A stretch of DNA of 32,000 nt. It comes from Methanococcus maripaludis. GTDB taxonomy: Archaea; AGJL01; Methanococci; Methanococcales; Methanococcaceae. How positions within the stretch are numbered: the first letter of the stretch is position 1; each line of letters begins with the position of its first letter. The notes beneath the pieces are model-generated. The model did not search any database. It saw nothing but the letters and a program-made list of their open reading frames with translations, and was not told where the DNA came from. The stretch covers positions 630,001-662,000 of the forward strand of contig NZ_CP026606.1 of the NCBI RefSeq assembly GCF_002945325.1. Direction: 5' to 3'. Positions 1-32,000 of this stretch are shown here, piece after piece. A program made the translations under genes and the position numbers.

Positions 1-1825
1 CCTGATCGTCAAGTCCATAGTAATAAAGTTCTGCAATTTGGACCCAGTCCTTGGCTTGTGATTCATAATACCATGCTTTATTTTTTCCCTCTATAATTGA
101 ATCCGTATTAGTTAAAGAAATAGCAGTTAACGAATCAATTGCCTTTTGGTAGTAATCAATAGCTTTTTGGTAAGCATTTTCCGAGTCCGTGTCATCTGCA
201 AAATCTCTGTTACTTTCAAGTTCTGCAATTTTTGACAGATAGTCCGCTACATCCCCCTCAAACATTGCCTCTGTTTGTTCTTTTTCTGATGCGGTGAAAT
301 CCCCATCTGCAAGGAAACTATCTATCAATTTTGAGTGGTCTGTAATTACGAAAACATAATTTGACCTAATTGTTATTCGAGGCTTTGAAATAGCCCATAC
401 TGGAAAAGACCTATCAGGATTATCTTCGGTTTGATATATTCTTCCTGAAACTAAAAGGAATGGATATATAGCGACTGTATCCTCATCTGAGTTATAGTCG
501 AGGATCGTGTTAATTACTCCAACCTTTGTAAGGTCCGGTAAAATTCCATCTGATTTTGAATCTGTTGAAATTGTTGAAGTTCCATCTGCATGATAATTAA
601 TTGCAACTAATCTGTAAGATACATTTTGAATTTTCATATCAGTTGAATAAGTATCAAAATATTCAGGATAACCGATAATAGTTACAGAATACCCGGCAGG
701 ATTGTTTAATTCATGAATCATCGAGGATTTAATAGTCATAACAATGTTTGAAGTAGCACCGTTTGCATCGGCCTTAAAAGCAAACATTTCGTCATCGTAT
801 TGATCCCTATATTCAGAACCTAAACCGCCCTCTTTTCCTTTGTGGTCCACGATTCCATCAAGGATTGATTGAGTAGCAGATGTTGTATGCCTATATGAAA
901 TGTAAGATGTGTTCTTCCAGGGGTCATCTTTTCCATCATCGTCATCATCCCATCTAAGAGGCTTATCTTCTTCTTCCTCAGGGGTATGTTCCTCTAAATC
1001 CCATCGGGCCCACTCTGCGTTTTCTTTCCAAACGACTAAATTATGGTTAACTTCGGTGTATATTTCAAAATTTTCTACATCCGCAGTAACAAGAGCGTTT
1101 AAATCATTTAAATCTAAATTTCCGCCCTGAGTCATAACAGCGACTTCCGATGCGTAATCATCAGGAACTTTTAAGATTGCATCAAAAGTATGTTCCTGGT
1201 TTTCAGAAGTAATATTCAAATCAGTTAGTTCATATTTGGATACAACAGTTCCCCCTTGCATAACTTTAAAAGTTACTGAATTTATCTCAGTATGGCCGAT
1301 AACATCTATTGTATATTGATCGTCCCCATAATCGATAACATCTTCGGGGAACATTGAATCTATTGAAGGAGTTTTCACAGTTATTCTAACTGGAAAGACT
1401 GAAAAACCACCTATTTTATCAGGGGCGTTAATTACTTCTTGAACCAATCCCCCAACTTCATATCCTACACAATAATAAGAAACCATATCAGATTTTATCT
1501 CATCTAAAATCCTTTGTGTGGAGTTTGAGGCTTCGATAATTGATTGTTCCTTATCCCCCATTACCGCCTCGGCAGAGGATTGCTCGGTTTCGTTTTGTGT
1601 TCCATTAAACACAATATCTGAGGGCGTATCATCTGTTGTGTTACTTGGCGGTAAATCAACAGTATTTCCACCAGTTAACCAGTCCCATATATCAGTAAAT
1701 AAAGTTCCGGTTCCAGTTCCACCGCCATCATCTATTCCCACATATCCGGTTCCATCCGCAAATACTGAAAATGGAGAAATTAAGACCAGAAAAAGGATAA
1801 ATAAAGATTTAGTTTGTAGCTTCAT
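1..1825 (-). CDS. Secreted protein, 3'-truncated by the window edge (more than 608 aa); not in the supplied ORF track
   Basis: Hand translation of the minus strand from ATG at 1825-1823 (GGGTGG RBS 7 nt upstream) stays open to base 1. N-terminus MKLQTKSLFILFLVLISPFSVFADG is signal-peptide-like. An acidic patch reads EEHTPEEEEDKPLRWDDDDDGKDD. The start overlaps the end of the upstream ORF by 17 nt. Confidence 0.7.
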   Translation of the reverse strand, partial: MKLQTKSLFILFLVLISPFSVFADGTGYVGIDDGGGTGTGTLFTDIWDWLTGGNTVDLPPSNTTDDTPSDIVFNGTQNETEQSSAEAVMGDKEQSIIEASNSTQRILDEIKSDMVSYYCVGYEVGGLVQEVINAPDKIGGFSVFPVRITVKTPSIDSMFPEDVIDYGDDQYTIDVIGHTEINSVTFKVMQGGTVVSKYELTDLNITSENQEHTFDAILKVPDDYASEVAVMTQGGNLDLNDLNALVTADVENFEIYTEVNHNLVVWKENAEWARWDLEEHTPEEEEDKPLRWDDDDDGKDDPWKNTSYISYRHTTSATQSILDGIVDHKGKEGGLGSEYRDQYDDEMFAFKADANGATSNIVMTIKSSMIHELNNPAGYSVTIIGYPEYFDTYSTDMKIQNVSYRLVAINYHADGTSTISTDSKSDGILPDLTKVGVINTILDYNSDEDTVAIYPFLLVSGRIYQTEDNPDRSFPVWAISKPRITIRSNYVFVITDHSKLIDSFLADGDFTASEKEQTEAMFEGDVADYLSKIAELESNRDFADDTDSENAYQKAIDYYQKAIDSLTAISLTNTDSIIEGKNKAWYYESQAKDWVQIAELYYYGLDDQ

Positions 1826-2027
1826 CTTGTATCCACCCTAATTTAAGCGATATTTGGTATAATCCCCAAATTACGAAACCACCAAGTAGTGCAGTCAAGT
1901 AAAAAATATTTCCTTCAAGAGTTGCAGGTCCTGAATTGTAAGATTGAGTAATAGTTACTGCATCTGCAGTAACTGAATTCATTAATAATCCAAGGCCAAG
2001 AATGAAAGTTGAAATTTTTAATCTCAT
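1809..2027 (-). CDS. Small secreted/membrane-anchored protein (72 aa)
   Basis: Signal-like N-terminus (MRLKISTFILGLGLLMNSVTADA) and a hydrophobic segment (IFYLTALLGGFVIWGLYQI). ATGA start/stop overlap with the upstream 752-aa ORF. Confidence 0.55.
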   Translation of the reverse strand: MRLKISTFILGLGLLMNSVTADAVTITQSYNSGPATLEGNIFYLTALLGGFVIWGLYQISLKLGWIQDEATN

Positions 2028-4282
2028 TTTTTTCGACCCCCTGGAATTAATGTTGAACCTCCAATAACCATGAATAAAGCTACTAATCCAACAAGTAAAG
2101 GATTATTTTTAGCCATATCGATTATTGTATCGGGACTTATTGAACCGAATGAAATTCCTGAGGGGATTAATGCAGTAATATCGAGCCCTGAAAGGTCAAC
2201 ACCACCAACAGATAAACCAGTCGAATCAATGTTCAATATTATTGATTCCTCAAGAATATTTTCATAAATACCGTTTGAATCTTTTAAATAAACTGTTGCA
2301 GTCAATAAATAAGAGTCAAATGTTAAATTTTCACCAACTGGAACTAACAAAGTTTGTGATTTTGTTACTCCTGGACTTACTGAAAATTCAGTTATTGAAG
2401 GCTCAGATAAACCATCCCCGGAAATTTCTACTTTATAGTATTGTGGCGATGTAAATAAATTCTGAATATTTACAGATAAACTGGATGCAGTCCCAGGTTT
2501 CCCAGTAATTGTAGTTTGGGAAAACAATATCGGATTTACAACCTCAATATTTAGGTAAGAATTGATTAAATCTCCCGATAGGATTCTTACCCTATAATCT
2601 CCGGTTTCTTCGAAAGTAATTTCGAAATCGTGTGATTCATAACCTGAAAATGCGTAAGAATCAGAATAAACGATATTATTCTCTGCATCTTCAACCTGAA
2701 TCATAACTAATCTATTTTCTCCTTCCGTTTCTGAAATTCTTAAATTATTTGAACCAATGTTCCATTTTGAAGGAACTGTTAAAGTTAATGGCAACTGGAC
2801 AACTTCGTACGTAAAAGACGTATCAGTTACATAACTCTGCCCTAATGTTCCATAACCCATAACACGCATTTGTAAAGCGTTTGTTCCAAGAGTTTCCCCT
2901 GACATAAATTTAATAGTAATATCTGTTGGAACTGATATATCCCCAATTAAATATCCGCCATTTACATACGGTATTTGAGTATTACTTGAATCTCTAACAT
3001 CTAATACCTCTTTTCCTGAAAGATATATCTTAGTTGAACTTGACATAGCTTTTGGGCTAATTGTTACAGTTACAGGAACCTCTGAGTTTTTGAAAGTGTT
3101 AATATCTGTTGGAACTTGTATTGAATACATAACAGATAACGGATAAAACCGGATATCTAATGAATCAAATGATTCATCAATATTTAATGTTCGAGTTTCA
3201 TTCCAGTAGCCTGATTTAACGAATTTAAATAAGTGTGAACCTCTTGGCAATTGCACGGTTTGCCCATTTGAAACCGTATTAACTAATTCATCATCGATAT
3301 ACATCGATACACTCGCTAATCCGCCCTCTGAATTTGTTAATGTTAATTCAACAGGTAAATGAGTTGTTTCCATATCTACTGAAACCGTCAAATCAGAACC
3401 ATCTACAATTACAGTTTGGGTTACGTTATAATAACCATCTTTTAAGAAAGTCAAATAATGCGTTCCGTCAGTCAAATAAGCAGTACCTAAATTATCAAAC
3501 GTACCGAGGGAATTTCCAGAATCAAATACTTCAATTCCATCTACATTTGAATCAAATGTAGCCACATACCGAGCAGGAGGCGTATATATTTCAGATATAG
3601 TAAAATCAGTCCTATTGACTGCGGAGTAAGTACTGTAATCTACATAATCAAATAATACTATTGAAGTAGTTGTTTTTTGATATCCATGTAAGTTAGTCCA
3701 AGCAATTCTCATAGTGCTATCCGCAGGAAAAACAGCCGAATCATAATAATAAGTCGTTGATTCTCCACCCGCATAAAACAACTGAACCCCATTAAGCGAT
3801 ATTTTCAGATAATTTCCACCGGAATAATCAGAATGGACATAAGAATACATATAACCATATTGAGTTTTGGAAGTATCAATATCAAAATCTTGATACATAT
3901 CTGACGCATAAGGAGTGTAAGCCTGACCGTCAATTAATAATACCGTCATAGGAGTTAATATTCCATCAATATATACATCAAAATCCCCATTAAAAGGAAT
4001 AACCTTATTTGTATAAGATACAACGGAACAGAAACGAGCCAAATCGTTTTTAGATGCAAAATACATTTTTGGGCCGTCAATTCCAGTTATGGAAGGTGCA
4101 TAAACACCAAAATCATAAGCGGACATTGTAGAATTTATCAAATCCCAAGTAAGTGTATCATCAGCAAATAAAACATAATAACCAGATGTAGACCCAGTTT
4201 CGGGAATAGTACACGTTACCGCAGAAACAGAACCAATACACCCGATTAAGAGCAATAAAAAAAGGAAAAAAGATTTTTTCAT
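2024..4282 (-). CDS. Large secreted, C-terminally membrane-anchored surface protein with PEGA/CarboxypepD_reg-like repeats (752 aa)
   Basis: Signal-like MKKSFFLFLLLLIGCIGSVSA. C-terminal anchor LLVGLVALFMVIGGSTLIPGGRKK. Two adjacent repeats, GTHYLTFLKDGYYNVTQTV and GSHLFKFVKSGYWNETRTL (DNA about 3143-3562). Many N-x-S/T sequons. Confidence 0.85.
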   Translation of the reverse strand: MKKSFFLFLLLLIGCIGSVSAVTCTIPETGSTSGYYVLFADDTLTWDLINSTMSAYDFGVYAPSITGIDGPKMYFASKNDLARFCSVVSYTNKVIPFNGDFDVYIDGILTPMTVLLIDGQAYTPYASDMYQDFDIDTSKTQYGYMYSYVHSDYSGGNYLKISLNGVQLFYAGGESTTYYYDSAVFPADSTMRIAWTNLHGYQKTTTSIVLFDYVDYSTYSAVNRTDFTISEIYTPPARYVATFDSNVDGIEVFDSGNSLGTFDNLGTAYLTDGTHYLTFLKDGYYNVTQTVIVDGSDLTVSVDMETTHLPVELTLTNSEGGLASVSMYIDDELVNTVSNGQTVQLPRGSHLFKFVKSGYWNETRTLNIDESFDSLDIRFYPLSVMYSIQVPTDINTFKNSEVPVTVTISPKAMSSSTKIYLSGKEVLDVRDSSNTQIPYVNGGYLIGDISVPTDITIKFMSGETLGTNALQMRVMGYGTLGQSYVTDTSFTYEVVQLPLTLTVPSKWNIGSNNLRISETEGENRLVMIQVEDAENNIVYSDSYAFSGYESHDFEITFEETGDYRVRILSGDLINSYLNIEVVNPILFSQTTITGKPGTASSLSVNIQNLFTSPQYYKVEISGDGLSEPSITEFSVSPGVTKSQTLLVPVGENLTFDSYLLTATVYLKDSNGIYENILEESIILNIDSTGLSVGGVDLSGLDITALIPSGISFGSISPDTIIDMAKNNPLLVGLVALFMVIGGSTLIPGGRKK

Positions 4283-4294
4283 GTGTTTTCCCCC

Positions 4295-4879
4295 TTATTC
4301 TTTAAATATAATTCCGCAGAACCAAGCACCGATCACTAATAAGCCTATCCAAATGTAATTTTCATACATATTGAAAAATCGAGTAAATTGTTCGGTTAAT
4401 CCATCACCGGTGATAATTCCAACAATAGCCCCATCATCTGAGGAGTCATCTGTTGTATCATCGGTAGTGTTTGTATCATCTAAAGTTGAATCTGTTGTAT
4501 TAGTATCATCAGTAGTTGTATTCTCTTCTACGGTTTCGTTAACCGTATCATCAGTAGTGTTAGTTTCTTCGGTAGTGTTAGTGTCTTCTACGGTTTCGTT
4601 AACAACCGTTTCAATCATAGTTATTGATATTGAGGAATTTTCATCGATAATCTCGAATGTATCCGTTAAATTATCGTATCCATCTTTAACAAAAGTTAAA
4701 GTTACGTTTCCAGCATCTAAAGTGATAGTTTCTGAATTGTTAAAAACTCCAATTGACGCACCATCTTTTATGATGTCTACTTCATCCACGTTTGACGTGA
4801 AAGGAATTGCTAAAGCAGATACAGAACCTACCAATAGCAAAAGCAGTATTCCAAAAATACCAAATTTTTTTACGTTCAT
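4295..4879 (-). CDS. Secreted, C-terminally anchored protein with one PEGA-like domain plus a Thr/Asn/Asp-rich stalk (194 aa)
   Basis: Signal-like MNVKKFGIFGILLLLLVGSVSALA. Motif GNVTLTFVKDGYDNLTDTF is the same as in the 752-aa protein. Low-complexity stretch NTTEETNTTDDT... C-terminal TM segment IWIGLLVIGAWFCGIIF. Confidence 0.8.
   Translation of the reverse strand: MNVKKFGIFGILLLLLVGSVSALAIPFTSNVDEVDIIKDGASIGVFNNSETITLDAGNVTLTFVKDGYDNLTDTFEIIDENSSISITMIETVVNETVEDTNTTEETNTTDDTVNETVEENTTTDDTNTTDSTLDDTNTTDDTTDDSSDDGAIVGIITGDGLTEQFTRFFNMYENYIWIGLLVIGAWFCGIIFKE
4524..4603. repeat. Exact 20-nt repeat (tcttctacggtttcgttaac) at 60-nt spacing inside the stalk-coding region
   Basis: Copies read directly at 4524-4543 and 4584-4603. 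They encode the NETVE(E/D) starts of two roughly 20-aa Thr/Asn-rich units. Confidence 0.8.
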
Positions 4880-4890
4880 ATAACCACCAG

Positions 4891-5265
4891 TTAATCATTA
4901 AGAGCTAATACAATTATTGCAAGTGCATTTACGACCAAAACAGCCTTTTGGAGTGTTGGGTCTGATAAATAGCCTATTGAACCGGCTAAGAATGAATATG
5001 CCAAAAATGAAACTGCACAAACTAAAATAGAGCCAACCTCTTGGGTTTGGTAACTGTATTTGTGGGCATTTCTTCTACCTGAAAGGAGAACCATTGCAAG
5101 ACCTAAAGGTCCGACTATTGTATAGAATGTTTGGCTAACGAATTGAATGTTTAATAACATCATTTTGCCAACCAAACCAAGCATAAAGAGAAAACCGCCC
5201 GTCATTTCGTAACGGTCAATCCTTTTTCCAGCTATAAAGATTTCATCACTCATTTTATCACTCAA
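4891..5265 (-). CDS. Small polytopic membrane protein (124 aa)
   Basis: Several hydrophobic helices (GGFLFMLGLVGKMMLL, IVGPLGLAMVLL, ILVCAVSFLAYSFLAG, AVLVVNALAIIVLAL). 8-nt overlap with the upstream ORF. Confidence 0.7.
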   Translation of the reverse strand: MSDKMSDEIFIAGKRIDRYEMTGGFLFMLGLVGKMMLLNIQFVSQTFYTIVGPLGLAMVLLSGRRNAHKYSYQTQEVGSILVCAVSFLAYSFLAGSIGYLSDPTLQKAVLVVNALAIIVLALND

Positions 5266-5644
5266 ATTTCAAAATTGTTAAGCAAACAACGTCAATTATT
5301 AAATATATCATTCCAGTTCCTGAAACGAGTAATCCACCAATTAAAGGAATCTGTCCGATTGTTGCGGTAATTATTGCTTCCGAAAGAGTCAATAATAGAA
5401 CAATCATAGCACAAATTTTTACAGGACCTATTCGTTCAGTTGTTCCAAAGAGAATAGCCCCGATGACAACGCAAGAGGCCCAGCCAAATGTTGAATAAGC
5501 CGATGCAACCAAAGGACCAACACCGGGAATAAAACTCAAGAGATTAATTCCTTGACCTGAAAAAGTAATTACAATCCCAGCGAAATAGAGAAGTAAAGTT
5601 CCTTTTTCTTCGTCAATAAGTCCAAAAAGTTTTTCCTGAGTCAT
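5258..5644 (-). CDS. Small polytopic membrane protein (128 aa)
   Basis: Hydrophobic throughout (LLLYFAGIVITF, WASCVVIGAILFG, ICAMIVLLLTL, GGLLVSGTGMIYLIIDVVCL). Tightly packed in the operon. Confidence 0.7.
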   Translation of the reverse strand: MTQEKLFGLIDEEKGTLLLYFAGIVITFSGQGINLLSFIPGVGPLVASAYSTFGWASCVVIGAILFGTTERIGPVKICAMIVLLLTLSEAIITATIGQIPLIGGLLVSGTGMIYLIIDVVCLTILKFE

Positions 5645-5653
5645 GATATCATC

Positions 5654-5863
5654 TTATTTGTATTTCGAGTATAACAGGTATCCAACAACAGCCAATAATA
5701 TCATAACGGCAAGACTCACGTTATTTGGTTCCCACATACTGAAAAATGGGAACTGCAACAGATAGTTAATAATCTGCAATTTTAAATCTGCAAATGGGGT
5801 AAAACACCCAGCTAACACAAGCAGGACAACTCCGGCAAGTGCGTATTCCTCTTTTTTAGTCAT
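5654..5863 (-). CDS. Small membrane protein (69 aa)
   Basis: Two hydrophobic helices. ATGA overlap with the upstream ORF. Confidence 0.6.
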   Translation of the reverse strand: MTKKEEYALAGVVLLVLAGCFTPFADLKLQIINYLLQFPFFSMWEPNNVSLAVMILLAVVGYLLYSKYK

Positions 5864-6087
5864 TTAACCACCAGTTTACCAGTTGGATTTTTAAAAGCAT
5901 ACATAAAGGCAAGAACAACCAAAATTACCGCCCCATATGTCGAAAGTACCTCATACGGAATCCCTGAGAGTAGCGGAAAGCAACTCACAAGTAATGCAGT
6001 AAATTTTTGTTGAACAAGCGAAGTGTTTATCAAAATTCCCCCAGCAAGGAGAAAAATTGAAACCTCGTTAAAATCTACTTTTGACAC
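5860..6087 (-). CDS. Small membrane protein (75 aa), first gene of the surface-module operon
   Basis: GTG start with AGGTG 8 nt upstream. Two or three hydrophobic helices. Preceded by a 195-bp intergenic gap. Confidence 0.6.
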   Translation of the reverse strand: MSKVDFNEVSIFLLAGGILINTSLVQQKFTALLVSCFPLLSGIPYEVLSTYGAVILVVLAFMYAFKNPTGKLVVK

Positions 6088-6232
6088 ACAATTTACACCT
6101 AAAAAATTTTTAAGGACTAAGAAATTTGAGTTCAGGCGATGATTGTTAGTGTCTTAGTCCCATAGTAATAATAATGTAAAAATAGCCTTTTATAGGTCAG
6201 TTTAAACCAGTAAAACAGAGTTTTAGAAATTT

Positions 6233-6282
6233 AGAAAAAAAGAAATTCAGAAAAACAGAAAAACAGAAAAAAAGAAATACTT
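6233..6282 (-). terminator. Oligo-T tract (minus strand) downstream of the NTPase gene, including 3 tandem CAGAAAAA units
   Basis: The plus strand reads cagaaaaacagaaaaacagaaaaaaag (6248 onward), which gives T-runs on the coding strand immediately after the stop at 6283. Archaeal terminators are oligo-T tracts. Confidence 0.4.
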
Positions 6283-6942
6283 TTATTTCTTCTTAGAACC
6301 TAATTTAGCGGATAATTCGACCTTTATATTATCAACAATACGATCGAACTCATCACTTCTGGTATTATGTTCTTTATTTTTCATTTCCATAAAGTATTCA
6401 AAATCAGGGGCCTTAACTGAAAGATTGAATATAGGGGTCATAATCGTTCCTTTTCTTAAAATAGTTGCAGGAATAAAATATTCCCTTATTCTCTTATCTA
6501 CACCCTTTTCTTTTGGAGTTGTAGCAAAAACTAAAGGAATCTCAGTTCTAATGAACTGTAAAAGTTTTCCAAATTCTTTAGAAACTTTTGTTCCAAAATC
6601 CCTGGCATCAAACCATTTTCCGATATCTTCAATAACTAACATGTCGCATCTTCTAAGATCCGCAGGAGATAAAGCTAATACTGTATCATAACCTAATTTA
6701 TCAAAATAATTACATAAAGCAATAGAGTGAGTTGTTTTCCATGAACCTCTTCGTCCAGTTAGTAAAAAGGCAGTATGCCCTTTTATTGGCTTATTCATTT
6801 TCAATATCATTTCGGGGTCTTTTTCCATAATAGAAGGCTTTGCTAAACTATAATCAAATCCCAAAATATTATCTAACTGATGCGAATCTTTGTTACCAAA
6901 ATCATAACTTCCAAACAGGCCCATGTTAACTATAAAACTCAC
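6283..6942 (-). CDS. P-loop NTPase (219 aa)
   Basis: Walker A-like LLTGRRGSWKTT and Walker B-like CDMLVIEDIG. GTG start; an alternative ATG lies at 6924. Confidence 0.8.
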   Translation of the reverse strand: MSFIVNMGLFGSYDFGNKDSHQLDNILGFDYSLAKPSIMEKDPEMILKMNKPIKGHTAFLLTGRRGSWKTTHSIALCNYFDKLGYDTVLALSPADLRRCDMLVIEDIGKWFDARDFGTKVSKEFGKLLQFIRTEIPLVFATTPKEKGVDKRIREYFIPATILRKGTIMTPIFNLSVKAPDFEYFMEMKNKEHNTRSDEFDRIVDNIKVELSAKLGSKKK

Positions 6943-6945
6943 CTT

Positions 6946-7218
6946 TTACTCTTCTTTATTCATACTAAATTCTTCAAGCATTGCTTGAAACTCTTGCCAG
7001 GTTTTTTCATCCCCAATCATTGAAAGGAGAAGAGGATATTTCACAGGTTCAAAAGCAACAATCCTTTTAGCCCTTTGAACGAGCCAGTATCCATTTAATT
7101 TAGGATTACATCTCGCCATAAAGAACATGAGAACATCGGTATTAGGTGTTAGATTCTCCGGACCCACTATCTGATTGATTAGTTTCCTCATTTCCAGGTC
7201 CATCTCTGGATTCATCAT
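6946..7218 (-). CDS. Hypothetical protein (90 aa)
   Basis: ORF track entry. Its 5' end overlaps the upstream ORF by up to 77 nt, so the true start may be an internal Met. The stop is 3 nt before the NTPase start. Confidence 0.55.
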   Translation of the reverse strand: MMNPEMDLEMRKLINQIVGPENLTPNTDVLMFFMARCNPKLNGYWLVQRAKRIVAFEPVKYPLLLSMIGDEKTWQEFQAMLEEFSMNKEE

Positions 7219-8650
7219 CTATTTTCACATCCATCGATTTATTTTGTTCTTCGGTTTTTTTCAGTAAATCCTTAATATTTCGCATTGCAAGAGGATATAC
7301 ATCTCTCAAGACTTGTTCCATTGCAAGTGCCATAAGTTCTTGAGCTTCAACTCCCATAAGACCGGCTTTTTCATAGTACATACCAGCCCATTTTTTGACT
7401 GATTCGGTTATTTTTCCTAAGTTATCAGATAAAAACACGCATTCCGCAGTCGTTTTATCCATAATACAGGATTTATTTATCCAAATCTCACCGGTTACTT
7501 TGCCTACTTTTCCCATGAATAGAGTTTTTACCCACCTAAATAAATTATAAACCGTTTCTCCTATCGATTTAGATTGTTTAAGTGCTTGTTCAGATTCTTC
7601 AAGGTAATCTATAACTTGATAATCAGTTATAATTTTACATTTTCCTTTATAGTCTTTTAGAGTAGAAACGAAGTTCCATTCATCGACTTCATCATATTCT
7701 ATATGCTTGTAAGTCTTATCGTGCCAAAGCACTCTTTTTTTCTCTCCATCTTGTTCGTATGGAACAGAAATATCGTACACGGTTTTATTTGCAAAATCAA
7801 TACGAATATATGTTAGTAGCTTCTTAGTGTGGACGTAATAAGCCACCCGCGATGCAAGATACGGTATTAGAAAGAGATAGAAGTTATAATAAGACCAGAT
7901 GTATTTAAAATCCCAGGCAAATTTTAACCAGGGAATAGTTAAAGATTTTGAATTAAATACAATAAAATCTTTCCAGGCAGTTGCTTCAAATGGAAAACCA
8001 TACTTATAAAACAAGAATAATAACGCCAATCCCACATTTAAACGAGTAATAGGTAGGATTGATTGTTTAAACCTGATTAATAAGTTTTTTTCGATATATT
8101 TGTTTTTTACATGAAACATGACTAAAACAAACAAGATAATCGAAAGGATTGCACGGTCCCAGCCCATTTTTGAAATGGCCCCTTTTGTTGCATATAACAA
8201 CTCATCGGGTAAATTTCCAGACTGTAAAACATCTTCAATTTGACAGAATTTATTATCATAGAGGAAAATATAATTTATATATCCGTAACTTGTGTATGGA
8301 TTTGTAAAATTATATTTGTGAGTTCCTGTATCTATTCTAACCTCTGAAAACCCCGATGCACCTCTTGTGTATTTGTACTTATATCCATCATAGACAGATA
8401 CCCACTTAGGATTTCCTGAATTAGTTATTTCAAATATCAAGGTCTTAGAAGTCTTATTATAGTAATAAGAATCTATTACCATATCAGAAAATGAAGTTAA
8501 ACTTCCTTTTGTCATATATTCCGCAGTTAACGGATCCGCAGGTTCTATATTTTCCGCATTCACAAAAGGAATGCAGCAAATAATTAATAACAATATTATG
8601 ATTTTATTCGGCATATGTTTCATAAAACAACCTACCATCGTTATTCTCAA
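7142..8650 (-). CDS. Large membrane protein with an extracytoplasmic N-domain, TM helices and a cytoplasmic C-domain (about 490-502 aa)
   Basis: Signal-like KIIILLLIICCIPFVNA. TM helices AILSIILFVLVMF, LNVGLALLFLFYKYGF and NFYLFLIPYLASRVAYYV. The likely start is MKHM or MPNK, not the first Met in the track. Confidence 0.75.
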   Translation of the reverse strand: MRITMVGCFMKHMPNKIIILLLIICCIPFVNAENIEPADPLTAEYMTKGSLTSFSDMVIDSYYYNKTSKTLIFEITNSGNPKWVSVYDGYKYKYTRGASGFSEVRIDTGTHKYNFTNPYTSYGYINYIFLYDNKFCQIEDVLQSGNLPDELLYATKGAISKMGWDRAILSIILFVLVMFHVKNKYIEKNLLIRFKQSILPITRLNVGLALLFLFYKYGFPFEATAWKDFIVFNSKSLTIPWLKFAWDFKYIWSYYNFYLFLIPYLASRVAYYVHTKKLLTYIRIDFANKTVYDISVPYEQDGEKKRVLWHDKTYKHIEYDEVDEWNFVSTLKDYKGKCKIITDYQVIDYLEESEQALKQSKSIGETVYNLFRWVKTLFMGKVGKVTGEIWINKSCIMDKTTAECVFLSDNLGKITESVKKWAGMYYEKAGLMGVEAQELMALAMEQVLRDVYPLAMRNIKDLLKKTEEQNKSMDVKIDDESRDGPGNEETNQSDSGSGESNT

Positions 8651-8948
8651 AATCTCTCATTATTTCGGAAGAATGAACAGAAACAAGTACATACTGAGGA
8701 ATATTATGTTTTGTAAGAAGTTTAACCTTTAAAGCAAGATGCTTTTTTCTTTTAGTTTGAACTCTTAATCCAAATATACCGCATTTCCAACCTTTTTTTA
8801 AAAGATACTCTTTTAAATCAACTTTTTCTATAACTTCACTCGCTCTCTGTTTAGCAATTTCGACTAAATCCTTATTTTTGACACCGTAAGTAATGTCTGA
8901 ATGGATTATCAGACCGGGGTCTACCTTTGAGGTTTCTGCAATTATCAC
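8604..8948 (-). CDS. Hypothetical protein (114 aa)
   Basis: ORF track entry, co-directional and tightly packed. No motif recognised. Confidence 0.6.
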   Translation of the reverse strand: MIIAETSKVDPGLIIHSDITYGVKNKDLVEIAKQRASEVIEKVDLKEYLLKKGWKCGIFGLRVQTKRKKHLALKVKLLTKHNIPQYVLVSVHSSEIMRDFENNDGRLFYETYAE

Positions 8949-8966
8949 CTAAAACACCCTAAAAAA

Positions 8967-9161
8967 TTAATAAAACAACGCAGTGTTTATTTCATCTGCA
9001 AATTTACTGATGACGGATTCACACTGCAACATTTTCTTAGGATCAAGCATTTTTCCCTCAGATGAAACTTCAATAATTATAACAACTTTTTCTTTTCTCG
9101 AATCATGTCTAACGGATGAATAAGGCTCTACTGGAGGAAAATTATTTTTCACGACCATCAC
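8967..9161 (-). CDS. Hypothetical protein (64 aa)
   Basis: ORF track entry, co-directional and packed. Confidence 0.5.
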   Translation of the reverse strand: MMVVKNNFPPVEPYSSVRHDSRKEKVVIIIEVSSEGKMLDPKKMLQCESVISKFADEINTALFY

Positions 9162-9217
9162 CCCATTTATGGCTTTTTTGGAACGTCTTTAAACGCTTTT
9201 GATAGTATTAGTATCAT

Positions 9218-9463
9218 TTAATCACTCTCCAACACAGAAACATTAAACGGAACATTCCTTTTGACACATTCTCTTTTCAGCATTGGAGCAACCATTTTTA
9301 AATCAATTACATACTGGCTTAATTCTTCATCCGAAGCTTCAGAAAGTATTCTTTGACGGTCATTCCGACACACATTTGCTAAATAACAGCTTCTGTAAGT
9401 CTTACCAAATTTTTTAATATTCCAAATCACTTTTTTAACAAGTTCAAATCTCATTTTCCTCAC
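9218..9463 (-). CDS. Hypothetical basic protein (81 aa)
   Basis: ORF track entry. 4-nt start/stop overlap with the upstream ORF. Confidence 0.55.
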   Translation of the reverse strand: MRKMRFELVKKVIWNIKKFGKTYRSCYLANVCRNDRQRILSEASDEELSQYVIDLKMVAPMLKRECVKRNVPFNVSVLESD

Positions 9464-9825
9464 GTTCGAGCAATTTCTTCGTAGTGTCTTTTCGTTTCCT
9501 CAATATGAAGCATTATCAAAGTATGATCCATATCAAAACTAACAACATTAGGTTTTAAATGATATCTGGCATCTAACTCAACCAATACCTTACCTGCTTC
9601 TTTTTCATCCTTAACAATCAATACGACAGTATCAAAATGTTTTGTTTTACTATGACAGCCCATTCCTGCAATTATTTGATCTGGTTTGTAACCTAACTCA
9701 TTAAGAGCAGCAGTTATTTCTTCCAATTCTTCTTCTGAATTGTAAATAATATCCAACATTTTTCTATCTTCGATACCCATCACTTTTTTAAAATCAACTG
9801 CAACAACTTCCATTTTAATCACCAT
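9460..9825 (-). CDS. Hypothetical protein (121 aa)
   Basis: ORF track entry. Abuts the upstream ORF with no gap. Confidence 0.6.
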   Translation of the reverse strand: MVIKMEVVAVDFKKVMGIEDRKMLDIIYNSEEELEEITAALNELGYKPDQIIAGMGCHSKTKHFDTVVLIVKDEKEAGKVLVELDARYHLKPNVVSFDMDHTLIMLHIEETKRHYEEIART

Positions 9826-10067
9826 TTAAACTTCAATTCTAAATCTATCGCTCATTATCATACAATTATGATAAATTACAGTTTTTTCTTCATTATTTGC
9901 GTGAATACAAAGCCATTTACCAGTTTTACTTACAACCGCAAGGACATTTTTGTTAATTTCGCCTTTTTCTTTCAATTGCTTGATAACTGATTGTAACTCT
10001 GCATTTTCTTTAGAAAAATTTCTTTTTCGAGTTTTTTTATTTTTAAAATGTTTTTTAGCCATTTTTC
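9820..10067. repeat. 248-bp direct repeat, copy A
   Basis: Aligns base-for-base with 10666-10913 at an 846-nt offset, with about 11 mismatches by eye. Confidence 0.9.
9826..10062 (-). CDS. Hypothetical basic protein, paralogue A (78 aa)
   Basis: MAKKHFKNKKTRKRNF... Near-identical (2 aa differences) to the ORF at 10672-10908. Confidence 0.65.
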   Translation of the reverse strand: MAKKHFKNKKTRKRNFSKENAELQSVIKQLKEKGEINKNVLAVVSKTGKWLCIHANNEEKTVIYHNCMIMSDRFRIEV

Positions 10068-10069
10068 AC

Positions 10070-10225
10070 CTACATATATGGAATATGCGAATTTTTAGAA
10101 CGTGCATCATTAAAAATCCGATTTAAAACTTCAACAGGAACACCTTCTTTTATTAACTCAAACTGGAGTTTTTGTTGTTCATCGGTAATTCTCTTGTATT
10201 CTTCAAGTTTTTCGCTCGATTCCAT
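10070..10225 (-). CDS. Possible small protein (51 aa, below the ORF-track cutoff)
   Basis: Hand translation: MESSEKLEEYKRITDEQQKLQFELIKEGVPVEVLNRIFNDARSKNSHIPYM. It fills an otherwise empty gap in a packed operon. Confidence 0.35.
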   Translation of the reverse strand: MESSEKLEEYKRITDEQQKLQFELIKEGVPVEVLNRIFNDARSKNSHIPYM

Positions 10226-10249
10226 TGAATTTCCCTCCTTAACTTTCGT

Positions 10250-10474
10250 CTAAACCGATTTTTCTTCTGCATTTTTCACCAGCTCAGCTTCTTTAATTAT
10301 TTCTTCTGCCCAATCAGGAAATCTTTCTTTATATGTTTCAGCGGTGTCTTTCTGTTCCTGATAACTTTCAGCACCACTCATGGAGCCATCTTCAAGGGCT
10401 AACATCCAACCGCCCCAAAGTCGATTTTCATCCATAACTTTCAAGAATTCTTCTCTAGTTCTAATTTCAGGCAT
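10250..10474 (-). CDS. Hypothetical acidic protein (74 aa)
   Basis: ORF track entry. GGTGGTGAA precedes the ATG. Confidence 0.55.
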   Translation of the reverse strand: MPEIRTREEFLKVMDENRLWGGWMLALEDGSMSGAESYQEQKDTAETYKERFPDWAEEIIKEAELVKNAEEKSV

Positions 10475-10486
10475 TTCACCACCATT

Positions 10487-10660
10487 TTAAACGCTCTTTA
10501 TTTCCTCAAAAAGTTCTTTTGAAATCTCAATGAGTTTCACACCTTTTTCCCTAAATTCTTCAACCGTAACATTGAATAGTAAGGGCGGTAAACTGGACTC
10601 GTGAAGACAGAATATTTCAATTTCACCATCATAACGTTTTAATCCTAAATAATATCGCAT
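10487..10660 (-). CDS. Possible small protein (57 aa, below the ORF-track cutoff)
   Basis: Hand translation: MRYYLGLKRYDGEIEIFCLHESSLPPLLFNVTVEEFREKGVKLIEISKELFEEIKSV. It has the same GGTGGTGAAATG junction as the neighbouring genes. Confidence 0.35.
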   Translation of the reverse strand: MRYYLGLKRYDGEIEIFCLHESSLPPLLFNVTVEEFREKGVKLIEISKELFEEIKSV

Positions 10661-10665
10661 TTCAC

Positions 10666-10913
10666 CACCATTTAAACTTCAATTCTAAATCTATCGCCCA
10701 TTATCATACAATTATGATAAATTACGGTTTTTTCTTCATTATTGGCATGAATACAAAGCCATTTACCAGTAGAACTCACAACAGCAAGGACATTTTTGTT
10801 AATTTCGCCTTTTTCTTTCAATTGCTTGATAACTGATTGTAACTCTGCATTTTCTTTAGAAAAATTTCTTTTTCGAGTTTTTTTATTTTTGAAATGTTTT
10901 TTAGCCATTTTTC
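10666..10913. repeat. 248-bp direct repeat, copy B
   Basis: See copy A. Confidence 0.9.
10672..10908 (-). CDS. Hypothetical basic protein, paralogue B (78 aa)
   Basis: Same length and sequence as 9826-10062 except K/S and S/G substitutions. The ATG at 10908 overlaps the stop of the 458-aa ORF. Confidence 0.65.
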   Translation of the reverse strand: MAKKHFKNKKTRKRNFSKENAELQSVIKQLKEKGEINKNVLAVVSSTGKWLCIHANNEEKTVIYHNCMIMGDRFRIEV

Positions 10914-12277
10914 GCATCCCCTAACGATTTAAAACCGATAACTTCAAACTGTTCATTTCCAATTGAAAATCTTGAATAGTCGTCAATTTTTCCACATTTT
11001 TCACAGATGTGCCGGTATTGGTGAGAATCGTAACGCATTAAAGAACCACATTCACAGCGGTAAACACCTTGATAAAATAATCTCATTCCCTGTACCGTAT
11101 CATTCCAACGGTAAACGCCTCTTTTTCCGCCCAATTCTTTTTCAAGTGGTTCAATCAAATTATTAGCCATTAATCGCTCTCGAAGTCCTTTTGTGTGGAA
11201 ATCAAAAGTTAATGAATAAGCTTTTCCAAAAAGTATAGTTTTCGCAAGGTCAAGGGAAACGTGCCACCATTCAGCACATGTTTGAACAACACTTTCCCCT
11301 TTCAACTGCAACGGCTTTAAATTCTCAAAATTGTACCCAAAATGTTTATATGACTGGTGAACTCCGTGTATTATAGAATGGTAAAGATGTTCAGGGTCTC
11401 CAACAAGCCACTTTCTAGAAATATCTCCATTCCACGTAAACTCGTGCCTGTTGATTCCTGCCCCTTTTTGGTATCTTTTCCACTGTATCGGGTTTCTTGC
11501 ACTTGGTGTAGTATAATATTCAGTTTGAGTTAAATCTCCGTACACTTTGAGGTGGTTCGTCTTTCGTTCATCCGTAATAAACTGGAATTGTAAAGATTCG
11601 CAATTTAACCATTCAATATCAATTTCAGCACTTTGAACGGAAACATCCACGAGACTGTAAAGGTCTTCCATTTTACCGAGTTTTCTTGCAAGCTCTAAAA
11701 CATCGAGTCCAAAAGCATTTTTCAGGTAATGAATATATTCGAACTTGAATTCTTCGATTCTTTCGCAGAACAACCTACAATACTCTTTTAAGAGAGTTCC
11801 TTTGTCGTCTTCTTCAACCCATATCGGAAGAACATTATCATCCCGAAATGAATCTTCATAAGGATCGATGCCTTTTTTTAAGAGGTAAACACGGTTCATG
11901 TTAAAATAACCCCTTGCAATATGGGGGCTTTTCATGGATATTGCGATTGATGCAACCTCTTTTCCGTCCAAGTCTTCTTCTACTGGTTTTCCGCTTCTCA
12001 TTTCAGTTGGAACTTGAAAATGAAATGTCGCAGTCTTTTTAGTTCCGCTTTTTTCCACCATTCTTTTAACAAACTGGGGAAATCTGTGGTTTAAATCTTC
12101 ATAAATGTCTTTTCTAAAGTGGTTTCCAAGAATCGACCAGAGAAAAGGAATTTGTAAAGTTATGTAAACTCGATCAATCAGGATTCTTCTTTTCGGGTTT
12201 TCAACGTACTTATCGGAAAGAGGACAGAACGTTTCATACATATTCTCCACCGAAAACAGCTTCGATAGTTTTATCAT
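10901..12277 (-). CDS. Large hypothetical protein with a C-terminal Zn-ribbon (458 aa); candidate replication or DNA-processing protein
   Basis: C-terminal CECGSLMRYDSHQYRHICEKCGK (CxC...CxxC). It is the largest soluble protein of the element's early region. No other motif recognised. Confidence 0.8.
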   Translation of the reverse strand: MIKLSKLFSVENMYETFCPLSDKYVENPKRRILIDRVYITLQIPFLWSILGNHFRKDIYEDLNHRFPQFVKRMVEKSGTKKTATFHFQVPTEMRSGKPVEEDLDGKEVASIAISMKSPHIARGYFNMNRVYLLKKGIDPYEDSFRDDNVLPIWVEEDDKGTLLKEYCRLFCERIEEFKFEYIHYLKNAFGLDVLELARKLGKMEDLYSLVDVSVQSAEIDIEWLNCESLQFQFITDERKTNHLKVYGDLTQTEYYTTPSARNPIQWKRYQKGAGINRHEFTWNGDISRKWLVGDPEHLYHSIIHGVHQSYKHFGYNFENLKPLQLKGESVVQTCAEWWHVSLDLAKTILFGKAYSLTFDFHTKGLRERLMANNLIEPLEKELGGKRGVYRWNDTVQGMRLFYQGVYRCECGSLMRYDSHQYRHICEKCGKIDDYSRFSIGNEQFEVIGFKSLGDAKNG

Positions 12278-12650
12278 CGAGTTCTAAATCCCTTCCATAC
12301 ATTTGAACAGTTGAAAATCCTGCTCCAGTAGATTTTACTTTGATAAGTTCGTCAATTGCGTTTCTTCTAGCACCTTCAAGAATCGAATTTCTAAAGTTTT
12401 TGTTAGTTTCAAACCCTTTTACTGCATTTTTAAAATCCATATGGGTTAAAAAAACTTCTTTTGAGTTTTCTCTTGAAGGACAGTTCGCATAACTTTGAAT
12501 ATGAACATATCCTGTTCTTTTGGGGTCAAAAGAATGAATTACTCTTGCATCGTCTTCCTTCACTGAAATGTGGGGGTAAGATGTGATGATTGAATAACCT
12601 AAATTTATTCCTTCAGGAGTTGGTAAATTATTCAAGTCCATTACAGACAT
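12234..12650 (-). CDS. Hypothetical protein (138 aa)
   Basis: ORF track entry. Its 3' end overlaps the 458-aa ORF start by 44 nt. Confidence 0.65.
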   Translation of the reverse strand: MSVMDLNNLPTPEGINLGYSIITSYPHISVKEDDARVIHSFDPKRTGYVHIQSYANCPSRENSKEVFLTHMDFKNAVKGFETNKNFRNSILEGARRNAIDELIKVKSTGAGFSTVQMYGRDLELDDKTIEAVFGGEYV

Positions 12651-12653
12651 GAT

Positions 12654-13100
12654 TTAAGCCTCCTGAGATTTTTCATTGACAATGGCGTATGCTTTTTCGA
12701 TAACTTCTTCTGAAAGTCCTAAATCTTTTACATAGCCTTTTACAGTGTTTTCAGAACTTCCTTTTCGAATCATGCTTACGATTTCCCAAACTTTACCGTT
12801 TGCAACACATTTATCAAACATACTTCCGAATCCTTCTTCATTCGAATTTTTAGCATTGATTAATTCGTTTAATAATCCAATTGGCAGATTTACAATGTAT
12901 TTTACCTCTCCAGTCTGTTTGTCTTTGAAGTCTTTTACCTGGTCGAGGAATAGTGTTACTTTTCCTTCCTTGTCTTCGTCGTAAACGTAATTGTTACCTT
13001 CTTTTTTCTGACCTTTTTCAACGGTTAACTGGACGTTTCCTTTGAAAATTTTTCCGTAAAATGTAGCTTTATCTTCTGTGATTTTAGCCATTTTTATCAA
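12654..13100 (-). CDS. Hypothetical protein (145-148 aa)
   Basis: ORF track entry, Lys/Glu-rich. The likely start is MAKITEDK at 13091. Confidence 0.65.
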   Translation of the reverse strand: MIKMAKITEDKATFYGKIFKGNVQLTVEKGQKKEGNNYVYDEDKEGKVTLFLDQVKDFKDKQTGEVKYIVNLPIGLLNELINAKNSNEEGFGSMFDKCVANGKVWEIVSMIRKGSSENTVKGYVKDLGLSEEVIEKAYAIVNEKSQEA

Positions 13101-13359
13101 CCTTTTTTACTTTGTAGTCTCCGTTTTCGAAGTAGACTTGAATTTTATCCCCTTCTTTGAGACTGTTTGATTTTGTTTTTAGTTCGTAGACTCTTTCTGA
13201 GAAATCATCTTTTACATAGAACTGATTTTTTAAAATGTAATTGTTCGATATTTTGTTAAATTTTGAATCGTAAATTGTTACATTGCAGTTTTCTTGCTGC
13301 CGTCTCATGACTACAGTATATTCTTTTATTTTCGAGGTCTTTGGAAGCTCAGGATACAT
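13084..13359 (-). CDS. Hypothetical protein (91 aa)
   Basis: ORF track entry. Abuts the upstream gene with no gap. Confidence 0.6.
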   Translation of the reverse strand: MYPELPKTSKIKEYTVVMRRQQENCNVTIYDSKFNKISNNYILKNQFYVKDDFSERVYELKTKSNSLKEGDKIQVYFENGDYKVKKVDKNG

Positions 13360-13485
13360 TTAATCATCCTTGTTTTCACCTTGAATTTTGATTATAACCT
13401 TCTTACCTATCCAGCTCTTAGGTACTGTTACGTGTCCGGTGTTTCCGGAGGGTTTTACCTGTTTTATGATTGTTTTTTCTTTCAT
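13360..13485 (-). CDS. AbrB/SpoVT-like (DUF2080-like) small DNA-binding protein, first gene of the leftward train
   Basis: Motif GNTGHVTVPKSWIGKKVIIKI resembles the swapped-hairpin AbrB/MazE signature. ATG at 13485 has GAGG 7 nt upstream. The track's longer version (to 13569) needs a TTG start lying inside an inverted repeat. Confidence 0.6.
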   Translation of the reverse strand: MKEKTIIKQVKPSGNTGHVTVPKSWIGKKVIIKIQGENKDD

Positions 13486-13529
13486 TATCGCCTCTTTTTT
13501 ATTTGAAAATTTTATGAGGGAGGGTATTT

Positions 13530-13598
13530 TTGTTACCAAATAATTAACCGTTTCCAGTATTGGTAACAATAATAACTGTGGATATCCATCTATATAAA
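13530..13598. promoter_or_regulatory. Control region: a 10-bp-arm inverted repeat plus the palindrome TGGATATCCA abutting a TATA-like box
   Basis: TTGTTACCAA (13530-13539) and TTGGTAACAA (13560-13569) are exact reverse complements, 20 nt apart. TGGATATCCAT is at 13579-13589. TATATAAA is at 13591-13598. The region lies between divergent regulator genes. Confidence 0.5.
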
Positions 13599-13705
13599 TG
13601 TTTCCAAAAATAGTAACGGGCAGTATATTGATAATATTATAATTTATTCAAATGGGAACATAAAATACAACATTGAATAATTATGGAACTTAAAAAGGGG
13701 AAAAA

Positions 13706-14071
13706 ATGTTCCTGAAAATTTTATCCAAATCCAATGCAAAAGAAATTTTAATGCTTTTGAACGAATATGGCGAGTTATATTTCGGGCAAATTCATAAAGA
13801 ATTAGATAAACCAAAAAGTAATTTAAGCAGAGTTATATCTGAATTACAGGAAGAAGGTCTTGTAAACAAAAGAACCGAAGAAACAGACGAAGACGGAAGA
13901 ATACCTAAGAATTATTATAGTTTAACCAATCTCGGTAAGATTGCTATTGAAATATATCAAAAAGAAGACAAAATGTTAAAAGAAAAAGAGTCTGGAAACG
14001 TAAATATCAATGTTGAAAATAATCATGGAATTATCGCAAACAATATTCAAAATTTGAACGTAAAAAAGTAA
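13706..14071 (+). CDS. Winged-helix (ArsR/PadR-like) transcriptional regulator (121 aa)
   Basis: KEILMLLNEYGELYFGQIHKELDKPKSNLSRVISELQEEGLVNKR... followed by YYSLTNLGK, giving a helix-turn-helix plus wing pattern. Confidence 0.8.
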   Translation: MFLKILSKSNAKEILMLLNEYGELYFGQIHKELDKPKSNLSRVISELQEEGLVNKRTEETDEDGRIPKNYYSLTNLGKIAIEIYQKEDKMLKEKESGNVNINVENNHGIIANNIQNLNVKK

Positions 14072-14186
14072 TAAGGGTTACTATTAATTATAGATTTTAT
14101 TTTTGAGAGTTTAAAGGGTTATTCAATAATTATATTTAAGTTATTTATGTTTATTGATTGAGGGAAATTTTATTAAAGGTGGGGAA

Positions 14187-15512
14187 ATGGGAAAACTTCC
14201 AGATAATGAAATGTCTAAAATTATTAACAAAATTTTAGATTTAACTTATATTGATGAAAATAAGCTCAAAATTAGAAAAAATAAAAGCCTTTTTGAATTT
14301 GAAACTTATTTATCATTATTAAATTGTGAATTACTCAAAGATGAAAATATTTCTAAAAAAATAACGGATTTAAAATACTGTACGATGATTTCAAGTGATA
14401 TTAACAATTTTGAACTTATTCTTGATGTTTTAACTGAACTAAAAACTAAAAACTTGAATAATTATAATGAATTCAAAAATATTCTTGATTTAAAAATTAA
14501 ATCGTTAAAAAGTGAGTTTAAGCAGCATACCCTGTATGAAATGTACATTCCACTAAATTTAAAAACTGAATTCACCATTGAAAAAATAAAATGTAGAAAT
14601 TTTTGTGCAGAAATTGTGAAACATAGAACGATAAAAGGAATTATAAATCAGCCAAAATTAAACGAAAGTATCAAAAAAGCCCATGAAATAGACTCACAAT
14701 GTGAAATAAATGTGAATTTCGAAGAAAGTGAATTTTTAAAAATAACTGTTAATAGTCAAACAGATGCCCATGCATGCCTAACTGCACGTAAAATTCAAAA
14801 TTTATTCATTGGCATGGTTGCATATGTTATTACCAAAAATTCAAGCTACAGAACACTTAAAGGCCCAACCGAAGCCATATTCCCAATATATCCGCAAATA
14901 ATGATAGAAACAATAGGTACCCAATTTGTTACTGTATTTGTGGGAGACATAACCCGTAAAAGAATACCAAAAGACTGTATTATACCTATTGAAAAGTTTT
15001 ATGAAACAGAATTAAATTATTTAATCCAATTCTATAATTCAAAACATCCTGATATTCAAAAAAAACTAGAAGAAATATTTACAAACTATGCTTGCGGGGT
15101 TTATCAAGATAAAAAGACGGATTCATTTTTTAATTTATGGGTGGCATTGGAACGAGCAACAATGGTGTCCGATATAGGAAAACATGACATGATCCCTAAA
15201 ATTTCAAAAGCATTATTTAATGAAAGAAATCCATTATATGCCCACGTTATTGAAAATCTGTATAATGTTAGAAACAATTTTATTCATGAAGGCGGATCTA
15301 TTTCCCAATACGATAGAAATGCATTAAAATACTGTGTTGATAATCTGATTGAATTTTTAATAAATGAGTTAAATTCGTATTCCCTTAACGAAATAAGAAC
15401 AATTTATGAATATTTAACCAAAAATGGTGATAATTTAGAAAACATTCAAAAGACCATTGAACATGTCATAGAATTAAAGAATAATTGGAAAGGGGAAATT
15501 TCAGAAAAATAA
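14187..15512 (+). CDS. HEPN-domain protein (442 aa from ATG 14187), possibly ApeA-like; candidate RNase or abortive-infection effector
   Basis: C-terminal NLYNVRNNFIHEGG is a canonical R-N-x3-H (Rx4-6H) HEPN motif in a helical context. AGGTGGGG RBS precedes ATG 14187. The N-terminal roughly 330 aa are unrecognised. Confidence 0.75.
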   Translation: MGKLPDNEMSKIINKILDLTYIDENKLKIRKNKSLFEFETYLSLLNCELLKDENISKKITDLKYCTMISSDINNFELILDVLTELKTKNLNNYNEFKNILDLKIKSLKSEFKQHTLYEMYIPLNLKTEFTIEKIKCRNFCAEIVKHRTIKGIINQPKLNESIKKAHEIDSQCEINVNFEESEFLKITVNSQTDAHACLTARKIQNLFIGMVAYVITKNSSYRTLKGPTEAIFPIYPQIMIETIGTQFVTVFVGDITRKRIPKDCIIPIEKFYETELNYLIQFYNSKHPDIQKKLEEIFTNYACGVYQDKKTDSFFNLWVALERATMVSDIGKHDMIPKISKALFNERNPLYAHVIENLYNVRNNFIHEGGSISQYDRNALKYCVDNLIEFLINELNSYSLNEIRTIYEYLTKNGDNLENIQKTIEHVIELKNNWKGEISEK

Positions 15513-15550
15513 CCCCATTTTTAAATTTTAATAACCATTCCCATTAAATT

Positions 15551-15586
15551 TTAAATTACTCTTTTTAAATTGATTGAAAAAAGAAA
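15551..15586. repeat. 36-nt direct repeat, copy 1; putative bidirectional oligo-T terminator
   Basis: ttaaattactctttttaaattgattgaaaaaagaaa matches 17628-17663 at 35 of 36 positions. It sits between convergent stop codons (15512 and 15607). Confidence 0.8.
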
Positions 15587-15606
15587 AGAGAATATAATTT
15601 TAAAAA

Positions 15607-15888
15607 TTATAATCCTAACGCTGATCTAGGCAACACTCGGAGCTTATTAGTTTCACTTTTAACAGAATTTACTACATTTTTTTCAAGAATGTCTGTTAAT
15701 GTTTTAAGTTCTTTTTCTGACAACGTGCATATATCTGACTGGCTATTTTCTGAAAGATAAAACTTGACATTACACTTATTTTCATTATTTAATTTACCAA
15801 TAAGAACTTTTGAAACTTTTTCCAATTCAATATATTTAGTATCATGTTCATTTTCAATTTTAAATAATTTCATTTTTTTCACCGTCAT
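15607..15888 (-). CDS. Hypothetical protein (93 aa)
   Basis: ORF track entry. Its ATG directly follows the stop of a 33-aa upstream ORF (TAAATG). Confidence 0.5.
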   Translation of the reverse strand: MTVKKMKLFKIENEHDTKYIELEKVSKVLIGKLNNENKCNVKFYLSENSQSDICTLSEKELKTLTDILEKNVVNSVKSETNKLRVLPRSALGL

Positions 15889-15990
15889 TTACTTCTTTTT
15901 ATTATATTTCACGATAGTTTCTTTGTTTGTTCGTGTAACCGTTCCAATCTTTTTATTTTTTCTAATTATCAGAGTCGTTTTTTTCGTCAT
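15889..15990 (-). CDS. Possible 33-aa highly basic peptide
   Basis: Hand translation: MTKKTTLIIRKNKKIGTVTRTNKETIVKYNKKK. AGGAGGT lies 6 nt upstream of the ATG. Its stop abuts the next ATG. Confidence 0.3.
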   Translation of the reverse strand: MTKKTTLIIRKNKKIGTVTRTNKETIVKYNKKK

Positions 15991-16560
15991 TAAATAACCT
16001 CCTTTATTTTAAGTATAAGCTTCGCTAACTTGTTAAACAACAAAATTAGGCGTAATTAGTCCCCAATATAATGAAAACTAATGAGTAATGTATAAATACA
16101 AATTTTCAAAAAGAGATATACGGGATCGATCAAAATCCGCATATCAGAATATGTCTTTTTACAATGGCATCACCTCTGATGTAAATACCTTTTTTAGATA
16201 ATTTTATAGGTATTTGATTTTCTGATAAGATAAATATTATGTTAATAATTTATATACTTGTCTTTAGTGCCCTATATATACTAAACTAAACAAGACGATA
16301 GAGCTTTTTTCAATAACTGCTAAATTGCATATGAATAATGCTTTTTGCAGTAATCTACTTTTAACCCCAATCTAATTAAAAAAAGAGTTATTTAAATATT
16401 ATCGTAAAATGTAAAGTAGATTAAAAATTCAAAAAATAGCCTTCTTTTTTAATTTAAAGCATATTACCCTCATTAAATTCAATTAAAATAATTATTCTTC
16501 GATAAAATATTAAACTTGCCATTCTGGTTTTAACATTAAATTTACAACATAATTATAAAA

Positions 16561-16596
16561 TTATATATACGATTTTTAATAAATGGATATCCATTT
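16561..16596 (+). promoter_or_regulatory. TATA-like box (TTATATATA) plus a perfect 16-bp palindrome AAATGGATATCCATTT upstream of the nuclease-like gene
   Basis: TATA-like box at 16561-16569. Palindrome at 16581-16596, at about the expected transcription start site. GAGGGGA RBS, then ATG at 16619. Confidence 0.5.
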
Positions 16597-16618
16597 GATT
16601 TAAAAAAGAGGGGAGTAT

Positions 16619-17167
16619 ATGTTAGGAATTATCAAATCAGCAGTTTCAAAACTTATGGATGCATTTACTAAAAAATCAAGATCTGAAAAAATCGATGAAA
16701 TTAGAGAAGAAATTAAAAAAGATCCAACATCATTTGAAAAGGGAACAGCTTTTGAATTATGTTGTTTGGACATATTTTCAGAAAAGGACTTTGACTTACT
16801 TGAAATGACACATAATCCGGATTCTGCAAATGGCAGATTTGTTAAAAGTGATTTAAACCCGGATTTACAGTTTAAAAATAAAAAAACAGATAGTGTTTTT
16901 AGTGTTGAATGCAAATACAGAAGCAGTTTATATAAAGGGGCTTTTAGCTGGGCTAAAAATAAAGCTCAAGCTGACAGATACAGAGAATATGAAAAAGAAA
17001 ATGAAATTTCCGTATTTGTTGCAATGGGGTTAGGTGGAACTCCTGAAAAACCAGAACAAATTTTCTTAATGCCTTTAAAAGAAATAAAATATAATTCACT
17101 CTACCCTAGTGTTTTAAACGATTATGAAATAAAAGAAGCTAAAGATGTATTTAAAATATTAAACTAA
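16619..17167 (+). CDS. PD-(D/E)xK (restriction-endonuclease-fold) nuclease-like protein (182 aa)
   Basis: GTAFELCCLDIF helix, then NPDLQF ... SVFSVECKY, giving the D ... E-x-K arrangement typical of Mrr/restriction-endonuclease cores. Confidence 0.65.
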   Translation: MLGIIKSAVSKLMDAFTKKSRSEKIDEIREEIKKDPTSFEKGTAFELCCLDIFSEKDFDLLEMTHNPDSANGRFVKSDLNPDLQFKNKKTDSVFSVECKYRSSLYKGAFSWAKNKAQADRYREYEKENEISVFVAMGLGGTPEKPEQIFLMPLKEIKYNSLYPSVLNDYEIKEAKDVFKILN

Positions 17168-17217
17168 TCCAAATAATTAATTATTTTTTTAATTTTTACA
17201 GTTATCTGGTGGATAAA

Positions 17218-17619
17218 ATGGACGGCCCACATAAAATGCTCATTTGTATAGTTGTAATTCTCTCAGCATTCAGTCCTTTTATAGAAGATGCAATTTACAA
17301 CTATTCTCATGACGTTAATATAGAAGAAATCAGGTTTTCATACCATCCAAATAGTGAATATTTTAATGGAACAAGCGGTGAAATGGATGAAAACGGAACT
17401 TTAAGGTTAATTGTTACACCTACCGATAAATTTAGAAATTTAACGTATGATGAACAGGTTAAATGGATGAATCGGGCAGGAAATGCATTAAGAGACGATG
17501 CAATTTTAAAAAATACAATTGAAAAGGATACTCCAGTATTTGTAACATTTGAAAGCGAGTGCTATCAAGACGGAAAAGACTGTAAAATAGATTATTTTGG
17601 AAATTGGAGTTTTGAATAA
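17218..17619 (+). CDS. Small membrane-anchored/secreted protein (133 aa)
   Basis: GGTGG lies 5 nt before ATG 17218. N-terminal hydrophobic segment MLICIVVILSAFSPFI. Lies 50 nt downstream of the nuclease-like gene. Confidence 0.55.
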   Translation: MDGPHKMLICIVVILSAFSPFIEDAIYNYSHDVNIEEIRFSYHPNSEYFNGTSGEMDENGTLRLIVTPTDKFRNLTYDEQVKWMNRAGNALRDDAILKNTIEKDTPVFVTFESECYQDGKDCKIDYFGNWSFE

Positions 17620-17627
17620 ATTTTGAT

Positions 17628-17663
17628 TTAAATTACTTTTTTTAAATTGATTGAAAAAAGAAA
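17628..17663. repeat. 36-nt direct repeat, copy 2; putative bidirectional terminator
   Basis: ttaaattactttttttaaattgattgaaaaaagaaa. It sits between convergent stops (17619 and 17698). Weaker similarity continues about 25 nt further in both copies. Confidence 0.8.
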
Positions 17664-17697
17664 TATTATTCAATTCTAAAAATTAAAATTAGGTAAA

Positions 17698-18720
17698 TTA
17701 AACTCTTACCTTAGAGTGAGTTTCATATTTATTTCCCGAATGTTTAGATTCCAGATAATCATCATCCAGTATTTTAATAACTGTAGCATAGTTTTTGCTA
17801 TTAATTATTAAATTATCATTCTCATCAAATTCAATTTCATCTAATTTAAATTCCGATTTTGTATCAGATATTGAATTATGATCCCAAGTTTTGTAACTTT
17901 TAGTATTCAATACCGTAGCAAATTTTTTAGTAAGATCTTTATTACGTTTGGATAAACTTACCAGTACTTCAAGATTATCTTTATCGATAATTTTTTGCTC
18001 AACCAATTTATCTTTTTTATCATCAATTTCTTTTTTGTATCCTTCATGGAAATCAAAAAATAATTCAATACCATTTTTGTTAAATACATACATAATTTCA
18101 GAGATATCTTCAGAAGCCATCTCTTTACCCTTATAAATCATTCCATCAAATTTATCTTCAAGTGCAAAAATACTATCTTCGATTTTATCGAATTTACCAT
18201 TATTTCTATTAAATACCATGTTTAAAGTGCCTTTTCCAAGCAATTTAAGAGGAGAATGTTTTTTAATAAATATCAAATTTTTAGATATTTCTTTTTTGTT
18301 ATCAAAGATATCAATGGTTACAATATATCCCCAAATTTTTTTTATGTTTTTTAATGCATTGCTATTTAAAAACTCGGGATCCCCGTAAGTTTTATCATAA
18401 ATATCTTCAAAATGGGGAATATCTTCTGCAGACATGACTTCAATAACTTTTTTATCATATTTCGCCATTGGAGAATATTTTGGGTAAAAATATTCATCAC
18501 CACATCGAATTCCCACTTCAAGTTGGGCAATTTTCAATAATTCCTGCTCTATTGCGTGATTTGAATTAAATTCTGTTCTCCAAATTTTATGTGTTATCAA
18601 TTCTTTCTTTTTAGTTCGTTCTACAAAATTCAAAGTTATATTACCCAAATTAAGATTTTCGTCTTTTAACATCTTGTATATATCAGGCATTTTTAATATA
18701 GTAGCGACATTTATTTCCAT
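17698..18720 (-). CDS. Cytoplasmic 340-aa protein, second gene of a two-gene operon (KwaB/DUF4868-like by architecture only)
   Basis: ORF track entry. Starts 3 nt after the stop of the 4-TM gene. Lys/Glu/Asp-rich. No catalytic motif recognised. Confidence 0.7.
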   Translation of the reverse strand: MEINVATILKMPDIYKMLKDENLNLGNITLNFVERTKKKELITHKIWRTEFNSNHAIEQELLKIAQLEVGIRCGDEYFYPKYSPMAKYDKKVIEVMSAEDIPHFEDIYDKTYGDPEFLNSNALKNIKKIWGYIVTIDIFDNKKEISKNLIFIKKHSPLKLLGKGTLNMVFNRNNGKFDKIEDSIFALEDKFDGMIYKGKEMASEDISEIMYVFNKNGIELFFDFHEGYKKEIDDKKDKLVEQKIIDKDNLEVLVSLSKRNKDLTKKFATVLNTKSYKTWDHNSISDTKSEFKLDEIEFDENDNLIINSKNYATVIKILDDDYLESKHSGNKYETHSKVRV

Positions 18721-18723
18721 AAT

Positions 18724-19401
18724 CTACACTTCTTTAAAGATATTATTTCCATACATATGTTTTAATTGTAATTTATCATCGATTTTCAGATCTTTTTTAG
18801 TGATTATCAAAGCATCTGAATAAGTTTTAGGATTTGGTGACATATTGGCTCCTTTTTTAATGGATGCACGATACATTTTGTATCCAAAAGACGTTAAAAC
18901 AGGATTTATAAACACTAAATCAGTAGAAATTGCTACCGAACGCATAATTCCTAAAAATAATATAAAAGCTAAAATATTTGTGAATTTACATAAATCAAAT
19001 CCCATAAATGCAATCATATATGGCACAAAATAATCCAGCGCATCTTTTGTACGATTTTCAAAATCTACCACCACATATTCTTTTGCAGAAGTAGTTCTTG
19101 TACAATACCAAAATAAAGCCCAAAATATCAATGTAGGAGTAAAAAATACAATAATAAAAACTATTCCAATAGTTAAAGGAATTGAAACATTTCCCATACC
19201 CACAGTTTGTGGAATTGTGGAAGTACAGTTTATAAACGGCATTTCTATACAAGAGCACGTTTCTGTAAAATAAATTGCGGAAAATATCAGAAATAATGGC
19301 AAATAAGAAAACATGAATAAACCGGTATTTATGGTCCAGCCTATACTCCAGCCTATAAGTTTATCCCAACGATTTTTTTGATTTTTCCCCTCAGTCCCCA
19401 T
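18724..19401 (-). CDS. Four-TM membrane protein (225 aa), first gene of the two-gene operon (KwaA-like by architecture only)
   Basis: Hydrophobic helices LFMFSYLPLFLIFSAIYF, IPLTIGIVFIIVFFTPTLIFWALFWY, YFVPYMIAFMGF and ILAFILFLGIMRSVAI, then a soluble roughly 50-aa tail. A TATA-like catatatat lies about 45 nt upstream. Confidence 0.7.
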   Translation of the reverse strand: MGTEGKNQKNRWDKLIGWSIGWTINTGLFMFSYLPLFLIFSAIYFTETCSCIEMPFINCTSTIPQTVGMGNVSIPLTIGIVFIIVFFTPTLIFWALFWYCTRTTSAKEYVVVDFENRTKDALDYFVPYMIAFMGFDLCKFTNILAFILFLGIMRSVAISTDLVFINPVLTSFGYKMYRASIKKGANMSPNPKTYSDALIITKKDLKIDDKLQLKHMYGNNIFKEV

Positions 19402-19521
19402 GAAAACACCTAAATTGTACCGAAGAGGTCTTTATCTCTTCATATATATGATAGTTTTCATGACGTAATATTTTAAGAATTAGTTGTACGATTGTAAAAA
19501 TAATTTTAAGATAGCATTAAT

Positions 19522-20451
19522 TTATCGAGGACCGATAAATCTATCCCCATTATAGTGTATCATGTGATCAGGATTTTCTGAAATCCAAACTTCAGTATCC
19601 CATGCAATATCTGCAACATATTTTTTGAAAGTAGCTTTATCCCTAAAGCAGCTCACATATATTTTTCCACACTTACAGTCTTCAAGCATTTCTTCAAGTT
19701 CATAGTACCGTTTATCTGAAACTGGGCCATGAGAAGTAACTGCTTCAATTAAATAAATCCAGTTATTCTTTTCATCATACAAAACAACATCTGGAAGCTT
19801 ATCATGTTTAGTCATTGGAATTCCAAGCTTTTCAAGTTCTTCATCCAATTTATAAAGGTTTTTATGTGCGGTATCCCCAACATAAAGAACTTTTGAACCA
19901 CCTGCAAATCTAGGTCCAAATTCTTCAATAATTTCTTTTTGTAATTCATTATGTTCTCCAGAAGAAAATTCAAGTTCCGTATCATCAACTTTAACTGAAA
20001 TTTTATGAATTTCCCTAATTCCCTGATATTTTTCAGAAAGTGAAGTTTTATTCTCTAAAAACCATTCAACAGACTTTTCAAAATCATCAGTTTCGTATGT
20101 TTTTAAAACTTCTAAAAATTCAGGAGTTAAGGAATAAACTGTTTTACCACTGTTTGTAGGTCTTTTTGGATCATCTCGATTCCTTTCAACAATTCCAGCA
20201 TGTTCAAACTGGTGTATTGTCTGCCGCCTTATTGTTTCCCTGCTATTTTCAGCATAAGTATATCCATAATTTTCAGAAATAAACAATAAAATATCATGAA
20301 TTCTAACTAAATTATCTTCTGAATCTTTCCAATCACTGTTTTCTTGGATATTTGCAAGTGCTAAAAGAGTATATGCACTTCTATTATTTTGCTGCTTCAC
20401 TGGAAGCTCAAATTTCTTTAAAATAGTTAAAGCTTCGTCTAACTTTCCCAT
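19522..20451 (-). CDS. Type II restriction endonuclease, BsuBI/PstI-like (309 aa from ATG 20451; alternative TTG at 20466)
   Basis: Lies immediately downstream of the methyltransferase. PD...E core LPDVVLYDEKNNWIYLIEAVTSHGPV. N-terminal wHTH-like region. The size matches R.PstI-class enzymes. Confidence 0.6.
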   Translation of the reverse strand: MGKLDEALTILKKFELPVKQQNNRSAYTLLALANIQENSDWKDSEDNLVRIHDILLFISENYGYTYAENSRETIRRQTIHQFEHAGIVERNRDDPKRPTNSGKTVYSLTPEFLEVLKTYETDDFEKSVEWFLENKTSLSEKYQGIREIHKISVKVDDTELEFSSGEHNELQKEIIEEFGPRFAGGSKVLYVGDTAHKNLYKLDEELEKLGIPMTKHDKLPDVVLYDEKNNWIYLIEAVTSHGPVSDKRYYELEEMLEDCKCGKIYVSCFRDKATFKKYVADIAWDTEVWISENPDHMIHYNGDRFIGPR

Positions 20452-20468
20452 ACTACCCTTCCACAAAA

Positions 20469-21977
20469 TTAGATATTAAATATATTATTGACAATATCAT
20501 TACATTTATCAACACTTAAATCATTTTCTTTTAGAATTAAGTCTCCAATTCTGACAATGAGTTCTTTTTCGGGAAGAGGCATTGAATTTACTTCTGTAGC
20601 ATTTACCTGAGTAGATCCATTTACAATTCTATAATATTTATCTAAGATATCACAATTAAAGAGAGCATAGAGACCAAATAATTCGTTTAATTCCATATTA
20701 CCTGATTCTTTCACAATATAATTAAGATGATTTTCAAATCCAATCTGTGGATAATTAAATTCTTTTGAAGAATAAATTGCAGCTTGAAGCCTTCTTTTCT
20801 CTTCTTTTGAAGTAAACCGTTTCAATAATAAATAATCCTTATTTTTCAAAAGTAACTTTTTAGATTCAGAATTATTCAAAATATACGGGGGTTTTCCGTC
20901 CTTTGTAACTGGAAATCTTATTAATCCGTCATTAAAATTATGTAACCACAAAAGAGGAACAGTTTCATTCGAGGGTTCATTTTTTAAATATTCTAATGAT
21001 CGAAAATCGACTACAGGCCCGGTTTTTAACTTATATCCTAGTTTAACTAAATTATACTTCCAGTTTGACATTAAATTCATGATTTTTACGTCTTCTTCGT
21101 TTGTAGGTAACAATATGAATTTATTTTCATTTTTCGTTATTACTGTATCATAAGGCATGTAAATTTGAAAAATATTTTTGGATAAATCAGAATCTGTACT
21201 TTCTGAAATACACATCATATCTTCATTTAATCTTGATTTTACAGCTTTTAAAATAATTGTTTCCTGCAATACCTGATCGTTTCCAAACACGTTTTTCCTT
21301 GAAACAAACAAATGTATTCGAGAAATATTTACATTTTCAAGGAACCATGTTCTAAATTTTTTAAAATAAAGACCCGATGTAAAGCTTCTTGGATTAATAA
21401 ATATGAACTCTCCATTTTCCTTTAACAATTTTAAAGCCATTGCCATGAATAAAAAATAAATATTGGGCTGACCGTGCACAATAGAATTCATAGCTACAGC
21501 TTCTTCGCAAGACTTGCTTATTTTTTTGTAAGGTGGATTAGAGATTACAAGATCGTAACGCCCAACAGAGTCTGAATTCCAGTTATCTACATTCAATGTT
21601 ACAAAATTGCCATGTATAATTTTATATGTGAATTTTATGGGCGAATTTTCTAATTTATGTTTAATATATTCCATTGATTTAGTTAAAATGGGTAAAACAT
21701 CAGAATCTACTTCATAAAGATCAATATGGAGTCTTTTTAAATTTTTATGGGTTTTAAATTTATCAACAAGTGCTGTCGCTAAAATACCGGTGCCTGAACC
21801 ACAATCTAAAATATTTAATTCTTCAAAATTTTCATAGTCGCCGGATAAACTAGCCATAAAGTCGGCAACAGCTGCAGGTGTAAAAAATTGGCCTATTTTC
21901 TTCCTATCTTTCTTAGACTTCTTTTCCAAATATTTATTCGTGTATTCTTGGACTTCATTTACAAGTGATTCCTGCAT
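20469..21977 (-). CDS. N6-adenine DNA methyltransferase, gamma class (M.PstI/Eco57I-like, 502 aa)
   Basis: SAM motif ILDCGSGTGIL precedes the catalytic motif DLVISNPPYKK. FFTP near the N-terminus. Confidence 0.9.
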   Translation of the reverse strand: MQESLVNEVQEYTNKYLEKKSKKDRKKIGQFFTPAAVADFMASLSGDYENFEELNILDCGSGTGILATALVDKFKTHKNLKRLHIDLYEVDSDVLPILTKSMEYIKHKLENSPIKFTYKIIHGNFVTLNVDNWNSDSVGRYDLVISNPPYKKISKSCEEAVAMNSIVHGQPNIYFLFMAMALKLLKENGEFIFINPRSFTSGLYFKKFRTWFLENVNISRIHLFVSRKNVFGNDQVLQETIILKAVKSRLNEDMMCISESTDSDLSKNIFQIYMPYDTVITKNENKFILLPTNEEDVKIMNLMSNWKYNLVKLGYKLKTGPVVDFRSLEYLKNEPSNETVPLLWLHNFNDGLIRFPVTKDGKPPYILNNSESKKLLLKNKDYLLLKRFTSKEEKRRLQAAIYSSKEFNYPQIGFENHLNYIVKESGNMELNELFGLYALFNCDILDKYYRIVNGSTQVNATEVNSMPLPEKELIVRIGDLILKENDLSVDKCNDIVNNIFNI

Positions 21978-21998
21978 AATTAGACCCCATTTTAAAAA

Positions 21999-22886
21999 TC
22001 ATTTCTTATTATTCATAACTCGTAAATACTCTTTTTTCCTTGATTCCTTGTTCGAGTGAACGTATCCCGAAGTAGTATTCAAGTTTGAATGACCCATTAT
22101 TTTTGAAAGAACAATCAAGTTCATTTCATCTTCACAGGCTAAAGTTCCAAAGGTATGCCTGAAAACGTGTGGAGTAACATCAAAAGGAATTTTATCTTTT
22201 GTAACTTCCTTTAAATAGTCTCTAAATTTATCTATTGCGTAATTTGTAACCTTTTTACCATTCTTAGTTACAAAAAAGCAGTCTGTTTTTAAATTTAAAT
22301 TCTCTCTGTATTCGATATAATTTTTAAGATATCCTAAAAGTTCGTTATCGATAAATACATATCTATCTTTTCCGCCTTTTCCATCCCGAATGTAAATTGA
22401 GCGGTCTTCTAAATCTACATCATTTAAAAGTATGTTTTGAAATTCAGAAATCCTAACACCCGTTTTTAAAAGAAATAGTGTGTAAACATAATAATCATAG
22501 TCCATTACTTTTGCTAAAACTGTTTGAACTTGTTTTTCACTTAAATTCAATCTCTCCTTTTTTTCAAATTTGAGAGTTTTTACAAAGGTTTTCACTGGAT
22601 TTTTAAATAAATACTGATGTTCTACCGCCCATTCATAAAATCGATTAACATCATTTAATCTTTTGATTTTAGTATTCTTATTTACAGGCCTTCCATCTTC
22701 GGCTTTGTTATATCCATTATAGAAGTTTATTGCATCTTCTATTGTGATATTTTCCCAGGTTTTATTTTCGTCAAAATATCTTGTAAATGCCTTTAAACCG
22801 GATTTATAGTATTTTACAGTATTTTGACTGTGACCTGAATGAAATTTTAAGAATTTTTCAACAAGTTTTTCTGAAGATTCATCCAT
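21999..22886 (-). CDS. Tyrosine recombinase/integrase (XerC/D-phage integrase family, 295 aa)
   Basis: Catalytic residues in order: GVRISE (R), GKGGKDR (K), HVFRHT (HxxR), GHSNL (H), SGYVH (Y). Confidence 0.9.
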   Translation of the reverse strand: MDESSEKLVEKFLKFHSGHSQNTVKYYKSGLKAFTRYFDENKTWENITIEDAINFYNGYNKAEDGRPVNKNTKIKRLNDVNRFYEWAVEHQYLFKNPVKTFVKTLKFEKKERLNLSEKQVQTVLAKVMDYDYYVYTLFLLKTGVRISEFQNILLNDVDLEDRSIYIRDGKGGKDRYVFIDNELLGYLKNYIEYRENLNLKTDCFFVTKNGKKVTNYAIDKFRDYLKEVTKDKIPFDVTPHVFRHTFGTLACEDEMNLIVLSKIMGHSNLNTTSGYVHSNKESRKKEYLRVMNNKK

Positions 22887-22894
22887 GGTATCCC

Positions 22895-23443
22895 TTAATT
22901 TCTAGTAATTATTTCGTATTCTTCACCCATTGGAAGCATTACTTCCCTAAGTCTAAAATATACTTTACCGTCTTCAACTCTTTGCTCTACAGTGGCCCCA
23001 AATTCTCTATGATTTGCTAAAATATATTTGAAAAGGTTAATTTTACGATCATCAGTTGCATAATTTAGTACAACAAGAATTTCATCCCAAGCTGTCCATA
23101 CATCGTCATCTTTACTTCTTAAATAATCCTTAATTTTTACGTACATATCTTGAATTTCAGTATCAGTATAAATTGATACTAAATAATCAGATAGATCTTG
23201 TAAAGCAGTTGTAACTTTATCGTTTGATTCTTTTGTTGCAAATTGTGCATTTTCTAAAAGTGAGATAATTTTATCTAATTTTGAATCGGTACTTTCGTTA
23301 CCTTTTTCATAAATTCTATCTACCATGTTCATGCAAAATTTTGCATATGATCCAACACTTGAAAAACCCTTTTCTTTTGCCATCTCTTGATACTTTTTAC
23401 GTTCACTATCATCAGTACAATATACTTGCAAAAGTACAGCCAA
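22895..23443 (-). CDS. Hypothetical protein with a possible N-terminal ribbon-helix-helix domain (182 aa); candidate regulator or excision factor
   Basis: LLQVYCTDDSERKKYQEMAKEKGFSSVGSYAKFCMNMV has a strand-helix-helix pattern. TTG start with GGGGTGG upstream. Lies 8 nt upstream of the integrase gene. Confidence 0.5.
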   Translation of the reverse strand: MAVLLQVYCTDDSERKKYQEMAKEKGFSSVGSYAKFCMNMVDRIYEKGNESTDSKLDKIISLLENAQFATKESNDKVTTALQDLSDYLVSIYTDTEIQDMYVKIKDYLRSKDDDVWTAWDEILVVLNYATDDRKINLFKYILANHREFGATVEQRVEDGKVYFRLREVMLPMGEEYEIITRN

Positions 23444-23528
23444 AAAACCACCCCTTTATATATCAAATCCTGTTTAATATATTGGATGAAATGAATATTT
23501 AATTATATATTAATATAATATATAAACC

Positions 23529-23616
23529 ACTCGATGATGATTGTCATCCCTGCTGACTTTAATTTGTAGTATTAGTTGCAAATTAAAGAAATGATGAATA
23601 CAGGGTTACTGAGAGT
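23529..23616 (+). ncRNA. C/D-box sRNA-like RNA with an internal hairpin (double K-turn candidate)
   Basis: C box ATGATGA at 23534-23540. 12-nt spacer. D' CTGA at 23553-23556. 10-bp stem CTTTAATTTG/CAAATTAAAG (23557-66 and 23579-88). C' ATGATGA at 23591-97. 11-nt spacer. D CTGA at 23609-12. Terminal ACTC/GAGT pairing. TATA-like ttatatat at 23503-10. T-run after 23620. Confidence 0.5.
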
Positions 23617-23656
23617 TGCTTTATTTTCCGATATATTAAAAAATTTAAAAAGTTAA

Positions 23657-25030
23657 TTATTTTACCATTGAACCAACAATCACGTTGTCTTTTACGCGGA
23701 GAACTTTTACTTTTACCCTTTTTCCAATCAATTTATTTACGTCTGTTTTACAGTCGATTATTTGAATTACCCGATTTTTTGATGCACCTATAACTTCTCC
23801 ATTAACCCGTCCGTCCATTAAAACGGTTACAGAAATCGTTTCATTTAATTTAAATGGGCATGGCAGTCTTTTCCTGCTGTGACTTCCAAAAAATCCGTGT
23901 AATGGAACTTCTAAATCCACGTTTATTCCTTTTTTGGAATATTCTTTATGATAAACATCCAAAAGATTGTAAAACTTTGGAAAATCCCAAACTCTCATTT
24001 TTGGAATTTTTCTTCCAAATTGGTAAGTTAAACATAATTGTGGACCTACAATCGGATTTTTCTTGTTTGTTATCGGGTTTATCGTGGTTTGAGGAGTTTT
24101 TTGTTCTAATTCAACTGCAAAATCGAGCACTTTTTTAAATTCCTCGTCATTGTAATTTGGAAGTAGAAGTGGTGCAATTAACAGGTGAATTTTTGAATTT
24201 TTTATGTACTCTGCAATTTCCATAATTTTTTCAATATCGTAATTTTTGCTTCCTGAAAGCCCTTTTGAGAATTTCTCATCCATTGCATTGATTGAAAGAT
24301 TAATTCTGTGAAGTCCTGCAACTTCTAAATCATCAATTAGTTTTTCGGTTAAATGAACCCCGTTTGTTTGAATTGAAACTATTCCTTTGTTTTTCGAATT
24401 TATTTCGTTTAAATTTTGAACTAAGTCGGGAAGTGGATAGTATAGTGAAGGCTCCCCCTGTCCATCGAGGTGTGCTTCAAGCTTTGTATATCCTTTAAAC
24501 TCTGCAATTTTTTCGTATTCCGAAACTAAATAATCCATATCAACATAATAGTCGTTTTTTCTAGATTTTGAGTGAATTCCTTCATCAACAGAACAGAACG
24601 GGCAGCTTATATTACACCCGCTAAGCCCCCTTACTTGAATTACATTTGTTCCCCTATCAATCAGCCCAAATGCAGTATGTCCGATTAAAGGCGTTGGTTC
24701 TGTGATATAGTAAGTTCTCCGGTTTGTAGTTTTATTTAAAAGTCCTTCTGAAATGCTCTGAGACATTTTATTCAATATTCCTGTTTTCAATGAACCGGTA
24801 AGCACTGTTGCAGATTTAGAATTATCATTTACAAAATCTTTGAAAGTTAAAATTCCGTTTTCAAGTGATACGTCGTAATCCATCAAAACGCTTACTTCGT
24901 AATTTTGGTTTATTTCAAGAACAAGTGTATTTTCGTCTAATATTGAATCGGTAATCATTCTAAATTGATTTAAATCAAAAATCCAACACTTTTCGCATTC
25001 CTTATTATTGTTATTTGCATTTCTCGTCAC
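23657..25030 (-). CDS. Radical SAM protein with a C-terminal OB/TRAM-like domain (457 aa)
   Basis: CNISCPFC (CxxxCxxC) cluster motif. GTG start with GGTG upstream. Confidence 0.85.
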   Translation of the reverse strand: MTRNANNNNKECEKCWIFDLNQFRMITDSILDENTLVLEINQNYEVSVLMDYDVSLENGILTFKDFVNDNSKSATVLTGSLKTGILNKMSQSISEGLLNKTTNRRTYYITEPTPLIGHTAFGLIDRGTNVIQVRGLSGCNISCPFCSVDEGIHSKSRKNDYYVDMDYLVSEYEKIAEFKGYTKLEAHLDGQGEPSLYYPLPDLVQNLNEINSKNKGIVSIQTNGVHLTEKLIDDLEVAGLHRINLSINAMDEKFSKGLSGSKNYDIEKIMEIAEYIKNSKIHLLIAPLLLPNYNDEEFKKVLDFAVELEQKTPQTTINPITNKKNPIVGPQLCLTYQFGRKIPKMRVWDFPKFYNLLDVYHKEYSKKGINVDLEVPLHGFFGSHSRKRLPCPFKLNETISVTVLMDGRVNGEVIGASKNRVIQIIDCKTDVNKLIGKRVKVKVLRVKDNVIVGSMVK

Positions 25031-25114
25031 ATTTACACCGGAGATTTTTAAATATGTAAAAGTAGTAAGTATCCATATAATATAACTATATTTGATTAGT
25101 TAAAAAGTGATTTT

Positions 25115-25645
25115 ATGATAAAAATACTCGATGCTTCAGCATTTATACATGGATACAATCCATCAATTGAAGAAGGAGAGCACTACACTACAAACGGAAT
25201 TGTTTCAGAAGTCGTTTCAAAAGAGGATATTGTAAAATTGGCAATTGAATACGGAAAATTAAAAATACTCGATCCAAAACCCGAAACGATTGAAAAAGTA
25301 GTCAAAACTTCAATAGAAACTGGCGACACCATTTCAAACAATGATATCGAAATACTTGCGCTTGCAATCGACCTTGGCGGAATTTTGTATACTGACGATT
25401 ACGGCCTTCAGAATGTTTCAAAAAAATTAAAAATTGTTTACGAAAATATCGTTTCAGCTGGTTCAAAAGATGATTTCATCTGGAAAAAAATCTGTAAAGG
25501 CTGTAAAAAGATGTATCCGATAAATTACCTTGATGATGAATGCGAAGTCTGCGGAAGCCCGCTTTATCGAAAAATGGTAAAAAATAGACTTAAAAAAGGT
25601 AAGAATTTTTATGATAAAAAGAAAAAGCCAAAAAAATTATTTTAA
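25115..25645 (+). CDS. nob1: Nob1-like endonuclease (PIN domain plus Zn-ribbon, 176 aa)
   Basis: N-terminal ILDASAFI PIN start. TDDYGLQN. CKGCKK...CEVCGSPL zinc ribbon. Basic tail. Confidence 0.7.
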   Translation: MIKILDASAFIHGYNPSIEEGEHYTTNGIVSEVVSKEDIVKLAIEYGKLKILDPKPETIEKVVKTSIETGDTISNNDIEILALAIDLGGILYTDDYGLQNVSKKLKIVYENIVSAGSKDDFIWKKICKGCKKMYPINYLDDECEVCGSPLYRKMVKNRLKKGKNFYDKKKKPKKLF

Positions 25646-25683
25646 TTATATAATAATTTTATTTTTTTAATTTAAAATTGACA

Positions 25684-25932
25684 TTAAATTTTCAATTTTT
25701 CTTCGACTTTTTCTGCAGCTTCACTTACTTCTTCGGGAACTTCTATGATGTTTTCAGGAATTTCTTCTGCTTTTTTTTCAGGGTTTATGCTTCTGAAACT
25801 GATTCCAAGTTCCCCATTTATGTCCATCGAACCAATTTTAAAGTTAATAACTTTTATATTCTGTTTTAAGTCCACGCGAAGTATTACTTCTTTGTCACTT
25901 AATGAATTAATTATTTTTTCGAAGTCGTCCAT
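25684..25932 (-). CDS. Small acidic hypothetical protein (82 aa)
   Basis: GGAGGGG SD upstream of the ATG. The overlapping plus-strand ORFs are low-complexity and lack an RBS. Confidence 0.6.
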   Translation of the reverse strand: MDDFEKIINSLSDKEVILRVDLKQNIKVINFKIGSMDINGELGISFRSINPEKKAEEIPENIIEVPEEVSEAAEKVEEKLKI

Positions 25933-26135
25933 AAAATTCCCCTCCGTTTGAATAAATTAAATCTCTTTTACGCTCTTATATCTGTATTTGGCATTATTTA
26001 TACCTTTATTTTTTACCACCATAATTCTGTAATTACACTTATTAATACGGGTAATAAAGATTTCAAATAGCAATTAATATATGCCCCTGAATTCAAAGGT
26101 AATACGGAAAGGAAATAATATCTTTCGGTGATATA

Positions 26136-26969
26136 ATGGTTGTAAAAATAGGTATTTTAAAATGTGGAAACATAGGAATGTCCCCTGTAGTTGATCTTTG
26201 CTTAGACGAAAGAGCTGACAGAAACGACATTGATGTTAGAGTTTTAGGTAGCGGAGCTAAAATGGGCCCTGAACAAGTAGAAGAAGTTGCTAAAAAAATG
26301 GTTGAAGAAATAAAACCAGACTTCATTGTATACATTGGTCCAAATCCTGCTGCACCAGGTCCAAAAAAAGCTAGAGAAATCTTAAGCGCTGGCGGAATCC
26401 CTGCAGTTATCATTGGTGACGCACCAGGTATCAAAGACAAAGACGCTATGGCAGAAGAAGGACTCGGATACGTTTTAATCAAATGCGACCCTATGATCGG
26501 TGCTAGAAGACAGTTCTTAGACCCTGTTGAAATGGCAATGTTCAATGCTGATGTAATCAGAGTTTTAGCTGGAACCGGTGCTTTAAGAGTTGTACAAAAC
26601 GCTATTGATGATATGGTATTTGCAGTTGAAGAAGGAAAAGAAATACCATTACCAAAAATCGTAATCACCGAACAAAAAGCAGTTGAAGCAATGGACTTTG
26701 CAAACCCATACGCAAAAGCAAAAGCTATGGCTGCATTTGTAATGGCTGAAAAAGTAGCAGATATTGATGTTAAAGGATGTTTCATGACCAAAGAAATGGA
26801 AAAATACATCCCAATCGTTGCATCCGCACACGAAACAATAAGATACGCTGCAAAATTAGTTGACGAAGCTAGAGAGTTAGAAAAAGCAACAGACGCTGTT
26901 TCAAGAAAACCTCACGCAGGCGACGGAAAAATCTTAAACAAATGTAAATTAATGACAAAACCAGAATAA
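26136..26969 (+). CDS. mtd: F420-dependent methylenetetrahydromethanopterin dehydrogenase
   Basis: Full-length 277-aa protein recognised as Mtd (MVVKIGILKCGNIG...DFIVYIGPNPAAPGP...). GGTGA RBS. Confidence 0.93.
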   Translation: MVVKIGILKCGNIGMSPVVDLCLDERADRNDIDVRVLGSGAKMGPEQVEEVAKKMVEEIKPDFIVYIGPNPAAPGPKKAREILSAGGIPAVIIGDAPGIKDKDAMAEEGLGYVLIKCDPMIGARRQFLDPVEMAMFNADVIRVLAGTGALRVVQNAIDDMVFAVEEGKEIPLPKIVITEQKAVEAMDFANPYAKAKAMAAFVMAEKVADIDVKGCFMTKEMEKYIPIVASAHETIRYAAKLVDEARELEKATDAVSRKPHAGDGKILNKCKLMTKPE

Positions 26970-27049
26970 ATTTACATTTAAATTAAAAAATTTACCAAAC
27001 CATTTCTCTTTTTTTGATTTTTAAAAAAATTTTAGATGTTTTATAGATA

Positions 27050-27679
27050 TTATTTTTGTTCGCTGTAAAATTTTGGAAGGCTCCATTTACACAGCATTGC
27101 AACAATTCTAATCATTAAAACAACGATGCTGCAAATAACTGCACTCGTCTCAAGACTTAAGTTTGATAAAATAGCCAAATAAAATGCAATTGCTCCAATT
27201 ATCGAACAGCTTGCGTAAAAGTCTTCGGTTAATGCAGAAGGTGTTTTTTGTAACAATATATCGCTTATAATTCCACCACCAACTCCCGTTAACGTTGCAA
27301 GTATAATTATTCCAAAAAATGATACATCAAAGTTATATGCAATCATTGCACCTGTTGTTGTAAATGCAGAAAGGCCAACTGCATCGGGAACTTGTATGAT
27401 ATATTTGTTGCTTACATCCTCATTAAAAACCTTAAAAATTACTATTGCAAACCATACTCCAATTAATGCAACACCCATATCGTTTGGAGATCTTAATGCA
27501 TAGGGAATTGTATTTACAAGTAAATCCCTTGTAATTCCCCCGCCAAGTGCAGTCATAATTCCAAGAACTATTATTCCAAGTAAATCTAAGCCTTTTTTAA
27601 TTCCTTTTAATGCGCCAACTACTGCAAATGCTAAAAGACCGATTATATTCATTATAAAAAATATGTTTTCTGTAATCAT
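27050..27679 (-). CDS. UPF0126/TRIC-type membrane channel (209 aa from ATG 27679)
   Basis: Two internal repeats carrying LGGGITRDLL and VGGGIISDILL. Seven hydrophobic helices. Confidence 0.8.
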   Translation of the reverse strand: MITENIFFIMNIIGLLAFAVVGALKGIKKGLDLLGIIVLGIMTALGGGITRDLLVNTIPYALRSPNDMGVALIGVWFAIVIFKVFNEDVSNKYIIQVPDAVGLSAFTTTGAMIAYNFDVSFFGIIILATLTGVGGGIISDILLQKTPSALTEDFYASCSIIGAIAFYLAILSNLSLETSAVICSIVVLMIRIVAMLCKWSLPKFYSEQK

Positions 27680-27878
27680 GTTTTTTCCACGTGTTTTAAA
27701 TGATAAATACACTCAAAGCATTGCAGTTATATATTTTTAATGCCCGTATACCTGTAACATATAATATACTTGATAAATTTATAATTATAATGATTTTAAA
27801 TAGTATTAAACTTAAAAAATGATGAAAAATAATATTCAAAGATTTGCGAAGTATTATAATTATTACTCGGGTGTAAAA

Positions 27879-28619
27879 ATGATTTTAAGTATTGATATAG
27901 GTTCAACTACAACAAAATTTGTACTGATGGAAAATAATGAAATAATAGATTATAAAATAAAAGATTTGGGCGTAGTAATCGAGGAAAGTGACGTTTTAAA
28001 AATGGTTGAAGAATTTAAAAAAGGAAGAAATATCGAAAAAACTGTTGCGACAGGTTACGGAAGGCATAAAATATCTTTTGCAGATAAGGTTGTTCCAGAA
28101 GTAATTGCCCTTGGAAAAGGTGCAAACTATTTTTTTAAAGATGCTGATGGATTAATTGATATTGGAGGACAGGACAGCAAAGTTTTAAAACTAAAAGATG
28201 GACAGGTCGTCGATTTTATTCTATCGGACAAGTGTGCTGCTGGAACTGGAAAATTTTTAGAAAAATGCATAGATATTTTAAATTTAGATAAAGAATTAAA
28301 TGAATATTCCTCTACCAATTATGCAAAAATATCCTCCATGTGCGCTGTTTTTGCGGAAAGTGAGATAATATCCCTCCTTTCTAAAAAAATACCCAAAGAA
28401 GAAATTATAATGGGAATATATGACAGTATATCAAATAGAATCGTTCCAATGGTTAAAAGAATGAAGCTTGAAAATATTGTATTTAGTGGAGGGGTTGCTA
28501 AAAACAAAATTTTAATTCAAGTACTTGAAAAACACCTTGGAAAAACACTGTTAATTCCGGAAGAACCGCAAATTGTTTGCGCAGTTGGAGCCTGTATTAT
28601 GGCTTTGGAAAAACCTTAA
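27879..28619 (+). CDS. BadF/BadG/BcrA/BcrD-type ATPase (HgdC-like activase of 2-hydroxyacyl-CoA dehydratase-family enzymes)
   Basis: ILSIDIGSTTTKF, IGGQDSKV, SDKCAAGTGKFLE and SGGVAKN motifs. GGGTG RBS before ATG 27879. Confidence 0.85.
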   Translation: MILSIDIGSTTTKFVLMENNEIIDYKIKDLGVVIEESDVLKMVEEFKKGRNIEKTVATGYGRHKISFADKVVPEVIALGKGANYFFKDADGLIDIGGQDSKVLKLKDGQVVDFILSDKCAAGTGKFLEKCIDILNLDKELNEYSSTNYAKISSMCAVFAESEIISLLSKKIPKEEIIMGIYDSISNRIVPMVKRMKLENIVFSGGVAKNKILIQVLEKHLGKTLLIPEEPQIVCAVGACIMALEKP

Positions 28620-28746
28620 ATTTCATTGTTTTTTTAATTTTTTAGTATATTTTTATTTTTCAAATTGCATGTTTATCATTTTTAATAACCATATGAATAT
28701 ATACCAGAATCTATAATGATTAATCATGATAGATTGAGGTAAAACC

Positions 28747-29340
28747 ATGCAAGAAAAGTACACGACAATATTTGATACAAGTGCAAATCCTGCCCCACTT
28801 GGACTCATGGGTTTTGGAATGACGACCGTGTTGTTAAATTTACACAATATTGGGTTATTTGAACTTAGCTCGATGATTCTTGCAATGGGAATATGTTACG
28901 GAGGATTAGCACAGGTAATCGTCGGAATAATGGAATGGAAAAAAGGAAATACGTTTGGAACATTAGCATTTACATCATATGGGCTATTCTGGCTCAGTCT
29001 TGTCGTAATTTTAACGTTACCAAAATTAGGACTTGGAAATGCACCTTCACCCCTTGAAATGGCATTTTATTTAGGTTTATGGGGACTATTCACATTAGGA
29101 ATGTTTTTTGGAACATTCAAAACAAACAGGGCCCTTCAATTTGTATTTGGAACCCTTACAATATTATTCTTATTACTTGCAACAGGAGATATTACTGGAA
29201 ATTTAACAGTAACTCGTGTTGCAGGACTGGTAGGAATAATCTGCGGATCTTCTGCAATCTATACTGGATTTGCAGAAGTTTTAAATGAAACATATCAAAA
29301 AACAGTGCTCCCAATATTCCCTGTAACTAAAAAACCTTAA
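28747..29340 (+). CDS. GPR1/FUN34/YaaH (SatP/AceP-type) acetate/succinate channel
   Basis: Family signature [14 protein letters not shown] and six hydrophobic helices. Confidence 0.85.
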
Positions 29341-29429
29341 CTTTCATTGTTCTTTTTCGATTAGCTTAATTATATATAAGCGATTTTAAAAAATTAATAT
29401 TGTGCATTCAAATATTTGGGGGAATATCT

Positions 29430-29744
29430 ATGAATGGGGAATTATTTCTAATCTTAATTATAAGTCAACTTGTTTTATGGATTTTTGTAACTAAAATAAG
29501 ACTTGGAAAATCTGTTTCTTTTGTTTTTGGATCTATTTTGATAATTTTAGCATATTACCGACTATTATTTATGGATCCAGATATAGAGCTGGTTTGTTCA
29601 GCAAACAATTTTGGAATTATTAAAAATGGAATTATTAACTGTAGTTTATCTTCAAAAGAATTATTTCTTGTTGCAATTGTCCCTTGGGTTGGGTATCTAT
29701 GCAATGCATATATTCTAAAGGTAAAACAGTTCACTAAATTTTAA
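29430..29744 (+). CDS. Small membrane protein (104 aa)
   Basis: GGGGGA RBS before ATG 29430. Three hydrophobic helices. Confidence 0.45.
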   Translation: MNGELFLILIISQLVLWIFVTKIRLGKSVSFVFGSILIILAYYRLLFMDPDIELVCSANNFGIIKNGIINCSLSSKELFLVAIVPWVGYLCNAYILKVKQFTKF

Positions 29745-29957
29745 ATTTTTAACTTTTTTGAATTATTTTTTGGATTTTTTCGTTTTTTAAGTTTTTATCG
29801 AGGTACTATCGTTATTTTTAATCTTTCTAATCGTATATTTGCCATTAACTAATTTAATAGATACGTTTATATTTTATAAATAAAAGCTTATAGATAAGGT
29901 AAACCTTGGCTAAATGCCGTATCATTAATAAATCTAATAACTAACTTTCAATTAAAA

Positions 29958-31091
29958 ATGGTGAAAATAATGGAAGAACTAAAATCCATAAAAAAAATTA
30001 GCGAAGCATTCGCAGGCAGAAAAAATGAATTATACGGCCAAAAAGATGAAGGAAGAAAAGTATTTGGATTATTTTGTACATTTGTTCCAACAGAATTAAT
30101 TTTAGCAGCTAATGCAGTTCCTGTAGGGCTTTGCGGTGGAAAAGAAAGTACAATACCATCAGCAGAAGAAATTTTACCAAGAAATATCTGTCCTTTGATA
30201 AAATCATCATTTGGATTTAAAAAAGACAAAGCTTGCCCGTACATTGAAGCATCTGACGTGATAATTGGAGAAACTACGTGCGATGGAAAGAAAAAAATGT
30301 TTGAACACCTCGCTGAAATGACCAAACTCCACATAATGCAGTTACCACACTTTAGAGACGACAGATCTGCAAAACTGTGGCTTGCTGAAGTTGAAGAGTT
30401 GAAAAAATTAATTGAAGAAGAAACCGGAAACGAAATTACTGAAGAAAAATTAAAAGAAGCTATCGATAAAGTGAACAATGTAAGAAAGCTTTTTTACAAA
30501 ATTTACGAATTAAGAGCAAACAATCCATCCCCGATAAATGGAAAAGATTCTTTAAAATTATTCCAACTTTCATATCTGTTAGACATAAACACTATCGAAT
30601 CAGTTCTTGAAGATTTAGTTGAAGAACTTGAAGAAAGAGTTAAAAAAGGCGAAGGATATTCCGGAAAAAGAATTTTAATTGCAGGTTGTCCAATGGTTGC
30701 AGGAAACACGAAAATCCCTGAACTCATTGAAGATACAGGTGCAGTAGTTGTTGGAGAAGAAAGCTGTACTGGAACAAGACAGTATGAAAACTACGTTGAA
30801 GGATACACGATTGAAAAATTAGCTGACAGGTACTTTAAAATCCCTTGTGCATGCAAATTCAGCAACGAAGAAAGAATTGAAAGAATTAAAGAACTTGTAA
30901 AAGAACAGAACGCTGACGGTGTTGTATACTACACCCTCCAGTACTGCCACACATTTAACGTGGAAGGTGCTTTAATTGAAAAAGAACTCAAAAAAGCAGG
31001 AATTCCAATCATTAGAGTAGAAACTGACTACTCAGAAAGCGATAAAGAACAGTTAAAAACAAGAATTGAAGCATTTGTTGAAATGATTTAA
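29958..31091 (+). CDS. 2-hydroxyacyl-CoA dehydratase family protein (HgdB/BcrC/BadD-like, 377 aa)
   Basis: Conserved Cys contexts ([23 protein letters not shown]) typical of the HGD-D family. Alternative start at 29970. Confidence 0.75.
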
Positions 31092-31133
31092 TGATTTAAA
31101 AATTATTTTTTTCTTAATTTTTCAGGTGGTATT

Positions 31134-31961
31134 TTGAACTTTCAAAAAATAGCGCTGTTTTTGGTATTGTTACTTTCAATATCCTGTTTCAGCGGCTGTA
31201 TGGATAATTCTGGCGAAGTTTCAGAGCCAGTTACAATTAAAATGGCAGGTGGAACTGCATTAATACCAATAATCGAAGATATTTCAAAAGAATATATGTT
31301 AGAAAATAATAATGTCCAGATAGAAGTTACAGGTGGCGGTTCTGGTTTTGGAGTTAAAGAAACTGGTGAGGGCCATTTAACAATTGGAATGGCAGGAAGA
31401 AACTTAAAATCTGAAGAAAAAGAACTTTATAATGATATTACTGTTTATAAAATTGGTCTTGATGGAATTGCAATAATTACAAGCAATGAAAATAATATTT
31501 CGGATTTAACTACTGAACAGGTACAAAAAATTTATTCTGGTGAAATTACTAACTGGAAAAATGTTGGTGGAAGTGACCATACTATAAATGTATACACCAG
31601 AGAAGAAGATAGCGGTACAAGAGATACTTTCTGGAAAGAAGGACTTTTGAAAAGCAATATCTCTAAAAAAGCACTGATGGTCGCATCGAATGGAGAAATG
31701 AAATCAAAAGTTTCTTTAGATGAAAACGGAATAGGATACGTTTCAATAGGATACGTTGATGAGTCGATCAATACTGTAAAATTCAATGGAATAGATCCCA
31801 CTCAAGAAAATGTTAAAGAAGGGCTTTATACCATATATCGGCCTTTAAATTTGCTTACAAAAGGGGAACCTGACGAAAATGTTAAAAAATTCATCGAATA
31901 TGTTTTAAGTGAAAAAGGTCAAGAAATCGTGAAAAACGATGGATTTTTACCAGTAAATTAA
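31134..31961 (+). CDS. pstS: Phosphate ABC transporter substrate-binding protein
   Basis: Lipobox-like LSISCFSGC. GGGSGFG. IYSGEITNWKNVGG. REEDSGTRDTF. TTG start after AGGTGG. Confidence 0.85.
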   Translation: MNFQKIALFLVLLLSISCFSGCMDNSGEVSEPVTIKMAGGTALIPIIEDISKEYMLENNNVQIEVTGGGSGFGVKETGEGHLTIGMAGRNLKSEEKELYNDITVYKIGLDGIAIITSNENNISDLTTEQVQKIYSGEITNWKNVGGSDHTINVYTREEDSGTRDTFWKEGLLKSNISKKALMVASNGEMKSKVSLDENGIGYVSIGYVDESINTVKFNGIDPTQENVKEGLYTIYRPLNLLTKGEPDENVKKFIEYVLSEKGQEIVKNDGFLPVN

Positions 31962-32000
31962 AATTTACCTTTTTATTTTTCTATTTTTTTAGTAGTAATT

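What the first reader, a model, noticed from the sequence alone, without database searches (positions are those of the whole stretch)
1..23528. A mobile element of at least 23.5 kb integrated next to mtd, with no recognisable capsid, terminase or conjugation ATPase genes
Seen: a tyrosine integrase at the right end and about 45 co-directional or packed ORFs. Nearly all lack recognisable families. There is an abrupt change to housekeeping genes after 23.6 kb. Inference: this is a provirus or integrative plasmid. The gene content includes an AbrB-like first gene, many tiny early genes, a Zn-ribbon protein, a small P-loop NTPase and a block of membrane and secreted proteins. This recalls the virus-like integrated elements reported in Methanococcales and Thermococcales (pT26-2-related), and loosely the spike/membrane/NTPase core of pleolipoviruses. 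I cannot confirm either relationship from memory. The left end and att sites are not in the window.
Basis: partly seen in the sequence, partly recalled or inferred. Interest (0 to 1): 0.65.

Follow-up and report, generated by a model that had tools for sequence, protein, structure and literature searches.

The report
Integrated mobile element in Methanococcus maripaludis
The window holds most of a 27-kb mobile DNA element that has recently inserted into the start of a small guide-RNA gene of the methanogen Methanococcus maripaludis. It mixes two surface-protein genes known from pT26-2 plasmids with an ATPase typical of spindle-shaped archaeal viruses, and it carries anti-virus defence genes as cargo.

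Summary
The element is 27,044 bp. It starts 3,515 bp left of the window and ends at window 23530-23548. A perfect 19-bp direct repeat (CTCGATGATGATTGTCATC) bounds it. Three closely related M. maripaludis assemblies have the empty site, and identity switches exactly at the repeat.

The attachment site is not a tRNA gene. It is the 5' end (terminal stem, C box and part of the guide) of an 86-nt C/D-box sRNA-like gene.

The element is only partly of the pT26-2 type. Only t26-5p and t26-6p homologues are present; the other five core genes are not detected. Its small NTPase belongs with the fusellovirus/His1 'DnaA-like' ATPase (hhalign 98%), not with t26-14p.

Other content:
- a candidate Rep_trans-like replication initiator with a Zn ribbon (fold evidence only)
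- a XerA-like integrase
- a low-GC cargo bay holding Kiwa, a PstI-type restriction-modification system and a HEPN-like gene
- an ArdC/methyltransferase gene

Relatives occur in strains C5, C6-like, X1 and Mic1c10, in several draft assemblies, and in M. voltae. The C5 copy is probably the element published as a boundary-less 'remnant'. No capsid protein could be proven and the pleolipovirus link is not supported.

Verdict: a new variant of a known kind, of moderate interest.

The parts
2..1837 (-). t26-6p-like large protein: the C-terminal 612 of 686 aa. The gene continues 221 bp beyond the left edge of the window. It has an N-terminal signal/TM segment and a C-terminal TM anchor.
   Evidence: Pfam T26-6p_Ig-like_dom_2 (1.8e-16), T26-6p_Ig-like_dom (1.4e-12) and PT26-6P_helical (8e-4). 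BLASTP 1e-31 to pMEFER01. hhalign 99.9% to the canonical 6p. TM segments.
1809..2027 (-). 72-aa membrane protein lying between the two large proteins
   Evidence: ORF. Two hydrophobic segments. Conserved in L027.
2024..4282 (-). t26-5p-like 752-aa protein with a signal peptide, PEGA/Ig-like repeats and a C-terminal TM anchor. Probably an envelope or adhesin protein.
   Evidence: Pfam PEGA, DUF3244 and Phage_tube_C, all weak. BLASTP 5e-35 to the pMEFER01 PEGA protein. hhalign 100%, E 3e-53, to the canonical 5p.
4295..4879 (-). 194-aa secreted, TM-anchored protein with a 5p-like N-terminal domain and a Thr/Asp/Asn-rich linker
   Evidence: hmmsearch 1e-8 to the canonical 5p. TM segments at 7-25 and 174-192.
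4891..6087 (-). Four small membrane proteins of 124, 128, 69 and 75 aa. The 69- and 75-aa proteins have the two-helix size and layout of spindle-virus major capsid proteins, but homology is not shown.
   Evidence: Sequences. Hydrophobic segments. hhalign against the capsid proteins of SMF1, His1 and PAV1 is not significant.
6283..6942 (-). 219-aa AAA+/P-loop NTPase of the fusellovirus B251 / His1 ORF16 ('DnaA-like') family
   Evidence: PHROG 5484, E 2.6e-8. Best tblastn hit in the phage collection is the SMF1 DnaA-like protein. hhalign 96.7% and 98.0%, E 2e-13, with a deeper alignment. hmmsearch 1.8e-11 to SMF1 and 2e-7 to His1. Against t26-14p: 0.9-24%, P-loop only. Only 11 relatives among 1.84 billion representative proteins.
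6946..8948 (-). 90-aa, 502-aa (signal peptide, two or more TM segments, acidic C-terminus) and 114-aa proteins upstream of the ATPase. Function unknown. Conserved in synteny in all relatives.
   Evidence: Synteny seen in L027, L034, L053, L056-L059. No family hits.
8967..10917 (-). Block of small ORFs. It includes a 254-nt direct duplication (9814-10067 and 10660-10913, 95% identical) that carries paralogous 78- and 81-aa genes.
10901..12277 (-). 458-aa candidate replication initiator. The N-terminal region has a TBP-like/Rep_trans-like fold and the C-terminus is a C4 Zn ribbon. Invariant motifs: E218..E222, D-L-T-x-T-x-Y, and Q-x-K-x-Y-Q-K..G..R-x-E-x-T.
   Evidence: AlphaFold2 model: pLDDT 77.8, pTM 0.70. 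Foldseek top PDB hit is 4CIJ, a rolling-circle initiator, E 5.5e-5, followed by TBP. BFVD hits are TBP-like folds and Inoviridae proteins. Invariant columns. There is no sequence-level family hit except the Zn ribbon.
12234..13569 (-). First genes of the long leftward operon: 69-aa DUF2080 protein, then 91-, 148- and 138-aa proteins
   Evidence: Pfam DUF2080, 2.5e-8. The same order is kept in all relatives.
13706..14071 (+). Divergently transcribed winged-helix (ArsR/MarR-type) regulator. With the DUF2080 gene it forms a likely genetic switch, and it marks the border between the core and the cargo bay.
   Evidence: Pfam HTH_5 (7e-9), MarR_2 and others. GC drops from about 0.34 to 0.24-0.30 at this point.
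14154..17619 (+). Cargo genes: a 452-aa protein that UniRef names 'Apea-like HEPN domain-containing' for its C5 homologue, a 182-aa protein and a 136-aa protein. An additional 93-aa ORF lies on the minus strand.
   Evidence: source name only. No PADLOC, Pfam or NCBIfam hit.
17698..19401 (-). Kiwa defence system: KwaB (340 aa) and KwaA (225 aa, membrane protein)
   Evidence: Pfam KwaB, 1e-18. PADLOC KwaA 5e-26 and KwaB 6e-5. Precomputed Pfam hits to KwaA and KwaB.
19522..21977 (-). Type II restriction-modification system: BsuBI/PstI-family endonuclease and Eco57I/N6-type methyltransferase
   Evidence: Pfam 5e-61 and 1.8e-49 for the endonuclease, 1e-18 for the methylase. PADLOC REase_II 2e-109 and MTase_II 8.5e-123.
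21999..22886 (-). Tyrosine integrase, XerA/XerC/XerD-like, with an N-terminal SAM-like domain
   Evidence: Pfam 1e-31. NCBIfam XerA_Arch scores 165.6 bits, below the 220-bit cut-off, so it is not the chromosomal XerA. Copies at 90% identity or more sit at the same locus in C5 and C6-like strains. It is 56% identical to the integrase of the M. voltae relative.
22895..23443 (-). 182-aa protein always found next to the integrase. It may be an excisionase or directionality factor, but this is unproven.
   Evidence: conserved position. No family hit.
23530..23548 (+). attR core: 19-bp exact direct repeat CTCGATGATGATTGTCATC. The attL copy lies 3,515 bp left of window base 1.
23530..23615 (+). Chromosomal target: an 86-nt C/D-box sRNA-like gene. 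Layout: terminal stem CUC/GAG; C box 23534-23540; 12-nt guide; D' box 23553-23556; 13-bp internal hairpin; C' box 23591-23597; 11-nt guide; D box 23609-23612.
   Evidence: All six Rfam hits with E below 1 are C/D-box families. The best is sR55 at 24 bits, E 6e-4, below the 35-bit gathering score. Fold. The gene is intact in the empty-site strains and in C5 and C6-like strains, with changes only in the hairpin loop, the base after D' and one guide base.

Best explanation
The window carries 23.5 kb of a 27,044-bp site-specific integrative element of Methanococcus maripaludis.

**Shown**
- It inserted by recombination at a 19-bp core that forms the 5' end of a chromosomal C/D-box sRNA-like gene. 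The insertion regenerates the sRNA at attR.
- It lies between the radical-SAM gene and the DNA ligase gene.
- Sister strains lack it.

**Inferred mechanism**
- The XerA-like tyrosine integrase next to attR, perhaps helped by the adjacent 182-aa protein, catalyses integration and excision.
- A divergent winged-helix repressor / DUF2080 gene pair controls one long operon.
- That operon encodes a Rep_trans-like initiator with a Zn ribbon, which implies rolling-circle-type replication of the excised circle.
- It also encodes a membrane/envelope module: a 502-aa membrane protein, an AAA+ ATPase of the fusellovirus/His1 type, four small membrane proteins, and three signal-peptide plus TM-anchored PEGA/Ig-like proteins that include the homologues of pT26-2 t26-5p and t26-6p.
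- I think this module builds a membrane-associated, virus-like vehicle. The form could be a spindle or pleomorphic particle, or a vesicle. It would carry the DNA to new cells, with the 5p/6p proteins acting as host-surface binding proteins.
- The low-GC stretch between the integrase and the regulator is an exchangeable cargo bay. Here it holds Kiwa, a PstI-type restriction-modification system and a HEPN-like gene. These benefit the host and exclude rival elements.
- The ArdC-N/protease/methyltransferase gene at the other end would protect the incoming DNA from restriction.

**Classification**
It is a distinct Methanococcus lineage that shares only two genes with the pT26-2 family.

**Confidence by step**
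- Integrative element with these boundaries: about 0.95.
- Lineage distinct from canonical pT26-2, with a virus-type ATPase: about 0.8.
- Rolling-circle initiator: about 0.5.
- Particle-forming (virus-like) transfer: about 0.4.
For: **Boundaries and mobility**
- 19-bp perfect repeats and empty sites.
- Chance of the repeat about 1e-6.
- The same core and an integrase at 90% identity or more are found in C5 and C6-like strains and in several metagenome or read-archive contigs.
- A structural module that is 93-97% identical at the nucleotide level sits at a different chromosomal site in L027. Further relatives are at other sites.

**Target**
- C/D-box architecture and Rfam hits.

**Relation to pT26-2**
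- 5p and 6p only, against the canonical gene layout seen in L035/L036 and pMEFER01.

**ATPase**
-.

**Replication protein**
-.

**Cargo**
-. Relatives carry different cargo in the same position: a chemoreceptor in C5, AAA_15/21 ATPases in C6-like and L059, type I restriction-modification in X1 and Mic1c10, and a KAP NTPase in M. voltae.

**ArdC/methyltransferase gene**
- Precomputed Pfam hits and PADLOC methyltransferase hits.

**Literature**
- Thermococcales spindle-shaped viruses have two conserved TM-anchored multi-domain lectin proteins as core genes (PMC12934983). This parallels the 752-aa / 72-aa / 686-aa arrangement here and ORF676/ORF140/ORF678 of PAV1.
Against: - No major capsid protein could be shown. 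Profile comparison of the 69-, 75-, 124- and 128-aa proteins with the capsid proteins of SMF1, His1 and PAV1 is insignificant.
- No gene matches PAV1.
- Nothing related was found in IMG/VR.
- No free circular contig or attP junction was found.
- The fusellovirus-type ATPase has no established function, so it does not prove virion formation.
- The Rep_trans assignment rests on fold similarity with low TM-scores (0.23 to 0.37) plus a motif resemblance that I recall from memory. No sequence-level match was found.
- The C/D-box sRNA scores below the Rfam gathering thresholds, and its expression and target are untested.
Confidence: 0.6

Rival explanations
1. It is simply a divergent full member of the pT26-2 plasmid family. 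All seven core genes are present, but five have diverged and been rearranged beyond detection. It works like the other family members, through the 'novel DNA/protein transfer apparatus' that Badel et al. hypothesised.
For: - It has 5p and 6p homologues.
- A membrane protein lies upstream of an ATPase, as t26-13p lies upstream of t26-14p (Soler 2010).
- Many small TM proteins are present.
- The integrase is type II and sits close to att, as described for Methanococcales members (Badel 2019).
- The C5 copy at the same site is probably their 'MmaC5_IP1'.
Against: - hhalign probabilities are below 5% for all ours-versus-canonical pairs except 5p and 6p.
- The ATPase profile matches the fusellovirus/His1 ATPase at 98% but t26-14p at only 24%, and there only at the P-loop.
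- Gene order differs: here the ATPase and membrane genes precede 5p and nothing follows 6p, whereas the canonical order is 5p, 6p, 7p ... 14p, 15p.
- There is no MCM or t26-22p-type replication protein.
- The attachment site is not a tRNA gene.
- Badel's own table gives the C5 element only 2 core genes.
Confidence: 0.15
2. It is an integrative element that transfers as single-stranded DNA through a cell-to-cell channel, in a conjugation-like way. The Rep_trans-like protein would act as the nicking relaxase, as in ICEBs1 NicK or Tn916 Orf20. The membrane proteins would form the conduit. ArdC and the structured region beside it would act as a 'leading region' that is expressed first in the recipient.
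For: - Rep_trans-like fold.
- An ArdC-N domain protein fused to a protease and a methyltransferase, which is typical of conjugative plasmids.
- A roughly 420-nt conserved structured region lies immediately upstream of that gene and next to attP.
- Many membrane proteins are present.
Against: - No VirB4/TraG/FtsK/HerA-type translocase, relaxase family or pilin was detected.
- The only NTPase is a 219-aa AAA+ protein of a family known from viruses.
- The cUUCGg-type loops and the strand of the structured region fit an RNA better than a single-stranded DNA promoter.
- The link from Rep_trans to relaxase function is from memory and was not tested.
Confidence: 0.15
3. It is an immobile, decaying remnant that the host keeps as a defence island. 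The repeats would be relics.
For: - Badel et al. listed the C5 relative as a 'remnant' with no detectable limits.
- Nearly half of the in-window part is defence-type cargo.
- No free form was found.
Against: - Both 19-bp cores are perfect, and the empty sites have near-identical flanks.
- All large ORFs are intact.
- Near-identical structural modules occur at different chromosomal sites.
- Synteny is conserved across at least seven M. maripaludis genomes and M. voltae.
Confidence: 0.07
4. It is a pleolipovirus-like provirus with a spike, membrane protein and NTPase core.
For: - A secreted, TM-anchored large protein, small membrane proteins and a small NTPase are present.
- There is a partial ATPase match to VP8: hhalign 73.7%, E 3e-5, 76 columns.
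Against: - No match of any module protein to VP3, VP4, ORF6 or ORF7 of HRPV-1 or HHPV-1; the best probability is 11%.
- The ATPase matches the fusellovirus/His1 family far better.
- hmmsearch against HRPV-1 VP8 gives E 0.2.
Confidence: 0.03

Closest known systems
pT26-2 plasmid family of Thermococcales and Methanococcales (Soler 2010, PMC2926602; Badel 2019, PMC6972569). This includes the free plasmid pMEFER01 and the 'MmaC5_IP1 remnant'.
   Same: [quoted passage not shown]
- Similar size range (17-38 kb) and host order.
- Modular 'conserved region plus variable region' layout.
- Tyrosine integrase of the non-suicidal type II with att close to the int gene.
- A relative sits at the very same site in strain C5.
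   Different: - Five of the seven defining core genes are not detected.
- The ATPase belongs to a different family: 219 aa and fusellovirus-like, against about 450 aa and HerA/DUF87-like.
- Gene order differs.
- The candidate replication protein is Rep_trans-like rather than MCM, MCM-like or t26-22p.
- The att core is 19 bp in a C/D-box sRNA gene, not 50-60 bp at the 3' end of tRNA-Ser or tRNA-Leu.
Spindle-shaped archaeal viruses: Fuselloviridae (SSV, SMF1), His1 (Halspiviridae) and the Thermococcales viruses PAV1 and TPV1
   Same: - An AAA+ 'DnaA-like' ATPase homologous to SMF1_0008/B251 and His1 ORF16.
- A cluster of small hydrophobic proteins of 69-128 aa, followed by two large TM-anchored multi-domain surface proteins separated by a small membrane protein, as in PAV1 ORF676/140/678.
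- A temperate lifestyle with a tyrosine integrase.
- Genome size of the same order.
   Different: - No demonstrable homologue of the VP1/VP21-type capsid protein.
- The integrase is not of the SSV (suicidal) type.
- No PAV1 genes are shared.
- No particles are known.
- The surface proteins are of the pT26-2 type, not concanavalin/lectin or VP4.
Rep_trans rolling-circle initiators (PDB 4CIJ, Geobacillus RepDE; pT181 RepC/RepD)
   Same: 4CIJ is the top structural match. The protein has a TBP-like pseudo-dimeric fold. It has an invariant K-x-Y-Q-K ... R-x-E-x-T motif that resembles the active-site tyrosine region (this resemblance is from memory).
   Different: There is no sequence-level match to Pfam Rep_trans. 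TM-scores are low. The protein has an extra helical domain and a C-terminal Zn ribbon. No origin has been identified.
tRNA-gene attachment sites of archaeal integrative elements (review PMC8371274)
   Same: The target is a small, conserved, structured RNA gene. The core overlaps one end of the gene, and integration regenerates an intact copy of it.
   Different: The target is a C/D-box sRNA-like gene, and the core covers its 5' end (terminal stem, C box, first 8 nt of the guide). After integration, the sequence upstream of the sRNA comes from the element. The review does not mention sRNA genes as attB, and a full-text search found no paper combining these terms.

Membership tests
pT26-2 plasmid family (Badel 2019 definition: seven core genes) | t26-5p homologue | tested here: met
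   752-aa ORF: BLASTP 5e-35 to pMEFER01; hhalign 100%, E 3e-53; hmmsearch 1.7e-87.
pT26-2 plasmid family (Badel 2019 definition: seven core genes) | t26-6p homologue | tested here: met
   Pfam T26-6p domains; BLASTP 1e-31; hhalign 99.9%.
pT26-2 plasmid family (Badel 2019 definition: seven core genes) | t26-7p, 11p, 13p and 15p homologues | tested here: not met
   There is no BLASTP hit. hhalign probability is at most 4.2% for every pair, using profiles from 3 elements of this type against pMEFER01 plus L035. There is no hmmsearch hit. The profiles are shallow, so very remote homology is not excluded.
pT26-2 plasmid family (Badel 2019 definition: seven core genes) | t26-14p ATPase (about 430-470 aa, HerA/VirB4-like) | tested here: not met
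   The only NTPase is 219 aa. hhalign to 14p gives 0.9% and 24%, P-loop only, with a deeper alignment. hmmsearch gives E 0.03-0.05.
pT26-2 plasmid family (Badel 2019 definition: seven core genes) | In Methanococcales: attB at the 3' end of tRNA-Ser or tRNA-Leu, att of 50-60 bp | tested here: not met
   There is no tRNA gene in the window or the 8-kb left extension. The core is 19 bp and lies in a C/D-box sRNA-like gene.
Spindle-shaped viruses (Fuselloviridae / Halspiviridae type) | Small major capsid protein with two hydrophobic helices, homologous to SSV1 VP1 / His1 VP21 | tested here: inconclusive
   The 69- and 75-aa proteins have the right size and two hydrophobic segments. However, hhalign probabilities are at most 3%. 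The positive control, SMF1 against His1 capsid protein, reaches only 28% with such small alignments.
Spindle-shaped viruses (Fuselloviridae / Halspiviridae type) | B251 / ORF16 'DnaA-like' AAA+ ATPase | tested here: met
   PHROG 5484, 2.6e-8. hhalign 98.0%, E 2.2e-13, 118 columns. hmmsearch 1.8e-11 to SMF1 and 2e-7 to His1.
Spindle-shaped viruses (Fuselloviridae / Halspiviridae type) | Formation of spindle-shaped virions | not testable with these tools
   This needs electron microscopy of induced cultures.
Pleolipoviridae | VP3 membrane protein, VP4 spike, and the ORF6/ORF7 core | tested here: not met
   The best hhalign probability is 11%, over a signal-peptide region.
Pleolipoviridae | VP8-type NTPase | tested here: inconclusive
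   hhalign gives 73.7%, E 3e-5, over 76 columns from Walker A to Walker B only. hmmsearch gives E 0.2.
Archaeal C/D-box sRNA | C (RUGAUGA), D' (CUGA), C' and D boxes with guides of about 12 nt and a terminal stem | tested here: met
   The boxes are at 23534-40, 23553-56, 23591-97 and 23609-12. The guides are 12 and 11 nt. The terminal stem is CUC/GAG.
Archaeal C/D-box sRNA | Score above a curated Rfam threshold; expression; a methylation target in rRNA or tRNA | tested here: inconclusive
   The best hit is sR55 at 24 bits against a gathering score of 35. It shares the D' guide, GUCAUCCCUG. The 32-nt internal hairpin is atypical. Expression and target could not be tested because no rRNA sequence was at hand.
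Rep_trans rolling-circle initiators | Rep_trans fold | tested here: inconclusive
   The Foldseek top hit is 4CIJ: E 5.5e-5, probability 1.0, but TM-score 0.23 (query) and 0.36 (target). TBP folds score nearly as well.
Rep_trans rolling-circle initiators | Sequence match to Pfam PF02486 and a catalytic tyrosine | tested here: not met
   No Pfam hit at E up to 1 in 13 homologues. No sequence match in PDB. An invariant tyrosine (Y269) exists but has not been tested.
Kiwa defence system | Adjacent KwaA (membrane protein) and KwaB (DUF4868) | tested here: met
   PADLOC KwaA 5e-26 and KwaB 6e-5. Pfam KwaB 1e-18.

The most novel reading that the evidence does not exclude
The element may be an active temperate virus, or a virus-like vesicle-forming element, of the genetic model methanogen M. 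maripaludis. It would be the first for this species and would represent an undescribed lineage that joins a spindle-virus-type ATPase to the t26-5p/6p surface module.

That would imply three things:
- The enigmatic conserved module of the pT26-2 'plasmids' is, or derives from, a virion or host-recognition apparatus.
- The integrase clade of this element specialises in the 5' ends of C/D-box sRNA genes. A 56%-identical integrase in M. voltae also abuts such a gene.
- The element carries a previously unclassified structured RNA of about 420 nt next to attP.
Probability: 0.25. Interest if true: 0.8.

Novelty: new variant of a known kind. Interest (0 to 1): 0.55.

Why it matters
**A testable route to pT26-2 function.** The function of the conserved pT26-2 module has been unknown since 2009-2010: is it a plasmid transfer machine or a viral remnant? 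Here two of its signature proteins sit in a recently mobile element, beside an ATPase otherwise known from spindle-shaped viruses. The host, M. maripaludis, has excellent genetics, and natural carrier and empty-site strains with near-identical flanks exist. Excision, particle release, transfer and the roles of 5p, 6p and the ATPase are therefore directly testable.

**A correction to the literature.** A relative in strain C5 was recorded as a boundary-less 'remnant'. The 19-bp att now gives precise limits for that element, and probably for other elements listed with 'no detectable limits'.

**A possible new class of attachment site.** Use of a C/D-box sRNA gene as attB, with the element supplying the sequence upstream of the regenerated sRNA, would be a new kind of archaeal attachment site.

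**Defence gene traffic.** The exchangeable cargo bay holds Kiwa, type I and type II restriction-modification systems, AAA_15/21 ATPases, a KAP NTPase or a chemoreceptor in different copies. This shows how such elements move defence genes among methanococci.

Tried and rejected
1. **Scans for the att core.** I searched for the 19-bp core in species-representative genomes, IMG/VR and JGI metagenomes. Only chance hits came back, in unrelated contigs mostly of high GC.

2. **IMG/VR scans with the ATPase alignment and the 752-aa protein**: nothing found.

3. **Capsid protein search.** hhalign and hmmsearch of the 69-, 75-, 124- and 128-aa proteins against SMF1 VP1/VP3, His1 VP21 and PAV1 ORF121 were insignificant. 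PHROGs and Pfam gave nothing.

4. **Identity with the published M. voltae 'A3 VLP' provirus.** That provirus is reported to carry a PAV1 ORF180b/137/375 cassette and a PolpTN2/PrimQH-type primase. No PAV1 homologue is present here. The 458-aa protein looks Rep_trans/TBP-like rather than primase-like, and it has no tblastn hit in PLSDB plasmids. I therefore do not equate the two.

5. **Pleolipovirus link:** rejected.

6. **AlphaFold model of the ATPase** from a single sequence failed (pLDDT 33), so no fold search was run on it.

7. **Sequence searches of PDB** with the replication-protein and ATPase profiles gave only Zn-ribbon and generic P-loop hits.

8. **Is C/D-box targeting general for this element type?** It is not. 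The L059 element has a 35%-identical integrase, and its integrase-proximal junction shows no C/D-box motif. For the M. voltae relative only the integrase-proximal junction could be inspected, so its att is unproven.

9. **The Krupovic 2014 paper on spindle-shaped viruses** (PMC3911535) is not held in the library.

10. **Naming the exact source strain.** The accessions are masked. Only the species and the chromosome size of 1,714,918 bp were obtained.

11. **The sigma-70 promoter scan** is not meaningful for an archaeon and was ignored.

Full report
**1. What is in the window**

ORF listing and composition show a dense block of genes, mostly on the minus strand, from position 1 to about 23.45 kb. 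Ordinary chromosomal genes follow: radical SAM at 23657-25030, a PIN protein, mtd at 26136-26969, and others.

GC is 0.33-0.38 for 1-13 kb. It drops to 0.24-0.30 for 13.5-23.5 kb. The leftmost ORF (1837..2, minus strand) runs off the window. There is no tRNA gene. Source names of identical or near-identical proteins identify the host as Methanococcus maripaludis, with a 1,714,918-bp chromosome.

**2. Boundaries, attachment site and empty site**

Looking up the 752-aa protein retrieved read-archive contigs that overlap the window with 4,414 of 4,414 identical bases. They extend it 7,977 bp to the left. Going leftwards, this extension contains:
- the rest of the t26-6p-like gene (686 aa)
- a 72-aa gene
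- a 685-aa ArdC-N / MPTase-PolyVal / methyltransferase gene
- a 1.1-kb non-coding stretch
- chromosomal genes: DNA ligase, PHP, amidohydrolase, GGACT and PolB

A search for shared words between the two junction regions found one outstanding match. It is a perfect 19-mer, CTCGATGATGATTGTCATC, located 3,515 bp left of window base 1 and at window 23530-23548. The chance expectation is about 1e-6, and no other copy within 3 mismatches exists in the window.

Looking up the flanking radical-SAM protein returned three M. maripaludis assemblies (GCA_013761225.1, GCA_014207315.1, SRR12395637). In these the radical-SAM gene is followed after 506 bp by the DNA ligase gene. Aligning this empty site with the two junctions shows near-perfect identity to the left flank up to the single 19-mer, and to the right flank from it onwards.

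The element is therefore a site-specific insertion of 27,044 bp.

**3. The target is a C/D-box sRNA-like gene**

The right core copy is the first 19 nt of an 86-nt sequence (23530-23615, plus strand). Its layout is:
- terminal stem CUC...GAG
- C box AUGAUGA
- 12-nt guide
- D' box CUGA
- a 13-bp hairpin
- C' box AUGAUGA
- 11-nt guide
- D box CUGA

In a permissive Rfam search of the 301-nt junction, all six hits with E below 1 are C/D-box families. The best is Pyrococcus sR55 (24 bits, E 6e-4, gathering score 35), which has an almost identical D' guide.

The gene is intact in the empty-site strains, so it is chromosomal. In C5 and C6-like strains it differs only in the hairpin loop, the base after D' and one guide base.

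Integration regenerates the sRNA at attR but replaces its upstream sequence with element DNA. A review of archaeal tyrosine recombinases lists tRNA genes, protein-coding genes and intergenic sites as attB, and does not mention sRNA genes. A full-text search found no paper combining these terms.

Expression and the methylation target of the sRNA are untested.

**4. Relation to pT26-2**

The leftmost ORF hits the Pfam domains built on t26-6p. The 752-aa ORF is homologous to the PEGA protein t26-5p.

Canonical family members were obtained for comparison: the free plasmid pMEFER01 and a metagenomic element, L035/L036. The latter has the textbook order: integrase, 4p, 5p, 6p, 7p ... 13p, a 471-aa DUF87 ATPase (14p), and 15p.

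BLASTP, profile-profile comparison of 12 module proteins against 13 canonical families and hmmsearch detect only 5p and 6p. In addition, a 5p-like domain is found in the 194-aa protein.

Badel et al. define the family by seven core genes, and report tRNA-Ser or tRNA-Leu targets with att sites of 50-60 bp in Methanococcales. This element meets two of the seven core genes and does not meet the att criterion.

Their table lists 'MmaC5_IP1' in strain C5 as a 'remnant' with 2 core genes and 'no detectable limits'. Strain C5 carries, at this very core sequence, an integrase at least 90% identical to ours and the same early genes. The published 'remnant' is therefore probably a member of the lineage described here. 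I could not retrieve the whole C5 element to prove this.

**5. The ATPase is of the spindle-virus type**

The 219-aa P-loop protein hits PHROG 5484, 'DnaA-like replication initiation protein' (2.6e-8). Its best tblastn hit among 50,697 phage and archaeal virus records is the 'DnaA-like protein' of Sulfolobales Mexican fusellovirus 1.

Profile comparisons gave these results:

| Our ATPase profile compared with | Probability | E-value | Columns |
|---|---|---|---|
| SMF1_0008 + His1 ORF16, three sequences | 96.7% | not recorded here | not recorded here |
| SMF1_0008 + His1 ORF16, 13 sequences | 98.0% | 2e-13 | 118 (Walker A, Walker B and downstream motifs) |
| t26-14p | 0.9-24% | — | P-loop only |
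| Pleolipovirus VP8 | 74% | — | 76 |

The family is very rare. Only 11 relatives at E up to 1e-3 were found among 1.84 billion representative proteins.

**6. Other modules**

*Replication.* The 458-aa protein has homologues only in Methanococcus. Its AlphaFold model (pLDDT 77.8) finds the Rep_trans rolling-circle initiator 4CIJ first, followed by TBPs. In BFVD it finds TBP-like folds and Inoviridae proteins. The C-terminus is a TFIIB-type Zn ribbon. The invariant residues include K-x-Y-Q-K ... R-x-E-x-T; from memory, this resembles the Rep_trans active-site region. No sequence-level match exists, so this assignment is tentative.

*Control.* A DUF2080 gene heads the long operon. It faces a divergent ArsR/MarR-type regulator.

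*Envelope or transfer module.* This comprises a 502-aa membrane protein, the ATPase, four small membrane proteins, and three signal-peptide plus TM-anchored proteins. The arrangement 752 aa / 72 aa (membrane) / 686 aa parallels PAV1 ORF676/140/678. It also parallels the 'two TM-anchored lectin proteins' reported as core genes of the Thermococcales spindle viruses.

*Cargo.* Kiwa (KwaA/KwaB), a PstI/BsuBI-type restriction-modification system and a HEPN-like protein are present.

*Anti-restriction.* The ArdC-N/protease/methyltransferase gene lies beside attL.

*Integration.* The integrase is XerA-like but scores below the equivalog cut-off.

**7. The lineage**

The same backbone recurs in other genomes. 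Its order is: integrase; variable cargo; winged-helix regulator; then, divergently, DUF2080, two or three small genes, Rep, small ORFs, the 114-aa gene, a membrane protein of about 490 aa, a gene of about 85 aa, the ATPase, small TM proteins, the PEGA protein, 5p and 6p.

| Copy | Site or feature |
|---|---|
| C6-like strain | Same site; exact core at attL, followed by a roughly 1-kb remnant |
| L027 | Different site; structural module 93-97% identical in nucleotides |
| X1, Mic1c10 and JACDUH strains | Type I restriction-modification system as cargo |
| JACDUL strain (L059) | Integrase 35% identical |
| M. voltae (L053) | Integrase 56% identical |

In M. voltae the integrase-proximal end again abuts the 5' end of a C/D-box-like sequence with the same architecture of boxes, guides and an internal hairpin. 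Its Rfam hits are C/D-box families only and are weak. In L059 no such motif is present. Targeting of C/D-box genes may therefore be a property of one integrase clade only. For M. voltae it remains unproven, because the other end of the element was out of reach.

**8. What it most likely is and does**

It is a recently mobile integrative element of a distinct Methanococcus lineage. It is chimeric between the pT26-2 world (the 5p/6p surface proteins) and the spindle-virus world (the ATPase). It has a probable rolling-circle-type initiator and a defence-gene cargo bay.

I favour virus-like transfer by a particle or vesicle, with a probability of about 0.4. The grounds are the ATPase family and the envelope-like module. 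No capsid protein could be demonstrated, no PAV1 or A3-VLP cassette is present, and no free form was found.

The rivals are set out in the rival-explanations section: a fully divergent pT26-2 member, conjugation-like single-stranded DNA transfer, an inert remnant, and a pleolipovirus.

**9. Novelty**

The kind of element, a pT26-2-related integrated element of Methanococcales, is known. One relative has probably been catalogued already as a remnant. The new points are:
- the precise limits of the element
- the recognition that this is a complete, separate lineage with a different ATPase and replication protein
- the sRNA-gene attachment site
- a conserved structured non-coding region next to attP (listed under things noticed in passing)

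I therefore rate it a new variant of a known kind, with moderate interest. The interest is raised by the genetic tractability of the host and by the availability of natural empty-site strains.

Noticed in passing
Outside the window, about 2,840-3,290 bp left of window base 1 (L003:7250-7700, minus strand). Homologues at L034:16310-16760 (minus) and L027:17480-17880 (minus).: A GC-rich (0.40-0.58), roughly 420-nt non-coding region lies between the attL core and the ArdC/methyltransferase gene, on the same strand as that gene. It is conserved in three elements at 73-75% identity and has a consensus structure of 98 pairs in 19 helices. 91.5% of cells are paired, against 30-46% in slid controls. 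24 pairs show changes on both sides, against 1-5 in the controls, and 0 of 500 shuffles reach the observed values. It has several cUUCGg-type loops. It has no Rfam match. It could be a large non-coding RNA, a long leader of the anti-restriction gene, or a single-strand origin of replication.
   Followed up: partly
window 9814-10067 and 10660-10913: A 254-nt direct duplication (95% identical) carries paralogous 78- and 81-aa basic proteins. The two copies bracket four tiny ORFs, with a start-to-start spacing of 846 bp.
   Followed up: partly
L053:4337-4424 (minus strand), M. voltae GCA_017875395.1: The M. voltae relative has an integrase 56% identical to ours. Its integrase-proximal end sits next to another C/D-box-like sRNA with the same box-guide-hairpin-box layout. 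Its Rfam hits are weak and are to C/D-box families only (snoPyro_CD, 18.9 bits). The far end of the element, and so the att repeat, could not be retrieved.
   Followed up: partly
L034:16960-18076 (C6-like strain): In the C6-like strain the attL core is followed by about 1 kb of extra DNA before the chromosomal flank resumes. The sequence right after the core resembles the integrase-proximal end of an element. No second core copy is present. This suggests a decayed tandem insertion at the same site.
   Followed up: no
window 13500-23500 and the same position in L019, L051, L053, L056-L059: The stretch between the integrase and the winged-helix regulator is a hot spot for exchangeable cargo. It holds Kiwa, a type II restriction-modification system and a HEPN-like gene here. 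Relatives carry a methyl-accepting chemoreceptor (C5), AAA_15/AAA_21 ATPases (C6-like, L059) or type I restriction-modification (X1, Mic1c10, JACDUH). In M. voltae a KAP NTPase is inserted inside the structural module. GC here is 0.24-0.30, against 0.33-0.38 in the core.
   Followed up: partly
L019:7901-9265 (strain C5): Strain C5 has an extra 454-aa mannose-1-phosphate guanylyltransferase-like gene between the radical-SAM gene and the sRNA gene. This gene is absent here and in the empty-site strains, so the neighbourhood is variable even outside the element.
   Followed up: no
window 16619-17167 (+): The 182-aa cargo protein has no family hit. It contains an ...E-C-K... motif after a beta-strand-like stretch, which is reminiscent of a PD-(D/E)xK nuclease. 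This is my reading of the sequence only.
   Followed up: no
L004 versus L006, about 150-170 bp left of the core in the empty site: The chromosomal left flank contains a short AACGAAATT repeat that varies in copy number between strains, giving a 9-bp indel. Similar ACGA(A/T)T-type repeats (AGACGATTTTTAGACGAATAAAACGA) occur just inside attL. They may be arm-type binding sites for the integrase.
   Followed up: no

Follow-up and report, generated by a model that had tools for sequence, protein, structure and literature searches.

The first 8,650 bases of the window (the whole stretch of DNA analyzed, 32,000 nucleotides) form the membrane and surface half of a mobile element of 27 kb that is integrated into a Methanococcus chromosome. 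It is this element as a whole, rather than positions 1-8650 alone, that makes up the functional unit. This half comprises eleven genes in the order K-J-I-H-G-F-E-D-C-B-A, all on the minus strand (Table 1), which quite possibly, though short of probably, constitute a module for particle formation and host recognition in a virus-like element. The 27-kb element belongs to the "pT26-2-like integrative elements".

Table 1. Features of the element, in positions of the window
Feature	Position	Strand	Description and basis
A	1..1825 (runs off window)	-	t26-6p-like protein; Pfam, PDB and BLASTP matches
B	1809..2027	-	72 aa; signal-like N-terminus and one further hydrophobic segment (hydropathy)
C	2024..4282	-	t26-5p-like type I membrane protein, 752 aa; BLASTP, Pfam PEGA
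D	4295..4879	-	194 aa; signal peptide, one PEGA-like domain, acidic stalk, C-terminal anchor
E	4891..5265	-	Small polytopic membrane protein, 120-124 aa (hydropathy)
F	5258..5644	-	Gly-rich small polytopic membrane protein, 128 aa (hydropathy)
G	5654..5863	-	69 aa, two hydrophobic helices (hydropathy)
H	5860..6087	-	Small membrane protein, 75 aa (hydropathy)
I	6283..6942	-	Small AAA+ NTPase, Walker A GRRGSWKT; PHROG, hhalign
J	6946..7218	-	Soluble protein, 81-90 aa; gene overlaps 3' end of K
K	7142..8650	-	Membrane protein, ~498 aa, probable ATG start at 8638
114-aa protein	8604..8948	-	Directly upstream of K
Element backbone	10901..13359	-	458-aa conserved protein and three conserved upstream genes (138, 148, 91 aa)
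Winged-helix regulator	13706..14071	+	Divergently transcribed, kept in relatives
KwaB	17698-18720	-	Kiwa defense cargo
KwaA	18724-19401	-	Kiwa defense cargo
Type II restriction-modification pair	19522-21977	-	BsuBI/PstI-type, cargo
Tyrosine integrase	21999-22886	-	Pfam Phage_integrase 1e-31, N-terminal SAM-like domain
182-aa conserved protein	22895-23443	-	Adjoins integrase
attR	23530..23548	+	Right copy of 19-bp direct repeat, CTCGATGATGATTGTCATC

Borders and setting of the element

The element measures 27,044 bp between two copies of a perfect 19-bp direct repeat, the left one of which is found in L002, 3,514 bases before window base 1. Downstream of A, two opposite-strand genes are followed by attL and host genes. 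The initial annotation had delimited a real gene block, and all of its open reading frames are present on the minus strand, but its region was too short: only the first 608 of the 686 aa of A lie inside the window and the protein runs 78 aa past it, as seen in the longer contigs L001-L003 (full length from L001:8025-10085). Also outside the window and adjoining the module is a gene for an ArdC-N / MPTase-PolyVal / methyltransferase polyvalent protein. The integrase shares 51-56% identity with those of the related loci L014 and L017. The 458-aa backbone protein carries a C-terminal zinc ribbon and is a candidate replication protein, and the backbone genes found no matches in phage and plasmid collections. 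The 114-aa protein upstream of K is also encoded in L005, and a matching 98-aa protein is encoded two genes upstream of K in L014.

Relatives of the element were found at different chromosomal sites in other strains, and the gene cluster is missing from the window's site in other strains. All copies among the contigs seen are integrated, with no circular or episomal form. We consider it very improbable that the block is an ordinary host S-layer or adhesin cluster that lies near an integrase by accident. Strings of PEGA and Ig-like beta-sandwich domains, preceded by a signal peptide and ending in a C-terminal anchor, are indeed common in archaeal surface proteins, and structural matches to C are generic (see below), but this reading is already contradicted by the position of the cluster inside direct repeats and by its absence at this site and presence elsewhere. 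In addition, homologues of C among 5.8 billion proteins come only from Methanococcus and metagenome records, every context examined looks mobile-element-like, and none was found in species-representative genomes. The mobile-element setting that had been proposed stands, given the 19-bp repeats, an integrase next to the block and relatives at other sites.

Organization of the gene block and its proteins

The overlapping start and stop codons noted previously are borne out by overlaps of 4 nt (H/G), 8 nt (F/E), 4 nt (C/B) and 17 nt (B/A), and by one of about 50-77 nt between K and J that varies with the choice of J start. Nine families, K-J-I-H-F-E-D-C-A, occur in the same order in the window, in L006 (M. 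maripaludis Mic1c10) and in L017 (M. voltae) at 23-40% identity, and L014 keeps this order as far as its contig reaches. This conservation across divergent elements is newly described here, and a gene order kept at such low identity argues for one functional unit. No relatives were found in IMG/VR or in GenBank phage records, which counts against a particle-forming role.

Topology was assigned by a Kyte-Doolittle hydropathy scan (threshold 1.6), and the segments given here are hydropathy calls only. The scan agrees with the four signal-like N-termini described before (A, B, C and D), and D, C and A each combine such a hydrophobic N-terminus with a C-terminal anchor. The motif G-x-[HV]-x-[LF]-x-F-[LV]-K-[DS]-G-Y-x-N-x-T, for which three copies across two proteins had been claimed, occurs exactly three times, at residue 57 of D and at residues 273 and 348 of C. 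Since residues 244-304 of C exceed the Pfam PEGA cutoff (21.9 bits vs 20.8) and D aligns to the PEGA part of C, these copies are repeats of one homologous domain rather than chance occurrences, and the earlier PEGA/carboxypeptidase-regulatory assignment was correct. D carries 11 N-x-S/T sequons in its acidic stalk, compared with an expectation of about 3.6 for the protein. B is restricted to the lineage of the window and L005.

C consists of a signal peptide, a variable N-terminal region of about 300 aa, two PEGA repeats, more beta-sandwich domains and a C-terminal TM anchor. Its AlphaFold2 model (pLDDT 81) is mainly beta-strand, and the top 50 PDB matches in Foldseek are generic multi-Ig matches only. 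For C and A, tblastn gave no match to archaeal virus records in the phage collection, and PHROG profiles gave none of significance; by these measures and by the generic Foldseek matches of C, the two proteins show no likeness to the VP4-like membrane fusion spike of Pleolipoviridae and related pleomorphic viruses. Between elements that share 90-100% identity in the flanking genes, identity over the N-terminal ~300 aa of C falls to 18-54%. This stretch is nearer to 5p from a canonical pT26-2 element of the same host species (44-64% in the majority of 50-aa blocks over residues 1-250). The region is hypervariable and has been exchanged with canonical pT26-2 elements, which is also new here, and the pattern is as expected for a receptor-binding domain.

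Variation of a surface-exposed domain fits a cell-surface arms race as well, and the block might instead be a lysogenic-conversion module that remodels the envelope of its carrier (adhesion, exclusion of related elements, receptor masking) and is kept for host benefit. The element has other host-protective cargo (Kiwa, restriction-modification), and Badel et al. (PMC6972569) report that core genes persist in integrated copies that have lost the functions for replication, and propose that the host benefits. This would leave unexplained, however, why the surface proteins are strictly linked to a B251-type ATPase and to K-J even in divergent elements, and why 5p/6p are confined to mobile elements. 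The tight operon including the ATPase argues for an assembly process instead, and we regard lysogenic conversion as quite unlikely.

Among the small membrane proteins, E has three hydrophobic segments at the threshold used and F has overlapping segments across residues 72-128; both families occur in all relatives examined. Two segments were scored in G, which is specific to the lineage of the window and L005. H has one segment at threshold, with a second hydrophobic stretch seen by eye; its family is kept in L006, L014 and L017, with basic C-terminal tails in the L006 and L017 members, and H is a candidate particle or membrane matrix protein. J lies between K and I in every case. In K a signal-like N-terminus is followed by hydrophobic segments between residues 161 and 215, and the protein is made up of a small beta-sandwich ectodomain, a TM helix block, a cytoplasmic beta/coiled-coil domain and an acidic tail; its AlphaFold2 model is unreliable (pLDDT 38).

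Relationship to pT26-2 elements and spindle-shaped viruses

Two of the seven core genes of the pT26-2 family of Thermococcales and Methanococcales have homologues in the block. C, with its PEGA / carboxypeptidase-regulatory domain and hydrophobic ends, corresponds to 5p, as it matches the PEGA protein of pMEFER01 (NC_013157; BLASTP 5e-35) and the 5p of L008 and L012 (1e-58 and 1e-82). A corresponds to 6p, with matches to T26-6p_Ig-like_dom_2 (1.8e-16) and T26-6p_Ig-like_dom (1.4e-12) in Pfam, to PDB 2wb7 (PT26-6P; 9.6e-11) and to the 6p homologue of pMEFER01 (BLASTP 1.3e-31). It consists of a signal-like N-terminus, two T26-6p Ig-like domains, a helical domain and, beyond the window, a C-terminal TM anchor. 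The structure of t26-6p itself has been solved (PDB 2WB7). In the pT26-2 family (e.g. pMEFER01) 5p and 6p are adjacent in the same order as C and A, and many small membrane proteins, an integrative lifestyle and the host order are likewise common to both. In that family, however, 7p, 11p, 13p, 14p (a HerA/VirB4-like AAA+ ATPase) and 15p lie downstream of 6p, whereas the element here ends directly after 6p; t26-7p, 11p, 13p, 14p and 15p are absent, as neither BLASTP nor iterative HMM searches matched the other proteins of pMEFER01, L008 and L012. The replication module also differs, and the att site is 19 bp long and outside a tRNA gene, compared with 53-58 bp in most Methanococcales members (Badel 2019 table).

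The initial annotation had called the block a type not obviously described, which does not hold for C and A as t26-5p and t26-6p homologues, nor for the element type. Soler et al. had already seen the 5p/6p pair in M. maripaludis without other core genes in 2010 (PMC2926602), the pair is known only from mobile elements (PMC6972569), and the "pT26-2-like integrative element" was named in 2025 in M. maripaludis Mic1c10, X1 and JJ (FEMS Microbes, PMC12667266 supplement). According to the relevant passages of that source, such elements retain just 5p and 6p from the core and have an integrase, a repeat of about 20 bp and conserved host genes on both sides. All of these were found here, the repeat being 19 bp vs 20 bp in the published elements, and the integrase of tyrosine type and restriction-modification cargo are also shared. 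The Mic1c10 example, which is locus L006, has the whole K-J-I-H-F-E-D-C-A order, but its proteins are only 25-40% identical to those of the window, its integration site differs, and its cargo is a type I restriction-modification system and a helicase. The passages of PMC12667266 on these elements do not mention that K-J-I-H-F-E are conserved as a block, which family the ATPase resembles, or that the N-terminus of C varies.

I belongs to the fusellovirus B251 / His1 ORF16 ("DnaA-like") AAA+ ATPase family, an assignment that is new here. It matches PHROG 5484 at 2.6e-8; eight of the nine I-family members match this PHROG (best E 3.5e-11), and hhalign gave 96.9% for SMF1, 94.4% for SSV1 B251 and 93.5% for His1 ORF16. 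An exhaustive search recovered only 11 relatives of I. B251 is an absolute-core fusellovirus gene and is also found on pSSVx, a satellite that becomes packaged in SSV virions (PMC9608457, PMC2926602). B251-type ATPases have also been annotated as replication proteins of the DnaA-like kind, and I may accordingly act in replication instead of assembly. Membership of I in the t26-14p family was considered and rejected, the I-family HMM scoring only 14 bits on the 14p of L012.

Such an ATPase is common to the element, Fuselloviridae (SSV1, SMF1) and Halspiviridae (His1). The layout of the block parallels the annotated genome of His1, where a DnaA-like ATPase comes first, then small proteins with 2-3 TM segments, and after these two proteins that each bear a signal sequence and a C-terminal anchor. 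It also parallels the morphogenetic module of wyrdviruses, which comprises a capsid protein, an adhesin and an AAA+ ATPase (bioRxiv 10.1101/2021.07.29.453957). The genomes of His1 and SSV1 (14.5-15.5 kb) are similar in size to the element backbone minus cargo, and spindle-shaped viruses have a temperate lifestyle with an integrase, as does the element. H (75 aa) and G (69 aa) are of a suitable size for the major capsid protein family of SSV1 VP1 and His1 VP21 (~75-80 aa, two hydrophobic helices). However, spindle-shaped viruses have a VP1/VP21-type capsid protein, which is not detectable in the element, and the element's putative adhesins are not homologous to their VP4. H, G, F and E showed no significant similarity to SSV1 VP1/VP3 or His1 VP21 in BLASTP and hhalign (single-sequence templates, low sensitivity) and no consistent PHROG match, and no resemblance of a block protein to any known major capsid protein was detected. 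The element, unlike these viruses, is not known to form virions.

Proposed function of the block

The two live hypotheses, a virion envelope and a DNA-transfer apparatus, were both put forward in the initial annotation. In the latter case the membrane proteins and 5p/6p would form an envelope-spanning structure in the donor cell that contacts a recipient and transfers DNA or protein with no particle involved; a conjugation-like or secretion function has been suggested for the pT26-2 core (Badel et al. 2019, PMC6972569). The block yielded no capsid-like protein, and neither virus particles of the canonical pT26-2 family nor pT26-2 DNA or encoded proteins in vesicles were found by Soler et al. 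(PMC2926602). The polyvalent protein gene adjoining the module points in the same direction. Such proteins are characteristic of conjugative elements but also occur in phages. Against a transfer apparatus, the element is devoid of the HerA/VirB4-like t26-14p and its partner t26-13p, on which the published hypothesis is based; a Pfam scan of element ORFs within the window detected no relaxase, no coupling protein and no VirB4/HerA/FtsK-type translocase, the ATPase expected of conjugative T4SS-like and Ced-type DNA transfer systems (for the translocase, most called ORFs of at least 74 aa); and the sole ATPase of the module is the I-type AAA+ protein of 170-219 aa, from a virus-associated family. 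We consider this reading unlikely.

For the particle-forming module that we tentatively favor, gene order and overlaps, homologies, hydropathy-based topology, module conservation, the pattern of variability and the element borders are what we observe, and from these we infer the existence of particles and every functional step. The late half of the element would build and arm a membrane-derived transmission particle, similar to those of spindle-shaped or pleomorphic archaeal viruses. After expression of the tightly coupled operon K to A, H, G, F and E would enter the cytoplasmic membrane and become the particle shell or matrix, while D, C, B and A would be exported via their signal peptides, glycosylated, and held by C-terminal helices as surface spikes or fibres. 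The membrane-distal variable N-terminal ~300 aa of C would recognize the host surface, and the elongated t26-6p-like A may act as a stalk or entry device. The ATPase I would be tethered to the membrane through the cytoplasmic domain of K, J serving as adaptor, and would load or hand over the element DNA.

We are more doubtful of the further claim that these elements are proviruses of an unrecognized family of non-tailed, membrane-containing (spindle-shaped or pleomorphic) Methanococcus viruses, in which 5p/6p would serve for receptor binding and entry while H, F and E would be a new kind of shell protein. If it were true, the 5p/6p part of the pT26-2 core would be a portable host-entry cassette common to B251-type and HerA-type backbones, and particles, if they exist, would enlarge the very small set of known Methanococcales viruses. 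For the pT26-2 core, whose function has been a question since 2009-2010 even with a crystal structure of t26-6p at hand, this element family is a natural dissection: it retains 5p and 6p alone, together with an ATPase of a family found in spindle-shaped viruses in place of the HerA/VirB4-like t26-14p. It does so in Methanococcus maripaludis, an archaeon that ranks among the most tractable genetically. In favor of the particle-forming module, genes of a related element are matched by CRISPR spacers from M. maripaludis, according to the supplement passages of PMC12667266.

Gene content of the block and its two large surface proteins

The genes that the initial annotation described between positions 1 and 8650 are all present on the minus strand, with the stop/start codon overlaps between neighbors as given there. 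We designate their proteins K, J, I, H, G, F, E, D, C, B and A in order of transcription. A hydropathy scan recovered the signal-like N-termini claimed for four proteins (D, C, A and B) as well as the hydrophobic anchors, which are C-terminal in D, C and A, and found a second hydrophobic segment in B. At a threshold of 1.6, H has one hydrophobic segment, G two and E three, and overlapping segments extend across residues 72-128 of F; K combines a block of hydrophobic segments with a signal-like N-terminus. All topologies reported for the block proteins are hydropathy calls only. The count of three reported for the PEGA-type motif across two proteins is exact: the copies lie at D57, C273 and C348 and are repeats of one PEGA-type domain, with C passing the Pfam PEGA cutoff and D aligning to C.

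Features of the block and of the surrounding element (window coordinates unless a locus is named)
Feature	Position	Strand	Size and remarks
K	7142-8650	-	498 aa from probable ATG start at 8638
J	6946-7218	-	81-90 aa
I	6283-6942	-	219 aa, Walker A GRRGSWKT
H	5860-6087	-	75 aa
G	5654-5863	-	69 aa
F	5258-5644	-	128 aa
E	4891-5265	-	120-124 aa
D	4295-4879	-	194 aa
C	2024-4282	-	752 aa
B	1809-2027	-	72 aa
A	1-1825	-	extends past window edge
Paralogous small genes	9826-10062 and 10672-10917	-	78 and 81 aa, near-identical
458-aa protein	10901-12277	-	C-terminal CxC...CxxC zinc ribbon
KwaB and KwaA (Kiwa anti-virus defense)	17698-19401	-	cargo; KwaB Pfam 1e-18, KwaA PADLOC 5e-26
BsuBI/PstI-type type II restriction-modification pair	19522-21977		adjoins Kiwa pair
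Tyrosine integrase	21999-22886		within repeats; conserved gene adjoins
Right copy of direct repeat (attR)	23530-23548		
Probable C/D-box sRNA gene	23530-23612	+	5' end is the attR copy
685-aa polyvalent protein	L001:10530-12587, ~680-2740 bases left of window base 1	-	ArdC-N, MPTase-PolyVal, methyltransferase

The Thermococcus plasmid pT26-2 encodes the protein t26-6p. Protein A matches Pfam families derived from that protein (1.8e-16 and 1.4e-12) as well as the solved structure 2WB7 (9.6e-11); on longer contigs carrying the identical element (L001-L003) it is 686 aa in full length, with a C-terminal anchor. The free plasmid pMEFER01 of Methanocaldococcus fervens encodes a PEGA protein, a t26-5p homologue, that matches C (5e-35) and an adjoining t26-6p homologue that matches A (1.3e-31), and was the sole match of A in a tblastn search of PLSDB plasmids. 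The reading of the block as an ordinary host surface cluster can essentially be dismissed. Neither C nor A has a tblastn match in GenBank phages, and no relatives of C, K or I came up in GTDB species genomes or IMG/VR, whether these were scanned directly or with alignments. The names recorded for C homologues are Methanococcus maripaludis or Methanococcus sp., and the host Mtd protein groups with proteins of Methanococcus. Both results place the window in this genus, and a Methanobacteriales host, with which pT26-2 would have reached a new order, is rejected.

Structure prediction followed by Foldseek was proposed as a check. AlphaFold2 gave a good model for C (pLDDT 81), which shows a string of beta-sandwich domains; its Foldseek matches are generic multi-Ig strings only (TM-scores 0.10-0.18), such as complement, alpha-2-macroglobulin and phage tail/baseplate proteins. 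The model of K, built from 3 sequences, has a pLDDT of 38. Sequence variation is the informative signal. Between the window and the related locus L005 (M. maripaludis JACHEC01), identity is 89-100% for K, J, I, H, G, F, E, D and A, 81% for B and only 50% for C. Compared with P0002, C is 22-54% identical in its first 300 aa and 92-100% beyond. Its N-terminal 293 aa are 48% identical to the 5p protein of L012, a canonical pT26-2-type element of M. maripaludis, and nearer to this protein than to C orthologues. Since domain swapping of this kind is the behavior of receptor-binding proteins, we infer from the membrane-distal domain, apparently swapped between unrelated elements of one host, that C is a candidate host-recognition protein.

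Borders of the element and its relation to the pT26-2 family

A perfect 19-bp direct repeat, CTCGATGATGATTGTCATC, encloses 27,044 bp. Its left copy (attL) lies 3,514 bases left of window base 1, between the ArdC-like (polyvalent protein) gene and a DNA ligase gene, and a winged-helix regulator gene is also found inside the repeats. A is followed on its 3' side by two opposite-strand genes, encoding a 72-aa protein and the polyvalent protein, and then by host genes. The polyvalent protein and its 72-aa partner, located between the t26-6p-like gene and attL, are kept in L005 and in a further relative, L031. An episomal form had looked possible from a ~27.1-kb contig with a close relative; the 26.7-kb contig L031 is an integrated copy.

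The probable sRNA gene at attR is ordered as C box GATGATGA, guide TTGTCATCCCTG, D' box CTGA, hairpin, C' box ATGATGA and D box CTGA. Its match to Rfam sR55 is below threshold (24 bits versus a gathering score of 35; E 6e-4, 301-nt search), and the guide sequence is identical. Given this gene, the element would integrate into an sRNA gene, not a tRNA gene, and AT-rich DNA of the element would come to lie upstream of that sRNA gene.

The order K-J-I-H-F-E-D-C-A recurs in L005, at 80-100% identity except for C, and in L006 (M. maripaludis Mic1c10), at 25-40% identity. L017, a genome of Methanococcus voltae, keeps the order too, apart from the insertion of a KAP NTPase gene behind I, and L014 (assembly GCA_054002535) keeps it up to the contig end; G and B are lineage-specific. 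Further components common to the window, L014 and L017 are the integrase (51-56%), the 458-aa protein (56-59%), the regulator and three small upstream genes. The KAP-family NTPase gene of L017 (753 aa; L017:10559-12820, minus strand) lies on the opposite strand directly after the B251-like ATPase gene and breaks the module. M. voltae A3 has a virus-like particle with 23-kb DNA; the provirus of this particle has been assigned elsewhere, to Mvol_0498-0500 (PMC3543421).

The criterion for the pT26-2 family is a set of seven core genes, t26-5p, 6p, 7p, 11p, 13p, 14p and 15p (PMC2926602; PMC6972569), and the window's element has two of them, the 5p and 6p homologues. The pMEFER01 proteins beyond this pair have no counterpart in the element, and iterative HMM searching across all the loci compared revealed no additional links. 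The same host species also carries canonical pT26-2 elements (L008 and L012); their arrangement is 5p-6p-7p...13p-14p-15p, unlike that of the window's element, which indicates two backbones with only the 5p/6p pair in common. The pair is separable from the remainder of the core, and here it accompanies an ATPase of a type found in spindle-shaped viruses. The block had initially been considered a machine of a type not obviously described; this has to be revised, as a 2025 supplement (PMC12667266) has already given the name "pT26-2-like integrative element" to elements of strains Mic1c10, X1 and JJ, recording for them two of the seven core proteins, R-M genes and an integrase, a direct repeat of 20 bp and matches to CRISPR spacers. 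The finding is real, and the element is a new member of a type already named.

L010 (Logan SRR11799808), a locus that covers 14.5 kb of a 15.5-kb contig, shows a third context of a t26-5p-like PEGA protein (804 aa). Genes for a 925-aa protein and a serine resolvase come after it; the Pfam domains recorded for the L010 proteins include no T26-6p domain, and HMMs detected no I- or K-family member among them.

A fusellovirus-type ATPase and a mosaic replication half

A search of 1.84 billion representative proteins yielded just 11 relatives of protein I, which are mostly 160-211 aa long, and a metagenome scan for I recovered 1-3 kb contigs only. PHROG 5484, "DnaA-like replication initiation protein", is matched by eight of nine I-family members (best 3.5e-11), and Pfam nSTAND3 by seven. 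The best, though weak, tblastn match of I in GenBank viruses is the DnaA-like gene of fusellovirus SMF1. Profile comparison recovered SMF1 at 96.9% probability (1.8e-10), B251 of SSV1 at 94.4% and ORF16 of His1 at 93.5%, aligned from Walker A via a common DD-G-x-[WF]-x-K motif to the sensor region. The I-family HMM scores these three at 42.6, 28.2 and 24.6 bits, and a homologue of t26-14p, the HerA/VirB4-like ATPase, at only 14. Two fusellovirus B251 proteins show weak Pfam matches to nSTAND3 and AAA, and His1 ORF16 a weak AAA match. B251, implicated in replication or packaging, belongs to the absolute core of fusellovirus genes; the satellite pSSVx has it as well and is itself packaged into SSV particles (PMC9608457; PMC2926602).

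Distant J- and I-family genes were observed downstream of a 376-aa gene in L016 (JGI 3300014887, a 5.3-kb contig), where they accompany a rolling-circle Rep (REP_ORF2-G2P), and downstream of a 220-aa gene in L019, a small metagenomic contig. The 376-aa protein has only a weak link to K (BLASTP E 0.19). The J-I pair may thus also reside on elements of far smaller size.

All relatives with sufficient upstream sequence (window, L005, L006, L014 and L017) have the 458-aa protein or a part of it. The protein has neither a Pfam match nor a tblastn match in GenBank phages or PLSDB plasmids. It is a candidate replication protein and may represent a new replication initiator family. The Rep-Arvir paper mentions neither Methanococcus nor pT26-2 nor PEGA. 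Replication and surface halves are mosaic: the K-A block of L005/L031 is 80-100% identical to the window's, C excepted, the 452-aa Rep-like protein of L005/L031 is only 24% identical, and their integration site differs, lying beside Fer4/CCG genes. Both 78-/81-aa paralogues are 97% identical to L006:2727-2963, a gene of the otherwise divergent Mic1c10 element, which suggests that this small gene was recently exchanged or duplicated.

Possible function of the module

The annotated genome of His1 contains the DnaA-like ATPase and a 73-aa two-TM protein, ORF21, recorded as "hypothetical protein", which is the major capsid protein VP21; next come several small 3-TM proteins, and after these a pair of proteins that each have a signal sequence and are anchored at the C-terminus. 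The morphogenetic module of wyrdviruses consists of a capsid protein, an adhesin and an AAA+ ATPase, with conserved unknown genes between them. The present module has what may be called the "same grammar" as these layouts.

The reading that we favor, with somewhat less than even confidence, is that the block is the particle-forming and host-recognition module of a virus-like element. Against it, no capsid homology was found: H, G, F and E have no detectable similarity to VP1, VP3 or VP21, and PHROG scans gave nothing consistent for members of H, F and E. When the K, J, I, H, F, E and Rep-like families were aligned by hhalign with 15-17 selected proteins each of SSV1 and His1, only I matched, to B251 and ORF16. 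Further points against particles are that no relatives were found in IMG/VR or isolated viruses, that only integrated copies were observed, and that for the canonical pT26-2 family no particles were found, nor any pT26-2 DNA or proteins in vesicles (Soler 2010, PMC2926602). The conjugation-like transfer hypothesized by Badel 2019 (PMC6972569) seems unlikely here, weakened as it is by the absence of the HerA/VirB4-like ATPase and its partner from this element. We consider a role in lysogenic conversion quite improbable. M. maripaludis is genetically tractable, so that the long-standing question of the role of t26-5p and t26-6p is directly testable in this host.

Follow-up and report, generated by a model that had tools for sequence, protein, structure and literature searches.

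Methanococcus maripaludis JJ has a cassette-swapping anti-invader island as cargo of an integrated mobile element

What does an integrated element keep between its control genes and its integrase, and is this cargo directed against other invading DNA? The question is raised by positions 13706–21977 of a 32,000-nt stretch of Methanococcus maripaludis DNA (hereafter the window; contig NZ_CP026606.1, positions 630,001 to 662,000), whose strain and locus tags were assigned to M. maripaludis JJ by exact protein look-up. An initial annotation had read the region as a defence island of five modules in a cargo slot, and all the open reading frames (ORFs) that it listed are present (Table 1). Its central idea is borne out by a hypervariable slot and by known defence systems (Kiwa and restriction-modification, R-M). 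The slot is indeed an island of anti-invader genes that are swapped as cassettes, carried by a mobile element; two of the five proposed modules are unproven as defence. The well-grounded modules are three: a PstI-type R-M system, Kiwa and an ApeA-like HEPN protein. We consider it quite probable that the 13.7–22.0 kb region forms the variable slot in which an integrated mobile element carries its cargo, flanked by a divergent AbrB/winged-helix (wHTH) control region and by a Xer-like integrase, and that recombination, both at gene boundaries and at a junction termed D8, has re-assorted these three systems in it. Defence islands on mobile elements are already known as a kind; this is a new instance, in a model methanogen.

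Table 1. Features of the cargo slot and its edges (window coordinates; a dot marks a feature without strand)
Feature	Position	Strand	Basis and remarks
AbrB/SpoVT-like DUF2080 gene	13360..13569	-	PF09853 E=2.5e-8; left arm of divergent control region; outside 13706-21977
Winged-helix regulator, ArsR/MarR-like	13706..14071	+	Pfam HTH_5 E=7e-9
ApeA-like HEPN protein, putative abortive-infection RNase	14154-15512	+	452-aa ORF with TTG opening; probable ATG at 14187 gives 441 aa (14187..15512)
Junction D8, copy a	15518..15595	.	core 15550-15586; convergent 3' ends of HEPN gene and 93-aa gene
Bicistronic 33-aa/93-aa pair	15607..15990	-	33-aa gene 15889-15990, 93-aa gene 15607-15888; stop/start abut; GGAGGT ribosome-binding site
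Conserved upstream (promoter) region of 182-aa gene	16446..16618	+	87-90% identical elsewhere
182-aa PD-(D/E)xK nuclease, Hjc/RecU-like predicted fold	16619..17167	+	invariant D82, E97-C-K99
Putative membrane-anchored protein	17209-17619	+	GTG start, 136 aa (17218..17619 gives 133 aa); N-terminal anchor, three N-X-S/T sequons
Junction D8, copy b	17627..17663	.	convergent 3' ends of 136-aa gene and kwaB
Predicted Kiwa operon	17698..19401	-	kwaA then kwaB, 3-nt gap; HMM matches
kwaB	17698-18720	-	PF16162 68.4 bits (cutoff 26.3)
kwaA	18724-19401	-	PADLOC E=5e-26; NCBIfam 71.8 bits, below cutoff 100
PstI/BsuBI-type Type II R-M	19522..21977	-	PF06616 E=5e-61; PF17728 E=2e-49
PstI/BsuBI endonuclease	19522-20466	-	PADLOC REase_II E=2e-109; 309 aa from ATG (19522-20451)
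N6-adenine methylase	20469-21977	-	PADLOC MTase_II E=8.5e-123; NPPY motif visible
Xer-like tyrosine integrase	21999-22886	-	phrog_1 E=7e-50; right edge of cargo slot
Conserved 182-aa gene upstream of integrase	22895-23443	-	right edge of cargo slot

The slot between the wHTH gene and the integrase was compared in five related elements (L001, L014, L017, L022 and L026) and at chromosomal loci L004–L010, a comparison proposed in the initial annotation. The slot differs in each element. Homology breaks at gene boundaries and at a junction sequence of 37–65 nt that is itself conserved, and the contents are in turn Kiwa with R-M, an OLD-family nuclease, nuclease fusions, HEPN proteins, and genes of the TPR or DUF4352 type. 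L017 retains the block from the integrase through R-M and Kiwa to the 136-aa gene (86.5% nt) as well as wHTH-Rep (89% nt), while positions 14190–17171 are replaced by a 491-aa gene, a TPR gene and three small genes. L026 retains the wHTH (100% aa) and the HEPN gene (99.8% aa) with a Rep that is only 43% identical, so the wHTH-HEPN block lies nearly unchanged (97% nt) in an element with a different Rep; an OLD-family ATPase-TOPRIM stands there in place of Kiwa and R-M. Still other contents were found in L001 and L022. The homologous chromosomal locus matches at both ends, between which it has either HEPN_LA2681 or a gene of the OLD family. GC content falls to 24–29% at 13.5–19 kb, against 31–38% in the element core, and dN/dS was 0.01–0.39 for every gene testable against the related elements, which indicates that all comparable genes are under purifying selection.

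The two copies of D8 share a 37-nt direct repeat with 97% identity, and D8 also follows different genes in L001, L017, L026 and the chromosomal loci L004–L010. Homology breaks off within copy a at 15571, 15580 and 15585, and oligo-T runs are present on both strands. D8 may be no more than a common terminator. Other breakpoints lie at stop codons and in the promoter of the 182-aa gene; this promoter region is 87–90% identical upstream of the chromosomal p186 genes (L004, L010), the 376-aa fusion of L026 and the DUF4352 gene of L001. The mosaic pattern is directly visible in these alignments, and recombination at D8 and at the borders of genes would have built the island and shuffled its contents, with related elements and the homologous chromosomal hotspot as the likely exchange partners.

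At the left edge, the AbrB-like gene stands opposite the wHTH gene in all five related elements as well. The wHTH protein is 99–100% identical in L017 and L026 and 34–44% in L014 and L022, where the downstream genes differ; its dN/dS is 0.01. Its position is constant whatever gene follows, and no wHTH partner was found beside the distant HEPN homologues. On these observations the wHTH gene is the conserved control gene of the element and not a dedicated HEPN partner; from the proposed wHTH plus HEPN module, the HEPN identity stands, by its RNxxxH motif, and the partnership falls. At the right edge, the integrase and the adjoining upstream gene are 93–94% identical in L022 and L026, and homology to L026 ends at 21996, the integrase stop codon.

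The proposal of a separate promoter and terminator for every module was not confirmed. Oligo-T runs follow most 3' ends, but an archaeal TATA consensus (<=1 mismatch; background 0.4 matches per 150 nt) was found upstream of only four genes, namely the AbrB-like gene, the 33-aa gene, the 182-aa nuclease gene (TATATATA at -57 of the 16619 start) and the integrase-adjacent 182-aa gene. The R-M system starts 21 nt past the stop codon of the integrase gene and lacks a TATA-like box, and therefore it is probably co-transcribed with that gene.

Defence models, including those of PADLOC, matched Kiwa and the Type II R-M system; in total, four of ten ORFs matched defence HMMs directly. The R-M system resembles PstI/BsuBI in having both endonuclease domains and a gamma-class N6-adenine methylase with NPPY, and differs in its place directly downstream of an element integrase and adjoining Kiwa. 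Its endonuclease is evidently MMJJ_06980, judging from the run of consecutive locus tags and accession numbers. For strain JJ, both a PstI-like activity and the phenotype of a deletion have been published, which validates this module experimentally: deletion of MMJJ_06980 is viable and raises transformation tenfold, a phenotype reported for plasmid DNA only (PMC10133366). The publications consulted make no mention of its mobile-element context. In line with the activity demonstrated for this strain, the system cuts unmethylated incoming DNA. The window shows no avoidance of CTGCAG, with 5 sites where 2.0 are expected.

The pair described initially as a 4-TM plus a 340-aa protein corresponds, by its PF16162, PADLOC and NCBIfam matches, to KwaA and KwaB of Kiwa, a known defence system. 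Pfam PF28043 is on record for a protein identical to KwaA, the NCBI name for AVB76110 is KwaB-like, and the two genes have dN/dS of 0.19 and 0.21. As in E. coli Kiwa, the genes form a two-gene operon in the order kwaA-kwaB, KwaA covers nearly the full length of KwaA models, and KwaB has the DUF4868/KwaB domain. Unlike the E. coli system, the JJ pair is archaeal and very divergent: KwaA is under the NCBIfam equivalog cutoff, and phmmer gave no match between KwaB and solved KwaB structures. The RecBCD/Gam interplay of E. coli Kiwa has no obvious archaeal counterpart. By analogy with E. coli, the membrane sensor KwaA would license the DNA-binding KwaB to block replication of entering DNA.

The 452-aa ORF encodes a HEPN protein of a small family that is distantly like the tRNA-cleaving defence protein ApeA. 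A search of 1.84 billion proteins gave 69 representative homologues. In a 27-member alignment R362, H367, W318 and E322 are invariant, and the motif R362-N-N-F-I-H367 conforms to RNxxxH, which is invariant across the family. The C-terminus matches a haloarchaeal plasmid gene annotated as "HEPN domain-containing protein", and the AF2 model (pLDDT 87) has an all-helical C-terminal domain. The family profile had three matches below E=0.001 in the PDB, all of them ApeA chains (E=3e-4 and 6e-4), and the only other listed match had E=0.25. Because no Pfam HEPN_Apea or PADLOC model matched and Foldseek gave no similar solved structure, the ApeA link rests on this profile match at E=3e-4. The segments of Ec2ApeA that align, without change of order, are the Mid domain, helix H1 of HEPN (LNLWIAIESL) and the helix with the catalytic RNxxxH. 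ApeA is a single-protein HEPN anticodon nuclease (bioRxiv 10.64898/2026.01.26.701840). The JJ system likewise consists of one protein, in which HEPN forms the C-terminal domain and the N-terminal and middle parts are non-HEPN; it falls short of ApeA by about 150 residues and does not have the HEPN insertions. It would act as a single-protein effector, probably by abortive infection, cleaving tRNA or other RNA once triggered. Two distant homologues sit between hsdS and hsdR in type I R-M operons. This placement is like that of prrC, an anticodon nuclease gene that lies within the EcoprrI type Ic R-M locus. PrrC is also named as a HEPN nuclease in the literature; the 452-aa protein, unlike PrrC, has no ABC-ATPase N-terminal domain and is not beside a type I system in the window.

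The 182-aa protein is predicted to have an Hjc-like PD-(D/E)xK fold. Its AF2 model (pLDDT 78.5) matched Hjc resolvases in Foldseek (E=1e-5, TM 0.67), and in the family alignment D82 and E97-x-K99 are invariant and E46 nearly so. It shares with Hjc/RecU the fold and the catalytic E...PD...ExK motif, and differs by an extra N-terminal helical region, by the lack of a Pfam Hjc match at E<=0.1, and by fusion of its type of domain to variable N-termini on mobile elements (L012, L022 and L026). Chromosomal homologues in Methanocaldococcus and in M. maripaludis have gene neighbours in common, being placed beside MJ0093 and MCR_C or beside a Na/Ca exchanger and Fer2/CCG. They look vertically inherited, and therefore a defence role of the 182-aa protein is uncertain and a housekeeping or recombination role is a live alternative.

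This nuclease had been paired with the small membrane protein encoded next to it. The nuclease motif and fold were recovered, as was one hydrophobic segment in the 136-aa protein (residues 7–30), but the pairing was not: the 136-aa gene is shared by three elements (89–90% identical in L017 and L026) with different neighbours on both sides, and is conserved independently of the nuclease and not as its dedicated partner. It has a dN/dS of 0.32–0.39 and no family match in Pfam, PADLOC, NCBIfam or PHROGs. The basic/neutral 33-aa/93-aa pair is annotated as MMJJ_06930 and MMJJ_06920, and the 33-aa protein has K/R at 12 of 33 residues. As a gene pair it is supported by the abutting ORFs and the ribosome-binding site. 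No match was found in Pfam, PADLOC, NCBIfam, PHROGs or PDB, and the pair is absent from all related elements; the evidence for a defence role is positional, as an OLD-family or HEPN_LA2681 gene takes this place in the homologous chromosomal locus of other strains.

These properties bear on a somewhat doubtful alternative, in which the cargo is mixed and only R-M and Kiwa serve defence. The 182-aa protein would then derive from a conserved Methanococcales recombination/repair nuclease that the element has captured for its own use, such as the resolution of junctions; the 136-aa protein would serve the element at the surface or in exclusion, and the 33/93-aa genes would be regulatory or spurious. 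The Hjc/RecU-like fold, the chromosomal homologues beside the same housekeeping genes in two genera, the persistence of the 136-aa gene whatever its neighbours and the lack of homology for the small pair would all agree with this. However, the nuclease domain is joined to at least three different N-terminal regions and forms part of the slot cargo in four elements, which is typical of effector domains. The missing Pfam Hjc match also speaks against a resolvase, as does its chromosomal neighbour, which is HEPN_LA2681 in some cases and an OLD-family nuclease in others.

R-M systems and HEPN toxins are also established addiction modules, and the R-M, the HEPN RNase and the nuclease could mainly stabilise the element by post-segregational killing, with protection against invaders as a side effect. 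We regard this as improbable. The modules do lie on a mobile element beside its integrase, and the wHTH-HEPN block has moved into an element with a different Rep; but no cognate antitoxin, such as an MNT partner, stands beside the HEPN gene, Kiwa has no known addiction role, the distant HEPN homologues are found within operons of type I R-M rather than on elements, and deletion of the endonuclease in JJ is viable and raises DNA uptake (PMC10133366). That the region is ordinary syntenic host sequence resembling defence genes by chance has a negligible probability. Nothing was found in its favour, and against it stand the strong HMM matches, the flanking integrase, the GC trough and a gene content that differs in every related element; the comparison with L017, L022 and L026 had already refuted it. 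The region is clearly not syntenic housekeeping sequence devoid of defence neighbours, the outcome that the initial annotation had set against its own proposal.

The anti-invader island in a cargo slot has counterparts in bacteria, where integrated mobile elements carry defence hotspots; examples are those of P2/P4 prophages and satellites and the slots for cargo in integrative elements. As in these hotspots, elements that are alike in other respects hold differing anti-invader systems in a fixed slot between conserved element genes, with breakpoints that coincide with gene boundaries. Unlike them, the JJ island has a methanogenic archaeon as its host and an element core with no detectable relatives in phage/plasmid collections, IMG/VR or GTDB representative genomes, and part of its slot is homologous to a chromosomal hotspot.

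An archaeal integrated element carries a genuine defence island in its cargo slot, at about 13.7–22.0 kb, between the AbrB-like/wHTH control region and the Xer-like integrase. The initial annotation had read this slot as a defence island on a mobile element, and this held: its restriction-modification (R-M) module is validated, its Kiwa system is a confident assignment and its 452-aa protein is a probable ApeA relative. Bacterial defence hotspots on mobile elements are a well-known pattern, to which this island conforms, and no description of it was found in the literature searched. To its left, the minus strand encodes a 458-aa Rep-like protein, a small AAA-type ATPase, several membrane proteins and a 752-aa PEGA-domain surface protein; the AbrB-like DUF2080 gene is the last of this series and faces the wHTH gene. 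To its right lie the Xer-like integrase gene (phrog_1, E=7e-50), a conserved 182-aa gene and then a radical-SAM/TRAM gene. The GC content was 24–29% at 13.5–19 kb versus 31–38% in the element core.

Every ORF of the initial annotation was present at the position assigned to it. Exact-sequence look-up assigned the window to Methanococcus maripaludis type strain JJ and identified the 93-aa ORF as MMJJ_06920, the 33-aa ORF as MMJJ_06930 and the neighbouring proteins as AVB76104 to AVB76111. The 452-aa, 136-aa, 93-aa and 33-aa proteins and, apart from a weak DUF234 match, the 182-aa nuclease matched no family in Pfam, PADLOC, NCBIfam or PHROGs. Each module had appeared, in the initial annotation, to have a promoter and terminator of its own. 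In a simple archaeal search with a background of 0.4 matches per 150 nt, TATA-like consensus boxes were found only 5' of the AbrB-like, 33-aa, 182-aa nuclease and integrase-adjacent genes, and oligo-T runs were found 3' of most genes.

The R-M module is experimentally validated through a deletion in the literature. JJ was reported to have PstI-like activity, and deletion of MMJJ_06980 raised transformation by an integrative plasmid tenfold (PMC10133366); that study did not present the gene as mobile-element cargo. We placed MMJJ_06980 in the window by consecutive locus tags and accessions. The 314-aa endonuclease carries the BsuBI_PstI N-terminal HTH (PF17728, E=1.8e-49) and C-terminal catalytic domains (PF06616, E=5e-61) and adjoins a 502-aa N6-adenine methylase (PADLOC MTase_II, E=8.5e-123, with Pfam Eco57I and N6_Mtase matches) containing an SNPPYKK motif, in agreement with the Type II R-M first proposed. 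The well-known PstI barrier to transformation is mobile-element cargo, and its neighbours there, Kiwa and the HEPN nuclease, may be additional, unrecognised barriers to genetic manipulation. Genetics is tractable in JJ, a model methanogen, and every module is open to direct deletion or mutation. The methylase gene starts 21 nt past the integrase stop codon, and the simplest reading of this spacing is that the R-M and integrase genes share a transcript. Avoidance of CTGCAG was uninformative about R-M specificity, with 5 sites in the window against 2.0 expected.

The pair of a 4-TM and a 340-aa protein, suspected to be a defence module, could be confidently assigned to Kiwa on its profile matches and adjacency. 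The 340-aa protein matched KwaB in Pfam (PF16162, residues 127–325, E=1e-18, 68.4 bits where the cutoff is 26.3) and in PADLOC (E=6e-5). The 225-aa protein matched PADLOC KwaA (E=5e-26, profile positions 11–189 of 196), scored 71.8 bits with NCBIfam, under the cutoff of 100, and is identical to a protein with PF28043 on record; its hydrophobic blocks (residues 26–52, 66–101 and 130–165) are those of a membrane protein, for which about four TM helices were expected. The kwaA gene lies upstream of kwaB in the same orientation with a 3-nt gap, and the pair is retained in the related element L017 of another M. maripaludis genome. The protective mechanism of Kiwa has been described (PMC11785009), and the literature searched gave no account of Kiwa in methanogens; KwaB had no match in IMG/VR. 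The KwaB proteins of the window and L017 share 66% of their amino acids (dS 1.05, dN/dS 0.21) and their neighbours are far closer (KwaA 85%, endonuclease 95%, 136-aa protein 89%), which suggests an allele replacement of KwaB inside an otherwise conserved block.

The 452-aa protein had been called a HEPN protein, and its family supports this. A word-indexed search returned one close relative, and HMMER, run in full over 1.84 billion representatives, gave 69 homologues, mostly of 415–445 aa and 20–30% identical. In a 27-member alignment W318, E322, R362 and H367 were invariant and N363 nearly so; these residues form an RNxxxH HEPN motif, with W318 and E322 in a conserved acidic helix just before it. 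Searched at E≤0.01, none of the 27 members fell into a HEPN family of Pfam, nor did the 452-aa protein match the curated ApeA/HEPN_Apea models of Pfam and PADLOC. Against the PDB, the family profile found only three chains under E=0.001, all of them ApeA (E=3e-4 and 6e-4), the next match being an unrelated dehydrogenase (E=0.25), and the aligned segments follow the order of Ec2ApeA, namely Mid domain, HEPN helix H1 and catalytic helix. ApeA, an abortive-infection system made up of one protein, cuts the anticodon loops of tRNA (bioRxiv 10.64898/2026.01.26.701840). The C-terminus of the 452-aa protein also matched a gene on a haloarchaeal plasmid whose product is annotated as HEPN domain-containing. 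Moreover, two distant homologues (loci L028 and L031) sit in type I R-M operons, with hsdS on one side and hsdR on the other. The gene of the anticodon nuclease PrrC is placed between hsdS and hsdR, a layout which these homologues share. Taken together, the catalytic motif, the ApeA-only PDB matches, the haloarchaeal HEPN match and the hsdS/hsdR context indicate that the 452-aa protein is a probable distant, compact ApeA-like HEPN effector outside the curated ApeA family. With the archaeal Kiwa, it offers comparison material for the mechanisms of the bacterial systems. In L031 a HicB-like antitoxin gene is also located between hsdS and hsdR.

The wHTH and HEPN genes had been taken as one module, which our comparison did not bear out. 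Pfam places the 121-aa protein among the ArsR/MarR winged helices, and its gene stays opposite the AbrB-like gene whichever gene comes next; no wHTH gene adjoins the distant HEPN homologues. On these grounds the wHTH protein is the regulator of the element. Matches to Csa3/CARF models spanned only the generic HTH part and so do not argue for CRISPR signalling.

The slot was compared among five related elements, the initial annotation having proposed cassette swapping there as a check; the slot genes did differ, with homology breakpoints at gene boundaries and junctions, which bears out the swapping. L017 shares the integrase, R-M, Kiwa and 136-aa genes at 86.5% nt and the wHTH-to-Rep block at 89% nt, and between these carries an unrelated 491-aa gene, a 243-aa TPR protein gene and three small genes. 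The 491-aa gene, which stands in place of the HEPN gene, was rejected as a HEPN relative (hhalign probability 0.6%). L026/L027, apparently strain C6, as the 91-aa and 136-aa counterparts bear C6 UniRef names, has the wHTH (100%) and HEPN (99.8% identical) proteins, followed by a 308-aa gene, a 376-aa nuclease fusion, the 136-aa homologue, an OLD-family nuclease, two unknown genes and the integrase; its Rep is just 43% identical. L001 continues from the wHTH and HEPN genes into a DUF4352 protein gene and then another wHTH gene, and the L022/L023 slot contains only a 437-aa nuclease fusion. L014 (the C5 element) contains a wHTH and the nuclease, together with a protein that the PADLOC model HEPN_IX matched. 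Every gene that could be compared was under purifying selection (dN/dS 0.01–0.39). The near-identity of the AbrB-wHTH-HEPN block in L026, whose element also has a helicase, beside such a divergent Rep indicates that control-plus-cargo blocks move between elements with different replication modules.

Coordinates of features in the window and in related loci
Feature	Window	Other loci	Remark
Homology breakpoints	14190, 15571–15585, 16446–16605, 17171, 17622, 21996		
AbrB-wHTH-HEPN block	13089–15580	L026 7777–10268	97% identical
D8 in the window	15518–15595, 17627–17663		core TTTAAATTACTCTTTTTAAATTGATTGAAA
D8 in elements		L001 2394–2444, L017 7548–7619, L026 7777–7840, L012 7689–7710, L014 8948–8982 and 9370–9401	
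D8 in chromosomal loci		L004–L009 about 8102–8170, L010 45–125	other M. maripaludis
37-nt direct repeat	15550–15586, 17627–17663		97% identical
Region homologous at both ends to chromosome	15518–17167	L004 8102–10561, L010 45–2702	87–88% nt
ORF-free stretch	15991–16445		about 450 nt
182-aa nuclease gene	16619–17167 (+)		
HEPN_IX-matching gene		L014 6633–7187	convergent with nuclease homologue, E=7.5e-7
kwaB	17698–18720	L017 3437–4462	
MMJJ_06980	19522–20451		
hsdS-HEPN-hsdR		L028 431–4227, L031 197–4755	
C/D-box matches	23530–23633		sR55 and sR35
254-nt direct duplication	9814–10067, 10660–10913		95% identical

Inter-element breakpoints coincide with D8, a conserved intergenic junction sequence of 37–65 nt of which the 37-nt direct repeat lies at two convergent gene junctions of the window. 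A version of about 65 nt lies 3' of the HEPN gene (L001, L026), of the 491-aa gene (L017) and of chromosomal HEPN_LA2681 and OLD-family genes. D8 is dispersed over the chromosome and elements alike, where it lies 3' of unrelated genes, most of them of defence type. As it has oligo-T runs on both strands, it may be a bidirectional terminator and no more; it may also be a recombination patch, or both, the recombination role being one that we infer. Part of the slot is homologous at its two ends to a chromosomal locus, with D8 on one side and a promoter and 182-aa gene on the other, and the minus-strand gene between them is an OLD-family gene, an HEPN_LA2681 gene or, in the window, the 33/93-aa pair. 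This is a concrete case of defence-cassette exchange between an archaeal element and a chromosome.

The 182-aa protein was correctly called a PD-(D/E)xK nuclease, given its E...PD...(D/E)xK motif and a restriction-endonuclease-like fold, its model matching Hjc and RecU. D82 and E97-C-K99 were invariant and E46 nearly invariant in thirteen homologues, and Foldseek of the model (pLDDT 78.5) returned the Hjc structures 2eo0 and 2wcw (E=1e-5 to 2e-5, target TM 0.67), followed by RecU; Pfam Hjc was not matched at E≤0.1, only DUF234 appearing (E=0.028). Its biology is ambiguous. On elements, the nuclease domain stands alone here and in C5, where the HEPN_IX match makes another HEPN gene and nuclease pairing, and is joined to varied N-termini of 200–290 residues in L012, L022 and L026. 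Other M. maripaludis strains have a chromosomal copy, 88% identical, whose divergent partner is an HEPN_LA2681 protein or an OLD-family ATPase-TOPRIM. The Methanocaldococcus homologue has the housekeeping neighbours MJ0093, MCR_C, a Na/Ca exchanger and Fer2/CCG, which also border the M. maripaludis chromosomal copies; these shared flanks point to vertical inheritance of the chromosomal family, which would count against a defence role. The nuclease had also been grouped with the small membrane protein. The 136-aa protein, with an N-terminal anchor and three N-X-S/T sequons, is about 90% conserved in three elements despite different neighbours on either side, and T-runs separate its gene from the nuclease gene, so that this grouping was not upheld.

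For the 33/93-aa pair, the evidence is positional. The pair has a ribosome-binding site, and the stop of one ORF abuts the start of the other; it matched no toxin or antitoxin in Pfam, PADLOC, NCBIfam, PHROGs or PDB. The adjacent ORF-free stretch (629 nt to the start of the 182-aa gene) had no Rfam match, and tblastn with cargo proteins of the other elements detected no pseudogene remnants in the 629 nt.

The linked readings can be joined into one proposal, which as a whole we consider unlikely. In it, the 452-aa protein would be the founder of a 'mini-ApeA' lineage, compact HEPN nucleases of the anticodon type, members of which would elsewhere be built into type I R-M operons as PrrC is. D8-bounded slots would form a homology-guided exchange system shuttling defence cassettes between the Methanococcus chromosome and integrated elements, and the unannotated 33/93-aa pair would be a new small defence or toxin module.

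With respect to the origin of the element, a 2019 survey reported that Methanococcales members of the pT26-2 family use Xer-type integrases and have variable regions that are mostly ORFans, defence genes going unmentioned. A 2025 paper reported that JJ carries a pT26-2-like element, and the present element may or may not be that one. Megablast of 24 kb against phage genomes gave zero matches, and tblastn of the core proteins (ATPase, 502-aa protein and Rep) gave none among PLSDB plasmids. No confirmed relative of Rep and the 91-aa protein was found in IMG/VR and GTDB genomes, a metagenome scan with them yielding three weak partial matches and nothing more. The tRNA scan of the whole window detected none, so there is no tRNA att site within it. 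At 13–24 kb, Rfam gave nothing but two sub-threshold C/D-box matches (for sR55, 24 bits where the gathering score is 35), which fall between genes at the element's right border, the place in which one would look for an att site. In the replication region of the element, the 254-nt direct duplication has produced two copies of a 78/81-aa gene.

Follow-up and report, generated by a model that had tools for sequence, protein, structure and literature searches.

The gene at 14187-15512 of the window (the whole stretch of 32,000 nucleotides from Methanococcus maripaludis analysed here) encodes, with a probability that we put at about two in three, a single-protein antiviral effector: a compact and very distant relative of ApeA, whose C-terminal HEPN domain is a predicted metal-independent endoribonuclease. 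A HEPN RNase of ApeA type had been proposed in the preliminary description, and this prediction is supported by profile matches to ApeA entries of the PDB, by the pairing of catalytic arginines in hhalign alignments and by the helices on which the motif and its partner glutamate are placed.

Gene, domain layout and conserved residues

The reading frame has two possible starts in the ORF list, TTG at 14154 and ATG at 14187. The latter is preceded by aaaGGTGGGGaa and agrees with the start point of the homologues; it gives a protein of 441 residues plus a stop codon, which corrects the length of 442 residues given initially. The peptide quoted there, ENLYNVRNNFIHEGGSISQYDRNALKY, corresponds exactly to window positions 15252-15332, and translation confirms the R-N-x-x-x-H motif reported near the C-terminus as RNNFIH, residues 362-367 (15270-15287). 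Compared with its counterpart in L001, a contig carrying a related provirus, the gene has a dS of 0.06 and a dN/dS of 0.24, with 16 amino-acid changes. The gene is genuine and evolves under purifying selection. Rfam and tRNA scans gave no match, and scanning for sigma-70 promoters and terminators has no meaning in an archaeon. The AF2 model (pLDDT 87, pTM 0.82) and the alignments described below give the following layout:

14187..15512, + strand: gene of the ApeA-like HEPN protein, 441 residues plus stop
14187..14522, + strand: N-terminal, mainly helical domain, residues 1-112 (AF2 helices 6-19, 35-51, 53-62, 75-87 and 93-110)
14523..14990, + strand: middle alpha/beta domain, residues 113-268 (AF2 strands 115-145, 182-190 and 238-252, helix 193-216)
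14991..15509, + strand: C-terminal, all-helical HEPN-type domain, residues 269-441 (AF2 pLDDT 88; hhalign and PDB profile matches to ApeA)
15138..15152, + strand: W318 and E322 in helix 310-324, the upstream acidic residue of HEPN, conserved in 27/27 members and aligned with the LLNLWIAIES helix of Ec2ApeA
15270..15287, + strand: catalytic-type motif R362-N363-N-F-I-H367 at the C-terminal end of helix 349-368

An exhaustive phmmer search of 1.84 billion representatives revealed a sparse family of 69 clusters, mostly full length and mostly 410-445 residues long. A word-index protein search found a sole relative, 96% identical, and only two members when used with the family alignment. Searches with the single protein for related loci found no relatives in GTDB genomes, IMG/VR or JGI metagenomes, tblastn against GenBank phages gave no match, and neither did scans of the protein with Pfam, PADLOC, PHROGs and NCBIfam. 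The Apea-like HEPN and ApeA_NTD1 models of Pfam did not match the target or 26 homologues at E<=1, and no Pfam HEPN model reached threshold in any family member, the best being DUF4145 (0.003) and Swt1/RiboL-PSP (0.025). The lack of Apea-like HEPN and ApeA_NTD1 matches is uninformative, because the experimentally characterised Ec2ApeA likewise matches no Pfam family at E<=0.01.

Taken alone, the RNxxxH motif is only mildly significant, since about 2% of shuffles of the HEPN protein contain it. Its weight comes from conservation: among 27 aligned members sharing 15-30% overall identity, W318, E322, R362 and H367 are invariant and N363 is kept in 25. The HEPN catalytic set, a glutamate in an upstream helix and Arg-Asn-x3-His at a helix end, is thus kept by the family. 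The segment R362-N363-N-F-I-H367 conforms to the Rx4-6H motif of the HEPN superfamily, in which the arginine is followed by a polar residue (N, D or H) (Anantharaman 2013, PMC3710099). In the AF2 models, helix 349-368 ends with RNNFIH and is followed by a loop and by helix 374-394, while E322 lies in helix 310-324, two helices before the motif helix. This is the arrangement described for HEPN domains, with the motif at a helix end and the glutamate in the helix two before it (PMC3710099). A second R-N-x4-H, at R347-H353, is not conserved. Several family-conserved polar residues are lost in the window protein; column counts show, for instance, that the conserved R191 and N192 of the middle domain are replaced by Gln and Thr (R191Q, N192T).

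Foldseek comparison of the full model with the PDB revealed no significant HEPN or ApeA match (best E 0.15), and comparison with BFVD no significant match. With the C-terminal domain, no PDB match was found at E<=0.001 (best E 0.67) in a library from which ApeA entries are possibly absent. The top TM-score among the matches listed for this domain, 0.42, was obtained for the HEPN protein Csm6' (8pe3, E 1.1), and the others listed were mostly helical-bundle proteins.

Relationship to ApeA

Ec1-Ec4ApeA constitute a single-gene HEPN anti-phage system of solved structure (PDB 9HXB-9HXM; 10.64898/2026.01.26.701840, 10.64898/2026.03.20.713152). ApeA forms a doughnut-shaped decamer or dodecamer, is activated by a ligand and cleaves tRNA anticodon loops (10.64898/2026.01.26.701840). 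As judged from profile searches, the only significant solved relatives of the window family are these antiviral proteins. The full family profile retrieved Ec2ApeA and Ec4ApeA from the PDB at 3e-4 and 6e-4, and the HEPN-only profile retrieved Ec4, Ec2 and Ec3 at 3e-5 to 5e-4 (best 3.3e-5), the top six entries all being ApeA; a local hmmsearch reproduced these results.

We aligned the family with ApeA sequences taken from the paper supplement and from an E. coli prophage. Residues 185-393 of the target aligned by hhalign with Ec2ApeA 251-535 (Prob 97.0%, E 1e-10), and the two HEPN domains aligned with each other (Prob 95.9%, E 6e-9), whereas reversed and cross-domain controls did not exceed a Prob of 0.4%. 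R362 pairs with the catalytic R502 of Ec2ApeA, whose replacement by alanine abolishes defence (10.64898/2026.01.26.701840). The full-length alignment starts inside the Mid domain of Ec2ApeA, at residue 251, where a strand and a long helix (residues 185-219 of the target) align with it. Mid against Mid gave a Prob of 32% and a P of 4.9e-4 over 35 columns, compared to 0.17-0.68 for the controls. Residues 1-184 showed no similarity to ApeA 1-250 (Prob 0.2%). The N-terminal 330 residues or so, described at first as unrecognised, are therefore not wholly so: this holds for residues 1-184, but an alignment with ApeA begins at about residue 185. The idea of a novel sensor domain is narrowed in the same way, since residues 1-184 have no detectable relative while the middle domain carries a weak, collinear signal of the ApeA Mid domain. 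The N-terminal domain, residues 1-112, is a candidate sensor.

The window protein thus resembles ApeA in being a single large protein in which non-catalytic domains precede a C-terminal HEPN domain, in the alignment of the WxxxE and R-N-x3-H helices and in the weak collinear match to the strand and helix of the Mid domain. Both are carried as cargo of prophages or proviruses, as is the case for Ec2ApeA, and homologues of the window protein are found, like ApeA, in restriction-modification operons (Anantharaman 2013, PMC3710099, for ApeA). The differences are also marked. The window protein has 441 residues against 583-619 for ApeA, its host is archaeal, and its N-terminal domain is about half the size of that of ApeA, with no detectable similarity. 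In Ec2ApeA, residues 1-198 form the N-terminal domain and half of the ligand pocket, and no sequence counterpart of this domain was found in the target. The insertion of about 85 residues at Ec2ApeA ~397-480 also has no counterpart in the hhalign alignment. We considered the conserved pocket and insertion residues Y401, Y469, H487, R490, Q494 and Y525 of Ec2ApeA; the alignable pocket residues H487, R490, Q494 and Y525 are not conserved and correspond to R347, L350, V354 and a non-conserved hydrophobic residue. With the insertion absent and these residues not conserved, the sensing mechanism of ApeA is not simply transferable to the window protein. A conserved D376-R377-N378-x2-K381, where the helix after the RNNFIH motif begins, is particular to the window family.

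The PADLOC model of ApeA (PDLC02157) did not match the target or the homologues P0002, P0003, P0005 and P0045, while the positive control Ec2ApeA scored 1.3e-12. With an Ec2ApeA fragment, a protein search and tblastn against PLSDB plasmids gave no match. An identity with DARNA/PD-T7-3 was ruled out, as the HEPN domain of that system is N-terminal.

Defence island, homologue contexts and proposed action

The HEPN gene lies in a low-GC island that also holds Kiwa (KwaA 5e-26, KwaB 1e-18), a BsuBI/PstI (PstI-like) restriction-modification system and an integrase. Searches with the backbone proteins of the provirus found no relatives in phage or IMG/VR collections. The neighbourhood of the gene contains the following features:

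13525..13574, no strand assigned: inverted repeat TTGTTACCAA-N20-TTGGTAACAA, a candidate operator, in the region of divergent promoters that separates the DUF2080 gene from the winged-helix gene
13706..14071, + strand: winged-helix gene, encoding a 121-residue ArsR/MarR/TrmB-like DNA-binding protein (ORF list and Pfam)
14072..14186, + strand: spacer of 115 nt with an oligo-T run, TTTTATTTTT, at 14094-14103, a possible archaeal terminator
14140..15570, + strand: cassette of about 1.43 kb, approximately 98% identical to L001, with sharp identity drops on both sides (sliding window)

Identity to L001 is about 50% over 13990-14120 and exceeds 95% from about 14140, so that the proximal ~45 nt of the spacer, including the Shine-Dalgarno sequence GGTGGGG, are conserved together with the HEPN gene. 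This gene forms a discrete cassette that was exchanged recently and lies in the provirus's defence island, close to the integrase; the host is related to Methanothermococcus.

Three homologues (P0003, P0005 and P0024) sit between hsdS and hsdR, P0045 adjoins an OLD-type ATPase-TOPRIM gene, and a further one lies beside a methyltransferase and unknown genes. The hsdS-hsdR slot is that of prrC in the E. coli prr locus, and PrrC and RloC also carry a C-terminal HEPN nuclease with an Rx4-6H motif, the type of motif found in the window protein. In contrast to PrrC and RloC, the window protein has no ABC-ATPase or P-loop N-domain, with no Pfam match at all, and its gene lies outside a type I restriction-modification operon. 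The missing ATPase domain rules out that the target is PrrC itself.

ApeA and PrrC serve as models for the proposed action: two copies of the protein may pair through their HEPN domains and form a composite active site, and the N-terminal and middle domains would hold the enzyme latent until a signal derived from infection is sensed. The activated enzyme would then cut RNA, most likely tRNA anticodon loops, which would stop a superinfecting virus and protect the lysogen population. The gene is an additional candidate for abortive infection or exclusion in the proviruses of methanogens, where defence has received little study. The family is absent from PADLOC, Pfam, NCBIfam and PHROGs, yet it keeps the catalytic core of ApeA and is found in classic defence positions. 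With its shorter architecture and different N-terminal domain, it would widen the ApeA superfamily and offer a natural comparison for how sensing is coupled to HEPN activation in ApeA-type nucleases, and the homologues between hsdS and hsdR suggest a PrrC-like, testable tie to restriction-modification systems. More tentatively, and at somewhat less than even odds, the family could be a compact lineage that stands apart within the ApeA superfamily and has a sensor domain of its own, for a signal other than the deoxydinucleotide or RNA ligands of ApeA. Its members would be latent inside type I restriction-modification complexes in bacteria, like PrrC, and would serve as a mobile superinfection-exclusion cassette of proviruses in Methanococcales. 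On this reading, the protein would be among the first HEPN abortive-infection nucleases carried by viruses to be proposed for methanogenic archaea.

Alternative readings and the upstream winged-helix gene

The resemblance to HEPN and ApeA could be convergent or non-catalytic, the C-terminal bundle serving for binding or scaffolding and the motif having no catalytic role. The fold searches without a significant HEPN match and the Pfam HEPN models below threshold are compatible with this idea. However, it is made very improbable by the invariance of the arginine, the histidine and the upstream glutamate, together with an asparagine almost always kept, across such divergent members, and by hhalign probabilities of 96-97% with clean controls. 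The HEPN profile also speaks against it: the Ec2ApeA entries annotated as variants in the PDB score below the best Ec2ApeA entry (down to 0.006 versus 9e-5). A catalytic protein could alternatively work for the provirus's own ends, in host takeover, viral transcript processing or a lysis-lysogeny switch, as its gene lies at the edge of the viral operon, next to that of a putative viral regulator. We consider this quite improbable: homologues are not confined to viruses, some being part of type I restriction-modification operons and one adjoining an OLD nuclease; the HEPN gene, situated among defence genes, behaves like a cassette that can be exchanged; and its sole solved relatives are defence proteins.

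A third possibility is a two-gene module, in which the winged-helix protein is specific for the HEPN protein and keeps it repressed or neutralised, whether by acting as a transcriptional regulator or as an HTH-type antitoxin, until infection lifts this control. The upstream gene does encode a genuine winged helix, as had been stated (Pfam HTH_5 7e-9, MarR_2 1e-6, also TrmB and PadR; partial NCBIfam matches of MsvR/Sta1/Lrs14 type), and its domain resembles those of the CRISPR-associated regulators Csa3 and CasR. The two genes share strand and order, with the 115-nt spacing at 14072-14186 described previously, and the same pair is found in L001. However, no winged-helix gene adjoins any other homologue whose flanks are readable, and the synonymous divergence from L001 is about tenfold higher in the winged-helix gene (dS 0.59, with a dN/dS of 0.07 over codons 1-90) than in the HEPN gene (dS 0.06). 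Moreover, a gap of about 50% identity lies between the two genes, and a repeat search revealed no convincing operator-like repeat common to their upstream regions. Type II toxin-antitoxin pairs are tight and co-inherited, typically with an overlap or a short gap, unlike the oligo-T spacer observed here, and the divergence mismatch and the partner's absence elsewhere argue against such a pair. The module is unlikely as a whole. The term 'regulator-controlled' used in the preliminary description is not supported, in view of the absence of a winged-helix gene near other homologues with readable flanks, the dS mismatch and the oligo-T run in the spacer, and the link of the regulator to the HEPN gene is weak.

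We favour an effector acting as a single protein, next to a winged-helix protein that is probably the provirus's own regulator, transcribed divergently from the viral minus-strand operon. In lambda, the repressor operon cI-rexAB carries an exclusion gene. The window shows a similar order, with a putative regulator followed by an exclusion-type gene on the same strand, both divergent from the main viral operon. The proteins are unrelated to those of lambda, a possible terminator lies in the spacer, a promoter of its own is probable for the cassette, and co-transcription is putative. On this analogy, the winged-helix gene would share at most transcription with the HEPN effector and would not be its obligate partner. 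The Asn-rich C-terminal tail of the winged-helix protein, from about residue 92, is not conserved. The arms of the inverted repeat upstream of its gene, 15 nt each and 93% complementary, are both identical in L001 while the flanking coding DNA diverges.

The effector family and its conserved residues

The winged-helix (wHTH) gene and the effector gene lie on the same strand. Their 115-nt spacer is exactly that of the preliminary description, while the 442 residues it gave the effector become 441 when translation starts at ATG 14187. We took this ATG as the start because aaaGGTGGGGaa precedes it and homologues start at the equivalent position.

ORFs of the pair
13706-14071, + strand: wHTH ORF, 121 aa, winged helix by Pfam
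TTG 14154 or ATG 14187 to 15512, + strand: effector ORF

The peptide first noticed was located by translation at 15252-15332, with RNNFIH (residues 362-367) at 15270-15287. The RNxxxH motif alone is weak evidence, since it turns up in about 2% of the sequences obtained by shuffling the protein. A second RNx4H (RNPLYAH, residues 347-353, nt 15225-15245) lies 15 residues ahead of the conserved motif; unconserved across the family, it is probably a chance match.

The protein had no match in Pfam, PADLOC, PHROGs, NCBIfam or PDB (single-sequence query), and a word-index protein search returned only one protein, 96% identical. An exhaustive phmmer search of 1.84 billion representatives yielded 69 proteins at E<=1e-3 (24 at E<=1e-10), mostly 410-445 aa long and aligning end to end at 20-30% identity. 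The family is real but sparse. W318, E322, R362 and H367 are invariant in an alignment of 27 members, and N363 is found in 25 of them; a mid-protein ARNxxYA and a DRNxxK directly after the motif are also conserved. The window protein and its homologue P0001 retain the catalytic set despite replacement of polar residues conserved elsewhere in the family (R63K, R191Q, N192T, E307Q, K327V, R339I), and their sensing or regulation may differ from that of the other members. Between the effector gene and its copy on the related-provirus contig L001 (8.8 kb), dN/dS is 0.24. Sub-threshold matches to Pfam MauJ occur in 6 of the 27 members (P0009, P0010 and four others; best 5e-4) at residues ~284-325, where HEPN helices 1-2 lie; MauJ and the effector family may share a superfamily.

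Relationship to ApeA

The sole recognisable relatives of the effector are ApeA proteins. A full-family profile searched against all PDB sequences matched Ec2ApeA (E 3e-4) and Ec4ApeA (6e-4), and nothing else significantly. With a profile of the C-terminal domain, the top six matches were ApeA entries (Ec4 3.3e-5, Ec2 9.4e-5, Ec3 5e-4); variant-annotated Ec2 entries scored worse. These E-values were reproduced by hmmsearch with a 49-member family model against ApeA sequences, which came from an E. coli P2-like prophage and the supplementary data of bioRxiv 10.64898/2026.01.26.701840. Profile-profile comparison by hhalign aligned residues 185-393 with Ec2ApeA 251-535 (probability 97.0%, E 9.6e-11). 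The HEPN domains aligned with each other at 95.9% (E 6e-9) and the Mid domains weakly (32%, P 4.9e-4, 35 columns); no reversed or cross-domain control exceeded 0.4%. The WxxxE helix of the family aligns with LLNLWIAIES of Ec2ApeA, and R362 and H367 with R502 and H507. The R502A substitution abolishes ApeA defence (10.64898/2026.01.26.701840). The HEPN/ApeA lead of the preliminary description was right.

The two families also differ widely. Similarity between residues 1-184 and ApeA 1-250 is undetectable (hhalign probability 0.2%), about 85 ApeA residues (~397-480) have no counterpart, and the alignable ApeA pocket residues H487, R490, Q494 and Y525 are unconserved. The PADLOC ApeA model finds Ec2ApeA (1.3e-12) but misses the family. 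The description of a novel sensor domain fits the first ~110-185 residues only; from about residue 185 onward the protein aligns with ApeA. The Pfam models put forward for checking the HEPN assignment match neither this family nor the characterised Ec2ApeA, so their miss carries no information on the effector. Ec2ApeA itself matches no Pfam family at E<=0.01.

AF2 with a 27-sequence alignment gave a confident model (pLDDT 87, pTM 0.82).

Parts of the effector in the AF2 model
residues 1-112: N-terminal part, helical
residues 113-268: middle part, alpha/beta
after residue 268: C-terminal part, all-helical

In this model the motif ends helix 349-368, with a loop and then helix 374-394 after it, and E322 lies in helix 310-324. 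This predicted placement corresponds to the HEPN-defining arrangement, in which helix 3 ends with the motif and helix 2 carries an acidic residue (PMC3710099). The fold found no confirmation in Foldseek, which returned nothing for the full model in PDB and BFVD, and no significant match for the C-terminal domain modelled separately (pLDDT 88), in a library that ends in April 2026 and from which the ApeA entries may be missing. Among the C-terminal-domain matches listed, the highest TM-score (0.42, E 1.1) was that of the HEPN protein Csm6'; the remainder consisted mainly of helical-bundle proteins, bRIL fusion constructs among them. Linking the HEPN domain of ApeA to HepT took GTalign for ApeA's own authors (10.64898/2026.01.26.701840).

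The effector is best placed among the ApeA-type HEPN defence nucleases, as a distant and compact variant, rather than as a new kind of system; current defence catalogues miss this variant, which is carried here by a Methanococcales provirus.

Provirus context and proposed mechanism

At its right-hand end the window consists of methanogen chromosome, where Mtd scores 3e-146 with its NCBIfam model and shares 86% identity with Methanothermococcus. An integrated virus-like element with a tail-tube-like protein, a DUF2080 protein and a tyrosine integrase occupies ~2000-23400. The low-GC stretch 13500-19500 (24-29% GC), with the restriction-modification genes after it up to the integrase, is a defence island that holds the ApeA-like gene, a small PD-(D/E)xK-like ORF, Kiwa and a BsuBI/PstI-type restriction-modification pair. 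Taken as a whole, the 13.5-23 kb region resembles the cargo end of an archaeal virus that has integrated.

Features downstream of the effector gene
15607-15888, - strand: 93-aa orphan ORF
16619-17167, + strand: 182-aa ORF, PD...ECK signature resembling PD-(D/E)xK nuclease; DUF234 weak, E 0.028
17209-17619: 136-aa ORF, next after the 182-aa ORF, hydrophobic N-terminus
17698-18720, - strand: KwaB (Kiwa), Pfam KwaB 1e-18
18724-19401, - strand: KwaA (Kiwa), PADLOC 5e-26
within 19522-22886, - strand: BsuBI/PstI-type restriction endonuclease (5e-61) and Eco57I/N6 methylase, adjoining the integrase
21999-22886, - strand: tyrosine integrase, 1e-31

The Kiwa system (17698-19401, - strand) is complete and lies 2 kb downstream of the ApeA-like gene. 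The 182-aa ORF may be another defence gene. The 93-aa ORF lies inside a ~1-kb AT-rich segment (15572-16557) that is missing from L001 and of which ~600 bp show no ORF, Rfam match or repeats.

In three independent cases elsewhere, a family gene separates hsdS from hsdR in a type I restriction-modification operon (P0003, P0005, P0024; loci L004 1581-2852, L010 1560-2834 and L026 6001-7275). PrrC occupies this slot in the E. coli prr locus, a likeness that concerns these three homologues and not the effector gene itself. ApeA is reported to lie inside restriction-modification operons in some bacteria (PMC3710099). The L026 operon additionally contains an SLFN/AlbA_2-HATPase gene. One further homologue, on a methanogen-like chromosome, neighbours an OLD-type ATPase-TOPRIM gene; another lies beside a methyltransferase and genes of no known function. 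Ec2ApeA is prophage cargo: its gene (L006 3001-4752, E. coli JNQH497) lies in a P2-like hotspot between baseplate V and virion-morphogenesis genes. The Ec3ApeA copy of strain EC416 (L007) is split by a frameshift.

The analysis shows that the HEPN catalytic set is conserved, that the protein is homologous to the HEPN core of ApeA and that its gene lies in a defence-island/provirus context. We propose that the HEPN domains would pair into a dimer with a composite active site, that the N-terminal and middle domains would hold the protein inactive, and that an infection cue would trigger RNA cleavage. By analogy with ApeA and PrrC, the RNA target may best be guessed to be tRNA anticodon loops; since Ec1ApeA can cleave the genomic RNA of a phage instead and leave the cell alive, the analogy fixes neither the target nor the outcome of cleavage. 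Sensing is probably unlike that of ApeA, because half of the dinucleotide-pocket framework is missing or unconserved.

The wHTH gene and its link to the effector

The wHTH protein matches Pfam HTH_5 (7e-9); MarR_2, MarR and TFIIE_alpha exceed their gathering thresholds, and TrmB and PadR fall slightly under theirs. NCBIfam gives partial matches of archaeal type, such as MsvR, Sta1 and Lrs14.

The effector had been described as regulator-controlled, a view that the comparison with L001, the only other contig with this gene order, does not bear out. Over the effector cassette (~14140-15570), identity with L001 is ~98% and dS 0.06, whereas dS is 0.59 for the wHTH gene; identity is just ~50% in the wHTH C-terminal tail and across most of the spacer, and it drops to ~50% at the cassette junctions. 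The two genes have different histories, and this mosaic divergence suggests a recent cassette exchange between proviruses. The spacer starts with TTTTATTTTT, plausibly an archaeal terminator, and its proximal ~45 nt are conserved and travel with the effector. Upstream of the wHTH gene, between it and the divergent DUF2080 gene, lies a highly conserved intergenic region with a candidate operator, the inverted repeat TTGTTACCAA-N20-TTGGTAACAA (13525-13574), whose conservation is perfect. In the simplest reading, the wHTH protein would regulate the divergent promoters of the provirus, and the effector would be cargo, an exchangeable gene that inserted downstream. Co-transcription of the two genes, as in lambda cI-rexAB, is possible.

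What the first reader, a model, noticed from the sequence alone, without database searches (positions are those of the whole stretch)
17698..19401. Four-TM protein plus 340-aa soluble protein operon: Kiwa-like (KwaA/KwaB) architecture in an archaeon
Seen: a 225-aa protein with four hydrophobic helices is followed 3 nt later by a 340-aa charged protein with no recognisable catalytic motif. The pair has its own TATA-like box and is flanked by a terminator repeat and an R-M system. Established: the bacterial Kiwa defence system is a roughly 200-aa 4-TM KwaA plus a roughly 310-aa DUF4868 KwaB, in this order. Inference only: sizes, order and context match, but I cannot verify DUF4868 homology by eye. 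If it is homologous, it is an archaeal provirus-borne Kiwa. If not, it is an unassigned membrane-sensor/effector pair.
Basis: inference. Interest (0 to 1): 0.65.

Follow-up and report, generated by a model that had tools for sequence, protein, structure and literature searches.

The report
Kiwa defence system in Methanococcus
The two genes are a genuine but divergent copy of the known Kiwa anti-virus system (membrane sensor KwaA plus DNA-binding KwaB), carried next to a restriction-modification system on a plasmid integrated in the chromosome of the methanogenic archaeon Methanococcus maripaludis; this is a solid annotation of a known kind of system, not a new kind.

Summary
Two minus-strand ORFs of 225 aa (18724-19401) and 340 aa (17698-18720) lie 3 nt apart. 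The Kiwa interpretation is confirmed by sequence and by fold. The 225-aa protein hits 13 PADLOC KwaA models (best 5e-26), Pfam PF28043 and the solved E. coli KwaA. Its AlphaFold model (four TM helices plus a cytoplasmic beta-domain) finds only KwaA structures in the PDB (9mrx_A, 3.9e-11). The 340-aa protein hits Pfam PF16162 KwaB/DUF4868 (1e-18), and its model (pLDDT 91) finds only KwaB structures (7e-12). The host is Methanococcus maripaludis: core genes are 96-99% identical to a named strain that has the same locus. Both genes are under purifying selection (dN/dS about 0.2). The "provirus" part is not supported. The carrier is a 27-kb integrated element with a pT26-2-plasmid core gene (T26-6p) and a tyrosine integrase, bounded by 19-nt direct repeats, one of which overlaps a C/D-box sRNA gene. 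Archaeal Kiwa is already counted in defence-system surveys, so this is a new member of a known kind. Side observation: 8 of 9 sampled related Kiwa loci touch an R-M system, and six of them are embedded inside type I R-M operons.

The parts
18724..19401 (-). kwaA: 225-aa four-TM membrane protein, the predicted sensor and anchor of Kiwa
   Evidence: It hits 13 PADLOC KwaA models, best 5e-26, and carries precomputed PF28043 KwaA. NCBIfam NF041622 scores 6.2e-20 but 71.8 bits, below the 100-bit cutoff. phmmer against PDB KwaA 9mrg_A gives 6.5e-9, and the family profile against PDB KwaA gives 1.6e-23. The AF2 model has pLDDT 78.7. Its top 7 Foldseek PDB hits are all KwaA, best 9mrx_A at 3.9e-11 with TM 0.69/0.78.
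17698..18720 (-). kwaB: 340-aa soluble protein with an N-terminal Rossmann-like domain and a C-terminal DUF4868 domain, the predicted DNA-binding effector
   Evidence: Pfam PF16162 scores 1e-18 and 68.4 bits against a cutoff of 26.3, covering residues 127-325. It has 93 full-length relatives in 1.84 billion representative proteins. The family profile against PDB KwaB 9mrx_K gives 4.3e-19. The AF2 model has pLDDT 91.4. Its top 6 Foldseek PDB hits are all KwaB at 7e-12 to 4e-10, and the next hit is at 1.4e-2.
19402..19521 (-). REase-kwaA spacer holding a T5 tract after the REase stop, a TATA-like box (19441-19450) and the SD AGGTG (19407-19411); candidate own promoter of kwaAB
   Evidence: The sequence is. 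It is 131/136 identical to the other M. maripaludis strain, whereas flanking coding DNA has dS of 0.26-0.46. Function is inferred only.
17627..17663 (-). 37-nt repeated element with an oligo-T tract 35 nt after the kwaB stop; candidate archaeal terminator
   Evidence: The second copy, at 15550-15586, is 97% identical and also follows a minus-strand ORF. A similar sequence follows kwaB in L013.
19522..20466 (-). Context: BsuBI/PstI-family type II restriction endonuclease directly upstream of kwaA
   Evidence: PF06616 scores 5e-61 and PF17728 scores 1.8e-49. PADLOC REase_II scores 2e-109.
20469..21977 (-). Context: N6-adenine DNA methyltransferase, partner of the REase
   Evidence: PF07669 scores 1e-18 and PF02384 scores 5e-14. 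PADLOC MTase_II scores 8.5e-123.
21999..22886 (-). Context: intact tyrosine integrase of the carrier element
   Evidence: PF00589 scores 1e-31 and PF02899 scores 1.6e-8.
23530..23548 (+). Context: right copy of the 19-nt direct repeat CTCGATGATGATTGTCATC, the candidate attR and right end of the 27,063-bp element
   Evidence: The second exact copy lies 3,514 nt left of the window start, between the ArdC-like gene and a DNA ligase gene. Only 1 of 200 Markov simulations reached 19 nt. L013 has a copy with one mismatch at the same place.
2..1825 (-). Context: T26-6p-like core gene of the pT26-2 plasmid family, truncated by the window edge
   Evidence: PF22265 scores 1.8e-16, PF22092 scores 1.4e-12 and PF20984 scores 8e-4. 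The full 686-aa gene is seen in L023-L025.

Best explanation
This is a functional two-gene Kiwa anti-mobile-element system of Methanococcus maripaludis. It is carried as cargo, directly after a type II R-M pair, on an integrated pT26-2-family plasmid. Shown here: both proteins are homologous to KwaA and KwaB in sequence and in fold, both ORFs are intact, both are under purifying selection, and the locus is conserved in a second strain. Inferred by homology to the E. coli system (PMC11785009): KwaA sits in the cytoplasmic membrane as a tetramer, with a cytoplasmic beta-barrel formed by intracellular loop 1 and the C-terminus. That barrel docks KwaB dimers, building a membrane-tethered array. 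Perturbation of the envelope at a site of virus attachment, DNA entry or plasmid transfer is sensed by KwaA. KwaB is then released or activated locally, binds the incoming DNA without sequence specificity through its DUF4868 domain, stalls replication, and so blocks late gene expression without degrading DNA. The neighbouring R-M pair would cut unmodified incoming DNA, giving two independent layers of defence. The Gam/RecBCD interplay described in E. coli probably does not apply here, because archaea are not known to have RecBCD (my own knowledge, not tested here).
For: KwaA homology: PADLOC 5e-26, PF28043, PDB KwaA 6.5e-9 and 1.6e-23, and only KwaA folds found by Foldseek. KwaB homology: PF16162 1e-18, PDB KwaB 4.3e-19, and only KwaB folds found. 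The gene order kwaA then kwaB with a 3-nt gap matches the canonical operon. The model topology matches the published description of four TM helices plus a beta-domain from ICL1 (strand 107-116) and the C-terminus (strands 175-224). The near-invariant KwaB family residues are all present in the window protein (Y132, D192, F218, E219, F222, S325, K337), as is the C-terminal DDYLxS motif. Three of six E. coli DNA-contact positions are conservatively kept, two as basic residues: N134 to K154, D169 to E188, R233 to K265. dN/dS is 0.19 for kwaA and 0.21 for kwaB at 15% and 34% protein divergence between two strains. The setting is a defence context on a mobile element. In the E. coli study, 53% of dereplicated Kiwa loci are on MGEs.
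Against: No functional data exist for any archaeal Kiwa. Identity to the characterised E. coli proteins is only about 21-22%. The E. coli KwaA-KwaB interface residues are mostly not conserved: only K75 to R102 is conservative, while D80, H156, Y181 and F183 differ. Three of six DNA-contact residues are lost: R142 to G, R167 to A, K187 to N. The PADLOC KwaB model hits only weakly (6.2e-5). NCBIfam has no KwaB hit, and its KwaA hit is below cutoff. Oligomeric assembly could not be modelled. The archaeal envelope differs from the E. coli envelope in which membrane sensing was shown; that M. maripaludis has ether lipids and an S-layer with no outer membrane or murein is from my own knowledge.
Confidence: 0.8

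Rival explanations
1. The pair is a true Kiwa homologue, but its selected role is plasmid-plasmid competition rather than antiviral defence of the cell. It would serve as entry exclusion or stabilisation of the pT26-2-family element against rival mobile elements.
For: It is cargo of an integrated plasmid whose conserved core is proposed to be a DNA/protein transfer apparatus. E. coli Kiwa systems reduce conjugation more than two-fold. The element also carries an ArdC-like anti-restriction gene.
Against: This role is not exclusive of antiviral function, and the mechanism would be the same. All tested Kiwa systems protect against phages. No transfer system has been demonstrated for pT26-2 elements.
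Confidence: 0.2
2. Kiwa here is functionally coupled to the adjacent R-M system rather than merely co-located with it. It could act as a back-up that fires when the R-M system is inhibited (as PrrC does with EcoprrI), or as a partner that shares DNA-mimic inhibitors (as Kiwa does with RecBCD in E. coli).
For: Eight of nine sampled Kiwa loci in this part of the family touch an R-M system. Six lie between hsdS and hsdR of a type I operon; in four of these (L018, L020, L022, L026) the kwaB stop overlaps the hsdR start by 4 nt. Two, including the window, lie next to a type II pair. Inhibitor partitioning between Kiwa and RecBCD is in the E. coli study. That archaea lack RecBCD, and the PrrC-EcoprrI parallel, are my own knowledge.
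Against: Defence genes cluster in islands without functional coupling. The sampling was of nearest relatives, not random. One locus (L027) has no R-M system. In the window the conserved 120-nt spacer with its own TATA-like box and a T-tract suggests separate transcription. The R-M type differs between loci. In E. coli the DNA mimic Ocr was tested alongside Gam, and only Gam is reported as inhibiting Kiwa.
Confidence: 0.15
3. The pair is an inactive or decaying remnant of a horizontally acquired bacterial Kiwa that cannot work in an archaeal membrane.
For: It is highly divergent from characterised members. The interface residues and some DNA-contact residues are not conserved. kwaB is the most divergent gene of the island between strains, at 66% identity.
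Against: Both ORFs are intact in two strains, with dN/dS about 0.2 and dS up to 1.05, which means long-term purifying selection. The family's near-invariant residues are retained. The models are confident. At least one of the nearest relatives is from an archaeal MAG, and all are intact and operonic. The promoter region is strongly conserved.
Confidence: 0.05

Closest known systems
Kiwa (KwaA/KwaB) of E. coli O55:H7 RM12579; PDB 9mrg, 9mrr, 9mrx, 9mtn, 9nyu; Zhang, Todeschini et al., PMC11785009
   Same: It is a two-gene kwaA then kwaB operon. KwaA has four TM helices plus a cytoplasmic beta-domain. KwaB has an N-terminal Rossmann-like domain plus DUF4868. Both predicted folds match only these structures in the PDB. 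It is carried on a mobile element in a defence context.
   Different: Identity is about 21-22%. KwaA is 30 aa longer, with an N-terminal helix and a Cys-rich extracellular loop 1. KwaB is 25 aa longer. The interface residues are not conserved. The host is an archaeon with a different envelope and, from my own knowledge, no RecBCD. It sits directly downstream of a type II R-M pair.
R-M-embedded Kiwa loci in metagenomes and MAGs, at least one archaeal (L015-L022, L026; e.g. 'DUF4868 domain-containing protein [Euryarchaeota archaeon]' MBU4536014.1)
   Same: These are the nearest relatives outside Methanococcus, at 30-36% KwaB identity and 28-32% KwaA identity. They have the same gene order and are tightly linked to an R-M system.
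   Different: They lie inside type I R-M operons (hsdM-hsdS-kwaA-kwaB-hsdR) rather than after a type II pair. Their KwaA is shorter (174-191 aa) and lacks the N-terminal extension and the long extracellular loop 1.
pT26-2 family of integrated plasmids of Thermococcales and Methanococcales (Badel et al. 2019, PMC6972569)
   Same: The carrier element encodes a T26-6p-like core protein and an intact XerC-like (type II) tyrosine integrase. It is about 27 kb, is flanked by direct repeats, and lies in M. maripaludis, a known host of this family.
   Different: Published Methanococcales members integrate into tRNA-Ser or tRNA-Leu genes. Here no tRNA is present, and the repeat overlaps the 5' end of a C/D-box sRNA-like gene. 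Only one of the seven core genes was identified here.
PrrC anticodon nuclease embedded in the EcoprrI type Ic R-M operon (recalled from my own knowledge, not tested here)
   Same: A second defence module is inserted between the specificity and restriction genes of a type I R-M operon, as in the Kiwa relatives L016-L026.
   Different: The proteins and mechanism are unrelated, and the window's own Kiwa is adjacent to, not inside, a type II R-M pair.

Membership tests
Kiwa defence system | Adjacent, co-oriented kwaA and kwaB genes | tested here: met
   18724-19401 (-) is followed after 3 nt by 17698-18720 (-). The same pair occurs in strain GCA_013761045.1.
Kiwa defence system | KwaA sequence family (Pfam PF28043, NCBIfam NF041622, PADLOC KwaA) | tested here: met
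   It hits 13 PADLOC models, best 5e-26 and nearly full length. It carries precomputed PF28043. PDB KwaA scores 6.5e-9 and 1.6e-23. The NCBIfam equivalog is significant (6.2e-20) but scores 71.8 bits, below its strict 100-bit cutoff.
Kiwa defence system | KwaA architecture: four TM helices plus a cytoplasmic beta-barrel from ICL1 and the C-terminus | tested here: met
   The AF2 model has helices at 6-49, 74-103, 118-132 and 140-160 and strands at 107-116, 175-183, 193-201, 210-217 and 221-224. Foldseek gives 9mrx_A at 3.9e-11 with TM 0.69/0.78. This is a prediction, not an experiment.
Kiwa defence system | KwaB DUF4868 domain (PF16162) | tested here: met
   E = 1e-18 and 68.4 bits against a cutoff of 26.3, covering profile positions 2-183 of 186.
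Kiwa defence system | Full-length KwaB fold (N-terminal Rossmann-like domain plus DUF4868) | tested here: met
   The model has pLDDT 91.4. Its top 6 PDB hits are all KwaB over about 350 columns, with TM 0.58-0.66. The family profile against 9mrx_K covers residues 31-312 of 315.
Kiwa defence system | Basic DNA-binding channel residues of KwaB | tested here: inconclusive
   Three of six E. coli contact positions are conservatively kept (K154, E188, K265) and three are not (G162, A186, N216). The alignment is at 22% identity.
Kiwa defence system | KwaA tetramer and KwaB dimer supercomplex | not testable with these tools
   No multimer prediction is available. The E. coli interface residues are mostly not conserved, as expected for a co-evolving interface.
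Kiwa defence system | Protection against viruses or plasmids | not testable with these tools
   This needs an experiment.
pT26-2 integrated plasmid family (carrier element) | Core gene t26-6p | tested here: met
   In window 2-1825 (-), PF22265 scores 1.8e-16 and PF22092 scores 1.4e-12.
pT26-2 integrated plasmid family (carrier element) | All seven core genes present | not tested
   The other ORFs at 2-13 kb have no Pfam, PHROG or NCBIfam hits. No reference pT26-2 protein sequences were available for comparison.
pT26-2 integrated plasmid family (carrier element) | Methanococcales branch: intact type II tyrosine integrase and att site in tRNA-Ser or tRNA-Leu | tested here: not met
   The integrase is intact, but no tRNA is found at either end. 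The candidate att site overlaps a C/D-box sRNA-like gene. The element is therefore best called pT26-2-related.
Head-tailed or other archaeal provirus | Capsid, portal or terminase genes, or similarity to known viruses | tested here: not met
   No hallmark genes were found. The only hits are marginal (Phage_tube_C 25.2 bits, with no matched stretch passing on its own; tail chaperone PHROG 1.3e-3). The 458-aa and 502-aa proteins have no tblastn hit in 50,697 phage records. KwaB has no close relative in IMG/VR.

The most novel reading that the evidence does not exclude
In archaea, Kiwa may be an obligate partner of restriction-modification rather than a stand-alone system. Most sampled relatives are inserted between hsdS and hsdR of type I operons, and the Methanococcus copy follows a type II pair. 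KwaB might hold incoming DNA at the membrane for the restriction enzyme. Alternatively, it might act as the decoy or back-up when DNA-mimic anti-restriction proteins disable R-M, taking the role that RecBCD plays for Kiwa in E. coli.
Probability: 0.15. Interest if true: 0.6.

Novelty: new member of a known kind. Interest (0 to 1): 0.3.

Why it matters
It turns two 'hypothetical proteins' of a genetically tractable model methanogen into a confidently assigned Kiwa system. It also shows that the strict NCBIfam KwaA cutoff is missed and the PADLOC KwaB model hits only weakly. In the literature searched here I found no experimental study of an archaeal Kiwa. Kiwa is proposed to sense envelope deformation, so a copy working behind a very different archaeal envelope would test how general that sensing principle is. 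It also documents defence cargo (R-M plus Kiwa plus a strain-variable block) on a pT26-2-family plasmid; the 2019 family description does not contain the words restriction, defence or defense. None of this changes the picture of what Kiwa is.

Tried and rejected
1. Provirus hypothesis. Pfam, PHROGs and NCBIfam on the large ORFs at 2-13 kb gave no capsid, portal or terminase hit. tblastn of the 458-aa and 502-aa proteins against 50,697 phage records found nothing. An IMG/VR scan with KwaB found nothing. I rejected the provirus reading in favour of a pT26-2-related integrated plasmid.

2. Species identification through genome contigs. KwaB found no locus. Mtd found only Methanothermococcus at 86% identity, because the pattern scan missed the M. 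maripaludis representative. The species was settled instead by the identical locus in GCA_013761045.1.

3. Synteny with Methanothermococcus Ax23, to find an empty integration site. Only Mtd and the genes to its right are shared, so this was uninformative.

4. tRNA att site. None was found in the window or the extensions.

5. Positive selection on KwaB as the cause of its 66% identity. I rejected this as the main cause: dN/dS is 0.21 and dS is also 2-4 times higher than in neighbouring genes. That fits an older or recombined allele.

6. The first residue mapping, made with mafft --keeplength, mis-numbered KwaB. It was redone.

7. Direct phmmer of KwaB against the PDB found nothing. A family profile was needed.

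Full report
**Observation.** One runs 18724-19401 (225 aa) and the other 17698-18720 (340 aa). They are separated by 3 nt (TAG-ATT-ATG), and a GAAGTG Shine-Dalgarno-like motif sits just upstream of the second start. The first protein is strongly hydrophobic. The second has no hydrophobic segment and about one third of its residues are charged. The stretch at 14-19 kb is the most AT-rich part of the window, at 25-27% GC against 29-39% elsewhere.

**Is it Kiwa? Sequence evidence.** Yes, for both proteins.
- The 340-aa protein hits Pfam PF16162 (KwaB/DUF4868) at E = 1e-18 and 68.4 bits, against a gathering cutoff of 26.3.
- The 225-aa protein hits 13 PADLOC KwaA models, the best at 5e-26 over almost its full length.
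- It also carries PF28043 (KwaA) in the precomputed annotation of the public collection.
- By plain phmmer it matches the solved E. coli KwaA chain 9mrg_A at 6.5e-9.
- An exhaustive HMMER scan of 1.84 billion representative proteins found 93 KwaB relatives. Most are about 310-320 aa and align over nearly the whole length, none above 36% identity outside the protein's own cluster.
- A profile of 57 of these sequences hits the solved KwaB (9mrx_K) at 4.3e-19 over residues 31-312 of 315.
- A 50-sequence KwaA profile hits the solved KwaA at 1.6e-23 over residues 4-193 of 195.

**Is it Kiwa? Fold evidence.** The AlphaFold2 model of KwaB is confident (pLDDT 91.4, pTM 0.88). In a Foldseek search of the PDB its six best hits are all KwaB structures (E 7e-12 to 4e-10, TM 0.58-0.66 over about 350 columns), and the seventh hit has E = 0.014 and TM 0.1. 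The KwaA model (pLDDT 78.7) shows four long helices, a strand in intracellular loop 1 and four C-terminal strands. That matches the published description of four TM helices plus an ICL1/C-terminal beta-barrel. Its seven best PDB hits are all KwaA, led by KwaA from the KwaA-KwaB complex (9mrx_A, 3.9e-11, TM 0.69/0.78, rmsd 3.8 Å).

**Conserved residues.** All near-invariant residues of the KwaB family are present (Y132, D192, F218, E219, F222, S325, K337), as is the C-terminal DDYLxS motif. Of the six E. coli DNA-contact residues, three are conservatively retained (K154, E188, K265) and three are not. The E. coli KwaA-KwaB interface residues are mostly different. That is unsurprising at 21-22% identity, but it means assembly is inferred rather than shown.

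**Host and functionality.** Mtd, a methanogenesis enzyme, lies at 26136-26969. A named Methanococcus maripaludis assembly (GCA_013761045.1) has the same locus in the same order.
- Core genes are 96-99% identical at protein level.
- The integrase is 94.6% identical, the REase 95.2%, the MTase 88.8%, KwaA about 84% and KwaB only 65.6%.
- Nei-Gojobori estimates give dN/dS of 0.19 for kwaA and 0.21 for kwaB, so both are under purifying selection.
- kwaB's synonymous divergence (dS 1.05) is 2-4 times that of its neighbours (0.25-0.50), which points to an older or recombined allele rather than merely fast protein evolution.
- In KwaA, divergence concentrates in extracellular loop 1, TM2 and the C-terminal beta-region. 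In KwaB it concentrates at residues 46-90 and 241-285.

**Expression signals.** The 120-nt spacer between the REase stop and the kwaA start contains a T5 tract, a TATA-like CATATATATG at 19441-19450 and an AGGTG ribosome-binding site at 19407-19411. It is 131/136 identical between the two strains, much better conserved than the adjacent coding DNA. A 37-nt element with an oligo-T tract follows kwaB at 17627-17663 and recurs at 15550-15586 behind another minus-strand ORF. These features fit an own promoter and terminator, but their function is untested.

**Context: not a provirus.**
- Directly upstream on the same strand lie a BsuBI/PstI-family REase, its N6-adenine MTase and an intact tyrosine integrase.
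- The ORFs at 2-13 kb have no capsid, portal or terminase signature. The two largest unannotated proteins have no match in 50,697 phage records.
- The truncated ORF at 2-1825 (-) carries the T26-6p Ig-like domains: PF22265 at 1.8e-16 and PF22092 at 1.4e-12. T26-6p is a core protein of the pT26-2 plasmid family, which is known as integrated plasmids in several M. maripaludis strains.
- Extending leftwards with contigs that carry the same genes revealed an ArdC-N/MPTase-PolyVal gene and then a DNA ligase gene.
- An exact 19-nt direct repeat (CTCGATGATGATTGTCATC) lies at window 23530-23548 and again 3,514 nt left of the window. Both copies are in the intergenic gaps where boundaries are expected, and they delimit a 27,063-bp element. 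One of 200 Markov simulations reached this length, and the other strain has a copy with one mismatch.
- No tRNA gene is present at either end, unlike the tRNA-Ser or tRNA-Leu targets published for Methanococcales members.
- The right copy coincides with the 5' end of a C/D-box sRNA-like gene.
- The block at 14190-17171 is absent from the other strain and is replaced there by different genes. The cargo region is therefore strain-variable.

**Relatives.**
- The five nearest KwaB relatives outside Methanococcus (30-36% identity) all have kwaA-kwaB inside a type I R-M operon, or in one partial contig directly before hsdR. The order is hsdM-(x)-hsdS-kwaA-kwaB-hsdR. A sixth such locus was found through KwaA. 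In four of them (L018, L020, L022, L026) the kwaB stop overlaps the hsdR start by 4 nt.
- At least one of these is from a Euryarchaeota MAG. Others carry genes that I associate with archaea (Fae, TYW3, HFX_2341_N, DUF2115); that association is my own knowledge.
- A Halalkalibacter locus has a reversed kwaB-kwaA pair next to a type II R-M system, and one locus has no R-M system.
- These KwaA proteins are shorter (174-191 aa). They lack the N-terminal extension and the 28-aa Cys-rich extracellular loop 1 of the Methanococcus protein. The solved E. coli KwaA does have a Cys-containing loop at that position.

**Mechanism (inferred from PMC11785009).** KwaA tetramers in the membrane dock KwaB dimers through the cytoplasmic beta-barrel, forming an array. 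Envelope perturbation at the site of virus attachment, DNA entry or plasmid transfer activates the complex. KwaB then binds the incoming DNA non-specifically through DUF4868, stalls replication forks and blocks late expression without cutting DNA. The homology, architecture, intactness and selection are shown here. The assembly, the trigger and the DNA binding are inferred. The Gam/RecBCD interplay probably has no counterpart here, because archaea are not known to have RecBCD (my own knowledge).

**Novelty.** Kiwa is a well-characterised system. A published survey already reports that Kiwa occurs in archaea, at a higher per-Mbp frequency than in bacteria. The sister-strain proteins are in NCBI as hypothetical proteins with the Kiwa Pfam domains precomputed. 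The NCBIfam KwaA model falls below its cutoff and the PADLOC KwaB model hits only weakly, which explains the lack of a name. This is a new, divergent member of a known kind. In the accessible literature I found no description of Kiwa embedded in type I R-M operons and none of Kiwa in methanogens. That recurrent linkage is the most interesting lead, but it may only reflect defence-island clustering.

Noticed in passing
window 23530-23615 (+): A C/D-box sRNA-like gene lies here. Its layout is CTCG, C box ATGATGA, a 12-nt guide, D' box CTGA, a 34-nt spacer with a 10-bp hairpin, C' box ATGATGA, an 11-nt guide, D box CTGA, then GAG, with a CTC/GAG terminal stem. Rfam sR55 scores 24 bits, below the gathering score of 35, with E = 7e-4 in a 341-nt search. 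Its first 19 nt are the right copy of the element's direct repeat. The integrase therefore seems to target a C/D sRNA gene rather than the tRNA-Ser or tRNA-Leu genes reported for Methanococcales pT26-2 elements.
   Followed up: partly
L015-L022 and L026 (related loci): In six related loci kwaA-kwaB sits between hsdS and hsdR of a type I R-M operon. In four of them (L018, L020, L022, L026) the kwaB stop overlaps the hsdR start by 4 nt. Three also carry a DUF4062/HATPase_c_4 gene between hsdM and hsdS, and single loci add a PIN_12 or a SLFN_AlbA_2 gene. The architecture resembles prrC in EcoprrI. I found no description of it in the searchable literature.
   Followed up: partly
window 17698-18720 compared with L013 10001-11026: kwaB is the outlier of the shared island between two M. 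maripaludis strains. It is 65.6% identical at protein level with dS 1.05, against 89-95% and dS 0.25-0.5 for the R-M genes and integrase. dN/dS stays at 0.21. This suggests allele replacement or long-maintained alleles.
   Followed up: partly
window 14190-17171: This is a strain-variable cargo block. It is absent from GCA_013761045.1, where five other genes occupy the site, and it lies mostly between the two copies of the 37-nt terminator-like repeat (15550-15586 and 17627-17663). It holds a 452-aa ORF, a 93-aa ORF and a 182-aa ORF with no PADLOC or NCBIfam hit and only sub-threshold Pfam or PHROG matches, such as DUF234 at E = 0.028. Their position makes them candidate unknown defence genes.
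   Followed up: partly
window 18724-19401, KwaA residues 47-73: Extracellular loop 1 of this KwaA carries three cysteines and two N-X-S/T sequons (NCT and NVS). Both sequons are kept in the other strain (NCT and NQS), although this is the most divergent part of the protein. The R-M-embedded relatives lack the loop entirely. The loop has low pLDDT. It could be a glycosylated surface-exposed sensor loop, which is speculation.
   Followed up: no
L023 10530-12587 (about 2.5 kb left of the window start): A 685-aa ArdC-N plus MPTase-PolyVal protein, of the anti-restriction type found on conjugative plasmids, sits at the far end of the same element, just inside the left repeat. The element thus carries both defence and counter-defence genes.
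   Followed up: no
window 9814-10067 and 10660-10913: A 254-nt direct repeat at 95% identity, spaced 846 nt apart, lies inside the conserved backbone of the element. The other strain appears to have one copy in the aligned region.
   Followed up: no
L028 3658-5312 (Halalkalibacter wakoensis): This Kiwa locus has the reversed gene order kwaB then kwaA. It lies next to a C5-methylase and NgoFVII type II R-M pair.
   Followed up: no
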